From Mobula hypostoma (Eukaryota), in the NCBI RefSeq assembly GCF_963921235.1, contig NC_086103.1, positions 147,188,001-147,252,000 of the forward strand: a DNA stretch of 64,000 nucleotides, written 5' to 3'. A model generated the notes under the pieces. The model searched no databases. It was not told where the DNA came from and was given only the letters and a program-made list of their open reading frames with translations. Shown one piece after another: positions 1 to 64,000 of the stretch. Each line of letters opens with the position of its first letter. The first letter of the stretch is position 1. The position numbers were made by a program, and so were the translations under genes.

Positions 1-1000
1 AATTTCTGACACCTCCCTTCCCTTTCTTGATCTCCCTGTCTCTATCTCTGGAGATAGTTTATCTACTGATATCTTTTTAAAAAAACCCTGATTCTCAGAG
101 TTACTTGGACTATACCTCTTCCTACCTTGTCACTTGTAAAAATGCGAACCCCTTCTCTGAATTCCCCTGTCTCCACTGCATCTGGTCTCAGGATGAGACT
201 TACTTTCCTCCACCATCAACACTGTCTTCACCCTTTTCTCTTCCTTTTCGTGCATGTCTCTCCTCACTCTATCCTCCAGCCACCCCACCAGGGTTAGGGT
301 TCCTCGTCCTCACATATCAGCCCAGTAGTCTCTGCATCCAGCACATAATTCTCTGTAACTCCCATCGTCTTCAACAGGATCCCATCACCAAGCACAACTT
401 TTCCTCCCCCATTTTCCGCTTTCCCACAGGGATTGTTCCCTACGCAACTCCCCTGTCCATTCATCCCTCCCCACTAATCTTCCTCTTGGTATTTATCCTT
501 GCAAGCAGAACAAGTGTTAGAACTGCTCTGACACCTCCTCCCTCACTCCTATTCAGGGTCCCATACAGTCCTTCCAGGTGAGGTGACACTTCACGTGTGA
601 GTCTGTTAGTGCCTCCTGTATATCGGTGAAACCCGAAGTAGATTAGGATCTCTCAGTGGCTACCTTTTTTAATTCTACTTCCCATTTTTAAGCCGACATG
701 TCAGTCCATGGCCTCCTCTACTGCAGCAATGAGGTCACACTCAGGCTGGAGGAGCAACACCTTATATTCCGTCTGGGTAGCCTCCAACCTAATGGCATGA
801 ACATCAATTTCTCAAACTTTTGGTAACTGTCCCCCTAACCTTCACCATTGCCATTCTTGCTTTCCCTCTCACCTTAACTCCTTACCTGCCATCACCTCCC
901 TCTGGTGCTCCTGCCCCTTCCTATTCTTCCATGGTCTTCTACCTTCTCCTATCAGATTCCCCCTTCTCCTGCCCTTTATCTCTTTCACCAATCGACTTAT
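1..1000 (+). mobile_element. Decayed Penelope-like element: RT C-terminus, GIY-YIG endonuclease end and pyrimidine-rich 3' region
   Basis: LPFLDL...SYLDYTSS...PFSEF motifs; ORF end RLEEQHLIFRLGSLQPNGMNINFSNF*. Confidence 0.8.
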
Positions 1001-2475
1001 TGGCGAAGTATATTTATTCTACATGTTTATTCACTCCTCACTTGCCACAAACACACTCTGACAACTATGTCCCACAAGACTTGGCCAGTTCCATCAAAAT
1101 AGCTGCCACTGGGCACTCCACATTGTGGACACACGTATATTGCAGCCAGAATCATTCTGTTCTCTTTCCAGCTTTAGCATTCCTTCCCAAGTTTGTTCAT
1201 CAGTTGAAAAAGGAAGCCAGTTAGTAATCAGGAGGAGTTTTCCTTGCCCATGTTGATATGTTAAAAGCTCCCAGGACAACTGCCTCATTCCTACTTTGTA
1301 AATTCCATATTATTAACTGCATTTAACTTTCACCGATACCACAGTGGCATCTGAACTCAGTTTCCTGGACAATCAGTCCAGGCCTCTGGATTACTAGTTG
1401 AATAACTTAACTGCTGTGATCTTACACAATGATATTTATTAAGCAGCATATCTTGAATTTAAAAATAACTTTTGCTATTGAGTGGAACAATACTCATCTA
1501 TTGCAAAAAAAATTCCCAGAACATATTTGCATAATGTGTTGAAGGAACCAAAGCAAAATCTAACCACTGGGCGAACTCAGAGGGTCAAGCCACATCTGTG
1601 GAGGCAACATTTCATGTTGAGACCCTGCAACAGGCCTCCAGAATCCAGCAGCTGCTGTCTCATTTTTATCTCCCTTGGCCAATCTGGATATGCATGGAAT
1701 GTCTGAGCCACACTAGTATGACTGAAATAATATTTACACAATTCTCATTGTCTCAAGATAGTCCAAAACATTTTTAAATTAATTACTTTCTATTGTTAGT
1801 TACTGTTGTAATGCTCCATACTATACTGTATTAGTGCAATAAACAAATCCATACTTTTCTTAGTAAAACATTTTCATCATATCAGCAAACACTTTGGTAC
1901 CTGATGCAGTGTCATCCTGCTTAACTCCTCCTTCCTGGTAATTTGCAAGGAGGCTTCATTTTTAAACTCTATGAACAAGGAAAGCAGATGACAGTAATAA
2001 AAAGGTGAACTCAAACAAAAGGAAGTCACAGCACAACTAAATTATCTTGACAAGATTTGCTTAACAGTGTGTTTTCAATTGTACATAATTAAATTATTTA
2101 GCAAAAGCAAATAATAAATATTATTTTATCATTTTGGCAAAAGGCTTTCTCTGCTCTTCATGGTGAAATCAAAAAAATATTGTAAAGGACAAAATTGGTC
2201 ATCCAGAATAAGACCTGTTACAAGAAATGTAATTTTATTATTTGTATTAAAAAAAATAAATAAAATTTTAGCTTGATGTAAAAGTTACATTGGCTTCATG
2301 ATTAAATGAAAACATCTATCATCAAAATTTATTGTCATGACCTCCTACACTTCTACTGTTAATTACCAAGTTTAACAAAATGCTAAAGTCAAACACTAGA
2401 TGGCAGCAGTGAAACACAACTGGAGTATCAATCCTTGAGGACAAGTTGAAAAAAAATCCCTTTTAACTATTGCAA

Positions 2476-2950
2476 AATTCAAAGTAAATTTCAAAGTTCA
2501 AAGTGAATTTATTATCAAAGTATATATTTATTGCCATATACTATCTTGAGATTATTTTCATGCAGGCATTTATAGGGAAAAAGAAATATGACAGAATTTT
2601 ATGAAAAGCTGTGCATAAAGACAAAAACTGACAATCAGTATGCAAAAGACGACAAATTGTGCAAATAAAAATGATATTGGCAACATGAGTTGTAGAGAGT
2701 CCTTGGGAGTGAGTACATAGATTGTAGAATTAATTCAGAGAACTGGTGAATTAAGTTATCCGCACCACTTCAGGGGCCTGATTGCAGTAGGATAATAATT
2801 GCTCCTAAACCGGGATGTGTGGGGGACCTAAAGTTTCTGTACCTCCTGTCCAGTGGTTAGTAGTGAGAAGAGTGGATAGCCTGGAATTTGGGGTTCTTTG
2901 ATGACAGAAACTGATTTCTTGCGGCAGTGACTGTAACTTTATCAATGGTG
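2476..2950 (-). mobile_element. LINE 3' end (Rex1/Babar-like) with (TTTGAAC)n-type tail
   Basis: Same tail and 3' region as the copies at 5838 and 29512. Confidence 0.6.
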
Positions 2951-3269
2951 GTTCAAGATAATCCTGACAATATGATAAGTGCCTGTCAGGGTTCTCACAA
3001 AATCAGAAAATGAGTATCATATATCTTGAATACACCTTGAATAAATGTGCCTGTGTATGGGAAATCTGCAAATGGCCCATGGCAATTGAATTAAAAGGTA
3101 AAGGTTGTAACTACTTCCACTAGAGCTGGATATTATCAGTGTGAGTAAAGAGCAAGCAGGAATGTCACCGAAAACAACAGGAATTCTGCAGATGCTGGAA
3201 ATTCAAGCAACACACATCAAAGTTGCTGGTGAACGCAGCAGGCCAGGCAGCATCTGTAGGAAGAGGTGC

Positions 3270-3305
3270 AGTCGACGTTTCAGGCCGAGACCCTTCGTCA
3301 GGACT
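3270..3305 (-). ncRNA. Minimal type I hammerhead ribozyme, core intact
   Basis: Reverse complement reads AGTC-CTGACGA-AGG(GTCTCGG)CCT-GAAAC-GTC-GACT; stem I AGTC/GACT; palindromic ACGT stem III; predicted cut between 3274 and 3273. Confidence 0.82.
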
Positions 3306-3857
3306 AACTGAAGGAAGAGTGAGTAAGAGATTTGAAAGTTAGAGGGGGAGGGGGAGATACAAAATGATAGGAGAAGACAGGAGCGGGAGGGATAGAGCCA
3401 AGAGCTGGACAGGTGATAGGCAAAAGGGGATACGAGAGGATCATGGGACAGGAGGTCCGGGAAGAAAGATGGTGGGGGGGGGGAACCCAGAGGATGGGCA
3501 AGAGGTATATTCAGATGGACACGTTGATGGCATGTACATTGACTTCTCTAACTTCCGCTAAGGCCCCACCTCCCCCTCGTACCCCATCTGTTACTTATTT
3601 TTATGCACACATTCTTTCTCTCACTCTCCTTTTTCTCCCTCTGTCCCTCTGAATATACCTCTTGCCCATCCTCTGGGTCCCCCCCCCCGCTTATCTTTCT
3701 TCCCGGACCTCCTGTCCCATGATCCTCTCGTATCCCCTTTTGCCTATCACCTGTCCAGCTCTTGGCTCTATCGTTCCCCCTCCTGTCTTCTCCTATCATT
3801 TTGTATCTCCCCCTCCCCCTCCAACTTTCAAATCCCTTACTCACTCTTCCTTCAGTT

Positions 3858-3893
3858 AGTCCTAACGAAGGGTCTCGGCCTGAAACGTCAACT
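3858..3893 (+). ncRNA. Hammerhead ribozyme copy, core mutated (CTAACGA)
   Basis: agtc-ctaacga-agggtctcggcct-gaaac-gtc-aact. Confidence 0.6.
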
Positions 3894-4261
3894 GCACCTC
3901 TTCCTACAGATGCTGCCTGGCCTGCTGTGTTCACCAGCAACTTTGAGGAATGTCACCGAGTTTGGGGTGCAGGTTGAGATAGTTCCGAGGTGTGAAACAA
4001 AATCTTGCTTTTATATTGATGGATTCAAGCAATTTGCTGACAACTGATGACAATTCAAATAATTTATTGATCCTTATTTTTTTCACCTTTCACAGCAATT
4101 ATATTTTCTGCCTTCCAAATTGCTGGTGCTTCTGTATAATGTCAGGAATCCTGAATAATCAACAGTAGTGCACTCACAATCTCTGTAGCCTTCTACAACA
4201 CAGAGATACCCTGAATTTCTCTGGTATATTCTTGCTTGTGTTATTATTTACTTATTTTGAG

Positions 4262-4480
4262 ATACTGCGTGGAACAGGCCCTTCCGGCCCAATGAGCCAC
4301 ATCACCCAGTCACCCCTCCTATTTAACACTAGCCTAATCACAGAATAATTTATAATGGCCAATTCGCCAACTGATCCGTAGGAGGAAACTGGAATACCCG
4401 GAGGAAACCCATGCAGTTCATAGGGAGATCATACAAACTCCTTACAGACTGTGCCAGAATTGAACTCTGAACCCTGGAAC
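4262..4480 (-). mobile_element. V-domain SINE fragment
   Basis: Reverse complement of GAGTTTGTATG..CTCCC..TGGGTTTCCTCCGGG core; same family as the copy at 43880. Confidence 0.65.
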
Positions 4481-5837
4481 ACTTCTAACAAGTACTAGAA
4501 TTGATAAATGGAAAACTGCATTCAGTCACAATGTAAATTCTAAATGATGAGGAATTAAACCTTAAATTGTGTATTCTTTCTCATTATTTAACTCATGGAA
4601 TATAGATATCTTTCTAGTATACCACGTGAGCATTTCTTTCTGACAAATTGGTTTGCACTGATCCCTGCACTTGCTGCCCTTGATAGTCCCATACCCACGC
4701 TAATATGTGCAGCAATGTGCCTCGCAAGGTCTTGCAAAAACAACGGGGTTGTTTCCCCAATATAGAGTGGGAACTCCTTAGTGCAAGAGGTTTAGATGGG
4801 GCAGATTTTGTTAGGTACATCCAAGCTGGTTCTTTAAATCATTACATACAGTAGATAGATTCTGTAGAAGGGCCATACTGGAGCTCATATTGGGAAATGA
4901 ACCACTTCAGGTGACTGACACTTCAATGGGAGAACATCGAAGAAGTAGTAATCAAACTCTTTCAGCTTTAAGTGTGACCTTGAAAGAGAGTTTTAAATTG
5001 CTTTAAGACAAATTACGAGACTATTAGGCAGGAACCAGGGAGAGTTAATTGGAAACAGCTGTTTTTGGGCAAGACCACATCTGACATTTTGAGGGTGTTT
5101 AAAGACCAACTGCACAGAGTATAGGACAGGTATGTTTCGATAAGAAAGAAGGACAGGGAATGAAAAGGAGGGGAACATTAGGTGACAAGAGAGACGGCAA
5201 ATTTAGTTAGGAAGAGAAATGTAGTGTATGTAAAACTTGAGCCCTTGAGGTTTATAATGTTGCAAGAAAATGATTCAAGAAGAAAGATCCCGAAAGGGCC
5301 ATGAAAAGATCTTGGCAAGTATGTTTAGGTAGCCATTCTACACATACATCAAGAACAATAGAATAACTTGGTATAAGGTAGAAACACTCAAGGAGAAAAG
5401 AGGGAGCATATGCTTGGAGGCAGAGGATGTGGGTGAGGTCCTAATGAGTATTTTGCAATGGTACTTAGCAAGGAGAAGGACGTGGAGGATAGTGAAATCA
5501 CTGTGGAGTACGCAAATGTACTGGGGCATTTTGAGAAAAAGAAAATGGTCATGTTGCATCTCTTGGAAAAAGTGAAGGTGGATAAGTACCCAAGGCCTAA
5601 TGTTTATTGGGAGACAAGAAGTGAGATTGCTGGGTCCTCCCTATCCGCAGGCATAAGTACTGGCAAGTAGCTAATGTTGTTCCATTATTCGAAAGGGAAA
5701 TAGGGATAATCCAGAAATCTATTGTCTGGTAAGTCGAGTGTCAGTGGTAGAGAAGCTGTTGGAGAGGATTCTTAGGGATATGAGCATTTGGGACAGCCAG
5801 CATGGAATTTTGTGGGGGAAGGCATGCCTTATTAATG

Positions 5838-7045
5838 GTTCAAAGTTCAAAGTAAAATTTATTATCAGAGTGCATATATGTCACCACACACAATCCCGAG
5901 ATTCTTTTGCTGTGGGCATACTTAGCAAATCTATAGAACGGTAACTGTAAACAGGATTAATGAACAACAAACTGTGCAATGCAAATATAAATAAATAGCA
6001 ATAAAGAATGAGCATGAAATAACAAAATAAAGAGTCCTACATGTGAGACCATTGGTTGTGGGAACACCAGAAATAGAATGAGTGTAGTTAACATGAGGAA
6101 TTCTGCAGATGCTGGAAATACAAGCAACACACATCAAAGTTGCTGGTGAACACAGCAGGCCAGGCAGCATGTCTAGGACGAGTGGCCACACATTTTAATT
6201 CCACATCCCATTCCCATTCTGATATGTCTATACATGGCCTCCTCTACTGTAAAGATGAAGCCACACTCAGGTTGGAGGAACAACACCTTATATTCCGTCT
6301 GGGTAGCCTCCAACCTGATGGCATGAACACTGACTTCTCTAACTTCCGCTAATGCCCCACCTCCCCCTCGTACCCCATCCGTTATTTATTTATATACACA
6401 CATTCTTTCCCTCTCTCTCCTTTTTCTCCCTTTGTCCCTCTGACTATACGCCTTGTCCATCCTCTGGGTTCCCCCCCTCCCCCTTTTCCTTCTCTCTGTC
6501 CCATGATCCTCTCATATCCCTTTTGCCAATCAACTGTCCAGCTCTTGGATCTCCCTCTCCCCCTCCCACTTTTAAATCTCTTACTAGCTTTTCCTTCAGT
6601 TAGTCCTGACGATGAGTGTAGTTATCCTCTTTTGTTCAATAGCTTAATGGTTGAGGAGTAGTAACTGTTCTCGAACCTGGTGATGCGAGTCCTGAGATGC
6701 CTACACCTTCTACTTGATGGCAGCAGTGAGAAAAGAGCCTGGCCTGGCTGGTGAGAATCTTTGATGATGGATGCTGCCATCATCCAACATTTCATGTAGA
6801 TGTGTTCAATGGTTGAGAGGGTTTTACCCGTGATGTACTGGGTCGAATCTACTCCATTTAGTAGGGTTTATCACTCAAAGTCATTGGTGTTCCCATACCA
6901 GATGGTAATGCAGCAAGTCAGTACACTTTCCACCACACGTCTAGAGAAGTTTGCTAAGGTTTTTAATGACATGCTGAATCTCCGTAGACTCCTGAGGAAA
7001 TAGAGGTGCTGTTGTGCTTTCTTTGCAATTTTATTTATGTGATGG
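5838..7045 (-). mobile_element. Rex1/Babar-like LINE 3' fragment
   Basis: [16 protein letters not shown]...VESVLTCCITIWYGN; AATAAA and (TTTGAAC)n tail. Confidence 0.75.
6091..6611. mobile_element. Penelope-like insertion with a short inverted terminus
   Basis: Inverted pLTR end 6091-6180, then forward GIY-YIG C-terminus RLEEQHLIFRLGSLQPDGMNTDFSNFR*; stops inside the ribozyme core (AGTCCTGACG); 13-bp TSD ATGAGTGTAGTTA at 6078-6090 and 6612-6624. Confidence 0.88.
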
Positions 7046-7329
7046 TAAAGCAATAGATGTTGTCTACATGGATTTTAGCAAGGCATTTGGCAAGGTTTCT
7101 CACTGTAAGCTCGTCCTGAAGAATAAGATGCAAGATCCACAGTGACTTGACTGGATTCAAAATTGTCTTGCCCGTAGAAAACAGAGGATATTGGTTAATG
7201 TGATTTACTCAGGGTGGAAGTCTGTGACTAGTGGTGTTCCAATGTAATCCAAACTGGGACCACTGCTGTTTGAGATATATTCAAATAATTTGGATAAAAA
7301 TGTGAATGGTTAGGTTTGGAAGTTCTTGG

Positions 7330-8495
7330 ATGACAGATCGTCTTTCAAGAGGGTGGACCCTTGCAAGACGACAAACCCTGATGGGGTACCTGATAGGGCT
7401 CTGAAAACCCGTGCCAACCAACTGGTGGGTGTATTCAAAAACATTTTCAATTTTTCATTATTACAGTCAGAAGTTCCGACCTACTTCAAAAGGGCAACAA
7501 TTATACCAGTGTCCAAGAAGAGCGGGGTGAGCTGCCGTAATGACTATCACCCAGTAGCATTCACATCTATGGTGATTAAGTGCTTCAAAGGTTGGTTATG
7601 GCTAGAATTAACTCCAGTCTCAGCAAGGACCTGGACCCACTGCAATTTGCCTTTCACCACAATAGGGCTACAGCAGATCTGATCTCATTGGCTCTTCATA
7701 CAGCCTTGGATCACTTGGATAATACTAATACTCATGTCAGGCTGCTGTTTGCTGACTACAGTCCAGTGTTTAACACAATCATTCCTACAGATCTCCAAAA
7801 CCTGTGGTTCTGTACCTCTCTCCGCAACTGGATCCTTGACGTCCTCATTGGAGGACTGTGCCGTGTGGATCAGAAATATCATCTCCACTTTCATCTTCAG
7901 AAACAGTAAGACGAGGGAACACACACCAGTCCACCAGGGATCAGAAGTGGAAAGAGTGAGCAATTTTAAATTTCTGAGGATCTATCTAGGGCCTAACATA
8001 TCGATGCAGTTACAGAGAAGGCATGACCGCGGCTATATTTCATTAGGAGTTTGAGGAGATTTGGTTGTCACCAAAGACACTTGCAAATTTCTACAGATTT
8101 ACTGTAGAGAGCATTCTAACTGGCTGCATAACCATCTGGTATGGGGGGGGGGGTGGTCACTGCACAGGATCGAAATAAACTGCAGAAAGTTGTGAACTCA
8201 GTCAACTCCATCATGGGCACGAGCCTCACCATCATCCAGGAAACCTTCAAGGAGCAACGACTCTAAAAGCTGGTATCCATCATTAATGAGCACCATCACC
8301 CAGAACATGCCCTCTTCTCATTGCTACCATCAAGAAGGAGGTACAATTCAGGAACAGCTTTTGCCTCTCTACCATCAGATTTCTGAATGGATATTGAACC
8401 CATGAACACTACCTCACTACTTTTTTTAAAACTGCTGCCACATAACAACAAATTTCACGACATATGCCGGTGATATTAAACCTGATTCCGATTCA
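7330..8495 (+). mobile_element. Rex1/Babar-like LINE RT fragment
   Basis: PDGVP..LK..A.QL.GVF; NDY.PVA.TS; LDPLQFA; VRLLFADYS..FNTI; tail taaacctgattccgattc. Confidence 0.8.
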
Positions 8496-9144
8496 GAAGA
8501 TTGATGGTGTTGTGGATGGTGTAGAAGATTGCAAAAGGATACAGCATGATATTAGATCTGTTATAGATATTAGTGGAGAAATTGCAGATGGAGTTTAATC
8601 TGGGTAAGAGTGTGTCATTGCACTTTGTAACAATATTTACTTACTGAGAGGTCTTGGGGTCAAAGTCTATCTCTCACTGAAAGTCACTATATACATTGAT
8701 AGTGTGGTAAAGAAGGCATATGTGACATTTGCTTTTTTTAGTCATGGCACTGAGGTCAAGAGTCAAGAAGTTATATTGTAGCTTTATACAACTCTGGTTA
8801 GATACACCTGGAGTATTGTATTCAGTTCTGGTCACCCCACTGTAGCAAGAGAGGGCGCAGAAGTGACTTAAATATGCTGACTGAATTAGATGCTAGATGC
8901 TGTAGGAGAGGTTGGACAAATTAGGGTTGTTTTCTGTTAAATAGCAGAGACTGAGGAGAAACCTAACAGACGTTTACAAAATTGTGAGATGCATAGATAG
9001 CAGATATCTTGTTCTCAGGGTCAAACTATCTAACTCAAGAGGGCATTTAAGTTGAGAGGTGGAAAGTTCACAGAATTTTTTTTACGCAGAGTGTATTGGG
9101 TATCTGGAATGCACAACCAGGGTGGTGGAAGCAGATACAACATA

Positions 9145-11745
9145 TAAACAGTTGTAGATGATTGTGTCCCCACAAAATCATTCAGTTTTCCCCAGTAAGG
9201 AGTCCTGGATGAACCATGAGATATGCAATATGCTAAGGGCCAGATCAGTGGCATTCAGGTCTGGTGACAAAGGAAAATACAAAAGGTCTAGTTACAATCT
9301 GCAGAAAACTATCTCAAATATGAAGTGGCAATTCCAGACCAAAACTGAATCACTGAAGGATGTTTAACAGCAGTGGCAGGGCTAGAATGCTCTTAGCTCC
9401 TACAAAGTGAATTGAATTGACTTTATTACTTAGATCCTTCATATACATGATGAGTAAAAATCTTTTACATTACATTTCCATCTAAATGTGCATTAAGCAA
9501 ACTATAGTAATTTATAATAAATAGAATGTACAACAGGACAATCAATATAACATTGAAATACAATTGTATCAGCATGAATTAATCAGTCTGATGGCCTGGT
9601 GGAAGAAGCTGTCCCGGAGCCTTTTGGTCCCGGCTTTTATGCTGCGGTACTGTTTCCCGGATGGTAGCAGCTGGAACAGTTTGTGGTTGGGGTGACTCAG
9701 GTCCCCAATGATCCTTCGGGCCCTTTTTACATACCTGTCTTTGTAAATGTCCTGAATAGAGGGAAGTTCACATCTACAAATGCGCTGGGCTGTCCACACC
9801 ACTCTCTGCAGAGTCCTGCGATTGAGGGAAGTACAGTTCCCATACCAGGCAGTGATGCAGCCAGTCAGGATGCTCTCAATTTTGCCCCTGTAGAAAGTTC
9901 TTAGGATTTGGGGGCCCATACCAAACTTCTTCAGTCATCTGAGGTGAAAGAGGCACTGTCATGTCTTTTTCACCACACAGCCGGTATGTACAGACCACGT
10001 GAAATCCTCGATGATGTTTATGCCGAGGAACTTAAAGCTGCTCACCCACTCAACCCCAGATCCATTGATGCCAATAGGCTCTCCATTCCTCCTGTAGTTC
10101 ACAACCAGCTCCTTTGTTTTGTAAACCAAGGGACATGGGTGACATCCAGGCTTCGCCAAAAAAAGAGCTCAATGCCTTTTATGCTTGCTTTGACCGTCAA
10201 AACATGGAACCTTCACAAACTTCCACTGCCCCCAGTGACCCTGTGATTTCAGTCTCTGAGGTGGATGTGCGAGCATCCTTCAGGAGGGTGAACACAAGAA
10301 AACATCTGGCCCAGACAGGGGACCTGGCAGAGTACTAAAGACTTGTGCTGATCAACTGGCTGGAGTGTTCACCAATATCTTTAAACTTTTGCTTTGGCAA
10401 TGTAAGGTACCTACCTGCTTCACGCAGGCTTTAATTATACCAGTGCCAAAGAAAACTGTGGTAACTTGCCTCAATGACTATCGTCCAGTAGCACGTACAT
10501 CTACTTTTGAGAGTCTGGTGATGAAATATATCCACTCCTACCACTTCGATTTGCCTACCGTCGCAACAGGTCCACAGCAGATGCCATTTCATTGGCTCTT
10601 CACTTAACCTTGGAACATCTGGACAGCAAAAATACATACATCAGGATGCTCTTCATTGACTACAGCTCGGCATTTAATACTATCACCCCTGCAAAACTAA
10701 TCAATAAGTTCCACGACTTTGGCCTCAACACCTCCTTGAGCAACTGGATCCTTGATTTCCTCACTTGCCGTCCCCAATCAGTTCGGATTGGCAAAAACAT
10801 CTCCTCTACAATCTCCATCAGCACAGGTGCATCACGAGGCTGTGTGCTTAGCCCTTGCTCTACTCACTTTATACTTAAGACAGTGAGGCTAAGAACAGCT
10901 CCAGTGCCATATTTAAGTTGCTGAGACACCACTGCCATTGGACGAATCAAGGCTGGTGACAAATCAGCATATTGAAAGAGGAGGAAACTGAAAGTCCATG
11001 AGCCAGAACCCATCAGGGGATCAGACATGGAGAGGGTCAGCAACTTTAAATGCTTCAGTGTTATTACTTCAGAGGATCTGCCTTCCGTTCAGCATGTACG
11101 TGCCATTACGAAGAAAGCAATTCTTAGAAGGTTGCCAAGATTCGCCACGTCATTTAAAACTTTAACAAACTTCTATAGATGTGTGGTGCAGAGTACTGGT
11201 TACACCATGGCCTGGTATGGAAAAGCTTACAAAAAGTAGTGGATATCACCCAGTTCGCCATGGGTAAAGCCCTTCCCAGCACTGTGCTAATCTACAAGGA
11301 GTGTTGTCGCTTGAAAGCAGCATCCACCATGCAGGCCATGCTCTTTTCTCACTGCTGCCATCAGGAGCCACACCACCAGGTTCAGGAACAGTTATTACCC
11401 CTCAACCATCAGGCTCTTGAACCAGAGGGAATAACTTCACTCACCCCATCATTGACTGATTCCCATAACCTATAGACGCACTTTTAGGAACTCTTCATCT
11501 CAGGTTCTTGATACTAATTGCTTATTTATTTATTATTATTGTTTCTCCTTTTCTTTTTGTATTTACAGGTTGGTATCTTTTGCACATCAGTTGTTTGTCT
11601 GGACTATTGGGCGTGGTCTTTCATTGATTCTGTTGTGTTTCTTGCGTTTGCTGTGAATGCCCACAAGAAAATGAATCTCACGGTTGTACATGGCAACATA
11701 TGTGTATTTTGAGAATAAATTTACTTTGATCTTCAACCTTCAATT
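9145..11745 (+). mobile_element. Rex1/Babar-like LINE, frameshifted, carrying a nested antisense LINE
   Basis: [40 protein letters not shown] motifs; AATAAA tail near 11714. Confidence 0.8.
9412..10125 (-). mobile_element. Rex1/Babar-like LINE 3' fragment
   Basis: [21 protein letters not shown]...RDSFFHQAIRLIN; (TTCAA)n tail. Confidence 0.75.
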
Positions 11746-12337
11746 TTGATAGAGACGTTTAAGACCCTCTTAGATATGCACATAAAGATGCAGAGAATAG
11801 AGGGACATACCATGTGTGTGCATAAGAGATTAATTTAATTAGCATCTTAATTAGTTTGGGCTGAAAGGCCTCTCCCTGTGCTGCTCTGTGCAATATTCTA
11901 CACTGCTACTGTGGCCATTCTGCAAAGGCCAATAGAACTAGATAAGAAGAAAGTTATAAATTTGTTTAAAAGCACCTGAACCTAAAAGTCATTGACTAAA
12001 AACATAAATATTTATTGAAATAAAGAAAATGAATACTGGTGGCCCTGCTCAAATGAATGTAACTGCACTAGATGTGCTAGCTATGATTCCTATAGAACTG
12101 AGGTGCCATTTATGAACTGCATCCAACCCTACTGGTTCAGCCACTTACAGAATGTCATGGACTTATGGTGCAGTTTTTTAAGTTAATTATTCAAATGAAT
12201 TCAATGCTTTAATTGTTATTAAATGAATTAGTTTTCCAATTAAATGTAGAAATGTTAAAACATATATCTTTTAAAAGATTCTAGATGCTACAGAATGTTT
12301 GACAGCTCGTTAACCTGGGGAGGGGCCTTACTGGTTA

Positions 12338-13297
12338 GAAACATAGAAAACCTACAGCACAATACAGGCCCTTTGGGCCCATAATGCTGTGCCAAGCATG
12401 TACTTACTTTAGAAATTACCTAGGGTTATCAATAGCCCTCCATTTTTCTAAGCTCCATGTACCTACCCAGGAGTCTCTTAAAAGACCCTATCGCATCCGC
12501 CTCCACCACCGTCTGCGGCAACCCATTCCACGCACTCACCACTCTGCATAAAAAACTTAACCCTAACATCTGCTCTGTACCTCTTTCCAAGCACCTGAAA
12601 ACTGTGCCCTCTTGTGTTAGCCATTTCAGCCCTGGGAAAATGCCTCTGACTATCCACATAATCAATGCCTCTCATCATCTTATACACCTCTATCAGGTCA
12701 CCTCTCATCCTCCATTGCTCCAAGGAGAAAAGGCCGAGTTCACTCAACCTATTCCAATAAGGCATGCTCCCCAATCCTGGCAACATCTTTGTAAATCTCC
12801 TCTGCACCCTTTCTATGGTTTCTACGTCCTTCTTATAGTGAGGCGACCAGAACTGAGCACAATACTCCAAGTGGGATCTGACTAGGGTCCTACATAGCTG
12901 CGACATTACCTCTCAGTTCCTAAACTCAATCCCACAGTTGATGAAGGTCAATACACCATATGCTTTCTTAACCACAGAGTCAATCTGCATAACAGCTTTG
13001 AGTGTCCTATGGACTCGGACCCCAAGATCCCTCTGAATCTCCATACTGCCAAGAGCCTTACCAATAATGCTATATTCTGCCATCATATTTGACCTACCAA
13101 AATGAACCACCTCACACTTATATGGGTTGAACTCCATCTGCCACTTCTCAGCCCAGTTTTGCATCCTATCGATGTCCCGTCGTAACCTCTGACAGCCCTT
13201 CACATTATCCACAACACCCCCAGCCTATGTGTCATCAGCAGATTTACTAACCCATCCCTCCACTTCCTTATCCAGGTCATTTATAAAAATCACGAAG
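12338..13297 (-). mobile_element. CR1 LINE 3' fragment
   Basis: WAEKWQMEFNP.KCEV.HFG; LVR.HLEYCAQFWSPHYKKD; RGDLIEVYKMM; TTCTATGTTTCTA tail. Confidence 0.9.
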
Positions 13298-13669
13298 ATT
13301 TTTTAAATTAACTTGCTTGCACATAGATGACCACTAAGTGCTGGGTGACAGGTAAATCCCATGGACAGTAATTAAATGGGAATTGACTTCCACTGATTAA
13401 CATACACAGAAGGGAGAACAGACCGCGAGGATTGTAAGGAGATGGCTGTTAGCCCACGGCGATGGGGTGTTGAGAGAAGGGTGAGGATTTTAAAGCTGAA
13501 CCTTAGAGTAGGAGCCAATGTTTAGTGAGAAGAACTCTTCTCAGTAGAAAGAAGTCATCCACCTGGAACTCTGTACGGTCTCCACAGATGGTGCCTGATC
13601 CACTGAGTATTTCCAGCAATTTTGATTGCTGTTAGAGGACAAACGTGTTCTTAGACATTGAAACAAGTG

Positions 13670-13830
13670 AAAGCCACGAATGTCCAACCGCTCATAACGA
13701 TAAACACGGAACGTATGACTGAGCGCTCACCGACCGCGCATGCGCGCAGACCCGTCCGGGCCGTTCCAACCCACGTGACGGTTCGGTGCACGCAAAGCCG
13801 CGGCGTGTGACGTCATGGGGTCATGTCCGT
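13670..13830 (+). promoter_or_regulatory. GTF3A CpG-island promoter with NRF1, E-box and CRE motifs
   Basis: CpG-dense in an otherwise CpG-poor window; CGCGCATGCGCG 13735-13746, CACGTGAC 13772-13779, TGACGTCA 13808-13815; no TATA box seen. Confidence 0.8.
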
Positions 13831-13933
13831 TGGTAACCATGCTGTGAAGCTGGCAGCGGGAAGTTTGCGGAGTCTGGATAGAAGAGGCGTACGCATGGAG
13901 TACGGAGCTGGCGAGGAGAGTCGAGCAGCGGCC

Positions 13934-14188
13934 ATGGAGGAGAAGGCAACAATAGCAGCGGCGGCGACGAACGCCGGTGTCAGTGAGGATGATGATGACA
14001 AGGAGGAGGCCGCCTCAGAACCGGGGTCAACTGTGGCTTGTGCTGACGGAGCGGCGAAGTTGACGGAAGGACCTGGACAGACACGGCGTAAATTCTCGGG
14101 GAGCCTCTTCATTTGCTCTTTTGGCTGCGGAGCCACGTTTTCCAAGAACTGGCGGCTAGAAGCTCATCTATGCAGGCACACGGGGGAG
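13934..14188 (+). CDS. GTF3A: GTF3A coding exon 1 (acidic N-terminus and finger 1)
   Basis: gccATGG Kozak context at 13934; ...[27 protein letters not shown] followed by donor gtagga at 14189. Confidence 0.88.
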
Positions 14189-17100
14189 GTAGGAGCGGCG
14201 TTTGCTCGGTCTGGTTTGGATGTCTGCAGGGCAGTAGCAAGTCATTTGGAAAGAGTAGAAAAGCATGCAGAACATTACTCAGCGGGCTTCCTGTCATCGG
14301 CAGCACGGGAAGGGAAGAGAAGTCATGAATTGAGCCAGCGATTGGGCAGTAAACCTCTGGGGAGGTACTTTTTTTTGTACAATGGAAATAAACAAAAAGT
14401 AGCAGGTAGGTGAAGCAAATAGTTAAGAGAAATGACATTGATCTTTATAGAAAAGGGGTTGTTGTTTGGAAATAAGGAAGCATTGTTATATTTGTAGTGG
14501 ATGTTCGTGAGGTTACACCTGAACAACTACTTGCCGTCCCCTTATATAAGAAGGCATAAAGTAGGACTGGAAGAAGTAACCTGATGAATTCCTGGCAAAA
14601 GTGGCATATTCTACCGAGAAAGACTAAAGACGTTGGCTGTGCATTCTTTGGCGCTCAGTAGAATGAGACTGATCTAATTAAAACCTGCAGAATTCCAAGG
14701 GGTTACAGTAGCATTGACATAAATTCTGGCACAGGAGAAGTTGAGGTCTGGAGTAGATCAGTCATTATATGGAAAGCTTGAGTTAGCTTGAGGGCCTGGT
14801 GGAAGATAGAATAGAAGTTACTAAACAGACAAATGAATGGAGAACAAAAGAATGACCTCATAAGCTTTGACTATTACAGAGTGGAACTGGGAATTGCCTT
14901 GATGGAGAGTTGTGCTTAGGGGATTTGAGGCTCTGAAGCCTGAGCCTGGGGTGGTCCAGGGTAGAATAAATGGGTAAGAAATGTCTGCTGGAAAAATTGT
15001 GCCCCTCTGGTATAGTGGTGAGACTGTGCAAAAGCTAGTCAGGGGATAAAGTGGTAGACAGCGAGAACAAGTTCAATAAATCAGGATAGCCAAGGGTGCA
15101 ATAAAGGCAAAGGAAGGAATACTCATTAAACTGAACTAATCTTAATGCACAAGGAATAACAGTTAAGGCGGGCAAATTCAGAGCATGGATTGGCCCTAAG
15201 GACTAGGATGTTATCGCCATCGACAAAAACATGCTTGAGAAACGAGCAGGACTGGCAGCTCACTGTTCCAGGATCCACATGATGTGCATGTGACAAAATG
15301 AACTTAATCTTTAATGGATGCCACAGGCATGACAGAGGTACAAGAAAGGGGAAGCTGTTACATTCTCCCGTTTTCCATAAGAGAGAATGTAACAGCACTG
15401 TTTAGAGACGACATTCTTGGGGGATCGTCCAGTGAGTTCATATGGTTAGAACTTGGTATAAGGGGTCACGCTATTGGGTAATTGAATCCCCTTTCCATCC
15501 CTCCCAAAAAAAGTCAGTAGGGATTTGAGTGAGTGTTTTTAGAATAATATGGCTATATTTGTGGGAGATTTTATTTTCCCCAATATTAACTGTACTACTT
15601 AGACGAGTATTAAGATTCTGGACAGGCTGGAATTTGTGAAATATGTCTAACAAAGTTTCCTGAGTCAATACACAGGGGTCCTATTTGGAAGGGTGCAATT
15701 CTAGACCTTGGGGAATGAGGCAGGGCAAGAATCTGAAGTGGCAAGCAAAGCCGAGGTTATTGTTACTGAAATGTGTTGTGGCGGCAGTACAGGCATAACA
15801 AATTACTCTCAAGTTAGAATGAAAATAATGAATAGGGCAAAAGAGGAATAGTGAGGCAGTGTTCATGGGTTCGTTCATGGCCCGTCAGAGTTCTGCCAGA
15901 GGATAAGAAGCTATTCCTAAAATGTTGAATATGGGTCTTCAGGCTCTAGTACCCACCCCCTGTTAGTGGTAATGAGAAGAGGGCATGACCCTGATAGTGA
16001 GTGCCATTAATGATGGATGCTGCCTCCTTGGGGCACCCCTTAATGTGCTCGACGTCGGAGAGGCTTGCGTCTGTGATGGAAATGGCTGAGTCTGCATGGC
16101 TCTGAGATCCTGGCACCTCTGTACGAGATGGTGATGCAACCGGTCAGAATGCTCTCCGTTGTACATCTATAGAAATTTGCTTAATTTGGTGATGCGCCAA
16201 ATCTCCTTAAGCTCCGAGTGAAGTATAGACACTGGCTGCTTTTGTCATGATTGCATCAATATGTTGGGCCAAGGATAGATCCTCTGAGGTTGACACCTAG
16301 GAACTTGAAACTGCTCACCCTTTCAGTCACTGTCTCCTCAACGAGGATTGGTGTTTGTTCTCCCAAATTCCCCTCCCTGAAGTTCAGGACTGATTGTGGA
16401 CTTCAGGAACTGGAAATTGGGTGAGCCTGTTTGAAAGGAAAAGAAATACAAGCAGGATTCTTTCAAGTGTAATATCAAGAGTCCACAAGTAGCATGCTTC
16501 CGTTAAGGTGAAGGCTAAATCTGGCAAGTTTACAGAACTTTCGTTCGTGAGGAAAGATGTGGTTAAGTTGGTAAGTTCAGAAAAAGATTGAGGATGATGT
16601 CAGGCCTAGAGGGCTTGAGTTATAGGGAGAGGTTGGCCAGGTTAGGTCTTTATTCCTTGGAACGTAGATTGAAGGCTGATCTTGTAGAAATGTTTAAACT
16701 ATGAACTGTGTAGATAAGGTGGATGGTTAAGTATTTTCCCTGTGGTAGGGGAGTCCAACACTTGGGGCCAGGTTTTATGTTGAGGGGGTAAATATTTAAA
16801 ATACCTGAGGGGCAACTTTTTCATGTGGGGAGTGATCTGCATATAGAATAATCTGCAAGAGGAAGTGGTCAAGGCAAATGCAACAGTAGCATTAAAGGAT
16901 AGGTACATACAGGGATGGTGCTTAGAGGGATATGGGCCAACTCCAGGAAATTGGATCCAGCTGGGTGGGCCCAGTGGTTAGCATATATTGGTAGGGTTGA
17001 GGAGCCTGTATCCGTACTATATTGCTCTATAGCTCTAAAATACAAACTTCGATCTTGGTTTTTTCCAGTCCTGATGAAGGGTTTTGGCCCAAAACGTCGA

Positions 17101-20100
17101 CTGTACTTTTTTCCATAGATGCTGCCTGGCCTGCTGAGTTCTTCCAGCATTTTCTGTACGTTGCTTGAATCTTCAGCATCTGCGGATTTTCTCTTGTTTT
17201 TGATCTTGGTTTAACTGGGGGCATTTCTAGCTCAATCATAACAAAAGATAAGAGTGACAAGACAGGCTTAGAAATGGCCATGAGGAATGATGGTAAAATA
17301 GTGGTAGGTTGGTTTGGTGAACCTGTTGCAATTTTAGTTCTGCTGTGTAGCATACAATTACAAAGTACATAACTCTTAGGAGAAAGAGTTGGCCATTTGA
17401 CCCTTTGAATTTGCTCCAGCATTGAGCAAATTCATGGCTGATCCTCTACCTCAATTTCTTTCTCTTATATTAACTTTACCATTCCCGTTTGAAAGAAGTC
17501 GGTGACTAGGTATTCATATCTCCCTCAGTAAAGAATGGGTCATTGAATGAAGAAATATCTCACTTCATCCTGGATGCCATCTGACACACTGCCTTTAGGA
17601 TTTAGATATCTCAGCTGGAACAAGCCTCCTTGCATTGGCCCTTTTGAAATTTATAAGTTTCAGTGATGTTGCTCCTGTTCTCGAGAGAAGAGGCTAGCCT
17701 GCGCAGTCTTGCCTCAAACAGAAAAATCTGCCATCATAGGAAACAGTCCAAATCTTTCTTATACTCTTGATGGTAAATATATTGTTTTGAACTTAAGAAG
17801 TCCAATCAGTATTCTAAGTGTGATCTTGTCAAGGCCCAATATAATTGCTGCAACATCTTTGTTCTTGTACTCAAATCTAGCAGTAAAGGCCATGACACCG
17901 TCTATGTTCAGAATCAGGTTTATTATCACCAGCATGTGACATGAAATTTGTTAACTTAGCAGCAGCAGTTCAATGCAATGCATAATACAGTCGGCCCTCC
18001 TTATCTGCGGGGGATTGGTTCCGGGACCCCCCGCAGACAGCAAAAAATGAGGATGCTCAATTCCCTTATTTAACCTGTCTCATTGCGGGTGGACTTTCCG
18101 TGGTGTTTCTGTTCCGTTGACGGAAAACGATCACGATTGAAAATAAAGTGGAAATAATAAAGCGATCGGAAAGAGGTGAAATGCCATCGGTCATTGGAAA
18201 AGCGTTAGGCTACTGTCGGTCAACGATCGGAACAATTTTAAAGAATAATGGAGCATGTGAAAGGCCCTACCCTGATGAAAGTTACAATTATTACTAAGCA
18301 ACACAGTGGTTTAATTATTGAAATACATGCGTTTCTTAAGCGTTTTGTATGAATAGAAAGGTAAAATATATATTATATATTAAGACAAATGTTTGACTAA
18401 CTGACGCTAAATAATACCGGATGTACCTGTTCCGACTTGTGTACAAANNNNNNNNNNNNNNNNNNNNNNNNNNNNNNNNNNNNNNNNNNNNNNNNNNNNN
18501 NNNNNNNNNNNNNNNNNNNNNNNNNNNNNNNNNNNNNNNNNNNNNNNNNNNNNNNNNNNNNNNNNNNNNNNNNNNNNNNNNNNNNNNNNNNNNNNNNGCT
18601 AGAGAGAGAACTTCCGGTTTTCCCGGTCCGCGGTTGGTTGAATCTGCGCATGTAGAACCCGCGGATAAGGAGGGCCGACTGTAGAAAAAAATAAATGAAA
18701 TAAAATAATAATTAAGTAAATCATTTACAGTATATGTATATTGAATAGATTAAAAACATGCAAAAACAAATACTGTATATTTTTAAAAAGTGAGGTAGTG
18801 TCCAAGGGTTCAATGTCCATTTAGGAATCGGATGGCAGAGGGGAAGAAGCTGTTGCGCTGAGTGAGTGCGCCTTCAGGCTTCTGTACCTACTACCTGATG
18901 GTAACAGTGAGACAAGGGCATGCCCTGGATGCTGGGGTCCTTAATAATGGACGCTGCCTTTCTGAGACACTGCTCCCTGAAGATGTCCTGGATACTTTGT
19001 AGGCTTGTACCCAAGATGGAGCTGACTAGATTTACAACCCTCTGCAGCTGCTTTTGGTCCTCAATAGCTCCCTCATTCAGAGAGTGATGCAGCCTGTCAG
19101 AATGCTCTCCACGGTACATCTATAGAAGTTTTTGAGTGTATTTGTTGACATGTCAAATCTCTTCAAACTCCTAATGAAGTATAGCCACTGACTTGCCTTC
19201 TTTATAACCACGTCAATATGTTGGAACCTGGTTAGATCCTCAGAGAGATCTTAACACCCAGGAACTTGAAACTACTCACTCACTCCACTTCTGATCCCTC
19301 TATAAGGATTGGTATGTGTTCCTTCGTCTTACCCTTTCTGAAGTCCACAATCAGCTCTTTCATCTTACTGACGTTGAGTGCCAGGTTGTTGCTGCGACAC
19401 CACACCACTAGTTGGCATATTTCACTCCTGTACGGCCTCTCATCACCACCTGAGATTCTACCAACAACGGATGTATCGTCAGCAAATTTATAGATGGTAT
19501 TTGAGTTATGCCTAGCCACACAGTCATGTGTATAGAGAGAGTAGAGCAGTGGGCTAAGCACACACCCCTGAGGTGCACCTGCGTTGACGAGGAGGATATG
19601 TTATCACCAATCTGCACAGATTGTGGTCTTCTGGTTAGGAAGTCGAGGATCCAATTGCAGAGGAAGGTACAGAGGCCCAGGTTCTGCAACTCCTAATTCC
19701 TTTCTGCACGTACACATTAACTTTCAGTGTGTACAAAGGCATTTAATTCCCTTCTAAAGTAATTTTCCAACCTGTCACTAATATATGGTTTACTTTTCTA
19801 TTGTGCATTGAAGTGCACACTCGCATCATACTTCCTCTGTCATACTTTTGTTTGCTCAATTAGCTTTTCTATATCTCCATGAAGCCTCTCTATAGCCTCA
19901 TTACTTGAGATCTACCTAGTATGTACAATCAGAAAAATTGAAAATATGACACTTGGTCTCTGTAAAATTGTGATGAGCTGGACTGAGGAACTGTCGCCCC
20001 ACTGGTCACAGCTTTCCAACATGGGAAGGATGAATTTGTTCTCATTCAAGAGAAAATCTGCAGGTGCTGGAAAACCAGGCAATGCACGCAAAATGCTGGA

Positions 20101-23100
20101 GGAACTCATCGGGCCAGGCAGGATCTATGGAGTGTAAACAGTTGATGTTTTGGGCTGAGAACCTTCATCAGAACTGGGGAAAAGACAAGAAGTCAGAGTA
20201 AGATGGTGGTTGAGGGGGGAGGGGAGGACGATATACAAGGAAGTAGGTGATGGGTGATGTGTGGGGGGGGTGAAGTAAAGAGCTGGGAAGTCGATTGGTG
20301 AGAGATACAGGGCTGGAGAACGGGAATCTGGTAGGAAAGGATAGAAAACCATGGAGGAAAGGGAAAGGGGAGGAGCAACAGAGGGACGTGATGGGCAGGT
20401 AAGGAGTTAAAGTGAGAGAGGGAAATGGGAATGGTGAGTGTTGTGGGGATTACCAAAAATTTGAGAAATCGATGTTCATGCCATCAGATTGGAGGTCACC
20501 CAGATGGAATACAAGGTGTTGCTCCTCCAACCTGAGTGTGTCCTCATCGTGGCAGTAGAGGAGGCTGTGGACTTGCATATGGGAAGTGGAATTAAAACAG
20601 TGGCCACTGGGAGATCCTGCTTTTTCTGGCAGACGAAGCGTCGGTGCTTGGCGAAGTGGTCTCCCAATTTACGCCGGGTCCCACTGATATACAAGAAGCC
20701 GCACCGGGAGCACTGGATACAGTAGACGACCCCCCAACAGACTTGCAGGTGAAGTGTCGCCTCTCCTGGAAAGAGTGCTTGGGGCTCTGAATGGTAGTGA
20801 GGGAGGAGGTGTCAGAGGAGTTCCAGCACTTGTTCCGCTTGCAAGGATAAGTGCCAGGAGGGGAGATCAGTGGGAGGGACAAATGGACAAGGGAGTCGTG
20901 TAGGGAGCGATCCTGCTGGAAAGTGGAGGAGAGGGAAAGATGTGCTTGGTGTGGGATCCAATTGGAGATGGCGGAAGTTACAAAGGACTATGTGCCGGAC
21001 ATGGAGGCTGATGGGGTGGTAAGTGAAGACAAGATTTTTCTTTTAAGTCTTTTGACTTGACTTTTTCCTTTCGTAATCTTATTCTGACTCAATCCTGTTA
21101 TTCATTTTTTTGTTGGTATACAATTAATAAATTCCTTGGATTACAACATATCCCTTCTTCCTAATGTTAGAATAACATGTTAGTTCTTTCTTAAATCGCA
21201 AGTCACATTTTCTATCCTCAGATCTTCAGAAACCATTATAGAATTGATAAAATTTTCTGAGTTCTTTCAAAATTCTGTAATATAGATAACATGTCCTTGG
21301 ACTTAATTAGGTTCCATTCTCACTAATGACTCTAATAAACATTTTAATTCTAATTTTCTTCAGTCCCTTAAATTCTTCAACACTGCATCTCTTTGTAGAG
21401 AAGTTGCATTAGATTAAACATTCAATTACTCTAGGACTAGAAAATTGCATTTTTTTTTGGTCAATCGTGGAGTAAACGTTAGGAAAATGTGTAGGAACAT
21501 GTAATGGGGATTAAGATATGACCAACTGCATTAAATAGTAAAGCAGGCTCAAAAAACCATGGCATTTCCCTGCTATTTCTTATGTCAGTACTTCTGAATA
21601 GCAGGTGAAAATTGTTAAAATATAGTGACTTAGAAGTCACTAATAATCCTCTTTGAGATGATCCTTAGATGAAAGAGTGATGAACTGTTTTGGCAGGAGA
21701 CACCAAGCCTTGAGCAGGATTGGGTAAAGAATGATTAGACCAATTGAATGTCATTATCTTCAAATATAAACTTGAGGGATCTTTGGCAGTTATATAATTG
21801 AGGGCTGCAGAAACAACAAGAATGGAAGAATAGGTGTTTTGCTGAAGATGAAGTTAGGGGGTGAAAGTAACTGAACAAAAAAAAGTCAGATTAAACAATT
21901 GAGAATTTGAAAGAGGGCTGTTGTATGTGAAGAATTCTCCAGGTAAAGCTTTTTTGACTTTATTGCCTGGGGATTGAAAACGGAGCTGGTAATGTCATAA
22001 AACAATGATCCTGATGCTTTTTTTTTCTCTCTCCTCCCCCCCCCAAAGAAACCATTTGCTTGTGAATATGAAGGTTGTAATAAAAGCTATTCTAGAAAAG
22101 GTCATCTTGCAAGGCACATTCTGATTCATAAAGGAGAAAAACCATTCAGGTCAGTGTATGTGTTAAGGTAATTTCTATTGTGGTATTCTTTAAAGTTGTA
22201 AAAGAAAAGTATTAAAGATTTGATATTATAACTTCTGTTAAATGTATACAAACCCTTGCCCAGAAGTTTGTTACAGGACTTGGAGTAGAAGATGTTCTCT
22301 GTGTTCTTGACTGTGTCTTGTTGGTTTCCTGCACTATTGCCCTAAGCTTGTCAAAATGCATAGTTTTGTAGCATCTTGATATTGCAAACACCACTACAAC
22401 TTTAAAAAAAGGACAACAGATATTTTTCAATAAATGTTAAATTCTTAGTCTGAATATGGGCAAGTTATCAAGTCTGATTTGAGCAATCAATACAGATCTG
22501 ACCGATTCAGGTTTCCTAAAACTTCTGCTTTATTTCTACATACAATGGATTCCAGTTAATTGGGCCACTTTGGGTCCAGTACATTTTGGCCCAATTAATT
22601 AGCCAAAATTTCATGGAAATGGGTAAAAGGTTAAAAAAGGACTACTGTTACTGTTTAACTGAGTAACAGTTTGTGTATTTAAATGAAATACAGAACAAAA
22701 TAGAACACTACCAATACTTCTACAGTGCTTTCAAACTGGCCATTGGTTCCTAATAGTTATTGATGGAGGTATTCATCAGCTGTGTTCTTTTAATTGAGTG
22801 CAAATGAGTAAAATCAGCAGAGACACCTAGTGCAGATAATGGACTGCCTTCATACAATATTTTAGACAATTGCATCTTCTAAACCTTCATTTTCATTGTA
22901 ACAGCCAAGATGATTGTCTATACTTTCATAATTCGTAACGTTGAAGTAATGAAATCATTTCATTTTCACTCCTGTCCGTTTCTGGTATCTACAAGGCTGA
23001 ATCCTTGAAACTGTGGTCAGTGAAACAGATCTGAATTGTCTTGCTGCTTATTTCTAGCCAATGATTAATACAAACAAATGCAACTGACACTATTTTAAAA

Positions 23101-26100
23101 ACTCTTCACTCTAAGCATGCAGTGTTACCCAACAGCCACACAAGTGCATGAGACTGACGCTGGCTAGAACCTGTTTGGCAACAGTCCTCTGCCCCAATTA
23201 AGTGCCATAGTGTCCCAAATAAAAGGCTTGCCCCAATTAAGTGATGACCCAATTAATTGGAATTCACTGTAGTCCAAAATCCATTTTTAATCATTTGAAT
23301 ACAATTTTGGGTTGATTTTTTGGGATATTTCAAGGAACAGTATTGTGAACCTGCAATTGGGCCAACATAAACTGTCTCAAATGCGTTAAAGTATTTTTTT
23401 AAAAATCAGTTTTAGAATAATAAACACTTGCACATGCTTGTAAACAATTAAAACACACCACCAAACTAAATTCAAATTAAAAAGTTTACAAGCCATTATT
23501 CCAGCAACTATTTCTTCCCATAATCTCAAAGGACTGCTGCACTTTCATGAAGTACAGTCGGCCCTCCTTATCCGCGAGGGATTGGTTCCGGGACCCCTCA
23601 GGGATACCAAAAAACGCGGATGCTCAAGTTCCTTATTAAACCTGTCTAAATACGTTGGACCTTAGGACCCAGCGGAACCCCGGACTTTATTTAACCTGTT
23701 TCAGTGCGGTGGACATTAGGACCCAGTGGCGGTGCTCTGAATCCGCAGTGTTTCTGTTCATGAAAGTAAACACGATCGCGATTTAAAATAAAGTGGAAAT
23801 AATAAAGCGATCAGAAAGAGGTGAAACGCCATCGGTCATTGGAAAAGCATTAGACTACAGTCGGTCAACAAAAAGTGAGAAAGGCCCTGCCTGACTAAAG
23901 CTACAATTATTACTAAGCAACGCCGTGGTTTAATTATTGGGTTTTGGGTTTTTGTTCCTCCACATCAACCCGGCATGGATGGAGAGTGCGCTCAGGAGCG
24001 AGCTGTCACTGGATCGAGCTCAGGAATTTCCGTTCCGGAGCCCGGCACTGAAACATACATTTCTTAAGTGTTTTATATGCATAGAAAGGTAAAACATATA
24101 CTATATACTAAGACAAACGTTTGACTAACTGACGCTAAATAATACCGGATGTACCTGTTCTGACTTAAGAGAACTTCCGGTTTTTTTTCNNNNNNNNNNN
24201 NNNNNNNNNNNNNNNNNNNNNNNNNNNNNNNNNNNNNNNNNNNNNNNNNNNNNNNNNNNNNNNNNNNNNNNNNNNNNNNNNNNNNNNNNNNNNNNNNNNN
24301 NNNNNNNNNNNNNNNNNNNNNNNNNNNNNNNNNNNNNNNNNNNNNNNNNNNNNNNNNNNNNNNNNNAGAGCACTTCCGGGTTTTCTCGATTCGTGGTTGG
24401 TTGAATTCGCACATGCGGAACTCGTAGATAACAAGGGCTGACTGTAAACTTGTCCTGTCCCTGGACAGTAGGAGGAAGGAAAAGACTATTTTTCACAGGT
24501 GTCTCGGGGTAGATCCTTAGACCCTTATCTGCTTTTGCTCGGGAATGTAATTTTTCCTGATGATATTTTTAAAAGCAGGCACAATGGACAGGGATAGAGA
24601 AATGTAAATGTTTAAGACTTCTACCATGGGTAATTATGCCCAACAATGCTGATCTAGATGCACTAGATTCTGTTATATCACAATCATACGATGTCCCTGA
24701 GTGATTAGTTTTGATTTAAGCATAATACCAGGGGAGTGCAGAAGTTTTACAACTGAAAATCAACATTAATCTTGGATATAGAATGGTGCAGGATCAAACA
24801 GTTGCCAAACTAAACTAATCCCTTCTCCCTGTACGTGATCCATATTCTGCTTGTTGGCTGCCACTGTCTTGTGCTTTTACTACTACCCCTAGCAGCATTT
24901 GCCCTGTTCATCCCTTAAAATTTCCTGCTCTTGCATTAAAGTTATGCCCTCTTGTATTCAATGTTTCTACTCGGGGCAGGGTGGGAGAGGAAAGGATTCT
25001 GGCAGTCTATCCTAGCTATGCCCCTCATAGTTTTACAAACTTCCATCAAGTATGGGAGATGATAAATTTTTCAAGAGCGAGTGAGTATTGCGTAGTGATC
25101 AAAAATGGAGCAAGAGTGTAAAATGATGGCTTTAGGAAGAGAACCAGAGACCTCAGGACCACAACAGCTGAAGATTTTTCCACCATGTGGAGTATGGAGA
25201 GATCATACAAACACTGGGTTGGTGTCAAAGTATGTGTGAATAAGCCAAAACACAAGGCTGCTGCCACTTCTACAAAGTAAGATAACAAAATTGATGGATT
25301 TTTGACACTGAAACGACCAATGTAGTAAGAATGAAATTGTTGGGAGGTTGGGAAACAGTTTAGAGTTTCCAGGCCAGAGGACTCAATTGGGCAGTTCTGG
25401 CAAAATTCATTCTCAAGTGAAGGATCATTGTATGACATGTTAAGATTATTTTTAGCTTTGAACTTTGCAGAATCTTTTAACAATCCTTCATCCTTTAACA
25501 ATTAATGCCTTTCAGATGTACAGATGAAAGATGTAATCAAACATTCACAACAAAAGATAACTTAAAGAAGCATCTGTCAAGAAAGCATGACAACAAAGAG
25601 AAGCTTTATTTGGTAATTAATCCTCTATCCTTGACTGTTTCTTAAACTTTAAAATTACCAGTGTGTATTTAAATAGAAATCCTGAATAGAACATTCCAAA
25701 CTGACAACAAATACTAGTTGTGTCTGTGTTGTTTGTTCTGAATGAGTTTGTTGAGCCACTTTTCCCCAAAGTAAAAGCAGGCAGAAAATTGAAGTGTTTT
25801 TGACAGTTATCCCCATCTTTTTCTGAAACTAAGTAAGTACACTTCTATGGGTGTTAGGCTGCTTTTATGTAGTAGTTCTATTTAGTTGATGCATGGATGA
25901 AAGAATGGAAAAATTAATAGCTGTTCTGGTGCGTCACTATTAAAGGCTATTGCATAGTGATCAAGAATGAATATCCTGGAAAATAGTTTTCTGGTCCATG
26001 GAGTTAATCTCTTGATCAGGCAAAAGGCCATTATTGGTTTATATCAACTTAAGAGGGCATTTTAAAAAGAGAACCTTGGGGAATATAGTATCTGAATGCC

Positions 26101-29100
26101 AAGGAGCTGAAAACTTGGCACAAATTTTCCAATAACTGCTGGAGTAGAGCTTGAACCCTCATGTATTAAATCATAAACTGTTGGAGTTGAGCTGACTAAA
26201 TTTCCTGAAATATTGATTATATACAGTAAAAGATAACTTGTGTTTGCATACTGGTTGGTGGTATTTGAGCTGTTGCACTTCTACAAGAACAAATGTATAA
26301 GTCTGTCTTTCACCATGCAGTGTGACTTTGAAAGATGTGGTAGATCGTTCAAGAAGCATCAGCATCTCAAAGTTCATCAATATGAGCACACGCGTGTACC
26401 ATCATTCAAGTGGGTATTAAGCTATGGTTAAATTTCACTTTTATTAAATACTGAAGAAATACTAATCATTATTTTCTTTTGCTAGGTGCAATTATGAAGG
26501 ATGTGACAAACGGTTTTGCCTTCCAAGCAAGTTGAAGCGTCATGAGAAGGTACATGCAGGTGTGTCCTATATTCGAATATTTCTTCTCGTATCTAATTTA
26601 AGGAAAAGGGAATTTCTTCAACTAATTGTAATGTTTAGTGACATAACACTTCAGAAATAGGTTTATTATCACTGACATGTCAGGAGATTTGGTGTCCTGC
26701 AGCATTACAGTGCAGTACAGAAAAAATATTAGAAGTTAATATAAGAAACATTTAAAAAAAAAGGTAGAGCAGAGTGTAGTGTTCATGGTCTGTTCAGAAA
26801 TCTGAGTGGTAGAGACTGTTGAGTGTGTGTTTGTTACATTGGTACTTCCATACTAGAAGGTGATGTAACCAGTCAGAGTGCTGTCCTTGGTCTGTCTGTA
26901 GGAATTTACTTGAGTATTTGGTGACATAAATCTCAAACACGTAATCAAATAGAGCCACACACATCAAAGTTCCTGGTGAACACAGCAGGCCAGGCAGCAT
27001 CTCTAGGAAGAGGTACAGTCGGCGTTTCTGGCCGAGACCCTTCGTCAGGACTAACTGAAGGAAGAGCTAGTAAGAGATTTGAAAGTGGGAGGGGGAGGGG
27101 GAGATCCAAAATGATAGGAGAAGACAGAAGGGGGAGGGATGGAGCCAAGAGCTGGACAGGTGATTGGCAAAGGTATATGAGAGGTTCATGGGACAGGAGG
27201 CCCAGATAGAGCCCCTGGCATGCCTTCATGAATGCATTAATGTTGTGCCCAGGATAGCTCTTCAGCAATGTTAATACTTAGAACGTGAAGCTGCTCCCCC
27301 TTTGCACTGTTGACCCCTTGATGTGGACAGGTATAAATTCTCTTGACTTCCCCTTTCTGAAGTCTACAATCAGTTCTTTGGTCTTACTGATGTTGAGTGC
27401 AAAGTTGTTAACATACAAGGTGGCTTACTTCATAGACATAATTTTTTTTTAACCTAACTGTGTAGGATTATTTTGCTAGTTATAATTAGAATTATTCATT
27501 GTAGCTGTGGTACAATTGTACAAAGGACTAAAAGATTTCTACACCATCATGCTGTTTGACCAAACTCTCAAAATATTCGTAAGATTATTGCTCTTTAAAA
27601 TACAAGATGATCAACAGCAGGTGGAAATGCAGATAGATGCGAGGGAGATACTTAATAGTTTACAGTCCATAAGTTAGAATACATATGTAAACGTATCCAT
27701 CACCATCATCATGTTGCAATTATAATTCAAAGGCTGGAGGAATTGTGTTCACTTTGTAGTGATTTATTGTTCAAAATTCAGAATATATCAGAAATAACAT
27801 GGTCTGTTCAATAAGAGTCTGTGAGTCTACAAGAGACATAGTTTTCAACATAATAAGGAATTGTTAAATATTGCTGCATTAATTGATTCTTTGATTTTTG
27901 TTGCTTCCAATTGATTCTAAATTTATGTACAAGGAAATAGAAATTTCAGTTATTAACAATAGATAGACATACTTTATTGATCCTGAGGGAAATTGGGTTT
28001 CGTTACAGCTGCACCAACCAAGAATAGAGCATAAATATAGCAATACAAAAACCACAAACAATCAAACAACAATATGCAAACTATGCCAGATGTAAATAAG
28101 TCCAGGACCAGCTTATTGGCTCAGGGTGTCTGACCCTCCACTCAAGGACCTGCAAAGTTTGATGTCCACAGGCAGGAATGCCCAGTGTTGTATTTCGGTG
28201 GAATATGGCTGGAGTCCAACAGCAAAAAGTTCAATATCCGGGCTACAAACACGTTCCTCGATCGTAATATGACCAGGATTGCATCATCCGTTGTTAACCA
28301 GAACAGCAAGCCCCCAACTCCTTTACGCTTACTGCTGTCAGTGCACTTCCGGTCAGCCCGAACTGTCTGGAAGCCCTCCATGTAAAAGTTTTGGTCGGGT
28401 ATGTCCTCGTGCAGCCACGTTTCAGTAAAACACATAACACTTCTCTCCCGAAATGTTCTCTGACTCACGGCTAGTGCCGTCAACTCGTCCATTTTATTAC
28501 CCACCAAACTCCTCTTCTCCATAAGTCTCTGTTGTCTCGACCCGGTCCTCCTCCCTTGCCTTTGTGAACCCCCTCTGCATCCTCTGTGTGTTTTCCTCCA
28601 GATTTCAGCAGGGGTGTCTGCCGCTCTGTTCGCTAAACCGGCCGGCATAAGCGCAATCAGCTGGTTCCTGGAATAAACAATGTGACCATACTGCTGCCCC
28701 GCTAATGAGACGTGTCCGAATGTAACTATTTCCAGCGCTAAAAACCCAAATAAAACTCTCCACCAGCACGTTAGAGAGGGTGCAGCTTCGACTTGTTTCC
28801 GTGGAAAAAAAAAACAAATAACGTAAGTTATAACAAAGTGTAAAGTAATTGCTTTAGTGTAGGTATTTGTAGGGAAATTAAAGGTATCTACATAATTTGA
28901 GATGAGAATTTTATTTTCATAGTAAAATAAAGTGTACTGTGAACTTTAAAGTAAATTTCGGTTGATAATTTTGGGTCTTTTGAAATATTTTCAGGGACTA
29001 GATTGAAACGGCATGTAAACAGAAAGTGTTGGCTACAAACACCAAGTCAGGCAATAGTTTGTGGAATATCTGACCCAGGTGTTTCTAGCACTCAGATCTT

Positions 29101-32100
29101 TTCTTTACTGCTGGAAGTTTAAAATCTTCAATTTTATTTACCTGAGACTGTACGTTTGCCAGCAAGATGGTCAGTATTGATAGCCAAAAGCCACGCTTCC
29201 TTAGATGAACTCTTAAAACAGAGTGGCATCCTCTCTTTTGCTGTCTTAAAGGGGAACTGTGCCAGTGACAAAAGTCCATTTGAGTTCTGTGTACTTTAAG
29301 TTGCAATAGATTATTTAATCGCCTTAAAACGATGTTACTAACTGTACAGACATTAGATGTAGTTGTGGTTCTAAGCTGTAGCAGATTAAAATGGGAATAT
29401 TTAATGGTTTCTGTCAGAGCTGCTTGCACGAGTAGCCTTCTTGATGGTACCCCTGAAGTGGAAAAAGTTGAGCAGAAATTTAAATAGATTGTAATACAGC
29501 GATAAGTATATAGTTCTAAGTAAAATTTATTATCAGAGTACATACATGTCACCACATACAACCCTGAGATATGTTCTTTGCGGGCATACTTGGCACACCT
29601 ATAGAACAGTAAAATTGTAAACATCAGGAACTCTAAACTGTAAACAATCTGTGCAAATGCAGCTATAAATAAATAGCAATAAATAATGAATATGAAATAA
29701 CAATATGACATCCATCAATATAACAATACAACAGGGTCCTTAAGTGAGTGTAGTTATCCCCTTTTGTACAAGAGCCTGATGATTGAGGATAATAACTTCT
29801 TGAACCTGGTGGTGTGAGTCCTCAGGCAATTGTACTTTCTACCCGATGGCAGCAGTGAGAAAAGAGCATGGCCTGGTAGGGGGGGGAGGGGACGAGGATC
29901 TTTGATGGATGCTGCTCTTCTAAGGCAATATTTCATGTAGATGTGCTCAGTGGTGGGAGGGTTTTACCCAGGAGGTACTGGGTGGAATCCACTATCTTTT
30001 GTAGGATTTTCTGCTCAAAGGCATTGGTGTACCCGTACCAGGCCATAATGTAGCCAGTCAGCACACTTTCCACCACACATCTATATAAGTTTGCCAAGGT
30101 TTTCAATGACATGCTGAACCTCTGCAGACTCCTGAGGAAGTAGAGGTGCTATCATGCTTTCTTTGCAATAATATTACTCAGAGAGTGGTTGGTGCGTGGA
30201 ATGCACTGCCTGAGTCAGTGGTGGAGACAGATACACTAGCGAAATTTAAGAGACTACTAGACAAGTATATGGAGGAATTTAAGGTGGGAGGGTTATATGG
30301 GAGGCAGGGTTTAAGGGTCGGCACAATATTGTGGGCCGACAGGCCTGTACTGTGCTATACTGTTCTATGTTATATATTTATATGATGTGTCCAGGACAGT
30401 TCCTGTGTGATATTGACACCCAGGAACTTGAAGTTGCTGACCCTCTCCACCTCTGATCTCTGATAATTACTGGCCCATGGACCTCGTTTCCCTCTCCTGA
30501 AGTCAACAATCATTTCCTAGATCTTACTGATATTGAGTCAGAGGTTGTTGTTATTACACCACTCAGCCTAGGTTTCAATCTCCCTCCTGTATGCTGATTC
30601 ATCAAGCTTAGTAGGAGTAGTATAATCTCGCCATGTAGAGTATAAGCAGCTTTTATATTCCTAAATTCTACAAATATGTCCTTGCCAATAAGTCAGCTCC
30701 ATCTTTGGTACTAGCCTACAAAGTACCCGGGACATCTTTAGGGAGTGATGTCTCAGAAAGGCAGCGTCCATTATTAAGGACCTCCAGCTCCCAGGGCATG
30801 CCCTTTTCTCACTGTTACCAACTGGTAGGAGGTACAGAAGCCTGAAGGCACACACTCAGCGATTCAAGAACAGCTTCTTTTCCTCTGCCATCTGATTCCT
30901 AAATGGACATTGAATCTTTGGACACTACCCCACTTTTTGTAAATATACAGTTTTTGCGTGTTTTAATCTATTCAATACATGTAATTGATTTACTTGTTTA
31001 TTATTATTATTTTTCTCTGGTAGATTGTGTATTGCATTGAACTGCTGCTGCTAAGTTAACAAATTTCACGTCACATACTGGTGATAATGAACCTGATTTT
31101 GATAAGCTGTCTAAGATGCCTTCTCCATTAAATCCAATACTCTTGCAAGGAGATTTACTGGTTTTATTAAAATATCATCAGCAACTAAGTTTGAATAAAA
31201 TTAGATAATCTTTAAATGGGACCAGGTCATTTTGCTACACAAGATTTGTGTTAGACCAGCATTGTCAAAAGAATGATTTTAAAATAGAAAATTACAATTA
31301 TTTTAATGAAGAAATATTTCATTGTATAGAATAAAGTTTTACCTTGTCTGTAGGCACACTTTTCATTCGGATTTTTTTTCTCTAAGTCAGTGATGGTTAA
31401 ACTGAAATCTTTTATCACACTGGCAGCAGCAATGAAAAATATTAATCTTTGTAATTATTTGTAGTTGCAAGTTTTATCAGTTGAGATTAATTTCATCTTC
31501 AGGTTATGCATGCAAAGTGGAAAGTTGTTCATTTATTGGAAAAACGTGGACAGAGTTACTTAGCCACAAGCAGAAGCAACACAAAGGTAATCATATGAGT
31601 ATCAACTAATTAGCTTTCATTTTATAGACATGTATATATTATTTGTATTGTATAATCTGCATTGCCTTCTATTTAATACAAGTAGGGTATGAAGTTGATT
31701 CTCTGCTGAGTGTTGCAATAGTCTGATTTTTTCCTCGACTCTGGCCATGTGGAATAATTAACTGAAATAAGTAAGAAATAATTGAAGTCTGCAGTAGAGA
31801 TGTTGGAAGTACTATTGGTTAACGTGTAATAACATGGCAGAGTGTGTTCCTCAAACATGCTATGAGCCTCTATAACAATGCTGTCGGCCATTAACAGATG
31901 TGATGAATTATTAGTGTCTGGTAACTGAAAGCTTGGGGTCATCCTTTAGACTCAACATGGGAGTTATGCAAAGAAGTCACCCAATCCGTGTTTAGTTTGT
32001 TTAGTTTCTCCAATGTAGAGGTGACTACATTGTCAATATCAAATGTAATATCTTTCTGGTCTAAGTGTTACTGTCCTATTATTTGCCTGATCAAGAAACA

Positions 32101-35100
32101 TTGTACAGTGGATTCCGGTTAATTGTGACACATCGGGACCAGTATGTTTTGGCCCAATTAAGCAGCTGCCAAATTAGCTGAAGTTTTATGGGAATGGCTA
32201 AAAAGGAATAAAAAAGACAAACTGAATAGCATTTTATATATTTAAATACAGTACAAATTAAAATACTAATAAAGCTGTATTAGTTCCTAATGAATATTGA
32301 CAGAGAAATTGATCCAGTGTATGCTGTAGTATTTTGACTAAATGAACAAAATCAGCGCAGGCACCTAGTGCAGGTAATAGACTTCCTTTATACACTGCTT
32401 TTGACAATTGCATTGTAACATTCAAGATGATTGTCAATATCTTCAAATACTTTGTAGTTTCTAACTTGTTGAAGTAGTGAAATTGTTTCATCTTCACTTC
32501 TAGCTGTTTCTGGCATCTTCAAGCCTGAATGCTTGAAACTGCAGCAAGCAAGACAGTTTGAATTGTATTACTGCTTATTTCTCACCAGCACTCAGCGACA
32601 AGAGTCCCCACATTTTGAACCCACGCAACTGACGCTATTGGAAAAACTATTTGCTTTAAGCATAGTGTAGTGCCTAATGGCCGCACAAGTGCACATGACT
32701 AACGCTAGTTAGAAACTGTTCAACAGCAGTCTCCCGTCCCAATTAAGTGGCATAGTGTCCCAAATAAATGAAGGGAACCTGGCAATTTTCTGGATTAGCT
32801 TTTGCTCTTTGAGAGCTGTCACAAGGAAGCCGCTGTCCTGATTAACTGGAATCCACCACTGTATTTCAATTTATTAACTATGAAGCTAAAGCTTAGACAA
32901 CTTAAGATCATAGGATATCACAAATTAGGTGAGTTAAATAAACTAATTTTGTTTATCCAGTTTCTAATTTCAGCCTTTAAACCATACTCTCACCATGATG
33001 CATTTGGAAAGAACATTGCAAGGTGAGAACATGGTATAAAGGACTGTATTTATAAATCATCACTTTAAAATGTCTTCGGAAAGGATCATGGAAAACTATG
33101 TGCAGCATGCTTCTTCAGATAATATGAAATAACAATACAACTAATGTCTCGAACAGATAAAAGGCCATTATTGGTTTGTTTAAAAGGGCATTTTAAAAAG
33201 AGAACCTTGGGTGAGAGGCAGGAGCATATTCATTCAAGGGCTTTGTCTGCTGTGGTAGGGCGAAAGCCACCTTTTCAGGAAGGAAACTATTTCAGAGGAA
33301 TTTGTATTGGAATAAATATAGATGTGAGAAACTGGTAAAATGAATAAACGGCTTAAAGGAGTCTGGTTGGGAATGTGTATAGTTGAGATAATTGTGGGCT
33401 TGTAATGGATTTTTGTCACAATTCTGTTGCTGCTTGATCAACGCACAGAGCTCCATAGGAAAAGTAATGAATTTTCCATTTGCTAATAAATAGTAACGGA
33501 AGCATCAATGTACTAGAGCAGGGGTTCCCAACATGAAGTCCTTGGACCCCTTGGTTAATGATAGGGTTCCATGGCATAAAAAAGGTTGGGCAAACCCTGT
33601 ACTAGAGAGTTGAGGGAGGAAGCCTGAGTAAGAATTGAAACTAGACAGCTGTGTTCACTCTCATGTTCCTGAGCTACAATTTATCACAACAGCCTGGCCT
33701 CACTGTATTAGATCCCTTCCTCCCATACATCCCTCCTGCAAACTCTGCAACTTAAAACTACAGGCTGCCTTTGGATAATGGATGTGTTCTGTTTCTAGAG
33801 ACCTCGATAAGTCAAATTTTATCCACCGCAGGAAAGTGCATAAAAATCACTTTAAATAGAAATCATACCTCCATGGTATTGTAATGAATGCCATCAAAAG
33901 CACCTAAGACTGATAAAGAACAATTACAAAATTGTTGGATGAAATTCGTTCTTCCAATTGTAGAAGTGAATATATGGTATGTTGGGAGTTTTCTTTCTAA
34001 TATTGTGGAGCTTGTTTGTATGTAGGACCATTCATGGGTCCAGCATTCTTAACCTGAGGACAGCTTGTAACTTGTCCTTTTCCCAGTTTTGATGAAGGAC
34101 TCGACCTGAAATCTTTCACGTCCGCGGATTCAGCCTTACCTGTTGAAAGCTCCAGCATTATCTATTTTTATTTCAGATTTCCAGCATTTTTTGTTTTGAA
34201 TTTCAGTTATTACAAAATCTTAATGGTTTTATTGGAAAGGTATTCTTTAAAATATTTTGAAGGGAAACAATACATAGTTTCAGAATTTGTTGATTATAGA
34301 CCACTTTCATTAAGATAAAGCATTATGCCGCTACTTTATGTACGTTTGCATATCAATTAGCTCGCTAGAATAACTCATCCACGTGAAATGTAGAACAGTA
34401 AGTGCTCAATTAAATGCAAGAATGACAATTTTGTATGTATTTATTTTTAGAACCCTTTATTTGTAGTGAGTGCGGTAAGAAATTTAAACGGAAAGACACT
34501 CTTCAAGCACACCTTAAAATTCATGCTGAAGAAAGGGAAGTCTTTCGATGTCCCAGAGAGGGTTGTGAGAGAACTTATACCACATCATTCAACCTGCAAA
34601 GCCATATTCTCTCATTTCATGAGCAACAGCGGAATTTTGTTTGTGAACATTCTGACTGTAAGAAAGCTTTTTCCATGAAAGTAAGTTTTTTTACATTAAT
34701 TTAAAAATATATCCATTCATACTGTCCTTTTTGCTTGTCTACACTCTAATTTGCTTGCATTATGTCTTTATACTAATATGCCTTGCCTTGGTCACATTGC
34801 CTGTCTAACTATCTCTTAAATGTAGAGATTGTATCTGAGTCCACCAGGGACTGAATGATTCTGATTGCCTGTGTCTCTTGCATTCCTCTATCAGATCATC
34901 CCTGGGTCTTTCACACCAGGTGAAATCAGCCTGTCTGATTTCTCTCCATACTAAAGTGCTCCTGTCCAGGCTGCATCCTAGTGAATGTCCTCTGCACTCT
35001 CCAGTGCAATCTCATTTTTGTAGTGTGGTAATCAGTCATGCAATGTGTATGATATTCCCTCTGGTTTGGAATGTAATACTGTATCCATATTTTATACTGT

Positions 35101-37077
35101 ACAGTGGCCCAACCTAATAATGAAGGCAAGCATGCCACATGCCACCATCATTCGATCTGTCTGTATTGCCACTTGAGAACTGGGTTTCTCTATTCATCAA
35201 CATTACTAGCCATTTAATGTATGTGATACCCCCATTTGACTTGTCAAAATGCATGATCTTGCACTTGTCTGGACTGAATACCATCTGCCAGTAATCTGCA
35301 AAACTTTGCACCTTCCCATATCCTATTATGGGATTGGAAAACTTTCGTCATACCTACAGCACCACCACATTTGTTTCCCTAATCATACCATGTTTGCCTT
35401 TCATTCTTATTGGAACGTGCTGGCGTTGAACCCTTGCCATCTTTTATACTACTTGCAATTGGCAAGGTTCTACCTTCAAAATATCGGTATCCAGTTTACT
35501 TCTGCCAGATCCCCTCTTGTGCTATCAAAATTGGCTTTGCCCCAAATTAGGACTTTTAACTCAACGCTAGCCTTATCCCTTTCAGTGCATCCCTTGTAAG
35601 TTAATTATATTACCGTACCCAAAGTGTTTCTTCACTGCCACTTTCAGCAACTGACCCATTGCATTTTTTAAGATGTCACTAGTTGGACAATCTATATTTG
35701 TATGTAGTAGAAACCTTTAATTGTTAATGCTGAAAATGATTCTATATAGCAGCTTAACTCTTGATGTGAACATTAGTATTGCTTAATGTTAGTTCTGCTT
35801 TAAAAGTAGTTGTAGGCTTTAGAGTCTCAGTGCAGAGTCTGCAAAATGTATAAAATGTTGATGTTTGGCTATTTTATAAATGTGGCAAATCCCCTTTAAT
35901 TTCCATACATGCTTTGAATAGATCAATGGTGTAAGATACTTAAAATAATACCACTTTTTCTCTTGCAGCAAAGTTTGGACCGCCATTCTGTTGTCCATGA
36001 TCCTAAAAAACAGAAATTAAAGGTACACATTGCAGTTTACATTTTTATTCAGTAGTGTGTTTTGTAAATATATTGGGAACTAAGAAGTAACTGCATGCAG
36101 GTAATTTTGTGTTTAATTGAAATTTTGTACAAATGGTGATTCATTCATCCTTAGAGCTTGTGAACACCAATTTTCACCACTGTAGTTGAGTAAAGGAAGA
36201 GAGATCTAATGCCTCATTGTATTTGTGAAAGAGCCATCAATGAGATGTGTATGTCCTGAGCAAGTAACACTTGAATTTTCAGTGTTTTAGTTAACATAGA
36301 AAAACCTACAGCATAATACAGGCCCTTCAGCCCACAATGCTGTGCTGAACATGCACTTACTTTAGAAATTACCTAGGGTGACCCATATCCCTCTATTTCT
36401 CTAAGTTCTTGCAGAACACTCAATTTTTGTCTCACGACAACTGAAATTTCAACATAGTTGGTCACTGGCTTTATGTAAAATGACTTCAAAATTTTCAGCC
36501 TAATCAAATTGCAGTTTCCTTCACCAGAATTGCAATTGTATTTATGCATTTTCACTGAGGACCTAAAACTTCATTATCTAATTGACAGACCCTTGGTCTC
36601 TGCTATTTCTATTTACACTAACATTAAATTTACTGATAATAACTTGGTGTGGCAGAGTTGTAAAAAATCTTCATCTGGTAAAGCTTAGGGCAAAATGACC
36701 TTTCACTCCTCATTTTGGGATACTAGAGGTCTTTTTTTTTCAAAATAAGAATGTTTTAAGCATCCATTTGCATTTGATGCATGCAGCACAATGGCTAGAA
36801 CAATCTCTGAGAAGAAAACTGTTTAATAGAATGAAGTTTGCATCGTCTCCCACAGGCAAAACAGCGACGTCCTAAGCGTAGTCTTGCATCTCGTCTTACT
36901 GGATATATTCCTCCCAGGAACCAGCCTGCTGTGGCCATGATGACTTTATCTGAAATGCTTGAAAAGGCCAAGATGTCAGAAATAAAGAACAAAACTGAGC
37001 TGATGGAGCCTTTGGTAGCTAATGTTCACAATATTACAATGAAAGAAACATTAGACTTTAAATGTATGTCACATTGA
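13934..37077 (+). CDS. GTF3A: Transcription factor IIIA, spliced CDS join(13934..14188,22049..22149,25516..25612,26321..26409,26486..26559,31503..31586,34451..34680,35969..36022,36856..37077), 401 aa; 414 or 438 aa if the ATG at 13895 or 13823 is used
   Basis: Nine exons with GT-AG boundaries and compatible phases give nine C2H2 fingers. TFIIIA hallmarks present: [18 protein letters not shown], finger-6 GKTWT, C-terminal [14 protein letters not shown]. Lies next to MTIF3 as in other vertebrates. The start codon is uncertain. Confidence 0.95.
14400..17035 (+). mobile_element. Decayed CR1 fragments in GTF3A intron 1, interrupted by an antisense Rex1/Babar-like piece (~15725-16385)
   Basis: Residual CR1 endonuclease and RT motifs plus a 3' tail; antisense FYRCT.ESILTG motif. 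Confidence 0.55.
17050..17200 (+). mobile_element. Solo Penelope-like pLTR terminus with hammerhead copy (17066-17103, G12>A)
   Basis: cagtc-ctgatga-agggttttggccc-aaaac-gtc-gactg followed by AGATGCTGCCTGGCCTGCTGAG...CAGCATCTGCGGA. Confidence 0.8.
17988..18681 (+). mobile_element. Tc1/mariner Tigger-like non-autonomous transposon, family A
   Basis: TIR CAGTCGGCCCTCCTTATC; TA TSD; remnant of an HTH-like N-terminus ([20 protein letters not shown]); N-gap 18448-18597. Confidence 0.88.
18448..18597. other. Gap or mask, 150 N
   Basis: Direct reading. Confidence 0.99.
20046..21030 (-). mobile_element. Penelope-like element 3' part: GIY-YIG, pLTR and decayed hammerhead at 20139-20176
   Basis: [11 protein letters not shown]...; [14 protein letters not shown]...DLPVA; pLTR terminus. 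Confidence 0.82.
22049..22149 (+). CDS. GTF3A: GTF3A exon 2 (finger 2)
   Basis: Polypyrimidine tract and aag acceptor; [34 protein letters not shown]; donor gtcagt; 101 nt. Confidence 0.95.
22543..23269. mobile_element. Tigger-like MITE, family B
   Basis: TIR CA(A/G)TG(G/A)ATTCCA(G/A)TTAATTGGG; TA TSD; paralogous to 32106-32861. Confidence 0.8.
23555..24444 (+). mobile_element. Tigger-like transposon, family A, second copy
   Basis: Same TIR and TA TSD as the copy at 17988; N-gap 24190-24366. Confidence 0.88.
24190..24366. other. Gap or mask, 177 N
   Basis: Direct reading. Confidence 0.99.
25516..25612 (+). CDS. GTF3A: GTF3A exon 3 (finger 3)
   Basis: tttcag acceptor; [32 protein letters not shown]; donor gtaatt; 97 nt. 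Confidence 0.95.
26321..26409 (+). CDS. GTF3A: GTF3A exon 4 (finger 4)
   Basis: atgcag acceptor; [30 protein letters not shown]; donor gtgggt; 89 nt. Confidence 0.95.
26486..26559 (+). CDS. GTF3A: GTF3A exon 5 (finger 5)
   Basis: ttgctag acceptor after a 76-nt intron; [24 protein letters not shown]; donor gtgtgt; 74 nt. Confidence 0.95.
26955..27205 (-). mobile_element. Penelope-like pLTR with hammerhead copy (27017-27052, GTC>GCC), nested in an antisense LINE fragment (~26650-27410)
   Basis: Near-identical to 3210-3455. Confidence 0.82.
27960..28803 (-). mobile_element. Internally deleted Rex1/Babar-like LINE: 5' end and AP-endonuclease start joined to the 3' tail
   Basis: LVGNKMDEL...[14 protein letters not shown]...GFQTVRADR...KG.GG, then 3' UTR with AATAAA and (TCTA)n tail. 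Confidence 0.7.
29512..30605 (-). mobile_element. Rex1/Babar-like LINE 3' fragment with a nested + strand CR1 end (~30173-30370)
   Basis: [14 protein letters not shown]...HTTRFK; insert [17 protein letters not shown]. Confidence 0.72.
30690..31105 (+). mobile_element. Rex1/Babar-like LINE 3' end
   Basis: Reverse complement closely matches 17907-19020 with the MITE removed. Confidence 0.72.
31503..31586 (+). CDS. GTF3A: GTF3A exon 6 (finger 6)
   Basis: cttcag acceptor; [28 protein letters not shown]; donor gtaatc; 84 nt. Confidence 0.95.
32106..32861. mobile_element. Tigger-like MITE, family B, second copy
   Basis: TA-CAGTGGATTCCGGTTAAT ... ATTAACTGGAATCCAC(CAC)TG-TA. Confidence 0.8.
33519..33599. 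mobile_element. 81-bp hAT/Charlie-type MITE
   Basis: CAGGGGTTCCCAAC...GTTGGGCAAACCCTG; perfect 8-bp TSD TACTAGAG; partial inverted copy at ~39903-39946. Confidence 0.85.
34451..34680 (+). CDS. GTF3A: GTF3A exon 7 (fingers 7, 8 and the start of 9)
   Basis: ttttag acceptor; [24 protein letters not shown]...[24 protein letters not shown]...[13 protein letters not shown]; donor gtaagt; 230 nt. Confidence 0.96.
35969..36022 (+). CDS. GTF3A: GTF3A exon 8 (end of finger 9)
   Basis: ttgcag acceptor; [18 protein letters not shown]; donor gtacac; 54 nt. Confidence 0.93.
36856..37077 (+). CDS. GTF3A: GTF3A exon 9 (C-terminal domain and stop)
   Basis: cccacag acceptor; [20 protein letters not shown]...KCMSH*; TGA at 37075-37077. 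Confidence 0.94.
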   Translation, partial: AKQRRPKRSLASRLTGYIPPRNQPAVAMMTLSEMLEKAKMSEIKNKTELMEPLVANVHNITMKETLDFKCMSH

Positions 37078-37516
37078 TATGTGTACTATATCGTATTTCA
37101 AAGTGTTTTAACTTCTGCAACGGGGTGTTGAGATTGTGAAGACTAAAGATCGGCTTCGAGGCACTCTATCCATGGAAGAACCTTGAACATTTTCAATGTA
37201 ATGCTGGTGATATTTGGATTTACTTTTAAAATAATGTGAATTTTGATTCATTATTTTTCCTCCCTCTCATGCATGTGCTGCCTAGCATCATCTATTTCCT
37301 TCAGTTGGCTATTTTGGAAAATCTGGTTTTGCCATAATACCTCTTTCTATTCCAACAAACAGTAAATTTTACTTTAATTTTGACTGTTTTCTTTCAGTTG
37401 CATTGCTGCTATTTAATTGTAGCACTTGACCCAAATGACCTTAATTCATGTTTGAACCAGTCTGATCCATTTTCTATCAACATGCAAATATCTGAAGGAA
37501 TGTGTTCTTGTGTATT

Positions 37517-37522
37517 TTTATT
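37517..37522 (-). terminator. MTIF3 poly(A) signal AATAAA
   Basis: TTTATT on +, about 120 nt downstream of the MTIF3 stop. Confidence 0.6.
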
Positions 37523-37563
37523 AATCTAATGTTAAGTATTTGCAGAGCTTTGAACCAAAGCAT

Positions 37564-37569
37564 AATAAA
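37564..37569 (+). terminator. GTF3A poly(A) signal AATAAA
   Basis: First canonical hexamer I find after the stop at 37077. Confidence 0.6.
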
Positions 37570-37642
37570 TGCAGTGAACAAGCTATTCAATTGGAATAAT
37601 TTCTTTCAAAGTTTCAAAGCATACACATTTTAAATAGTCAAT

Positions 37643-37792
37643 TCAGCTTTCCGTTTGTTTCAATTTCATTTCTTTTTCAGATAGATGCCGTAGAACACAC
37701 ACAACAGCTCTCCCTTCTTTAATGATCTTTGGTCTGGACACGTAGGTAGCCTTGTCTGGCATGGATTGAACAATCTGATCCAGCAGCGATTC
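37643..37792 (-). CDS. MTIF3: MTIF3 last coding exon
   Basis: CTAAC branch point and aaag acceptor; ESLLDQIVQSMPDKATYVSRPKIIKEGRAVVCVLRHLSEKEMKLKQTES*; absent from the ORF track. Confidence 0.9.
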   Translation of the reverse strand, partial: ESLLDQIVQSMPDKATYVSRPKIIKEGRAVVCVLRHLSEKEMKLKQTES

Positions 37793-40504
37793 CTTTTGAG
37801 ATTAATGTATAGAGTTAGGAAAAACTGCAGTACATACTATTCAAATAAGATTAATTACAACTTAATAAAAAACCTCTAGACTTAATTAAAGTTCTTGAAC
37901 TGTAATGGAGTTTTTAAACTTTGCATTGCATTCAATTCCCCCTGGGTAGCTAAGAGGTTATGCATGTACTGAAAATTGTTTTTCAGAATTAGTACAGTGA
38001 ATCTCTTATAGCAACCTTATGAAAACTCAAAAGGCTGAGCAGAACAGCACAGCCTCAGGTGGAGGTGGGAGGGGGTACCATTGAACAAGTTGGGATGTTA
38101 TGTTGAATTTGTATAAGATGATTGAGGCCAAATTTAGATTATCATTTGCAGTTCTGGTCATCTGCTTACACAAAAAAGAGCTTGAAAGGATGCAGACAAA
38201 ACTTACAGATGTCAGGATTGGAGGAACTGAGTTATACGAAAAGGTTAAATAAATTAGGACTTTATTCCATGGAGCACAGGAGAATGAGGAAGGATCTTGA
38301 GGTATAAATAATTGAGGGATATAGATGGGTAAATGCATGCAGGTTTTTTCCCCCTCAGGTTGGTGAGACTAGAACTAGGGGTCATAAGTTTAGGTGAAAA
38401 GTGAAATAATCAAGGGGAATCTCAGGGCAACCTCACTCAGGGTGGTCTGGTTATGGAATGAGCTGCCAGTTGAAGTGGTAGATGTGAGTTCAATTGTAAG
38501 ATTTAAGAAATTTGGATATGTCCATGGATGAGAGAAGGAAACCAAGATGGTACAGACTTGATGGGCTAGAGGGCCTGTTTCTACTGTAGTGCTCTATGAC
38601 TGAGCAAATTCTATGCAGTTTGTTGTATCATTGTGCTTATAGCCTTAAAGACCCTTGCAAATCCTATTCAACATATTATACAGGATATAATTTGTTTTCA
38701 TGACTTGACATTCAGCAATGTGCACTTGTTAACATAAGTATTGTAATTAATAGTTGGTGGTTATTCATCTTTGGCTCTGACCATCCTCTGAAAGCAAGCA
38801 CGTTCAAGTCTCTCAAACAGAAAACGGTCTTGAGACTAGTATGTATTGTTCACCTGAATCTAGTAATGCCTAGCTTTGTATCTGAATATATATCAAACAA
38901 GTTTACATGCTCTTTCCATTAATGATTGCATCACATTTGCCATCTTAATTCTATGCAGCTTTGTAGATTGTCAATTAAGGTCTATTGCATTTAATACCCA
39001 TTCTCTGCATTCCATGCAAAATAGTGGATTGCAACTGATTCTAAAATTTTTACAAAATTAATTGAAACCTTAACAGCAATACAAAGGAGTCAATACTTCG
39101 ATCTTAGGCCATCTTTGGTCTGTGGTCGATGGAGGCTTAACAGAGTTAATTAGTTTTGTTACTCAGGTGCATAGTCTTACCATTTCATCTGGTTTATCTG
39201 TAGCAGCTCCTTTTCGAACAGTAATTCGAACATGGTGGTGCTTCTCAAGCCATTGCTGAATATGTTTAATTTTTGTTTGAAGGTCATGCTTTGCAATATC
39301 AGCTGAGAAATTTTGTTCCTTGATTTGGCAAACTACTACATTAAGAAGAAAATAGAAAATGAAGTTAACTATTTCCTGCTTAATGTGCTTTTCCCACCAA
39401 GACAACATGTTCAGAACCCAAATTCTTCCTACATTTGTTTAGTGGGTGGATGTCTATGACATTTCTTTTGACAAATCTGCATAACCTCAATTATTTCCAG
39501 TTTTTCATTTGATTCCCAACAGCTGCAGTATTTTGCTTTTCATGTTTTTGTTCAGAAGATCAATGCCACGTGTTTTTCCCTAATCATATTGAGTCTACAA
39601 TCAATAGCTTAAAGAATTTTCCCCAGTAATGTGACACTTCTGCGTTCTGCCCACTGGATGGCAATACAGATTCTGGGCACTAATTTATCAACAAGGCAAA
39701 TTGCTTGGCATTTGTTTTCCTTTAGAACCTGGTTACCTGAGCTGATAGAAACACATTTTGTACTGCAAGGGAACTCTCCACATGTTTGAACAATACCAAT
39801 TAAATTTCCCAGTGATTCCAATGGACAGCAAGTCCAATGACTGAATCACTCTGTCTGAATGACTGAATCAATCAACTGATGTTCTCAGTTCTAAACCATT
39901 TTTATACCATGGAGCCTTACCATTAACCAATGGGTCCATGGACCCCAAACGTACTCTAAGGCTTTGAAAGAAGTCTCATGAGAAACAGGATGACCTCTTA
40001 CATACCAGTTCTGTGTTTGTCCTTTTGTTTGTCTCTGAGTTTTAGTTGTTCCTCATGGATCTGTTTTCCTGTCATTAGTTTATACACTGGAGGATCTGCA
40101 TTTTCATTGAGAGGCACAATCTTAATATCACGCTCATCCATCATACGAATAACGTTAGCTCTGTGCAGATGTCCTAGATTTTCTCCATTTTCATCTATTA
40201 CATGGATGATGCGGTGACTAATTTTTCTACCAACGCTTCCTATTGTTGTTCTGGCTCTTGGATCCTTTTTTGTCTTGTGTTGCACTGCCTCTGGTTTGTC
40301 TTCTCCAGCTGCTGTGAAGGTTCTGAGAGGTGGTATCCACCAAGCTTTTTTCCACTTGGGTATGATACAGCTGAATGGGGGAATCATTGTTGCTGTTTGT
40401 ACAGATAAACTATGAAAATGTCTTGCATTTTCTTTACAAATATACTGACCAGTTTTATTTGGTAGAATTTGGAAAGCAAATTTCCTTATGTAACTTGCAG
40501 CCAT
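37643..40504 (-). CDS. MTIF3: Mitochondrial translation initiation factor 3, complement(join(37643..37792,39181..39335,40006..40504)), about 267 aa
   Basis: Basic presequence-like N-terminus; IF3 N-domain (VGRKISHRIIHVIDENGENLGHLHRANVIRMMDERDIKIV...PPVYKLMTGKQIHEEQLKLR); IF3 C-domain (HDLQTKIKHIQQWLEK...VRITV; ATYVSRP...CVLR); phases consistent; adjacent to GTF3A. Confidence 0.93.
38075..38605 (+). mobile_element. CR1 3' fragment in the last MTIF3 intron
   Basis: RPNLDY..QFWS; LEELSY.KRLNKLGLYSME.RRMR.DL.EV. Confidence 0.75.
39181..39335 (-). CDS. MTIF3: MTIF3 second coding exon
   Basis: Polypyrimidine tract then TAGTAG acceptor; VVCQIKEQNFSADIAKHDLQTKIK...DKPDEM; donor gtaaga. Confidence 0.92.
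40006..40504 (-). CDS. MTIF3: MTIF3 first coding exon
   Basis: Acceptor tttcag|A ATG GCT (ATG at 40504); ends KHRT-g|gtatgt. Confidence 0.92.
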
Positions 40505-41184
40505 TCTGAAAGACAATGCAGAGAAACTAAATGAGTAGTTATAATGCCAATATATTAGTGCAGTGATTTTTAAATTGTTATATTTGGGTTTGATAGGAAA
40601 CTGCACTCTGGTTTGTGGTTGATCTTGGGGCATTTTGGGGGTTAGCATGTAGCAAAGAACTTCAGCCACTAATTTTCAAATCTGACTATAGACTGTAGAT
40701 TAAATTTAAAATGCAGCTCTGAACAACGGGTTCCTAAAAGCTGTAAATCACAGTTAATGGGAAGACCAGACAATGCTGATTAAAATGAAGTTGGGTGACT
40801 ATGGTATGAGTGTGAAGCAGGAACCATGACGTTTGTGTGTAGTTCAAAGGAAGCATTATGGATGCATTGTCAATATGGCATTGTCCTTCGATCTTTAGCA
40901 CAAACAATGTTGTGTAGCATTGGGTTGAGCAGACCTCCTCCTCCGAAAAGGTCTCCATATGATGCCTGCTGTATCTCATTTTGTCAAATAAAACGCTACT
41001 TCATGTACACCAGCAAAGTCTCTCCAGTGGCTTTGTTTCAACGACAGCAGATGAGACACTGCAGTCTGAATAAGGAACTCGAGCACTAGCTTATGGAGTT
41101 GTATTATGTGAAATCAATCTGTTAAGCTCTTGGCTCTGTCAGATTCTTTGCTAAAATAATTCAGAATTAACACTTTCTGAAAGA

Positions 41185-42010
41185 ATAAACATGAGATTCT
41201 GCACATGCTGGAAATCCAAAGCAACAGTCAAGATGCTGAAGGAACTCAACTCAGGCAATTTCTATGGAGGGGAATAAGCAGTAAACATTTTGGGCAGAGA
41301 CCCTTCATCAGGACTAGAAAGGAAGATGGAAGAAGGCAGCATCAGTTGGGAGTGGGGCATCAGTACAAGCTAGCAGGGGATAGGTGAAACCAGGTGAGGG
41401 GGAATGTGATAGGTGAAAGGTAAGGAGCCGAAGAAGGAACCTGATAGTGTGGACCATGGGACAAAGGGTGGGGGGGGGGGAGAAGGGGGAGATCACCACA
41501 GGAAAGTGATGGGCAGGTGAGAATAGGGAAGCCAGAAATTGGAACGGAAAAGGGGCTTCTTTGAGCATCTTAACCTTCTGGCACAAAAGGCAGAATTTCC
41601 TGGTGGCCACCCGTTTTATTTATTCTTTGTTTCTGACATGTTGGTCCATGGCTGTATCAAACTGCCATAATGAGGCAACTCAGACTGGGGGAGTAACACC
41701 TCATATTCTGTCTGGGTAGCCTCCAAACTGATGGCATGAACACTGATTTCTCCAACTTCTGGTAACTTCTCGCCCCTCACCCTTCTCTTCACCTAACACT
41801 TCCCAGCTTCTCTGTTCATCCATCCACTGTCCCTCTTGCCTAGTTTTACTTTCACCTGCCAGCTTTTCCTCCTCACTCCCCTCACCACCTTATTCTAGCT
41901 TCTTCCCTTTTCCTGCCCTGTCGTAATGAAGGGTCTCGGCTCAAAACTGCTTATTCCCCTTCATAGACGCTGCCATATCTTCTGAGTTCCTCCAGTACTT
42001 TGTGTGTTGA
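41185..42010. mobile_element. Older Penelope-like fold-back insertion
   Basis: Inverted pLTR, then forward GIY-YIG end, then pLTR; decayed hammerheads at ~41281-41315 (-) and ~41920-41950 (+); approximate TSD CTTTCTG(A/G)AAG at 41173-41183 and 42013-42023. Confidence 0.75.
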
Positions 42011-43053
42011 ATCTTTCTGGAAGTACTGTGTTTACATCAGTTTTGTTTTTCTCCACTTGTTCCTCACAGGTGGCTCAATTCCCAAATTTTGTGCTCCATC
42101 AACACAATGCAAGATGACAATTCTCCCCACTGTCTAATTTCACTAATTACAATATTAAAATTTGTTTTCCCCAGAAAGCATTATTTGCAAAATTAAAATT
42201 CTTTAACACCATTCAACATCCAGATATATTGTTGAGGCACAAATCTCAAAATCATTACCTTCATTAGAGGCTCATTGCAGTTTGCCATCTACAAGCACTG
42301 GTTGAACCCAAAGATCTGTAGTTCACATGATACAGCCAAAGGCAATAATTAGAGTTCATAACTAATTTACCTATTCTGTTTACCTTTTTGGAAGAAAGCA
42401 TTTAGAATCAGAGTTACACTTAAGCTGATTCTCTTATTTTCTGTAATCCGCACAATGTTTCTGACCTTCCCTGCCCTTGTAGATTCATTGCATTTTGGAG
42501 TATACCCAATTCAGGGTTCATTGAAGTTGGGTTGATGCTTCTCACCAGCACTATTAAAAGATGATTCTTCAAGCAATTCACAGGATTTTAGTTATATCTT
42601 CTCTTTAATAGTTGAAGCATGTGCTTTATGGCAAAATGAAGTATAATTCTGGCATTGTACTACACTATAACCAAACTGAGCTTAGCTTATTCAACACTTT
42701 GGATTTCCCGATTTTGATCATGGCCTCAATTTTTCTTCTAGTTTTTGATTTGTTCAATCCTGAATAGATTGCTGTATCCTAAAAGAAGTCAAAGTAGCTT
42801 TACACTTGATGGTAATATTCTTCTGAGCACTGAGTATCTAGAGATTCTCAGCAGTGGGTATTACAGTTAGAAGATCGGATCTTCTAACTAGGCGCACACT
42901 GGATCTCATTTAGCACCTTATTTAGTTATTGAGAATACTTTTGCTGCTGGTTTTACCCATCTCATATCTTGGTATTCAATCAAAACCCCTTGTATTTTAA
43001 TTTTCCCAGAGTTCAGCTTTTTGTTGAGAGTTAGCACATCAAAAGATACATTT

Positions 43054-43209
43054 GTCGACCTTTCGGGCCGGAACCCTTCGTCAGTCCTGACGAAGAGTTC
43101 CAGCCTGAAACGTCGACAGATCTTTTCCACGGATGCTGCCCGACTTGCTGAGCTCCTCCAGCATGTTGTGAGTATTGCTTTGACCCCAGCATCTGCAGAT
43201 TATTTTGAG
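43054..43209. mobile_element. 156-bp Penelope-like mini-insertion: back-to-back hammerheads plus pLTR terminus
   Basis: 15-bp TSD TCAAAAGATACATTT at 43039-43053 and 43210-43224. Confidence 0.88.
43084..43117 (+). ncRNA. Minimal hammerhead ribozyme, core nucleotides intact, stem II weakened
   Basis: GTC-CTGACGA-agagttccagcct-GAAAC-GTC-GAC; predicted cut after 43114. Confidence 0.7.
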
Positions 43210-43879
43210 TCAAAAGATACATTTTTAAGGAGAGAAACAACTTATGCCACTACTTTCAAAACTTTTGATATAAGGGGGATTACTTGCTACCTGCTTTCAA
43301 TGTTCACTTTGATGTAATGGACATTAAAAAGGCTGATAGCAGTAGCCAAATTTGCCTGCTTCTACTTGTACCATTCCCTCAGTAAATGGCTGGGTATGCA
43401 CCAGTGTGTGATAGAGTCAAAACACCTTAAGTTTGTATCTAGCCCCAATCTACACTAATCTGGTTTTAGTTTTCCCAGAACTCTGGCTTGGACCACTCAC
43501 CAACCCATCAGAGGACACTTAAAGTAGCCAATTAATATACTAGTCTGTATGTTAAATCCATCCAATCACAAGGAGAACATAAACTCTACACAGTAGCAGA
43601 GGTGAGGATTGAAACTACGTTGCTGTAGTTGGGAGACACCAACTACTAGCGAGCTACTGTGCTGGCATTAGTCTGGGGAGCACAAAAGGCCTTTTTCCAT
43701 GTCACTAAAGCCTATGACACAGAAAGCACTGTAACACTTCTCACATTTGCTTGCCTGCAAAAGTTTATCACCATAATGTTTGCTACACGGTGGCATGCAA
43801 GCAATGACAAACCACAATTGATCCAATCTCATTGCAGATACCCGCAGTTTTACAATTTGTTTCCAACAAGTTTCCCAAA

Positions 43880-44090
43880 CAGCTCAAGTTCAATTCCTGT
43901 AGCTGCCTGTAAGGAGTTTGTATGTTCTCCCTGTGACTGTGTGGGGTTCTCTGGGTGTTCCGGTTTCTTCCCACAGTCCAAAGATGTACTGGCTGGTAGG
44001 TTAATTGGTCATTGTAAACGTCCTGTGATTAGGCTAGAGTTAAGTTGGGGTTGCTCGAAGGGCCTATTCCATGATGTATGTCAATAATCA
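43880..44090 (+). mobile_element. V-domain tRNA-derived SINE
   Basis: B-box-like AGTTCAATTCC, then GAGTTTGTATGTTCTCCCTGTGACTG...CCCACAGTCCAAAGA. Confidence 0.75.
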
Positions 44091-44839
44091 CAATAAAATA
44101 ATTACTGTTCAACCAAGGTCACCCCAATAACAGTAAACAGTGTAAGGAAGACACTTGTATTTATAGACCAAGCTCCAAATTAACATCAATTACTTCACTG
44201 AATCACAGATCTTTCTTGTAATGTCCTCAAAACAAGGTCTTCTATCAACCTTTCTGCTATATATTGTTACCCTCTGACAAAATATTAATGCAAAAGGTGG
44301 AATGACAGTGATCACCTCACTGAATCGCAATGCCACCTTCATTCCTATTTCATGCTACTCCAGTTTGCTTAAGATTACACCTCCCCCCCCCCTTACAATA
44401 GAGAGTTTATTTCCTACGGTTTGCTGCAAAATAAAAGGGCAAACTCCAACTCGTGAATAAAATCAGTGAGTCGAGTAGTGTCTATGGGGGCAAGGAATTG
44501 TCTCGTACCTGGTTTTATAACAATTTGAACTTTACGCCCTCCCGCTTCCCCTTCCTGAAAATATGCACATGAATTCTTAAACACTATTCGGATTTGGTAC
44601 AGAAGCGTGCTTAAATGTGCTTGCTAAAAAATCATATCGCCAATTCCTTCAGTCTGTCTAGCGGGACCAGTCTGTTGACATATCAACCTCGACAATCAGT
44701 AACCATTGTGCACACGTTCCAACTTCCATTAAACAAATGCATAATTAATCATCGACAAAATAGCAACAAATTCTTGTTAATAAGCTCTAAGGGACGCGTC
44801 AGGTAATGATTTTAAACGAGAAACATTTAAAAAGTGAGG

Positions 44840-45300
44840 AGAGAAGCCGTTCGCATTTTAGAGCTTTAAAATGTTGAATGAAGTAGATTCGAGTCCGTAT
44901 GCAGGCGAATGCCTCTTGGTTCGGCTCCATATTGAGTTAGCGTGGGCCGGTCTCAACTCTGCGCCCGAGGCTCGATCCCCCGTTCTAGGCCCAGGTCTCA
45001 GCCCCCGCTGATTATATTCACCTCCTGGCGTCTTAGGCTGAGTCCTCCTCACGGCTCCAGGTCACTGAGATGGTGTCCGCTAAGAAGCACCGAGCATTTA
45101 AACCGAATCGCCCTGAGTCAGTGAGAGACGAACCGAGCAGAGGACGTGCAGAGCAAAATAAAAGACTGGTAATTACCCAATAGCTGCGAAAGGCGGAAAG
45201 GAGAGCCCGAGAGTATTGAGAAAACCAATCATTGCCCGATGACGGCACACAGAACAGGAACGACCTCAAGCTCGAGAGTCACTGACTGAGTAAGATGTAC
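44840..45300 (-). promoter_or_regulatory. Probable MTIF3 promoter and non-coding first exon (CpG-rich)
   Basis: Only unique CpG-rich stretch upstream of the MTIF3 coding exons; candidate donor GAG|gtgaat at 45022/45021; CCAAT boxes near 45177 and 45225. Confidence 0.6.
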
Positions 45301-45428
45301 AGTATTGGAAGATTCTGATAATTATTCATTTGCCCTAAGAAGATACGGTAACTACTTGGAACTAGGGCACTGTAAGTAAAGGTATTCCGGACGCTACCCT
45401 CGTACACGTGAACAGAGAGTCCAACATT

Positions 45429-45576
45429 TTGCGAGAGAAAATCTGCAGATGCTGTAAATCCAAGCAACACACACAATATGCTGGAGACCAGTCTTGCCCG
45501 AAACGTCGACTGCACTTTTTTCCACAGATGCTGCCTGGCCTGCTGAGTTACTCCGGTATTTTGTGTGTTTTGCAGG
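45429..45576. mobile_element. Penelope-like mini fold-back insertion next to the MTIF3 promoter
   Basis: Inverted pLTR end, then a forward piece starting in ribozyme stem II (GCCCGAAACGTCGACTG); 12-bp TSD GAGTCCAACATT at 45417-45428 and 45577-45588. Confidence 0.82.
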
Positions 45577-45674
45577 GAGTCCAACATTAGTGGGTTACTC
45601 AACTACATTGCAAATTACTGACACAAACCACAGCTCCAGTGGTGGAAGAAGTGTATTTGTGGTAGTAGATCTGG

Positions 45675-46040
45675 AACATAGGATAGTACAGCACAGTACA
45701 GGCCCTTTGGCCCACAATGTTGTGCTGACCCTCAAACCCTGCATCCCATATAAGCCCCCACCTTAAATTCCTCCACATTCTTATCTAGTAGTCTCTTAAA
45801 CTTCACTAGTGTATCTGCCTCCACCAGTGACTCAGGCAGTGCATTCCATGCACCAACCACTCTCTGAGTAAAAAACCTTCCTCTAATATCCCCCTTGAAC
45901 TTCCCATCCCTTACCTTAAAGCCACGTCCTCTTGTATTGAGCAGTGGTGCCCTGGGGAAGAGGCGCTGGCTGTCCACTCTATCTATTCCTCTTATTATCT
46001 TGTACACCTCTATCATGTCTCCTCTCATCCTCCTTCTCTC
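45675..46040 (-). mobile_element. CR1 3' end
   Basis: MRGDMIEVYKIIRGIDRVDSQRLFP...[14 protein letters not shown]. Confidence 0.88.
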
Positions 46041-46521
46041 CTTTCAGATTTTCCCCCGAAAGTCAATGACCAACAGTCAGGGGATGTGCTGGGGGCAGCC
46101 CACAAATGTCACCATGCTTTTGGCACCAACATAACCCTACCTGCAACTTGCTAATCCTAACCATAGGCCTTTGGAATGTGGGAAGAAACTGGAGAAAATC
46201 ATGTGGTCATGGGGAGACGATACAGACAGCAGTGGGAATTGAATGGGGGTTGCTGGTGCTGTAATAGCATTACATTACATACATAGACGATGTAATCATT
46301 TGTAAGATTAAATCCTGCAACCATTAAAACTTTGTTTTTAATATAACAATTTCAAGATGTACTTTTAATGACTGGTAAAAAATTATTAACATCTTGATAG
46401 CTAAGAACTTTATCCCTGATAGGTTTTTTGGAGCTGCATACATTCAGACAGGTAGAAAGTATTATATCACTTTCTTGATTCATGCTTTGATGATCTTGAT
46501 TGAGCTTTGGATAGGAGTCAT

Positions 46522-47913
46522 TGTAATATTGATGTGACTCGGACACTGTTGTAGATTGAACAACCACGTTTATTCACCAGACTTCCATTTTTTACTTCTC
46601 TATGTCCTGACGTCATACGCACTCTGACACTACGAATACTCACACAATACATTACATCCCCCTTCTCAAGTTTTTTTTACAACTCTGTGAATTACCAAAA
46701 CAATGTCTCTAGGTATGCCCTTCTTACAGTGCAACAACCACGACATAAACTAAAAAAAATCTTACCTTCTTGTACTGTATTCTGCATTGTATCTTACAAT
46801 ATTAACAGCAGTATATTTTCTTTTACTAACATAGACTAATAAACTGTTTATTTCACACCTGGAACTTATAATGTGTGAGTTTGCCACCAACTGTGTGAGA
46901 CTGTATGTATGTCTGGTCTCTGTATCTAGCTGGAAGTTTGACTTGTCTCCCAGACCGTGTGTGACACAACTGTGACTGTGCTTGTCCTTCATCCCTGTCA
47001 GTCTCTCGAGTGACCTCTGTGTCTTTGCGGTCTGCATCACTCTTGGTGTCATTTGTTTCCATATCTGTATATGTGGACATGTCCTGTGCATCTGTACCTG
47101 GAAACTCACTCTTGCCTGTCTTCAGCAGATGCTTCCTGTTCCTCCTGTAGACTCTTCCATCCGGCGTGCGAACTATGAAGGATCTTGGTTGCTGATGTCT
47201 GTTCACAACCACAGCTGGTTGCCAAGTGTCCCCTCTCTGTATTCTGACATTTTCAACTGTATGCAGATCTGGCAACTACTGTATGTCTGTCATAGTGGCT
47301 GTTTTGCTATATTTGCTTGTACTTTTGCTTGTCATGTACTTGAGCATTACCTCCAGGAATCAGTAGAGTTGTGGATGTTGGCAGTTTGGACCTCAGACGA
47401 CGTCCCATCAACAGCTGCGCAGGAGAGAACCCCACACCCTCAATCGGTGCGTTGCGGTATTCGAGCAGAGCAATGTAAGGGTCACCGTTGCTGCTTTGTG
47501 CCTTCTTGAGCATGTTCTTGACAGTTTGTACAGTTCTCTCTGCTTGTCCATTAGACTGAGCGTGTCCTGGACTGGAAGTAACATGTTGAAATTCCCAGCT
47601 TTCTGAGAATCCTCTGAACTCACCACTGGCATATTGTGGACCATTGTCACTAATGACAATATCTGGAATACTATGTCTTACGAATGTTGACTTCATTGCG
47701 GTAATGACACTACGACTGGATGTGTCACTTAACTTGGTGATCTCCGGATATTGATATCCCACTTCTGACACCATGTAATATTGATGTGACTTGGACACCG
47801 ATGTAGATTGAACAACCATGTTTATTCAACAGACTTACATTTTTTATTTCTCTATGTCCTGACGTCATACGCACTCTGACGCTACGAATACTCACACAAT
47901 ACTGTACATTACA
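46522..47913 (-). mobile_element. Internally deleted Ty3/Gypsy LTR retrotransposon (integrase only)
   Basis: LTRs 47774-47913 and 46522-46656 (TGTAAT...ATTACA); PBS TGGTGTCAGAAGTGGGAT (tRNA-Leu 3' end); PPT GAGAAGGGGGA; integrase core ISDNGPQY...QSNGQAERTVQTVK...SPAQLLMGRRLR. Confidence 0.92.
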
Positions 47914-47919
47914 ATTATA

Positions 47920-49125
47920 AAGAAGTACAGCACAGAAACAGGCCCATCGGCCCATCTAGTCCACGGCATAACCATTCAAACTGCCTACTCCCATCAACCT
48001 GCACTGGGACCAGAGCCCTTTATATCCCTACCATCCAAGTACCTATCCAAACTTCTCTTAAACATTGAACTCAAGCTCACATGGACCTCTTGTGCTGGCA
48101 GCTCATTCCACACTCTCATGATCCTCTGAATGAAGAAGTTTCCCCTCATGTTCCCCTTAAACTTCTCACCTTTCACCCTCAAGCCATGACTTTGTGTTGT
48201 AGTCCCACCCAAACTCAATGGAAAAAGCCTGCTTGCATTTACGCTATCTGTATCTCTCATAATTTTGTATACCTCTATCAAATCTGTCATTCTTCTATGT
48301 TCTAAATAATACAGTCCTAACCTATTCAATCTTTCCTTATAATTCAGCTCCTCCAGACCCGGGAATATCCTTGTAAATTTTCTCTGCTCTCAACCTTGTT
48401 TATATCTTTTCTGTAGGTAGGTGACCAAAACTGCACACAATACTGCAAATTAGGCCTCACCAATGTCTTATACATGATGATGGTGACGTTGACTTAGGCC
48501 TGAGAGGCCAGCGTTGGGCATTTTCAAGCCTTACAAGGCACGGAACGAGAGACTGTGTGGTGCGCTACTCCTCACACAGACATTTCGCAATACAGTATTT
48601 TTCTTTTATTTTATGAGGTTGAGTTGCGAGGTCAACACTCAAGCTGGCACAGAAGGAAAGCATACTCGGGAACGGCCCGACTCAATTCAAACCCAGGAAG
48701 CTCCGTTCCGGAGTCTGGCTCTGATGTCACTGCGCCACCAGCTGACCTAAACTTATACAACTTCAACATAACGTCCCATCCTCGGTACTCAATATACTGA
48801 TATATGAAGGCCAAGGTGCCAAAAACTTTCTTTAAAATCCTATCTAGCTGTGATGCCACTTTCAACAAATTAGGGACCTATATTCCCAGGATTGCTATGT
48901 TCTACCACACTCCTCAGTGCCCTACCGTTCACTGTGTAAGTCCTACCCTGGTTGGTCCTACCGAAGTGCAAAGCCTCGCACTTGTCTGCATTAAATTCCA
49001 TCTGCCATTTTTTAGCCCATATTTCCAACTGATGTAGATCTCTTTGCAAGCCATGATAGCCTTCCTCTCTGTTCACTACACCCCTAATCTTGTTGTCATC
49101 TGCAAATTTGCTGATCCAGTTGACA
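47920..49125 (-). mobile_element. CR1 3' fragment
   Basis: WISKFADDNKI.GVV; WAKKWQMEFNADKCE.LHFG; DLIEVYKIMR. Confidence 0.88.
48475..48751 (-). mobile_element. tRNA-derived SINE nested in CR1
   Basis: A-box TGGCGCAGTG, B-box-like GGTTTGAATT, (CAT)n tail, 8-bp TSD CTTATACA at 48467-48474 and 48752-48759. Confidence 0.82.
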
Positions 49126-49279
49126 TCATTAAGGAGGTGAATCACTTTGCAGAATACAGAATTCTCAGTGCTAGCCAGAGTGATATGGCTTCTCCATTTA
49201 AATTTCAGGTCAGTGGTTGCCAGCCCCATGAGATCTTGATCTTGGCTTTGCTGATGTTAATGCCATTGAGTTTTGAGGG

Positions 49280-49419
49280 AACGCAAACACGAGGAAATCT
49301 GCAGATGCTTAAATTTCAAGCAACACACATAAAAGTTGCTGGTGAACGCAGCACGCTAGGCAGCATCTATAGCAAGAGGTACAGTTGACGTTTTGGGCCG
49401 AGACCCTTCGTCAGTCCTG
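49280..49419 (-). mobile_element. Penelope-like pLTR terminus ending at the hammerhead (49382-49414, G12>A)
   Basis: Same terminus as 3172; ends in TTCGTCAGTCCTG. Confidence 0.8.
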
Positions 49420-49550
49420 GGGAAGACTAGTCTAAGGACTAGGGAAGTCTAGGGAAGACAACCTCTGACCCCGCCAAACTTTAGAGACTGAGGGGCACTG
49501 GACCCCACCCCAAACCTCGGTTTGTGTGGATGCTGTATCATTTGCTACCC

Positions 49551-50067
49551 CGTTACAAATTAATGCCACGGAATAACAGACAGTACACTGCATACGATTA
49601 AAGGAATTATATTTATGAATCTTAACTAAAGGGTTCGTAAAGAATAACAAAAAGAAAAGGGCCTATTCTAATTAAATAGTCAAATGTGCACAAATTGGAG
49701 TTCATCTTGAACTTCTCTGTCATTCACACGCTGGGCCCTCGATCGGCGTAAAACCACACATCACCTTCCGAACATGGCTCACAATCCAACTCAAACTAAC
49801 GGGTTTCCCACCGGATTGTATGCTACCACCGGTTCTCCCCAGCATCAGCTCTCTTCATCTCCTCTCAAAAGAAAGCCCAAAACCAACCTTATTGTCCCTC
49901 ACCAAGAAAAACCTCCCGCTAATTGGATGGCACACATTCCATATCATCCCTTACCTTCAAAAGTAACCCAAACAGGCTGAAAGCAGAACAAACAGCTCTT
50001 ACAGAGCTGCACAAAATGAAATACGTACAGCATAACAGTAAAAAAAAATATGAAGCAGGGCATTACA
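49551..50067 (-). mobile_element. Possible solo LTR
   Basis: On - strand begins TGTAAT and ends TAACG; no clean TSD. Confidence 0.3.
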
Positions 50068-50603
50068 CAGGGTACCTGTGTGTCACAAATATTAAGTCAC
50101 TCTTACTTCCTAGGTCTGACTTTTGTTCAGATCTTATTGCAAGCAGATATAAACTACTTCAAGTATCTGAACAGTCAGAAATGGAAATGAGCTCTTTGTT
50201 GTCATTAGTAGAACTCTATACCTCGAGCCTTGAGATGATGCCACAGCTTGTACCAGTCTGCCCTCCTTATTCTAATTGTATGTTGAAATAAAGATACCAC
50301 GTATATTACCTTATTTGGTCATGGGATGTGAATATTTTTTGGCAATGATGACATTTATTGTTCATTCTTAAAAGCCTTCCAACTGATAAGAGCAAATGGT
50401 ACTGGAGTTACATATAGATCAGACTGGATGAGGGTGGCAGATATTAGTGAATCAGTTGAACTTTAGTAAAAATTCAATAGAAGCCATGCCAGATAATGAA
50501 TAGGTTATGATTTTACACATGTCTTTAAGGCAATTTTGTCCGCAAGTCCAAAAAATACACAAAAACACTCAGTGTGGAATCATATCTCCACAGTATTGTA
50601 ATT

Positions 50604-51383
50604 CAGGGGTCCCCAATCTTTTTTGCACCGTGGACCGGTTTAATATTGACAATATTCTTGCGGACCGGCTGACCGGTGGACGGGGTGGGTGTTCAAGTAG
50701 GGTTAAACTCACCTCAACATGTCTTTTACAATTAGGGTTGCCAGCTTTCTCACTCCCAAATAAGGGACCAAAGTAGCAGTCAAATACGGGACAGTGTTTA
50801 CCGCAAGAAAGACTACCATGACCATGAAGCCTTGCGCGGGCACCTGTGTGCGCATGCGTGACATGTGTATATATGACGTGCGCCTATGCGTACGTGCGGA
50901 TTTTTTTCCCCACAAATCGGTTTTGGCTTAATCTTCCCGACTGTACTGTACATATATTATTTCTACTTTATATAGGCTGTGTATTTATCATATCAATCCT
51001 GCTTTTACTATATGTTAGTGTTATTTTCGGTTTTATGTGTTATTTGGTATGATTTGGTAGGTTATTTTTTGGGTCTGGGAACGCTCAAAAATTTTTCCCA
51101 TATAAATTAATGGTAATTGCTTCTTCGCTTTGCGCCATTTTGGCACGAAAGGTTTAATAGGAATGCTCTATCTTAGCGAGGGAAATATGGGACAAACCAA
51201 TTTAGCCCAATATGTGGGATGTCCCGGCTAATACGGGACAGTTGGCAACCCCATGTTCAAGTTCAACAGTGTGTGACAGGGAATGAGGAAAGGTGTAGCT
51301 GACTCATATCGTTTCCTCACGGCCCGGTAGCACATGCTTTGCAGCCCGGTACCGGTCTGCGGCCCGGTGGTTGGGGACCGCTG
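50604..51383. mobile_element. hAT/Charlie-like non-autonomous element with a nested hAT-type insert (50698-51253)
   Basis: Ends CAGGGGTCCCCAA and TTGGGGACCGCTG; TSD TTGTAATT/TTATAATT; inner TAGGGTT...TGGCAACCCCA flanked by an 8-bp TGTTCAAG duplication. Confidence 0.85.
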
Positions 51384-51499
51384 TTATAATTAATGAATAA
51401 AAAGCATACAAGACTGATTAGGCAAGAATAATTACTGAAAGTGGAGAGAAAGGAAACTAGTTTGTGCACTCATAGAAATAAGCATATTTATTGTGTTGG

Positions 51500-53462
51500 A
51501 CATACTCGTCTCAGCAGCCAGTGTAGATGTACTATTGTGGATTTATCAGCAAATGTGTGGATTATTGTCTACCAAGAGGACTGTATGGCTGTTCCCAGAC
51601 TGATCCAGGAGATCTACTCCCTTCTGAGCTCTAGGATTGCAATGTTCAAATCAAGTGATACTGACTTTGTAAAAGAAATTGAGATACAACCTCTAAAACT
51701 ATCGGAGATGACAAGAAACAATCAACTCCCAGACCAGCCATCAGTTGTGACAGAGCTTACATATGAAAATGTCGGACAGCATTGCTGACAACAGCGCATC
51801 CCTTTCCAATGACCTTGATGCATTTTAAGCATGTTTGAAACAGAAGGGGATTGGTATGTCATCCTGCCATCTTCCAATGGAACTGAACCCGCAGTCACCA
51901 TTGCAGATGTAAGATCAGTCTTCCAGAGGGTGTACCCATGGAAGCAAGTGGCATGGATGGCACCATTGGCCATGTCCTCAGAACCTATGCAGGTCAATTG
52001 GCAGGTGTATTTGTAGACATTTATAACCTCTCCTTGCTTCACTCTGACACTCCTACCGGTTTTAAGGAGACCACTATCATCCTGGTAGCTAAGAAAAACA
52101 AGAAAACATGCCTTGATGACTACTGCCCAGTGGTTCTGACATCTACCAGCATAAAATGCTTTGAGAGGTTGAGCATGGCACGCATTAACTCCAGCCTCCC
52201 AGACAACCTTGACCCACTGCAATTTGCTTTCTGCTGAAATAGGTCCACAGTAGATGCCACCCCCCAGCCATACACTCATTTTTGGAGAGTCTGGACAGTA
52301 AAGACACCTATGTTAAACTATTGTTTATTAACTACAGCTCAGCCTTCAGTAATATAATTCCAAGCAAACTCATCACCAAACTCCAACACCTTCCTCTGCA
52401 ACCTGGATCTTGATTTCCTGACCAACAGACCACAATCAGTAAGAATAGACAGCATACCTCCACCTCAATTATTTTCAACATTAGTGCTCTACGGGGTTGT
52501 GTCCTCAGCTGCCACACTACTCACTACCTGTACTCTCATGACTATGTGGTCAGAGACTGCTCTAACTCCATCTACAAGTTAGATGATACCACTCTAGTGG
52601 GCTGTATCACAAATACAGTGAAATGGAGCACAGGAAGGAAATAGAGAGCTTAGTGACATGGTGTCATGACAACAACCTTTTTCTCGGTATCAGCAAACTA
52701 AAAGAGATGCTCGCTGACTTCAGGAAGAATGCTAGTGTACAGTACCTGCTGAGGTTGAGAGAGTTAAAAGTTTCAAGTGGCTAGGAGTGAACATTACTAA
52801 TCGTCTGTCTTGGTCCAGCCAAGAGATGCTTTAGCTAAGAAAGCTCACCAAAGCCTCTTTCCTCAGAAGACTAAAGAAATTTAGCATGCTCCCATCGACC
52901 CATACCAATATATATTGATGCACCTTAGAAAGCCTCCTATTTGGATGTATACCTGCTTAATATGACAACCGTTGTGCCTGTGACCAGAAGAAACTGCAGA
53001 GAAATGTGGACATAGCTCAACACATCACTGAAACCCACCTCCACTCTGTGGACTCTGCTTATACGTCCTGGTTCCTTCGTGAAGCAGCCAGCATAATCCT
53101 GGACCACACCAACCATGGACATTCTCTCCTCCCCCACGAGTCAGAAGATACAAGATCCTGAAAACATGTACCATCAGGCACAAGGAAAGCTTCTATCCTG
53201 CTATTTAAGCCTATTGAATAGTTCCCTAGTATGATAAGGTGGACTCCAAACCTTGCAGTTTTCCTTATTATGATCTTACACTTGACTCTCTACCTGCACT
53301 GCACTTTTTCAGTAGCTGTTGCATGATATTTTGCATTATTTTATTTTATTGTTTTACCTCGTACTACCTCAAGGCACTATGTAGTGATTGGATCTGTAAG
53401 AATAGTATGCAAGACAAGCTGTGTACCTCAGTACATGTGACATTAATAAACCAATTCTAATT
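51500..53462 (+). mobile_element. Rex1/Babar-like LINE, decayed
   Basis: QLAGVF.DIYNLSL...CLDDYCPV.LTS..IKCFERL...LDPLQFA; AATAAA tail. Confidence 0.8.
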
Positions 53463-55417
53463 CGAATTTTTGAATTTAATATGGGAGCTTGCTTCTATGT
53501 ATGAGTGTCCATAACTGAGTGTCTGTAACCCAGGGATGGCCTGTAATTTCAAGGCATATACTACTGTTTTTTTTAAATTCCAGTTTTTCTTTTAATTACT
53601 TGAATTTAAATTCTCCAGCAGCCAACATGAGATTCCAAATTGTATCTGTGAATTAGCAGCCCAGGACTCTGGCTGTTAGTCCTGTAACTTAAGAGCTACT
53701 GTATTTTATTGTACTTCATAAATCATTTGAAAATGGATTGATGACAGCTCTCGGAAACCTGCAGAAATAGACCCAAATGCATTGTCAATCTGTAATGTGT
53801 TACCGGACAAGACATTGGCGTATTTGAAGGTTGTAGAAGTGGTCAGATCCAGAGATAATTTTCAGTGAAGTCCCGGAGTTGACAATGTGCATTGTTCCTC
53901 TGGATAACATTATGTAATTGCACAGCTGGATGCACAGGAGGATCATAACTTTTGGGGCAACTCACAGAAGGAGAAGAATGAGGAGGATACTGAATGTTGG
54001 AAGGGTGAAATTTAGAAAGCTTAAGGTTGAAATTTAGAAAGATTAAGGATGATCCAAATGTAAACTTTCAGGATATTTTGAGGAATGGAGAGCAGATATA
54101 CAGAAGTCCTTATATTGGATTAAGCCTTGCAGTCCTTCCAGGAATGAAGTTCGGCAATAGTTCTTCATGAAGAAGATGCTAAGAATTTGGAAATCTCTAA
54201 ATCAAACAACAGTTAGTGCTGGGTCAATAGTTAATTTATAAATTGATGTTGATAAACTTTTGACAATGAAAGATATTATGACTTGTGCAGCTACATCTAC
54301 TCTGGTCAGCTACATCCACATTGTCATTGAAGTCATGATATGAGTTCTAATATCTAATCAGATTTATTCTAATGTGACTAAATATAACAAAATTACATTA
54401 AGAAATTTTATGGTCCAACTTGTTTGGCCGATTTGTTTATTGTTCTCAAGAGATTATCTGTTGCAATTTTTCCTTTTTATCTTCAAAAGTGTTTATTACT
54501 TTCCTGAAGTACTTGACAGTAATGGTAACTTAATTATTACAACAGCCCTAAAATGACATCTGTTTTCCTTTCCTAATAGTATATTAAAGGAGTGTATGCA
54601 AATCCTTTTCCAATATTTCAATTAGTTTTCAGAGCACATTCTTCAAGAGAGCCATAAAGATTATAATATCATTCCCTTTTCCCCTATCATTACCACCATA
54701 GCTTCAAAACCTTCATACATTATGATTAAAAATGCTTTGCACTGTGGAAAACACTTTATGATTAGTATATTGTGGCTGTTCTTAGAAGCTACAGATAATA
54801 TGACATGTTGGCCTTCATCTCACAGGAAGCACCATTTAGGCCATGTTTTCATGCTGATTGAGAATTATTATACACACAGTGATATCTTTGAACAAGTAAT
54901 TTTCCTATTACCAGAGTACAGCTGTAGCCCTTCCTGGCATAATGCCATGGTTGATTTTGATTGCTACTAAAATTCTGATATGTCTGGCCACCAGATTAGT
55001 TTGCAAGTGCATTAATGTTAACGCTGACAATAAAATCATTTTGTCTCTCTGTATATTCACAACAGTCATTTATACAATGGGCATGCAATATGAGGAAATT
55101 GTTAACAGGACACATTATTATTCAACAATTTGTGAAGGTATACTGAATATAAAAGAAAAGTGAAGTCATCTGTTACTTGGCAATCTTGCTCGCTCTTTGG
55201 CAGTTGCTGTACTATAAATAGATTAGTCCTAAAATGTCCCTTTGTCCCTTGCATATGAACAGAGACGTTTTTAATGTCCCCCTTATGTTGGGTAGCAAGC
55301 CTCTCAGTGGGAGAACAGTTAGGGCCACATCTCCTTAAGTTTAAAGATAGCTATAGTTAAGGATAAATATGAAGCTTGCAAGAGAGTATTAAATTGGAGC
55401 AGGACAAATTACAAGAG

Positions 55418-55554
55418 TCACAAACAAGAGAAAGTCTGCAGATGCTGGAAATCTAAGCAACACATGCAAAATGCTGGAGGAACTCAGCAAGCCAGGCAGC
55501 AGCTATGGAAAAAAGTACAGTCAACATTTGGGCCAAAACCTTTCGGCAGGACTG
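55418..55554 (-). mobile_element. Penelope-like pLTR terminus ending at hammerhead stem I (decayed)
   Basis: pLTR terminus...cagtcaacatttgggccaaaacctttcggcaggact. Confidence 0.75.
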
Positions 55555-57030
55555 CACTGGTGAGTTAACGGGAAATAAGTGTTTTTGGGTAATTCCCCAC
55601 CTGACGTGGAGGGTGTTTAAAGAGCAGCTGCACTGAGTACAGGACATATACATATACATTCCTGTAAGAAGGAAGGACAAGGATGGCAAGGTAAGGAGCC
55701 CTTGGATGTTGAGAGAGGTGATGGATTTAGTCAGTGAGAAAAAGGAAACACAAATAAGGTTTAGGAAGCTAAAATCAAGCAGAGCCCTTGGAGGATATCA
55801 ATAAGAAAATAAATCAAATTGGGAATTAGAACCAGGAGGAGCCATGAAATGTTCATGGCAAATAAGATTAAAGGTTATCCTCAGGCATTCTATACATACA
55901 TCAAGAGCAAGGATATTGATCAAGAAGAAGGACAAAGAAAATAGTGAGATTAGTGTGGAATATGCTAGTATGTTAGCATATTCTGAGATAAAGAAAGTGG
56001 TCATGCTGGATCTTTTGAAGAATATTAAGGCTGATAAAACCCCAGGGCCTGGTGGAACATACCCGCGGTTATTGAAAGAGGCAAGATAAGAGATTGCTGG
56101 GTCCTTGACCAAGATCTTTGTCTTCTCTCTAGCCACAGGTGAGATCCCAGAGAAATGGTGTGGAGTGAATGTTGTTTCTTTGCTTAAGAAGGGAAATAGG
56201 GATGATCCTGGAAATTCTGGAGGAATGAGTGTCACATGAGTGATAGGGAACAAATTAGAGATGATTCCTATGGGTAGGATTTATGAACATTTGGAAAACC
56301 ATGTTTTAATTAGGGACAATCAGCATGGCAGGTCATGTCTTACTAACTTGATTGAGCTTTTCAAGGAGGTTATCAAGGTGGTCAACTAAGTTAGAGTACT
56401 GGGTACTGTGTATGTGGGTTTAGAAAGGTATTCCATGAGGTCCCTCATGATAGGTTCAACCAGAAGATAAAGATGTACGAGATTCACGGCGACATGGCCA
56501 CTTGGATACAGAATTGGCTTGCCAATAGAAGAGGGAGGTGGTCAAAGGGGCCTGTTCTAGCTGTGACTAGTGGTGTTCCACAGGGGACCTTATAGAGATC
56601 TCTTTTTTTTTGTGATTATATATAAATCACCTGAATGAAAACATAGAAGAGTGGGATAGTAAGTCTGCTGATGACATAAAAGTTTGGTGGCCTTGTGGAT
56701 AATGCAGAAGGTTGCCAAAAGATTCAGCTGTGTAATCAGCAGATCAGGTAGAGAAGTAAAGTTTAATTCAGAAAAGTGTGAGGTGTTACACTTTGAGAGA
56801 TCATATATAAAAGGAAAGTATCCTGTTAATGGCAAGACCCTTAAGTAACAGGGTTGATGTACAGAGGAATATTGGGGTTGAAGAGGAGGTCTTTAAGAGG
56901 TTATTAGGCATATGAATGTGCATAGAGAATGGAGGAATATAGACCATAGGTAGATGGAAGTGATGAGGTGTTATTAGTTTAGTTAGTTTGGTACAACGTT
57001 ATGGGCTTGTGCTGCAGGGTTCTAATATCT
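55555..57030 (+). mobile_element. Decayed CR1 ORF2
   Basis: IKADKTPGP...YPRLLKEA; QHG.SCLTNLIE; similar to 5000-5835. Confidence 0.72.
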
Positions 57031-57743
57031 ATGCGATTTTCCAAGTTTAGAGGATAAGTGGGAGATTGGTGGGTGGAAGTTGGTGTGAGGTTCAGCACAA
57101 TACGGGTTCTTCAGTCCACAGTATTATGCTGACCTATATAAATCAAATTCCATAAGACCATATGACATAGGAGCAGAATTAGGCCATCTGGCCCATCAAG
57201 TCTGCTCTGCCATTCAGTCATGGCTGATCCACTTTTTCTATCTCCTCCTCAACCTCAGTTCCCGACCTTCTCCCCATAACCCTTGATGCCATGTCCAATC
57301 AAGAACGTATCTATCTCTGCCTTACATACACCCAATGACCTGCCCTCCACAGCTGCATGTGGCAACAAAGTTCACAAATTCACCATCCTTTGGCTAAAGA
57401 AATTTCTCCACATCTCTGTTTTGAAAGGGCGCCCCTCTATCCTGAGGCTGTGCCCTCTTGTTCTGGACTCTCCCATCATGGGAAACATCCTTTCCATATC
57501 TACTCTGTCTAGGCCTTTCAACATTCGAAAGGTTTCAATGAGATCCCCCCTCATCCTTCTGAATTCTAGTGAGTACAGACCCAGAGCCATCAAACATTCC
57601 TTGTATGATAACCCTTTCATTCCTGGAATCATCCTTGTGAAACTCCTCTGGACCCTCTCCAATGCCAGCATATCTTTTCTAAGATGAGGGGCGCAAAACT
57701 GTTCACAATATTCAAGGTGAGGCCTCACCAGTGCCTTATAAAG

Positions 57744-58301
57744 TAGGCATCCCACCTCTCCCAGAACTTCCGGGAGTCTCCCGCATATTAATAGTGGCTC
57801 CCTAATGCCCGCAAATCATATACAATATCACGGAAATCAATTTTTTTGAGAGCGAGTGAGAGAAAAGCAAGAGAGAGCGCGCGCGTGCGTGAGCGAGCAA
57901 CGACGAGAGAGAGGGGGAGAGAGAGAGAGAGAGAGGGAGCACGAGTGAGAGCGCGCCATGGCAGAGTGTTCCAAAAAAAATAAAACGTACGTCACCCCAG
58001 ACTACACTAAAGTGTACCCCTACCTAATAGGGGTCAAAATAATGCCAATGTTGCTCGCTGCACTGTTTGCAACAGTGACTTTTCTATTGCCTATGGTGGG
58101 TTACAACTGTAAAAGACATGTTGAGGTGAGTTTAATAGGTGTCATTCAGGTGTCGTTCATTAGCATAGCTAACATTATTTAAACTAGCTGGCCAGCTGCT
58201 AAGGAGCTACTCTATTGCAGACATCCCACCTCTCCCGGAAGTCTTCCGCAAATTGATGGTGCTACCTCCCTGAAATGAGTTTTTGCAGGGTGGGATGTCT
58301 G
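57744..58301 (+). mobile_element. Non-autonomous DNA transposon (hAT-like) retaining a zinc-finger first exon
   Basis: TIR (T/C)AG(G/A)CATCCCACC; ~7-bp duplication TATAAAG/TATGAAG; frameshifted ARCTVCNSDFSIAYGG..CKRHVE|gtgagt. Confidence 0.75.
57847..57953. repeat. (GA)n-rich microsatellite within the DNA transposon
   Basis: Direct reading. Confidence 0.8.
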
Positions 58302-58687
58302 TATGAAGCCTCAGTATCACATCCCCACTATTGTATTCTAGACCTCTTGAAATGAATGCTAACATGGCATTTGCCTTCCTCACCACCGACTCAACCTGCA
58401 AGTTAACCTTCAGGGTGTTCTACACAAGGACTCCCAAGCCCTTCTGCATCTCAGATTTCTGGATTTTCTCCCCATTTGAAAGATAGTCCACACATTTATT
58501 TCTACTATCAAAGTGCATGACTATGCATTTTCCACATTGTATTTCATTTGCCATTTTCTTGCCCATTCTCCTAATCTGTCCAAGTTCTTCTGTATCCTAC
58601 CTGTTTCCTCAACACTACCTGCCCCTCCTCCAATCTTTGTATCATCTGGAAATTTGGCAACAAAGCCACTTATTCCATCATCTAAAT

Positions 58688-59881
58688 CAGGGGTCCCCAA
58701 CCTTTTTTGCACTGCGGACCGGTTTCATATTGACAATATTCTTGCGGACCGGCTGACCCGGGGAGGGGGTGGGGGTAGGGTCGCCAACGGCCAAGAGTAA
58801 CGGTCAAATACGTTGTTTACCCCGAGAGACTACAATGACCATGAAGCCTTGCGCAGGCACCAGTGCGCATACGTGTACGTGCCGATTTTTTTCTACAAGT
58901 CATTTTTGGCGACTCTGTTGGGGGGTGGGGGGTTGTTAATCATGAATAGAATATAGGTGATAAGTGGCTAATACACTCAATTTCATTTCTAAAAGGGTTT
59001 ATCTAACGAATTTAATATTAAACACACAGCGCATATTTTCCTCGCATGAGTATAGCGATAAGTCAATTATCAGGGGAGGACAGGGGAGCTTGAAGTAAGT
59101 GTTGAACGAACTTCCAGTAGAAGTGGTAGAGGCAGGTACGATATTATCATTTAAAGAAAAATTGGATAGGTATATGGACAGGAAAGGAATGGAGGGTTAT
59201 GGGCTGAGTGCAGGTCGGTGGGACTAGGTGAGAATAGCGTTTGGCACGGACTAGAAGGGCCGAGATGGCCTGTTTCTGTGCTGTAATTGTCATGTGATTA
59301 TATAAATAAGTCAATAGCATCATAACATTTTAAGTAACGTTTGGATATTAAACACACAGCACATATTTTCCCCGTATGAACATATAAAATCATTGCAACA
59401 CACCAATATCACTGAATCAGTGGGAGCCCTCAGCTTGTTTCCCTGCAACAACATGGTCCTATCAAGGGGTGATGGAAGACAGCGATACTCGAAGGGGGTT
59501 CTTTATGTCCAGTCTATTACACAATTTGGTTTTCGTTGCATTCATTGCAGAGGTATGTTGGAAATGGAAGCAACGTTTTCAGTGCTTTGGTGGCTATCTC
59601 AGGATATTTAGCCTTGACTTTGATCCAGAATGCCGGCAGAGATGTTATGTCAAACATACTTTTCAGCCCGCCGTCATTTGCAAGCTCGAGGGGTTGATCT
59701 CCTTCCTGCGCTGACAGGGATGACGTGCGGGTAATGACCTCACGTCTGTTCAAGCTCAACAGTGGCCGTGACAGGGAATGAGGAATGGTGCAGCTGACTC
59801 CTATCGTCAAATCATATCATTTCCTCGCGGCATGCTTTGCGGCCCGGTACCAGTCCGTGGCCCGGTGGTTGGGGACCGCTG
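58688..59881. mobile_element. hAT/Charlie-like composite element
   Basis: Same ends as 50604; perfect TSD ATCTAAAT at 58680-58687 and 59882-59889; hAT dimerisation-domain remnant on - strand (FWIKVKAKYPEIATKALKTLLPFPTYLC); internal CR1 piece ~59100-59285. Confidence 0.9.
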
Positions 59882-60529
59882 ATCTAAATCATCTATATAC
59901 AATATAAAAAGAAGTGACCCCAACACTGACCACTGCAGAACACCACTAGTCACTGGCAGCCAACCAGAAAAGGATCCTTTTATTCCCATTCGCTGTCTCC
60001 TACCAATCAGCCGATGTTCTTACCATGTTAGTAACTTTCCTGTAATACCATGGGCTCTTAACTTGGTAAGCAGCCTCATGTGTGGCACCTTGCCAAAGGC
60101 CTTCTGAAAGTCCAAATATACACCATCCACTGCATCCCCTTTATCTATCCTACTTGTAATCTCCTCAAAGAATTCCAACAGGTTCATCAGGCAGGATCTT
60201 CCCTGAAGGAAACCATGCTGACTTTGTACTATCTTGTCCTGTGTCACCAAGTACTCCATCACCTCGTCCTTAACAATTGACTCTAACATCTTCCCAACCA
60301 CTGAGGTCAGGCTAACTGGTCTATAATTTCCATTCTGCTGCCTTCCTCCTTAAAGAGTGGAGTAACGTTTGCAATTTTCCAGTCCTCTGGCACCATACCA
60401 GAGTCCAGTGATTTTTGAAAGATCATTTCTAATGCCACCACAATCTCTAATGCTACCTTGTTCAGATCCCTAGGGTGCAGTTCATCTGGTCCAGGTGACT
60501 TATGTACCTTTAGGTCTTTCAATGCTGAT

Positions 60530-61420
60530 CAATCTAACCCTACCCTCCTATATAGCCCATAACCATCCTTTATTCTTACGTCCATGTATCTACCCAGGAG
60601 TGCTTTTAAAATGTCGCTATTGTATCATTGTCTACCACTACCCCAGTCAGTGTGTTCCAGGCATCCACCACTCTATCAAGTTGTCTTTCATCCTCCATCT
60701 CACTCCAAATAGAGATATCCTCGCTCACTTGGCCTTTCCTCACACAGCATGTTCTCAAATTCAGGCAGCATTCTGCTAAATCTCCTCTGTACCCTCTCTA
60801 AAGCTTCCACACTCCACACCCTATTATGGTGCAACCAGACGTGAACACAATACTCTGTGTGGTTTAACCAGAGTCTTATAGAGCTGCAACATTACCTTGG
60901 GGCTCTTGAACTCAGTCCCCAACTAATGAAGGCCAGCACACTATACGCCTTCATAACCACCCTATCAAATTGTGTGACCATTTTGAGGAATCTATATACT
61001 TGATCTTGGTACACTTTAGAAGATTGAACTTGAAGGCAGAGTACAGGTTAATGGCTGGATTCTTAGCATTTTGGAGGAACAGAGGGACCTTGATGTTAAG
61101 AATCCAGCCATTAACCCTGTACTCTGCCTTTAAGTTCAACCTTCCAAAGTGTATCATTTCATACTTTTCAGATTGAATTCCATCTATCACTTCAGCGCCC
61201 AATACTGCATCTTGTCTATATTCTGCTGTAACCTATGACAATTTCTATACTATCCACAACACCTCCAGTCTTTTTGCCATCTGCAGACTTACAAACCCAC
61301 CGCACTACGTCCTCATCAAAATCATTTATAAAGATCACAAAGAGCAAGGATCCGTCTAGAACACCACCAGTCACCCACCTCCAGGGAGGATACGTTCCAT
61401 CTTCTATCACCCTTTGTCTT
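60530..61420 (-). mobile_element. Decayed CR1 fragment with an internal inverted duplication
   Basis: GSLLFVIFIND.DE....V.K.AD..K.GGVVDS; hairpin 61010-61153. Confidence 0.72.
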
Positions 61421-62365
61421 CTGAGGATGTGTTGGTGACAGTATCGCAAAGGATCCAAGTTAAATCTGGTAAATACCTTTGTTGGCTCCAAGCTAATTGC
61501 ACCGCAGAAAGATCTAGTTGTCCCAGCAGTAACTCTGGGTCTAATTTCTGTCCAGGGAGCGACATCATCCCATGTGTAACAGGAATTGCATTAGGGATGC
61601 AGAGGTGAATCTTGACTGGATATGAGTGTTTGAGTTTTCAATTGATACTATTTAATCTCCTTTTCTCTTCAAAATAAATTAATTTTCTATTGTGAAGCGG
61701 GGAAAAGCAGACGGCACTCTGACTTGAATTCTTAGGGTATTCTTCCTTAGTAAACCCTCTGCCCGTTACATAAAAGGTCAACTTCCTTTAACAATTCTAT
61801 TGATCACTTTCTCAGCCTGTATATGACATTTTAATCAACATAGGCACATAACTGGTTCTTGCACCCCATAATCTGCTTCACATTTCATAATAAATGCCCT
61901 CCAATTTGCTTGTTCTATTAATCCAGAAAATTTATCTTTTTAATTTATTGCTTCTTTCTCCTTTGCTCACTCTTTTGATAAAGTTCGACATGTTGCACAT
62001 GAAAATTGTTCACACATAATCTAAATTATGCTATTTGGTGAAGTGAAAACGATTATTTAAAGGTGGAATAATTCAAACAGCCAAAGAAAACTTTTCAGTT
62101 TATTATCCTGAGCACGTTAAAGCCATAAACCTGGATATATTGAGCATGTGAAGAAATGTGAACATGAGGGAAATGAATGGAGGGATTTATTAACAAATTG
62201 CATTGTTAAACCATTCTTTAGTATCATGAAGTGACTGAATGGCAATAGCACAGAAGGAACTATTCAGCCCTTCAAGTAAATTCTGAGTCTCTGTAGGGCA
62301 ATCCAAACATTTCTTACCCAATCATTCTCCTTAGTCCTACAAATTATAGGGAAATCTACCCACCC

Positions 62366-64000
62366 TGTTGTGTATTTACATTTCAGAAATACCTGAATAA
62401 TATTGTAAATATATTGTCTAATTAAGCATTCTTTGTTGCTTGCATAATCCATTATGCGTTAGATGTAAAAGTACGTGAATGCCATACATCATTATGCCAC
62501 CATGTCATAATTGTGCACCTTCTAAAAGTAAAAACCAAAGTAGAGTACACATGTTTGTCCCTGATTCTCCCGTGTTTTCTTTTGATTAATTTATGAAGTT
62601 ACAAAACATGACAGTGGTGACGAGGAAGTTTTAAATGAACCCGAGATGACTACCTTCCTGTTGAAGCGCAGCAAGACATTTGAGTTTAAACAAAAACACA
62701 GCGTGTGCTTCTTTGGGAAGGGACAGAAACAATTGAGTTAAGAAAAATAAAGCAGAAAAAAGACAAAATTCATGGGTTCATAAACAGTGAGTACTAGATG
62801 ATGGTAATCTTAAAAAATACATTAAAAATGCAGAATGGCTGGCTACATTGGAAGTATAGATGTGTTTGATTGCACAAAAGATAACTGGCTGTTTTATACT
62901 GAGTGAATTGAGCAGTACTTAGAGGCAAATGAAATAGCCAATGTGAAATGAGTGCCAGTTTTCCCAGTTATCTTTTGAGTGCATTGGGTGGAAGAGCATA
63001 TAGTTTGCTTAGAAGTTGACTCCTCCACCAAACCAGCTGAAATGGGCTTGGCTGATATTGTGATATTAAATAAAAATGCCACACCCAAAGCCCATCTGGT
63101 TCCTTATACCACCCGTGATAAAGTAGCCAGTGAGCTACTTCGCATGTAGTTCCTTCCCTACATAGCATGGAAGCTGAAGGAGTTCTTTCTGAGGTTGAGA
63201 GAAGTTTATAGGCAACACCAGTGGTCCCAATAGCCAAGAAAATTGAGTCTGTCAGGATTTGTGGTGATTTTAAGGTCACCATCAACCCAGTGCTGAAAGT
63301 AGATCAATGCCCTCTGCCCAGGATAGAGGATATCTTTGCAAACCTTTCTGGAAGGAAACACTTCAGCAAAGTGGACTTAGTTGAGGCCAACCTACAGATG
63401 GAGATGGAAGAAGAGTCCAATGTGTTTTTCACCATAAACACTCACAGTTTTTATTGCCAAAGGACATGTCACTGTTGCGACCCTTTTTAGGATTTTTCAA
63501 TGACTATAACAGGTTCCTGGCAAAGTTAGCCACTGTGCTCTACCTCTTGAACTCATTACTACAGATTGAGAAGAAGTGATAATGGATGAAACAGTGTGAG
63601 GCGGCTTTCAAAAAAAGCAAAGGAAATGGTGATGATAGACACTGTGCTCACACATTATAATCCACATTGTCTGGTGAAGCTTGCCTGCGATGCCTCACCA
63701 TATGGTGTAGGTGCAGTCATGTCACATGTTATGAGTGATAGTAGTGAACACCCCATAGTCTTTGCATCATGTTCCCTGGCCGCTGAAAATAAAAATTACA
63801 CACAAATTGCCTGGGATGCCTTGGTTCTGGTTTGGGGTGTAAAATGTTTTAACTAGTATGGGAGAGGGTTTACTGATCATCAACCACTAGTGTTCATTTT
63901 CAATCCCTAGAATGGTGTTCCACCAACTGCAGCAGCACAAGTGCAGAGATGGACTCAGTTTCTGGCAAGACACAATTACAAGATCGAATTAAAGAAGACA
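62366..64000 (+). mobile_element. Decayed Ty3/Gypsy LTR retrotransposon running off the window
   Basis: LTR 62366-62613 (TGT...ACA); PBS TGGTGACGAGGA (tRNA-Ser-like); gag start MAGYIGSIDVFD; RT ATPVVP...VRICGDFKVTINP..PLPRIEDIFA.L; RNase H LACDASPYGVGAV. Confidence 0.88.

What the first reader, a model, noticed from the sequence alone, without database searches (positions are those of the whole stretch)
3270..55554. Dispersed family of minimal hammerhead ribozymes (about 14 copies or remnants in 64 kb)
Seen: a recurring 36-nt motif AGTC-CTGAYGA-AGGG(N5-6)GCCY-GAAAC-GTC-GACT at 3270(-), 3858(+), 6602(+, truncated), 17066(+), 20139(-), 27017(-), 34085(+), 41281(-), 41920(+), 43054(-), 43084(+), 45496(+, partial), 49382(-) and 55517(-), always within a Penelope-like pLTR. 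Established: CUGANGA/GAAA/NUH is the hammerhead core, and Penelope-like elements carry minimal type I hammerheads whose palindromic stem III (here ACGU) favours cleavage as a dimer. Inference: this genome holds a very large number of such ribozymes, spread mostly by short non-coding derivatives. The 3270 copy has a complete core and stems.
Basis: partly seen in the sequence, partly recalled or inferred. Interest (0 to 1): 0.8.

Follow-up and report, generated by a model that had tools for sequence, protein, structure and literature searches.

The report
Penelope-element minimal hammerhead ribozyme copies
These repeats are the tail ends of Penelope-like jumping genes, each carrying a small "hammerhead" self-cutting RNA motif of a kind described in 2014; this ray genome holds about 100,000 of them, but only one of the 14 copies in this window is still intact.

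Summary
All 14 listed sites carry the motif AGTC-CTGAYGA-A-GGGTCTCGGCCY-GAAA-CG-TC|GACT or a remnant of it, within 1 nt of the given coordinates. Chance expects none.

It is the published minimal type I hammerhead of Penelope-like elements (PLEs; Cervera & de la Peña 2014). [quoted passage not shown] One locus shows the repeat-ORF-repeat layout.

Exact pattern counts give 89,725 intact cores (control 209).

In the window only 3270(-) is fully intact. 43083(+) keeps its core but has weakened stems. The rest are truncated or mutated, mostly by CpG decay (GCCCGAAAC to GCCCAAAAC, which removes G12).

Copies are 5'-truncated 3' ends, often head-to-head pairs flanked by one target-site duplication.

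I found no covariation (stems do not vary between lineages), no Rfam match and no usable RNA reads. Cleavage is therefore inferred from the literature.

"Spread by short derivatives" is only partly supported: short copies dominate, but they look like insertion by-products.

Other first-stage notes of this scan flagged the same motif on other pieces of this genome. It is a known kind of element, and what stands out here is its abundance.

The parts
3270..3305 (-). Only fully intact minimal hammerhead in the window. Helix I is AGUC/GACU. Core is CUGACGA, followed by an unpaired A. Helix II is GGGU-CUCG-GCCU. Then GAAA and the palindrome ACGU, with C17. The predicted cut lies between 3274 and 3273.
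3172..3945 (.). One insertion made of two head-to-head 5'-truncated PLE 3' ends: arm 3172-3521(-) with the long tail and arm 3525-3945(+) with the short tail. The inverted repeat is 3210-3521 / 3642-3953, 95% complementary. A 14-bp target-site duplication, AGGAATGTCACCGA, flanks it at 3158-3171 and 3946-3959. The second hammerhead at 3858-3893(+) is dead (G5>A).
2..987 (+). Old PLE remnant (ORF 3' part and 3' UTR, 66% identical to the reference copy). It ends before its hammerhead.
6084..6617 (.). Rearranged PLE 3' end: a tail-only piece at 6084-6182(-) abuts the ORF end and 3' UTR at 6181-6617(+). The hammerhead there starts at 6602 and is cut off after about 14 nt.
17062..17201 (+). Solo 140-nt hammerhead+tail module of an older subfamily, flanked by an 11-bp target-site duplication GATCTTGGTTT (17051-17061 / 17202-17212). 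Its 5' end lies 5 nt before helix I. The hammerhead at 17067-17102 is dead (G12>A by CpG decay).
20047..21033 (-). Old PLE copy (69% identical to the reference) with ORF 3' end, 3' UTR, decayed hammerhead 20140-20175 and tail.
26957..27205 (-). 5'-truncated young copy with an 8-bp duplication ATAGAGCC on both sides. The hammerhead at 27017-27052 keeps its core, but GUC has become GCC and 11.1 is A.
34085..34125 (+). Hammerhead remnant (C3>U, truncated after GAAAU) preceded by a pyrimidine tract and CAG.
41188..42062 (.). Old head-to-head pair: arm 41188-41491(-) with decayed hammerhead 41280-41315, and arm 41582-42062(+) with a broken hammerhead at about 41920.
43054..43209 (.). 156-bp back-to-back unit. 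A 35-nt reverse-complement hammerhead (43053-43088, -) is fused at helix I to hammerhead+tail (43083-43199, +). A 15-bp target-site duplication TCAAAAGATACATTT flanks it (43039-43053 / 43210-43224). The + copy keeps core, GUC and ACGU, but helix II has a mismatch.
45436..45587 (.). Head-to-head pair of very short arms: tail-only 45436-45487(-) and 45491-45587(+). The + arm begins inside helix II, so it has no CUGAUGA box.
49287..49418 (-). Solo hammerhead+tail module. The helix I 5' strand reads AGGA instead of AGUC, and G12>A.
55424..55553 (-). Solo hammerhead+tail module of an older subfamily, with the core broken (A6>C, G12 lost).

Best explanation
The motif is the minimal type I hammerhead ribozyme carried in the terminal repeat (pLTR) of Penelope-like retrotransposons.

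Anatomy, shown here. In this ray's elements it sits about 300 nt after the RT/GIY-YIG open frame and about 70-100 nt before the element's 3' end. The window holds no working element. It holds 3' end fragments left by target-primed reverse transcription: 5'-truncated solos and head-to-head pairs made in single insertion events. After insertion they decay neutrally, fastest at the motif's four CpGs.

How the ribozyme would work, inferred from published work on this class. One motif cannot close helix III. When two sense copies meet, their palindromic ACGU stretches pair into one four-base-pair helix III, and the helix I strands pair crosswise. The two copies may lie on one tandem repeat-ORF-repeat transcript or on two separate RNAs. 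This gives a double hammerhead in which each core cuts after GUC. The reaction is slow on its own and is probably helped by the element's protein. It would trim the element RNA out of longer transcripts.
For: Motif presence and non-randomness. Genome counts: 70,992 (control 0) and 89,725 (control 209) for two descriptors, and 139,153 for the 5' half alone.

Link to PLEs:
- 27,350 GIY-YIG candidates in the genome.
- L025 and L026 have open frames of 871 and 785 aa with RVT_1 and GIY-YIG. The Atlas neighbours are animal RT/GIY-YIG clusters at 0.98.
- The identical hammerhead lies 299-304 nt downstream of those frames.
- L027 has the direct repeat-ORF-repeat layout.
- L025 has an inverted 705-nt 3' end upstream.
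- There are two 3' end classes about 30 nt apart, the published optional PLE 'tail' (PMC11167929).
- Target-site duplications flank the pairs and the solos.

Published diagnostic traits, all present: an extra nucleotide between 9 and 10.1, the G10.1 pair, palindromic 15.2-16.2, and opposite-strand pairs (PMC4209133; dimer model reviewed in PMC6765202).

Constraint: between PLE lineages that are about 30% diverged, the hammerhead is 75-86% identical and the tail 63-87%, against 57-59% for the adjacent 3' UTR. In the L033/L043 lineage the core and stems are unchanged while the helix II loop differs.
Against: - No cleavage evidence for this sequence. Only assembled contigs of public runs were available, and these cannot show RNA ends.
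- No Rfam hammerhead model matches, even at E<=10. This is expected for a motif without helix III, but it means there is no independent model-based support.
- No covariation: observed values equal the shuffled ones.
- Nearest-neighbour energies favour other folds. The double-hammerhead fold scores -12.9 kcal/mol against -32.7 for the best dimer, and the monomer prefers GACG/CGUC pairing.
- The most successful subfamily has U, not the conserved C, at 11.1.
- In the one PLE tested biochemically, ribozyme mutants still inserted, and no RNA-seq reads ended at the cut site (PMC11167929).
- Most genomic copies are solos or inverted pairs, which cannot supply a sense partner in cis.
Confidence: 0.88

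Rival explanations
1. The short hammerhead+tail units (about 135-145 nt) and the back-to-back units are self-propagating non-autonomous elements, SINE- or retrozyme-like, mobilised in trans by the PLE enzyme. On this reading they, rather than full-length PLEs, account for most of the copies.
For: - Ten of 20 randomly sampled intact-core loci have their 5' boundary within about 19 nt of the core.
- Exact-count ladder: only 35% of cores keep the canonical 12 nt upstream, and there is almost no further loss over the next 6 nt.
- A TSD-flanked 140-nt solo starts 5 nt before helix I.
- Short modules are enriched for one tail haplotype, found in 5 of 11 short loci against about 4 of 30 long loci.
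- A conserved YYAG (initiator-like) sits at the module's 5' edge in all subfamilies. D. virilis Penelope is reported to have an internal promoter (PMC2377424).
Against: - That haplotype also occurs in a full-length copy with a 785-aa frame (L026) and in 0.9-2.7-kb copies.
- Fold-back junctions are highly diverse, about 30 different ones among 50 listed loci. They therefore arose independently and were not copied from a master.
- 5' ends also fall inside the tail and at all distances upstream.
- No tandem direct arrays occur in the window, and direct pairs are rare (2 against 8 head-to-head pairs among 100 hits).
- The count ladder is confounded by other subfamilies and by a C/T polymorphism at its first base.
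Confidence: 0.2
2. The motif descends from a hammerhead, but in this lineage it is kept for another job in the element's 3' end or terminal repeat. Candidates are enzyme recognition, a start site for transcription, or a fold-back point for the inverted repeat. Self-cleavage would then be vestigial.
For: - U at 11.1 in the dominant, highly successful subfamily.
- Unfavourable predicted energetics for the catalytic fold.
- Fold-back junctions concentrate at the near-palindromic GTC-CT-GAC at helix I and the core: 3,257 loci at spacing 0-30, against 1,017 at 31-60 and 600 at 61-90.
- Published low in-vitro activity, and insertion that does not depend on the ribozyme in vitro (PMC4209133; PMC11167929).
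Against: - Every catalytic nucleotide and both stems are unchanged between PLE lineages about 30% apart, while the helix II loop varies. That pattern is what selection on a working hammerhead predicts.
- The same architecture cleaves as dimers or with protein in other PLEs (PMC6765202; PMC11167929).
Confidence: 0.15
3. The matches are chance resemblances to a short, degenerate consensus inside an unrelated repeat.
For: The hammerhead core is short, and no curated model matches.
Against: - Reversed-pattern controls give 0 to 224 hits against 71,000 to 139,000.
- The motif has all the extra traits of the published class.
- It is physically linked to RT/GIY-YIG open frames.
Confidence: 0.01

Closest known systems
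Minimal hammerheads (min-HHRs) of metazoan Penelope-like elements (Cervera & de la Peña 2014, PMC4209133; dimer cleavage: Lünse, Weinberg & Breaker, cited in PMC6765202)
   Same: Type I topology and no helix III loop, with palindromic 15.2-16.2. An unpaired nucleotide lies between A9 and 10.1, and helix I is short (4-5 bp). The motif sits in the PLE terminal repeat. Many solo copies occur, as do opposite-strand pairs 100-700 bp apart. It is reported in fishes, coelacanth, Xenopus and reptiles.
   Different: Copy number is about ten times the published maxima: about 90,000 intact cores against about 9,000 in Xenopus and 4,000 in coelacanth, although the descriptors are not identical. Sequence variability is very low, with one dominant sequence, unlike the 'extreme variability' described for most metazoans. 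The dominant subfamily has U at 11.1. Helix II is 4 bp with a tetraloop, not the 6-8 bp noted for Schistosoma and Drosophila.
PAc, the Poseidon PLE of Anolis carolinensis (PMC11167929)
   Same: An RT + GIY-YIG element. It has the optional 30-40-nt 'tail', explained by two reverse-transcription start sites a few tens of nt downstream of the hammerhead. The enzyme primes on both DNA strands, which fits head-to-head copies.
   Different: In PAc the open frame starts inside the hammerhead. Here the hammerhead lies about 300 nt after the stop codon and about 600 nt before the next frame. PAc was tested biochemically, and this element was not.
Non-LTR retrozymes of animals (PMC7229834; bioRxiv 10.64898/2026.07.22.740005)
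   Same: Type I hammerheads related to PLE terminal repeats. Non-coding, abundant, and absent from birds and mammals.
   Different: Retrozymes are direct tandem repeats of 170-400 nt that give circular RNAs. Here there are no tandem arrays, and copies are solos or inverted pairs.
Canonical type I hammerhead (Rfam Hammerhead_1)
   Same: The same catalytic core and cleavage triplet.
   Different: No helix III hairpin and no loop-loop tertiary contacts. The Rfam model does not detect it.

Membership tests
Hammerhead ribozyme (minimal type I, PLE class) | Core boxes C3-U4-G5-A6-N7-G8-A9 and G12-A13-A14 | tested here: met
   Present in 3270(-), 27017(-), 43053(-) and 43083(+). Broken in the other ten copies.
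Hammerhead ribozyme (minimal type I, PLE class) | A15.1/U16.1 and cleavage triplet NUH (GUC) | tested here: met
   GAAA-CG-UC in 3270(-) and 43083(+). 27017(-) has GCC instead.
Hammerhead ribozyme (minimal type I, PLE class) | Helices I and II flank the core in type I order | tested here: met
   AGUC/GACU, plus a U.G pair. Helix II is GGGU/GCCY with a CUCG loop.
Hammerhead ribozyme (minimal type I, PLE class) | No helix III loop; palindromic 15.2-16.2 that allows a dimer | tested here: met
   ACGU occurs in the intact copies and in 89,725 genome matches to ...GAAACGTC.
Hammerhead ribozyme (minimal type I, PLE class) | Unpaired nucleotide between A9 and 10.1, and a G10.1-C11.1 pair | tested here: inconclusive
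   The extra A is nearly invariant. G10.1 pairs with C in older and minor subfamilies, but with U (G.U) in the dominant one.
Hammerhead ribozyme (minimal type I, PLE class) | Compensatory changes in the stems | tested here: inconclusive
   39 distinct copies were compared: observed values equal the shuffled ones, with one pair changed on both sides in 2 copies. The stems do not vary between lineages, so the test says nothing either way.
Hammerhead ribozyme (minimal type I, PLE class) | Match to a curated covariance model | tested here: not met
   No Rfam hit at gathering score or at E<=10. The models require helix III, so a miss is expected for this class.
Hammerhead ribozyme (minimal type I, PLE class) | Site-specific self-cleavage | not testable with these tools
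   Only contigs of public runs were available, and they show no read ends.
Penelope-like element | Single open frame with reverse transcriptase followed by a GIY-YIG endonuclease | tested here: met
   L025 (871 aa) and L026 (785 aa): GIY-YIG is above the Pfam cut-off and RVT_1 is below it. Nearest Atlas clusters are animal HTH/DUF8422/RVT_1/GIY-YIG proteins at 0.98. No such frame lies in the window itself.
Penelope-like element | Terminal repeats (pLTR), direct or inverted, formed by partial copies | tested here: met
   Direct in L027 (3,458-nt unit). Inverted in L025, L002, L040 and at window 3172-3945.
Penelope-like element | Optional 30-40-nt 3' 'tail' | tested here: met
   3' ends fall into two classes, at reference positions about 3771-3797 and about 3801-3830. 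In pairs, the two arms usually differ in class.
Penelope-like element | Hammerhead in the terminal repeat | tested here: met
Non-LTR retrozyme | Head-to-tail tandem repeats, each unit with a hammerhead | tested here: not met
   No tandem array contains the motif in the window. Among 100 genome hits there are 2 direct pairs against 8 head-to-head pairs within 1 kb.

The most novel reading that the evidence does not exclude
The hammerhead plus tail behaves as a discrete module of about 140 nt, and the 5' edge of helix I is a preferred end point of PLE copies and of fold-back junctions. A conserved pyrimidine tract and YYAG sit at exactly that edge in every subfamily. This element resembles both a transcription initiator and a 3' splice site.

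That would mean PLE template RNAs start at the ribozyme, consistent with a start site inside the terminal repeat. Snap-back of the cDNA at this end would then build the head-to-head repeats. If so, the ribozyme's position is tied to how the element's characteristic inverted architecture is made.
Probability: 0.3. Interest if true: 0.5.

Novelty: new member of a known kind. Interest (0 to 1): 0.25.

Why it matters
This is a clean, very large natural collection of one minimal hammerhead sequence. There are about 90,000 intact cores, plus their decayed relatives, in a cartilaginous fish.

The collection could serve three purposes. It is a neutral-decay data set for the ribozyme. It allows a test of whether a G.U closing pair in helix II is tolerated. 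It is material for asking what PLE hammerheads are for, which is still open: published work shows weak activity, help from the element's protein, and insertion that does not need the ribozyme in vitro.

For annotation, these sites should be labelled as PLE 3' ends, not as genes or independent ribozyme loci. The finding does not add a new kind of ribozyme or element.

Tried and rejected
- Rfam, at gathering score and at E<=10: no hammerhead hit. The eight weak hits to other families are chance.
- My first fixed-spacing pattern found nothing because I had the spacing wrong. This was corrected.
- A fuzzy regex scan timed out.
- Pfam on the ten longest window frames: no PLE protein in the window. 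The only hits were an IF3_N exon and an integrase remnant.
- Covariation on 39 distinct copies: none, and uninformative.
- A relaxed descriptor over all fetched loci found only this one hammerhead lineage. No second PLE family was available for comparison.
- RNA evidence: the listed runs are Logan contigs guessed to be RNA. Laying them showed the family in four coded organisms but no molecule ends. The depth step and the loose ends at 3305 are confounded by other subfamilies that share only hammerhead+tail, so I do not count them as evidence.
- Thermodynamic folding does not favour the catalytic fold. It neither supports nor excludes catalysis.
- The count ladder for 5' ends cannot separate truncation from subfamily differences.
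- Short-versus-long haplotype comparison: suggestive, but the sample is small and the haplotype also occurs in full-length copies.
- Literature search for the exact sequence found only unrelated primers. The supplements of the 2014 paper and the Lünse et al. paper are not held.
- No complex or structure prediction was needed.

Full report
OBSERVATION

Reading the 14 listed places on the stated strands shows the same 36-nt motif or a piece of it. Aligned with flanks, the copies share the motif plus about 100 nt downstream (alignment A1). Some coordinates are off by one base.

The intact form at 3270-3305(-) reads AGUC CUGACGA A GGGU CUCG GCCU GAAA CG UC | GACU. The 36-mer with up to 3 mismatches occurs 3 times against 0.00 expected. 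The looser CTGANGA-N8-20-GAAAC occurs 3 times against 0.44 expected.

The two assembly gaps (18448-18597, 24190-24366) lie more than 1.2 kb from any copy. Nothing in the finding depends on sequence across them.

STATE OF THE COPIES

- Only 3270(-) has every core nucleotide, GUC, the ACGU palindrome and both stems.
- 43083(+) keeps core, GUC and ACGU, but has a mismatch in helix II and a 3-bp helix I.
- 27017(-) keeps the boxes, but GUC has become GCC.
- 43053(-) has lost the palindrome and its helix I strand.
- The other ten are truncated or carry core mutations.

The commonest lesion is GCCCGAAAC to GCCCAAAAC. This is a CpG transition that destroys G12. The motif has four CpGs, so it decays fast once inserted.

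WHAT CARRIES THE MOTIF

All-against-all comparison shows that different copies share a unit that begins at the hammerhead and runs about 135 nt downstream. Younger copies also share 200-600 nt upstream.

The window has no PLE protein among its long open frames. I therefore searched the whole assembly, a 3.48-Gb genome that earlier notes of this scan call a ray. The window lies on contig C21.

A 372-nt arm finds more than 2,256 candidates, and the best 40 are 95-98% identical. A GIY-YIG profile finds 27,350 candidates.

Around the longest open frames:
- L025 has an 871-aa frame and L026 a 785-aa frame. Both have reverse-transcriptase and GIY-YIG domains. Their nearest Atlas clusters are animal RT/GIY-YIG proteins.
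- Each frame is followed 299-304 nt after the stop by the identical hammerhead.
- L027 shows two hammerheads in the same orientation 3,458 nt apart, flanking the frame. This is the classical repeat-ORF-repeat layout.
- L025 has an inverted 705-nt copy of its own 3' end upstream.

Copies end at one of two 3' positions about 30 nt apart. This matches the optional 30-40-nt PLE 'tail', which has been explained by two reverse-transcription start sites in the Anolis element (PMC11167929).

In the window, a single target-site duplication flanks each of these: the head-to-head pair 3172-3945, the 156-bp back-to-back unit 43054-43209, and the solo 17062-17201. Each is therefore one insertion event.

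Two window copies still adjoin ORF remnants (20047-21033 and 6181-6617), and a third ORF remnant lies at 2-987.

NUMBERS

Exact pattern counts over the genome, with the reversed pattern as control:

| Pattern | Count | Control |
|---|---|---|
| CCTGAYGAAGGG-N4-7-GCCYGAAACGTC | 70,992 | 0 |
| CTGANGA-N10-16-GAAACGTC | 89,725 | 209 |
| CTGAYGAAGGGTC | 139,153 | 224 |

The published counts for this class were about 9,000 in Xenopus and 4,000 in coelacanth, obtained with another descriptor (PMC4209133).

Contigs of public runs from four coded organisms hold the family. The only common variants inside the motif are N7 C/U, 11.1 U/C (20-30% C) and CpG transitions.

COMPARISON WITH WHAT IS KNOWN

Cervera & de la Peña (2014) described minimal hammerheads in both flanking repeats of metazoan PLEs. 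Their description includes:
- no helix III, with palindromic 15.2-16.2;
- a nucleotide between 9 and 10.1;
- a conserved G10.1-C11.1 pair;
- a short helix I;
- many solo copies;
- pairs on opposite strands 100-700 bp apart;
- very low activity in vitro, and only as dimers.

The review PMC6765202 summarises the dimer model and cites the experimental paper by Lünse et al., which is not held in the library. In the Anolis element the hammerhead needs the element's protein to cleave and is not needed for insertion in vitro.

Every architectural trait is present here. The differences are of degree:
- far higher copy number;
- one dominant sequence instead of high variability;
- U at 11.1 in the dominant subfamily;
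- a position about 300 nt after the frame rather than overlapping its start.

TESTS OF THE RIBOZYME READING

Rfam finds nothing. This is expected for a motif without helix III.

Covariation across 39 distinct copies equals the shuffled control.

What can be said is this. Between PLE lineages about 30% apart, the hammerhead (75-86% identity) and the tail (63-87%) are better kept than the adjoining 3' UTR (57-59%), despite the CpG load. In the L033/L043 lineage the core and stems are identical and only the helix II loop differs.

Nearest-neighbour folding prefers non-catalytic folds: -12.9 kcal/mol for the double hammerhead against -32.7 for the best dimer. This fits the weak activity in the literature but proves nothing.

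No raw RNA reads were available. Identity with the known class is therefore well supported. Catalysis by this particular sequence is inferred.

HOW THE COPIES AROSE

I sampled twenty loci evenly from the first 100 intact-core hits.
- Ten have their 5' boundary within about 19 nt of the core. Six of these are back-to-back inverted pairs.
- The other ten are truncated between 38 nt and more than 1.4 kb upstream.

Genome-wide, head-to-head pairs with exact helix II anchors number 3,257 loci at spacing 0-30 nt, 1,017 at 31-60 and 600 at 61-90. The junctions are diverse. Many are near-perfect palindromes with a 2-4-nt centre, the signature of fold-back (snap-back) synthesis or of two converging cDNAs.

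A ladder of exact counts shows where upstream sequence is lost:

| Pattern | Count |
|---|---|
| core (CTGAYGAAGGGTC) | 139,153 |
| +AGTC | 100,755 |
| +T | 78,218 |
| +CTTCAGT | 48,742 |
| +CTCTTC | 43,491 |

The losses are concentrated in the 12 nt before the core. However, other subfamilies and a C/T polymorphism at the first base of the 48,742 pattern contribute to them.

In a tail-anchored sample, 5' ends are also frequent inside the tail. The picture is therefore of a class of very short copies whose upper limit is the hammerhead's 5' edge, plus a broad class of longer truncations.

Short modules are enriched for one tail haplotype. That haplotype also occurs in a full-length copy.

I conclude that short, non-coding copies do dominate numerically. 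The evidence that they propagate on their own is weak. By-products of PLE insertion explain the data at least as well.

VERDICT

The kind of element is already known, and this is a new and unusually abundant member in a ray.

Other first-stage notes of this scan (s1-142661, s1-142676, s1-143428) reported the same motif on other pieces of this genome. Note s1-143145 reported the 156-bp unit in this window.

Noticed in passing
window 3306-3330(-), 17045-17066(+), 20176-20200(-), 34062-34086(+), 41316-41340(-); also L033 and L043 just upstream of the hammerhead: In every subfamily a pyrimidine-rich tract ending in YAG lies immediately 5' of helix I (for example cttccttcAGttAGUCC, ttttttccAGUCC, cttttccccAGUUC). 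It resembles both a 3' splice site and an initiator (YYAGTCC). In D. virilis Penelope the 3' end of an intron maps to the 5' end of helix I (PMC4209133). I could not test splicing or transcription start here.
   Followed up: partly
genome-wide; window 43054-43209; L031, L036, L038, L046, L050: There are thousands of head-to-head hammerhead pairs whose junction lies at helix I or the core: 3,257 loci with 30 nt or less between helix II anchors. Junctions are diverse and often near-palindromic. In most of the tightest pairs only one of the two cores is complete. The two arms usually have different 3' ends (long tail against short tail).
   Followed up: partly
L002:831-1188: Three tandem copies of a 121-nt piece of the PLE open frame sit at the centre of a 616-nt inverted-repeat pair of PLE 3' ends.
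   Followed up: no
G000 contig ends (for example C11:106099, C21:15276, C75:4014, C130:559225-575070, C46:621487-632374): The best GIY-YIG matches cluster near contig ends and in closely spaced arrays about 5 kb apart. This suggests tandem PLE arrays in subtelomeric or unplaced sequence.
   Followed up: no
window 39998-40669(-): An open frame with a strong IF3_N domain match (E 1.9e-19). It is probably an exon of the mitochondrial translation initiation factor 3 gene, so several PLE fragments may lie in or near this host gene.
   Followed up: no
window 47307-47819(-): An open frame with an integrase core domain (rve, E 3.3e-9). It is a remnant of an unrelated integrase-bearing element.
   Followed up: no
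window 3282 and genome-wide: The dominant subfamily has U at hammerhead position 11.1 (GCCU). Older and minor subfamilies have C (GCCC), seen in 20-30% of contig depth in four runs. The change is the C-side transition of the CpG whose G-side transition kills G12.
   Followed up: partly
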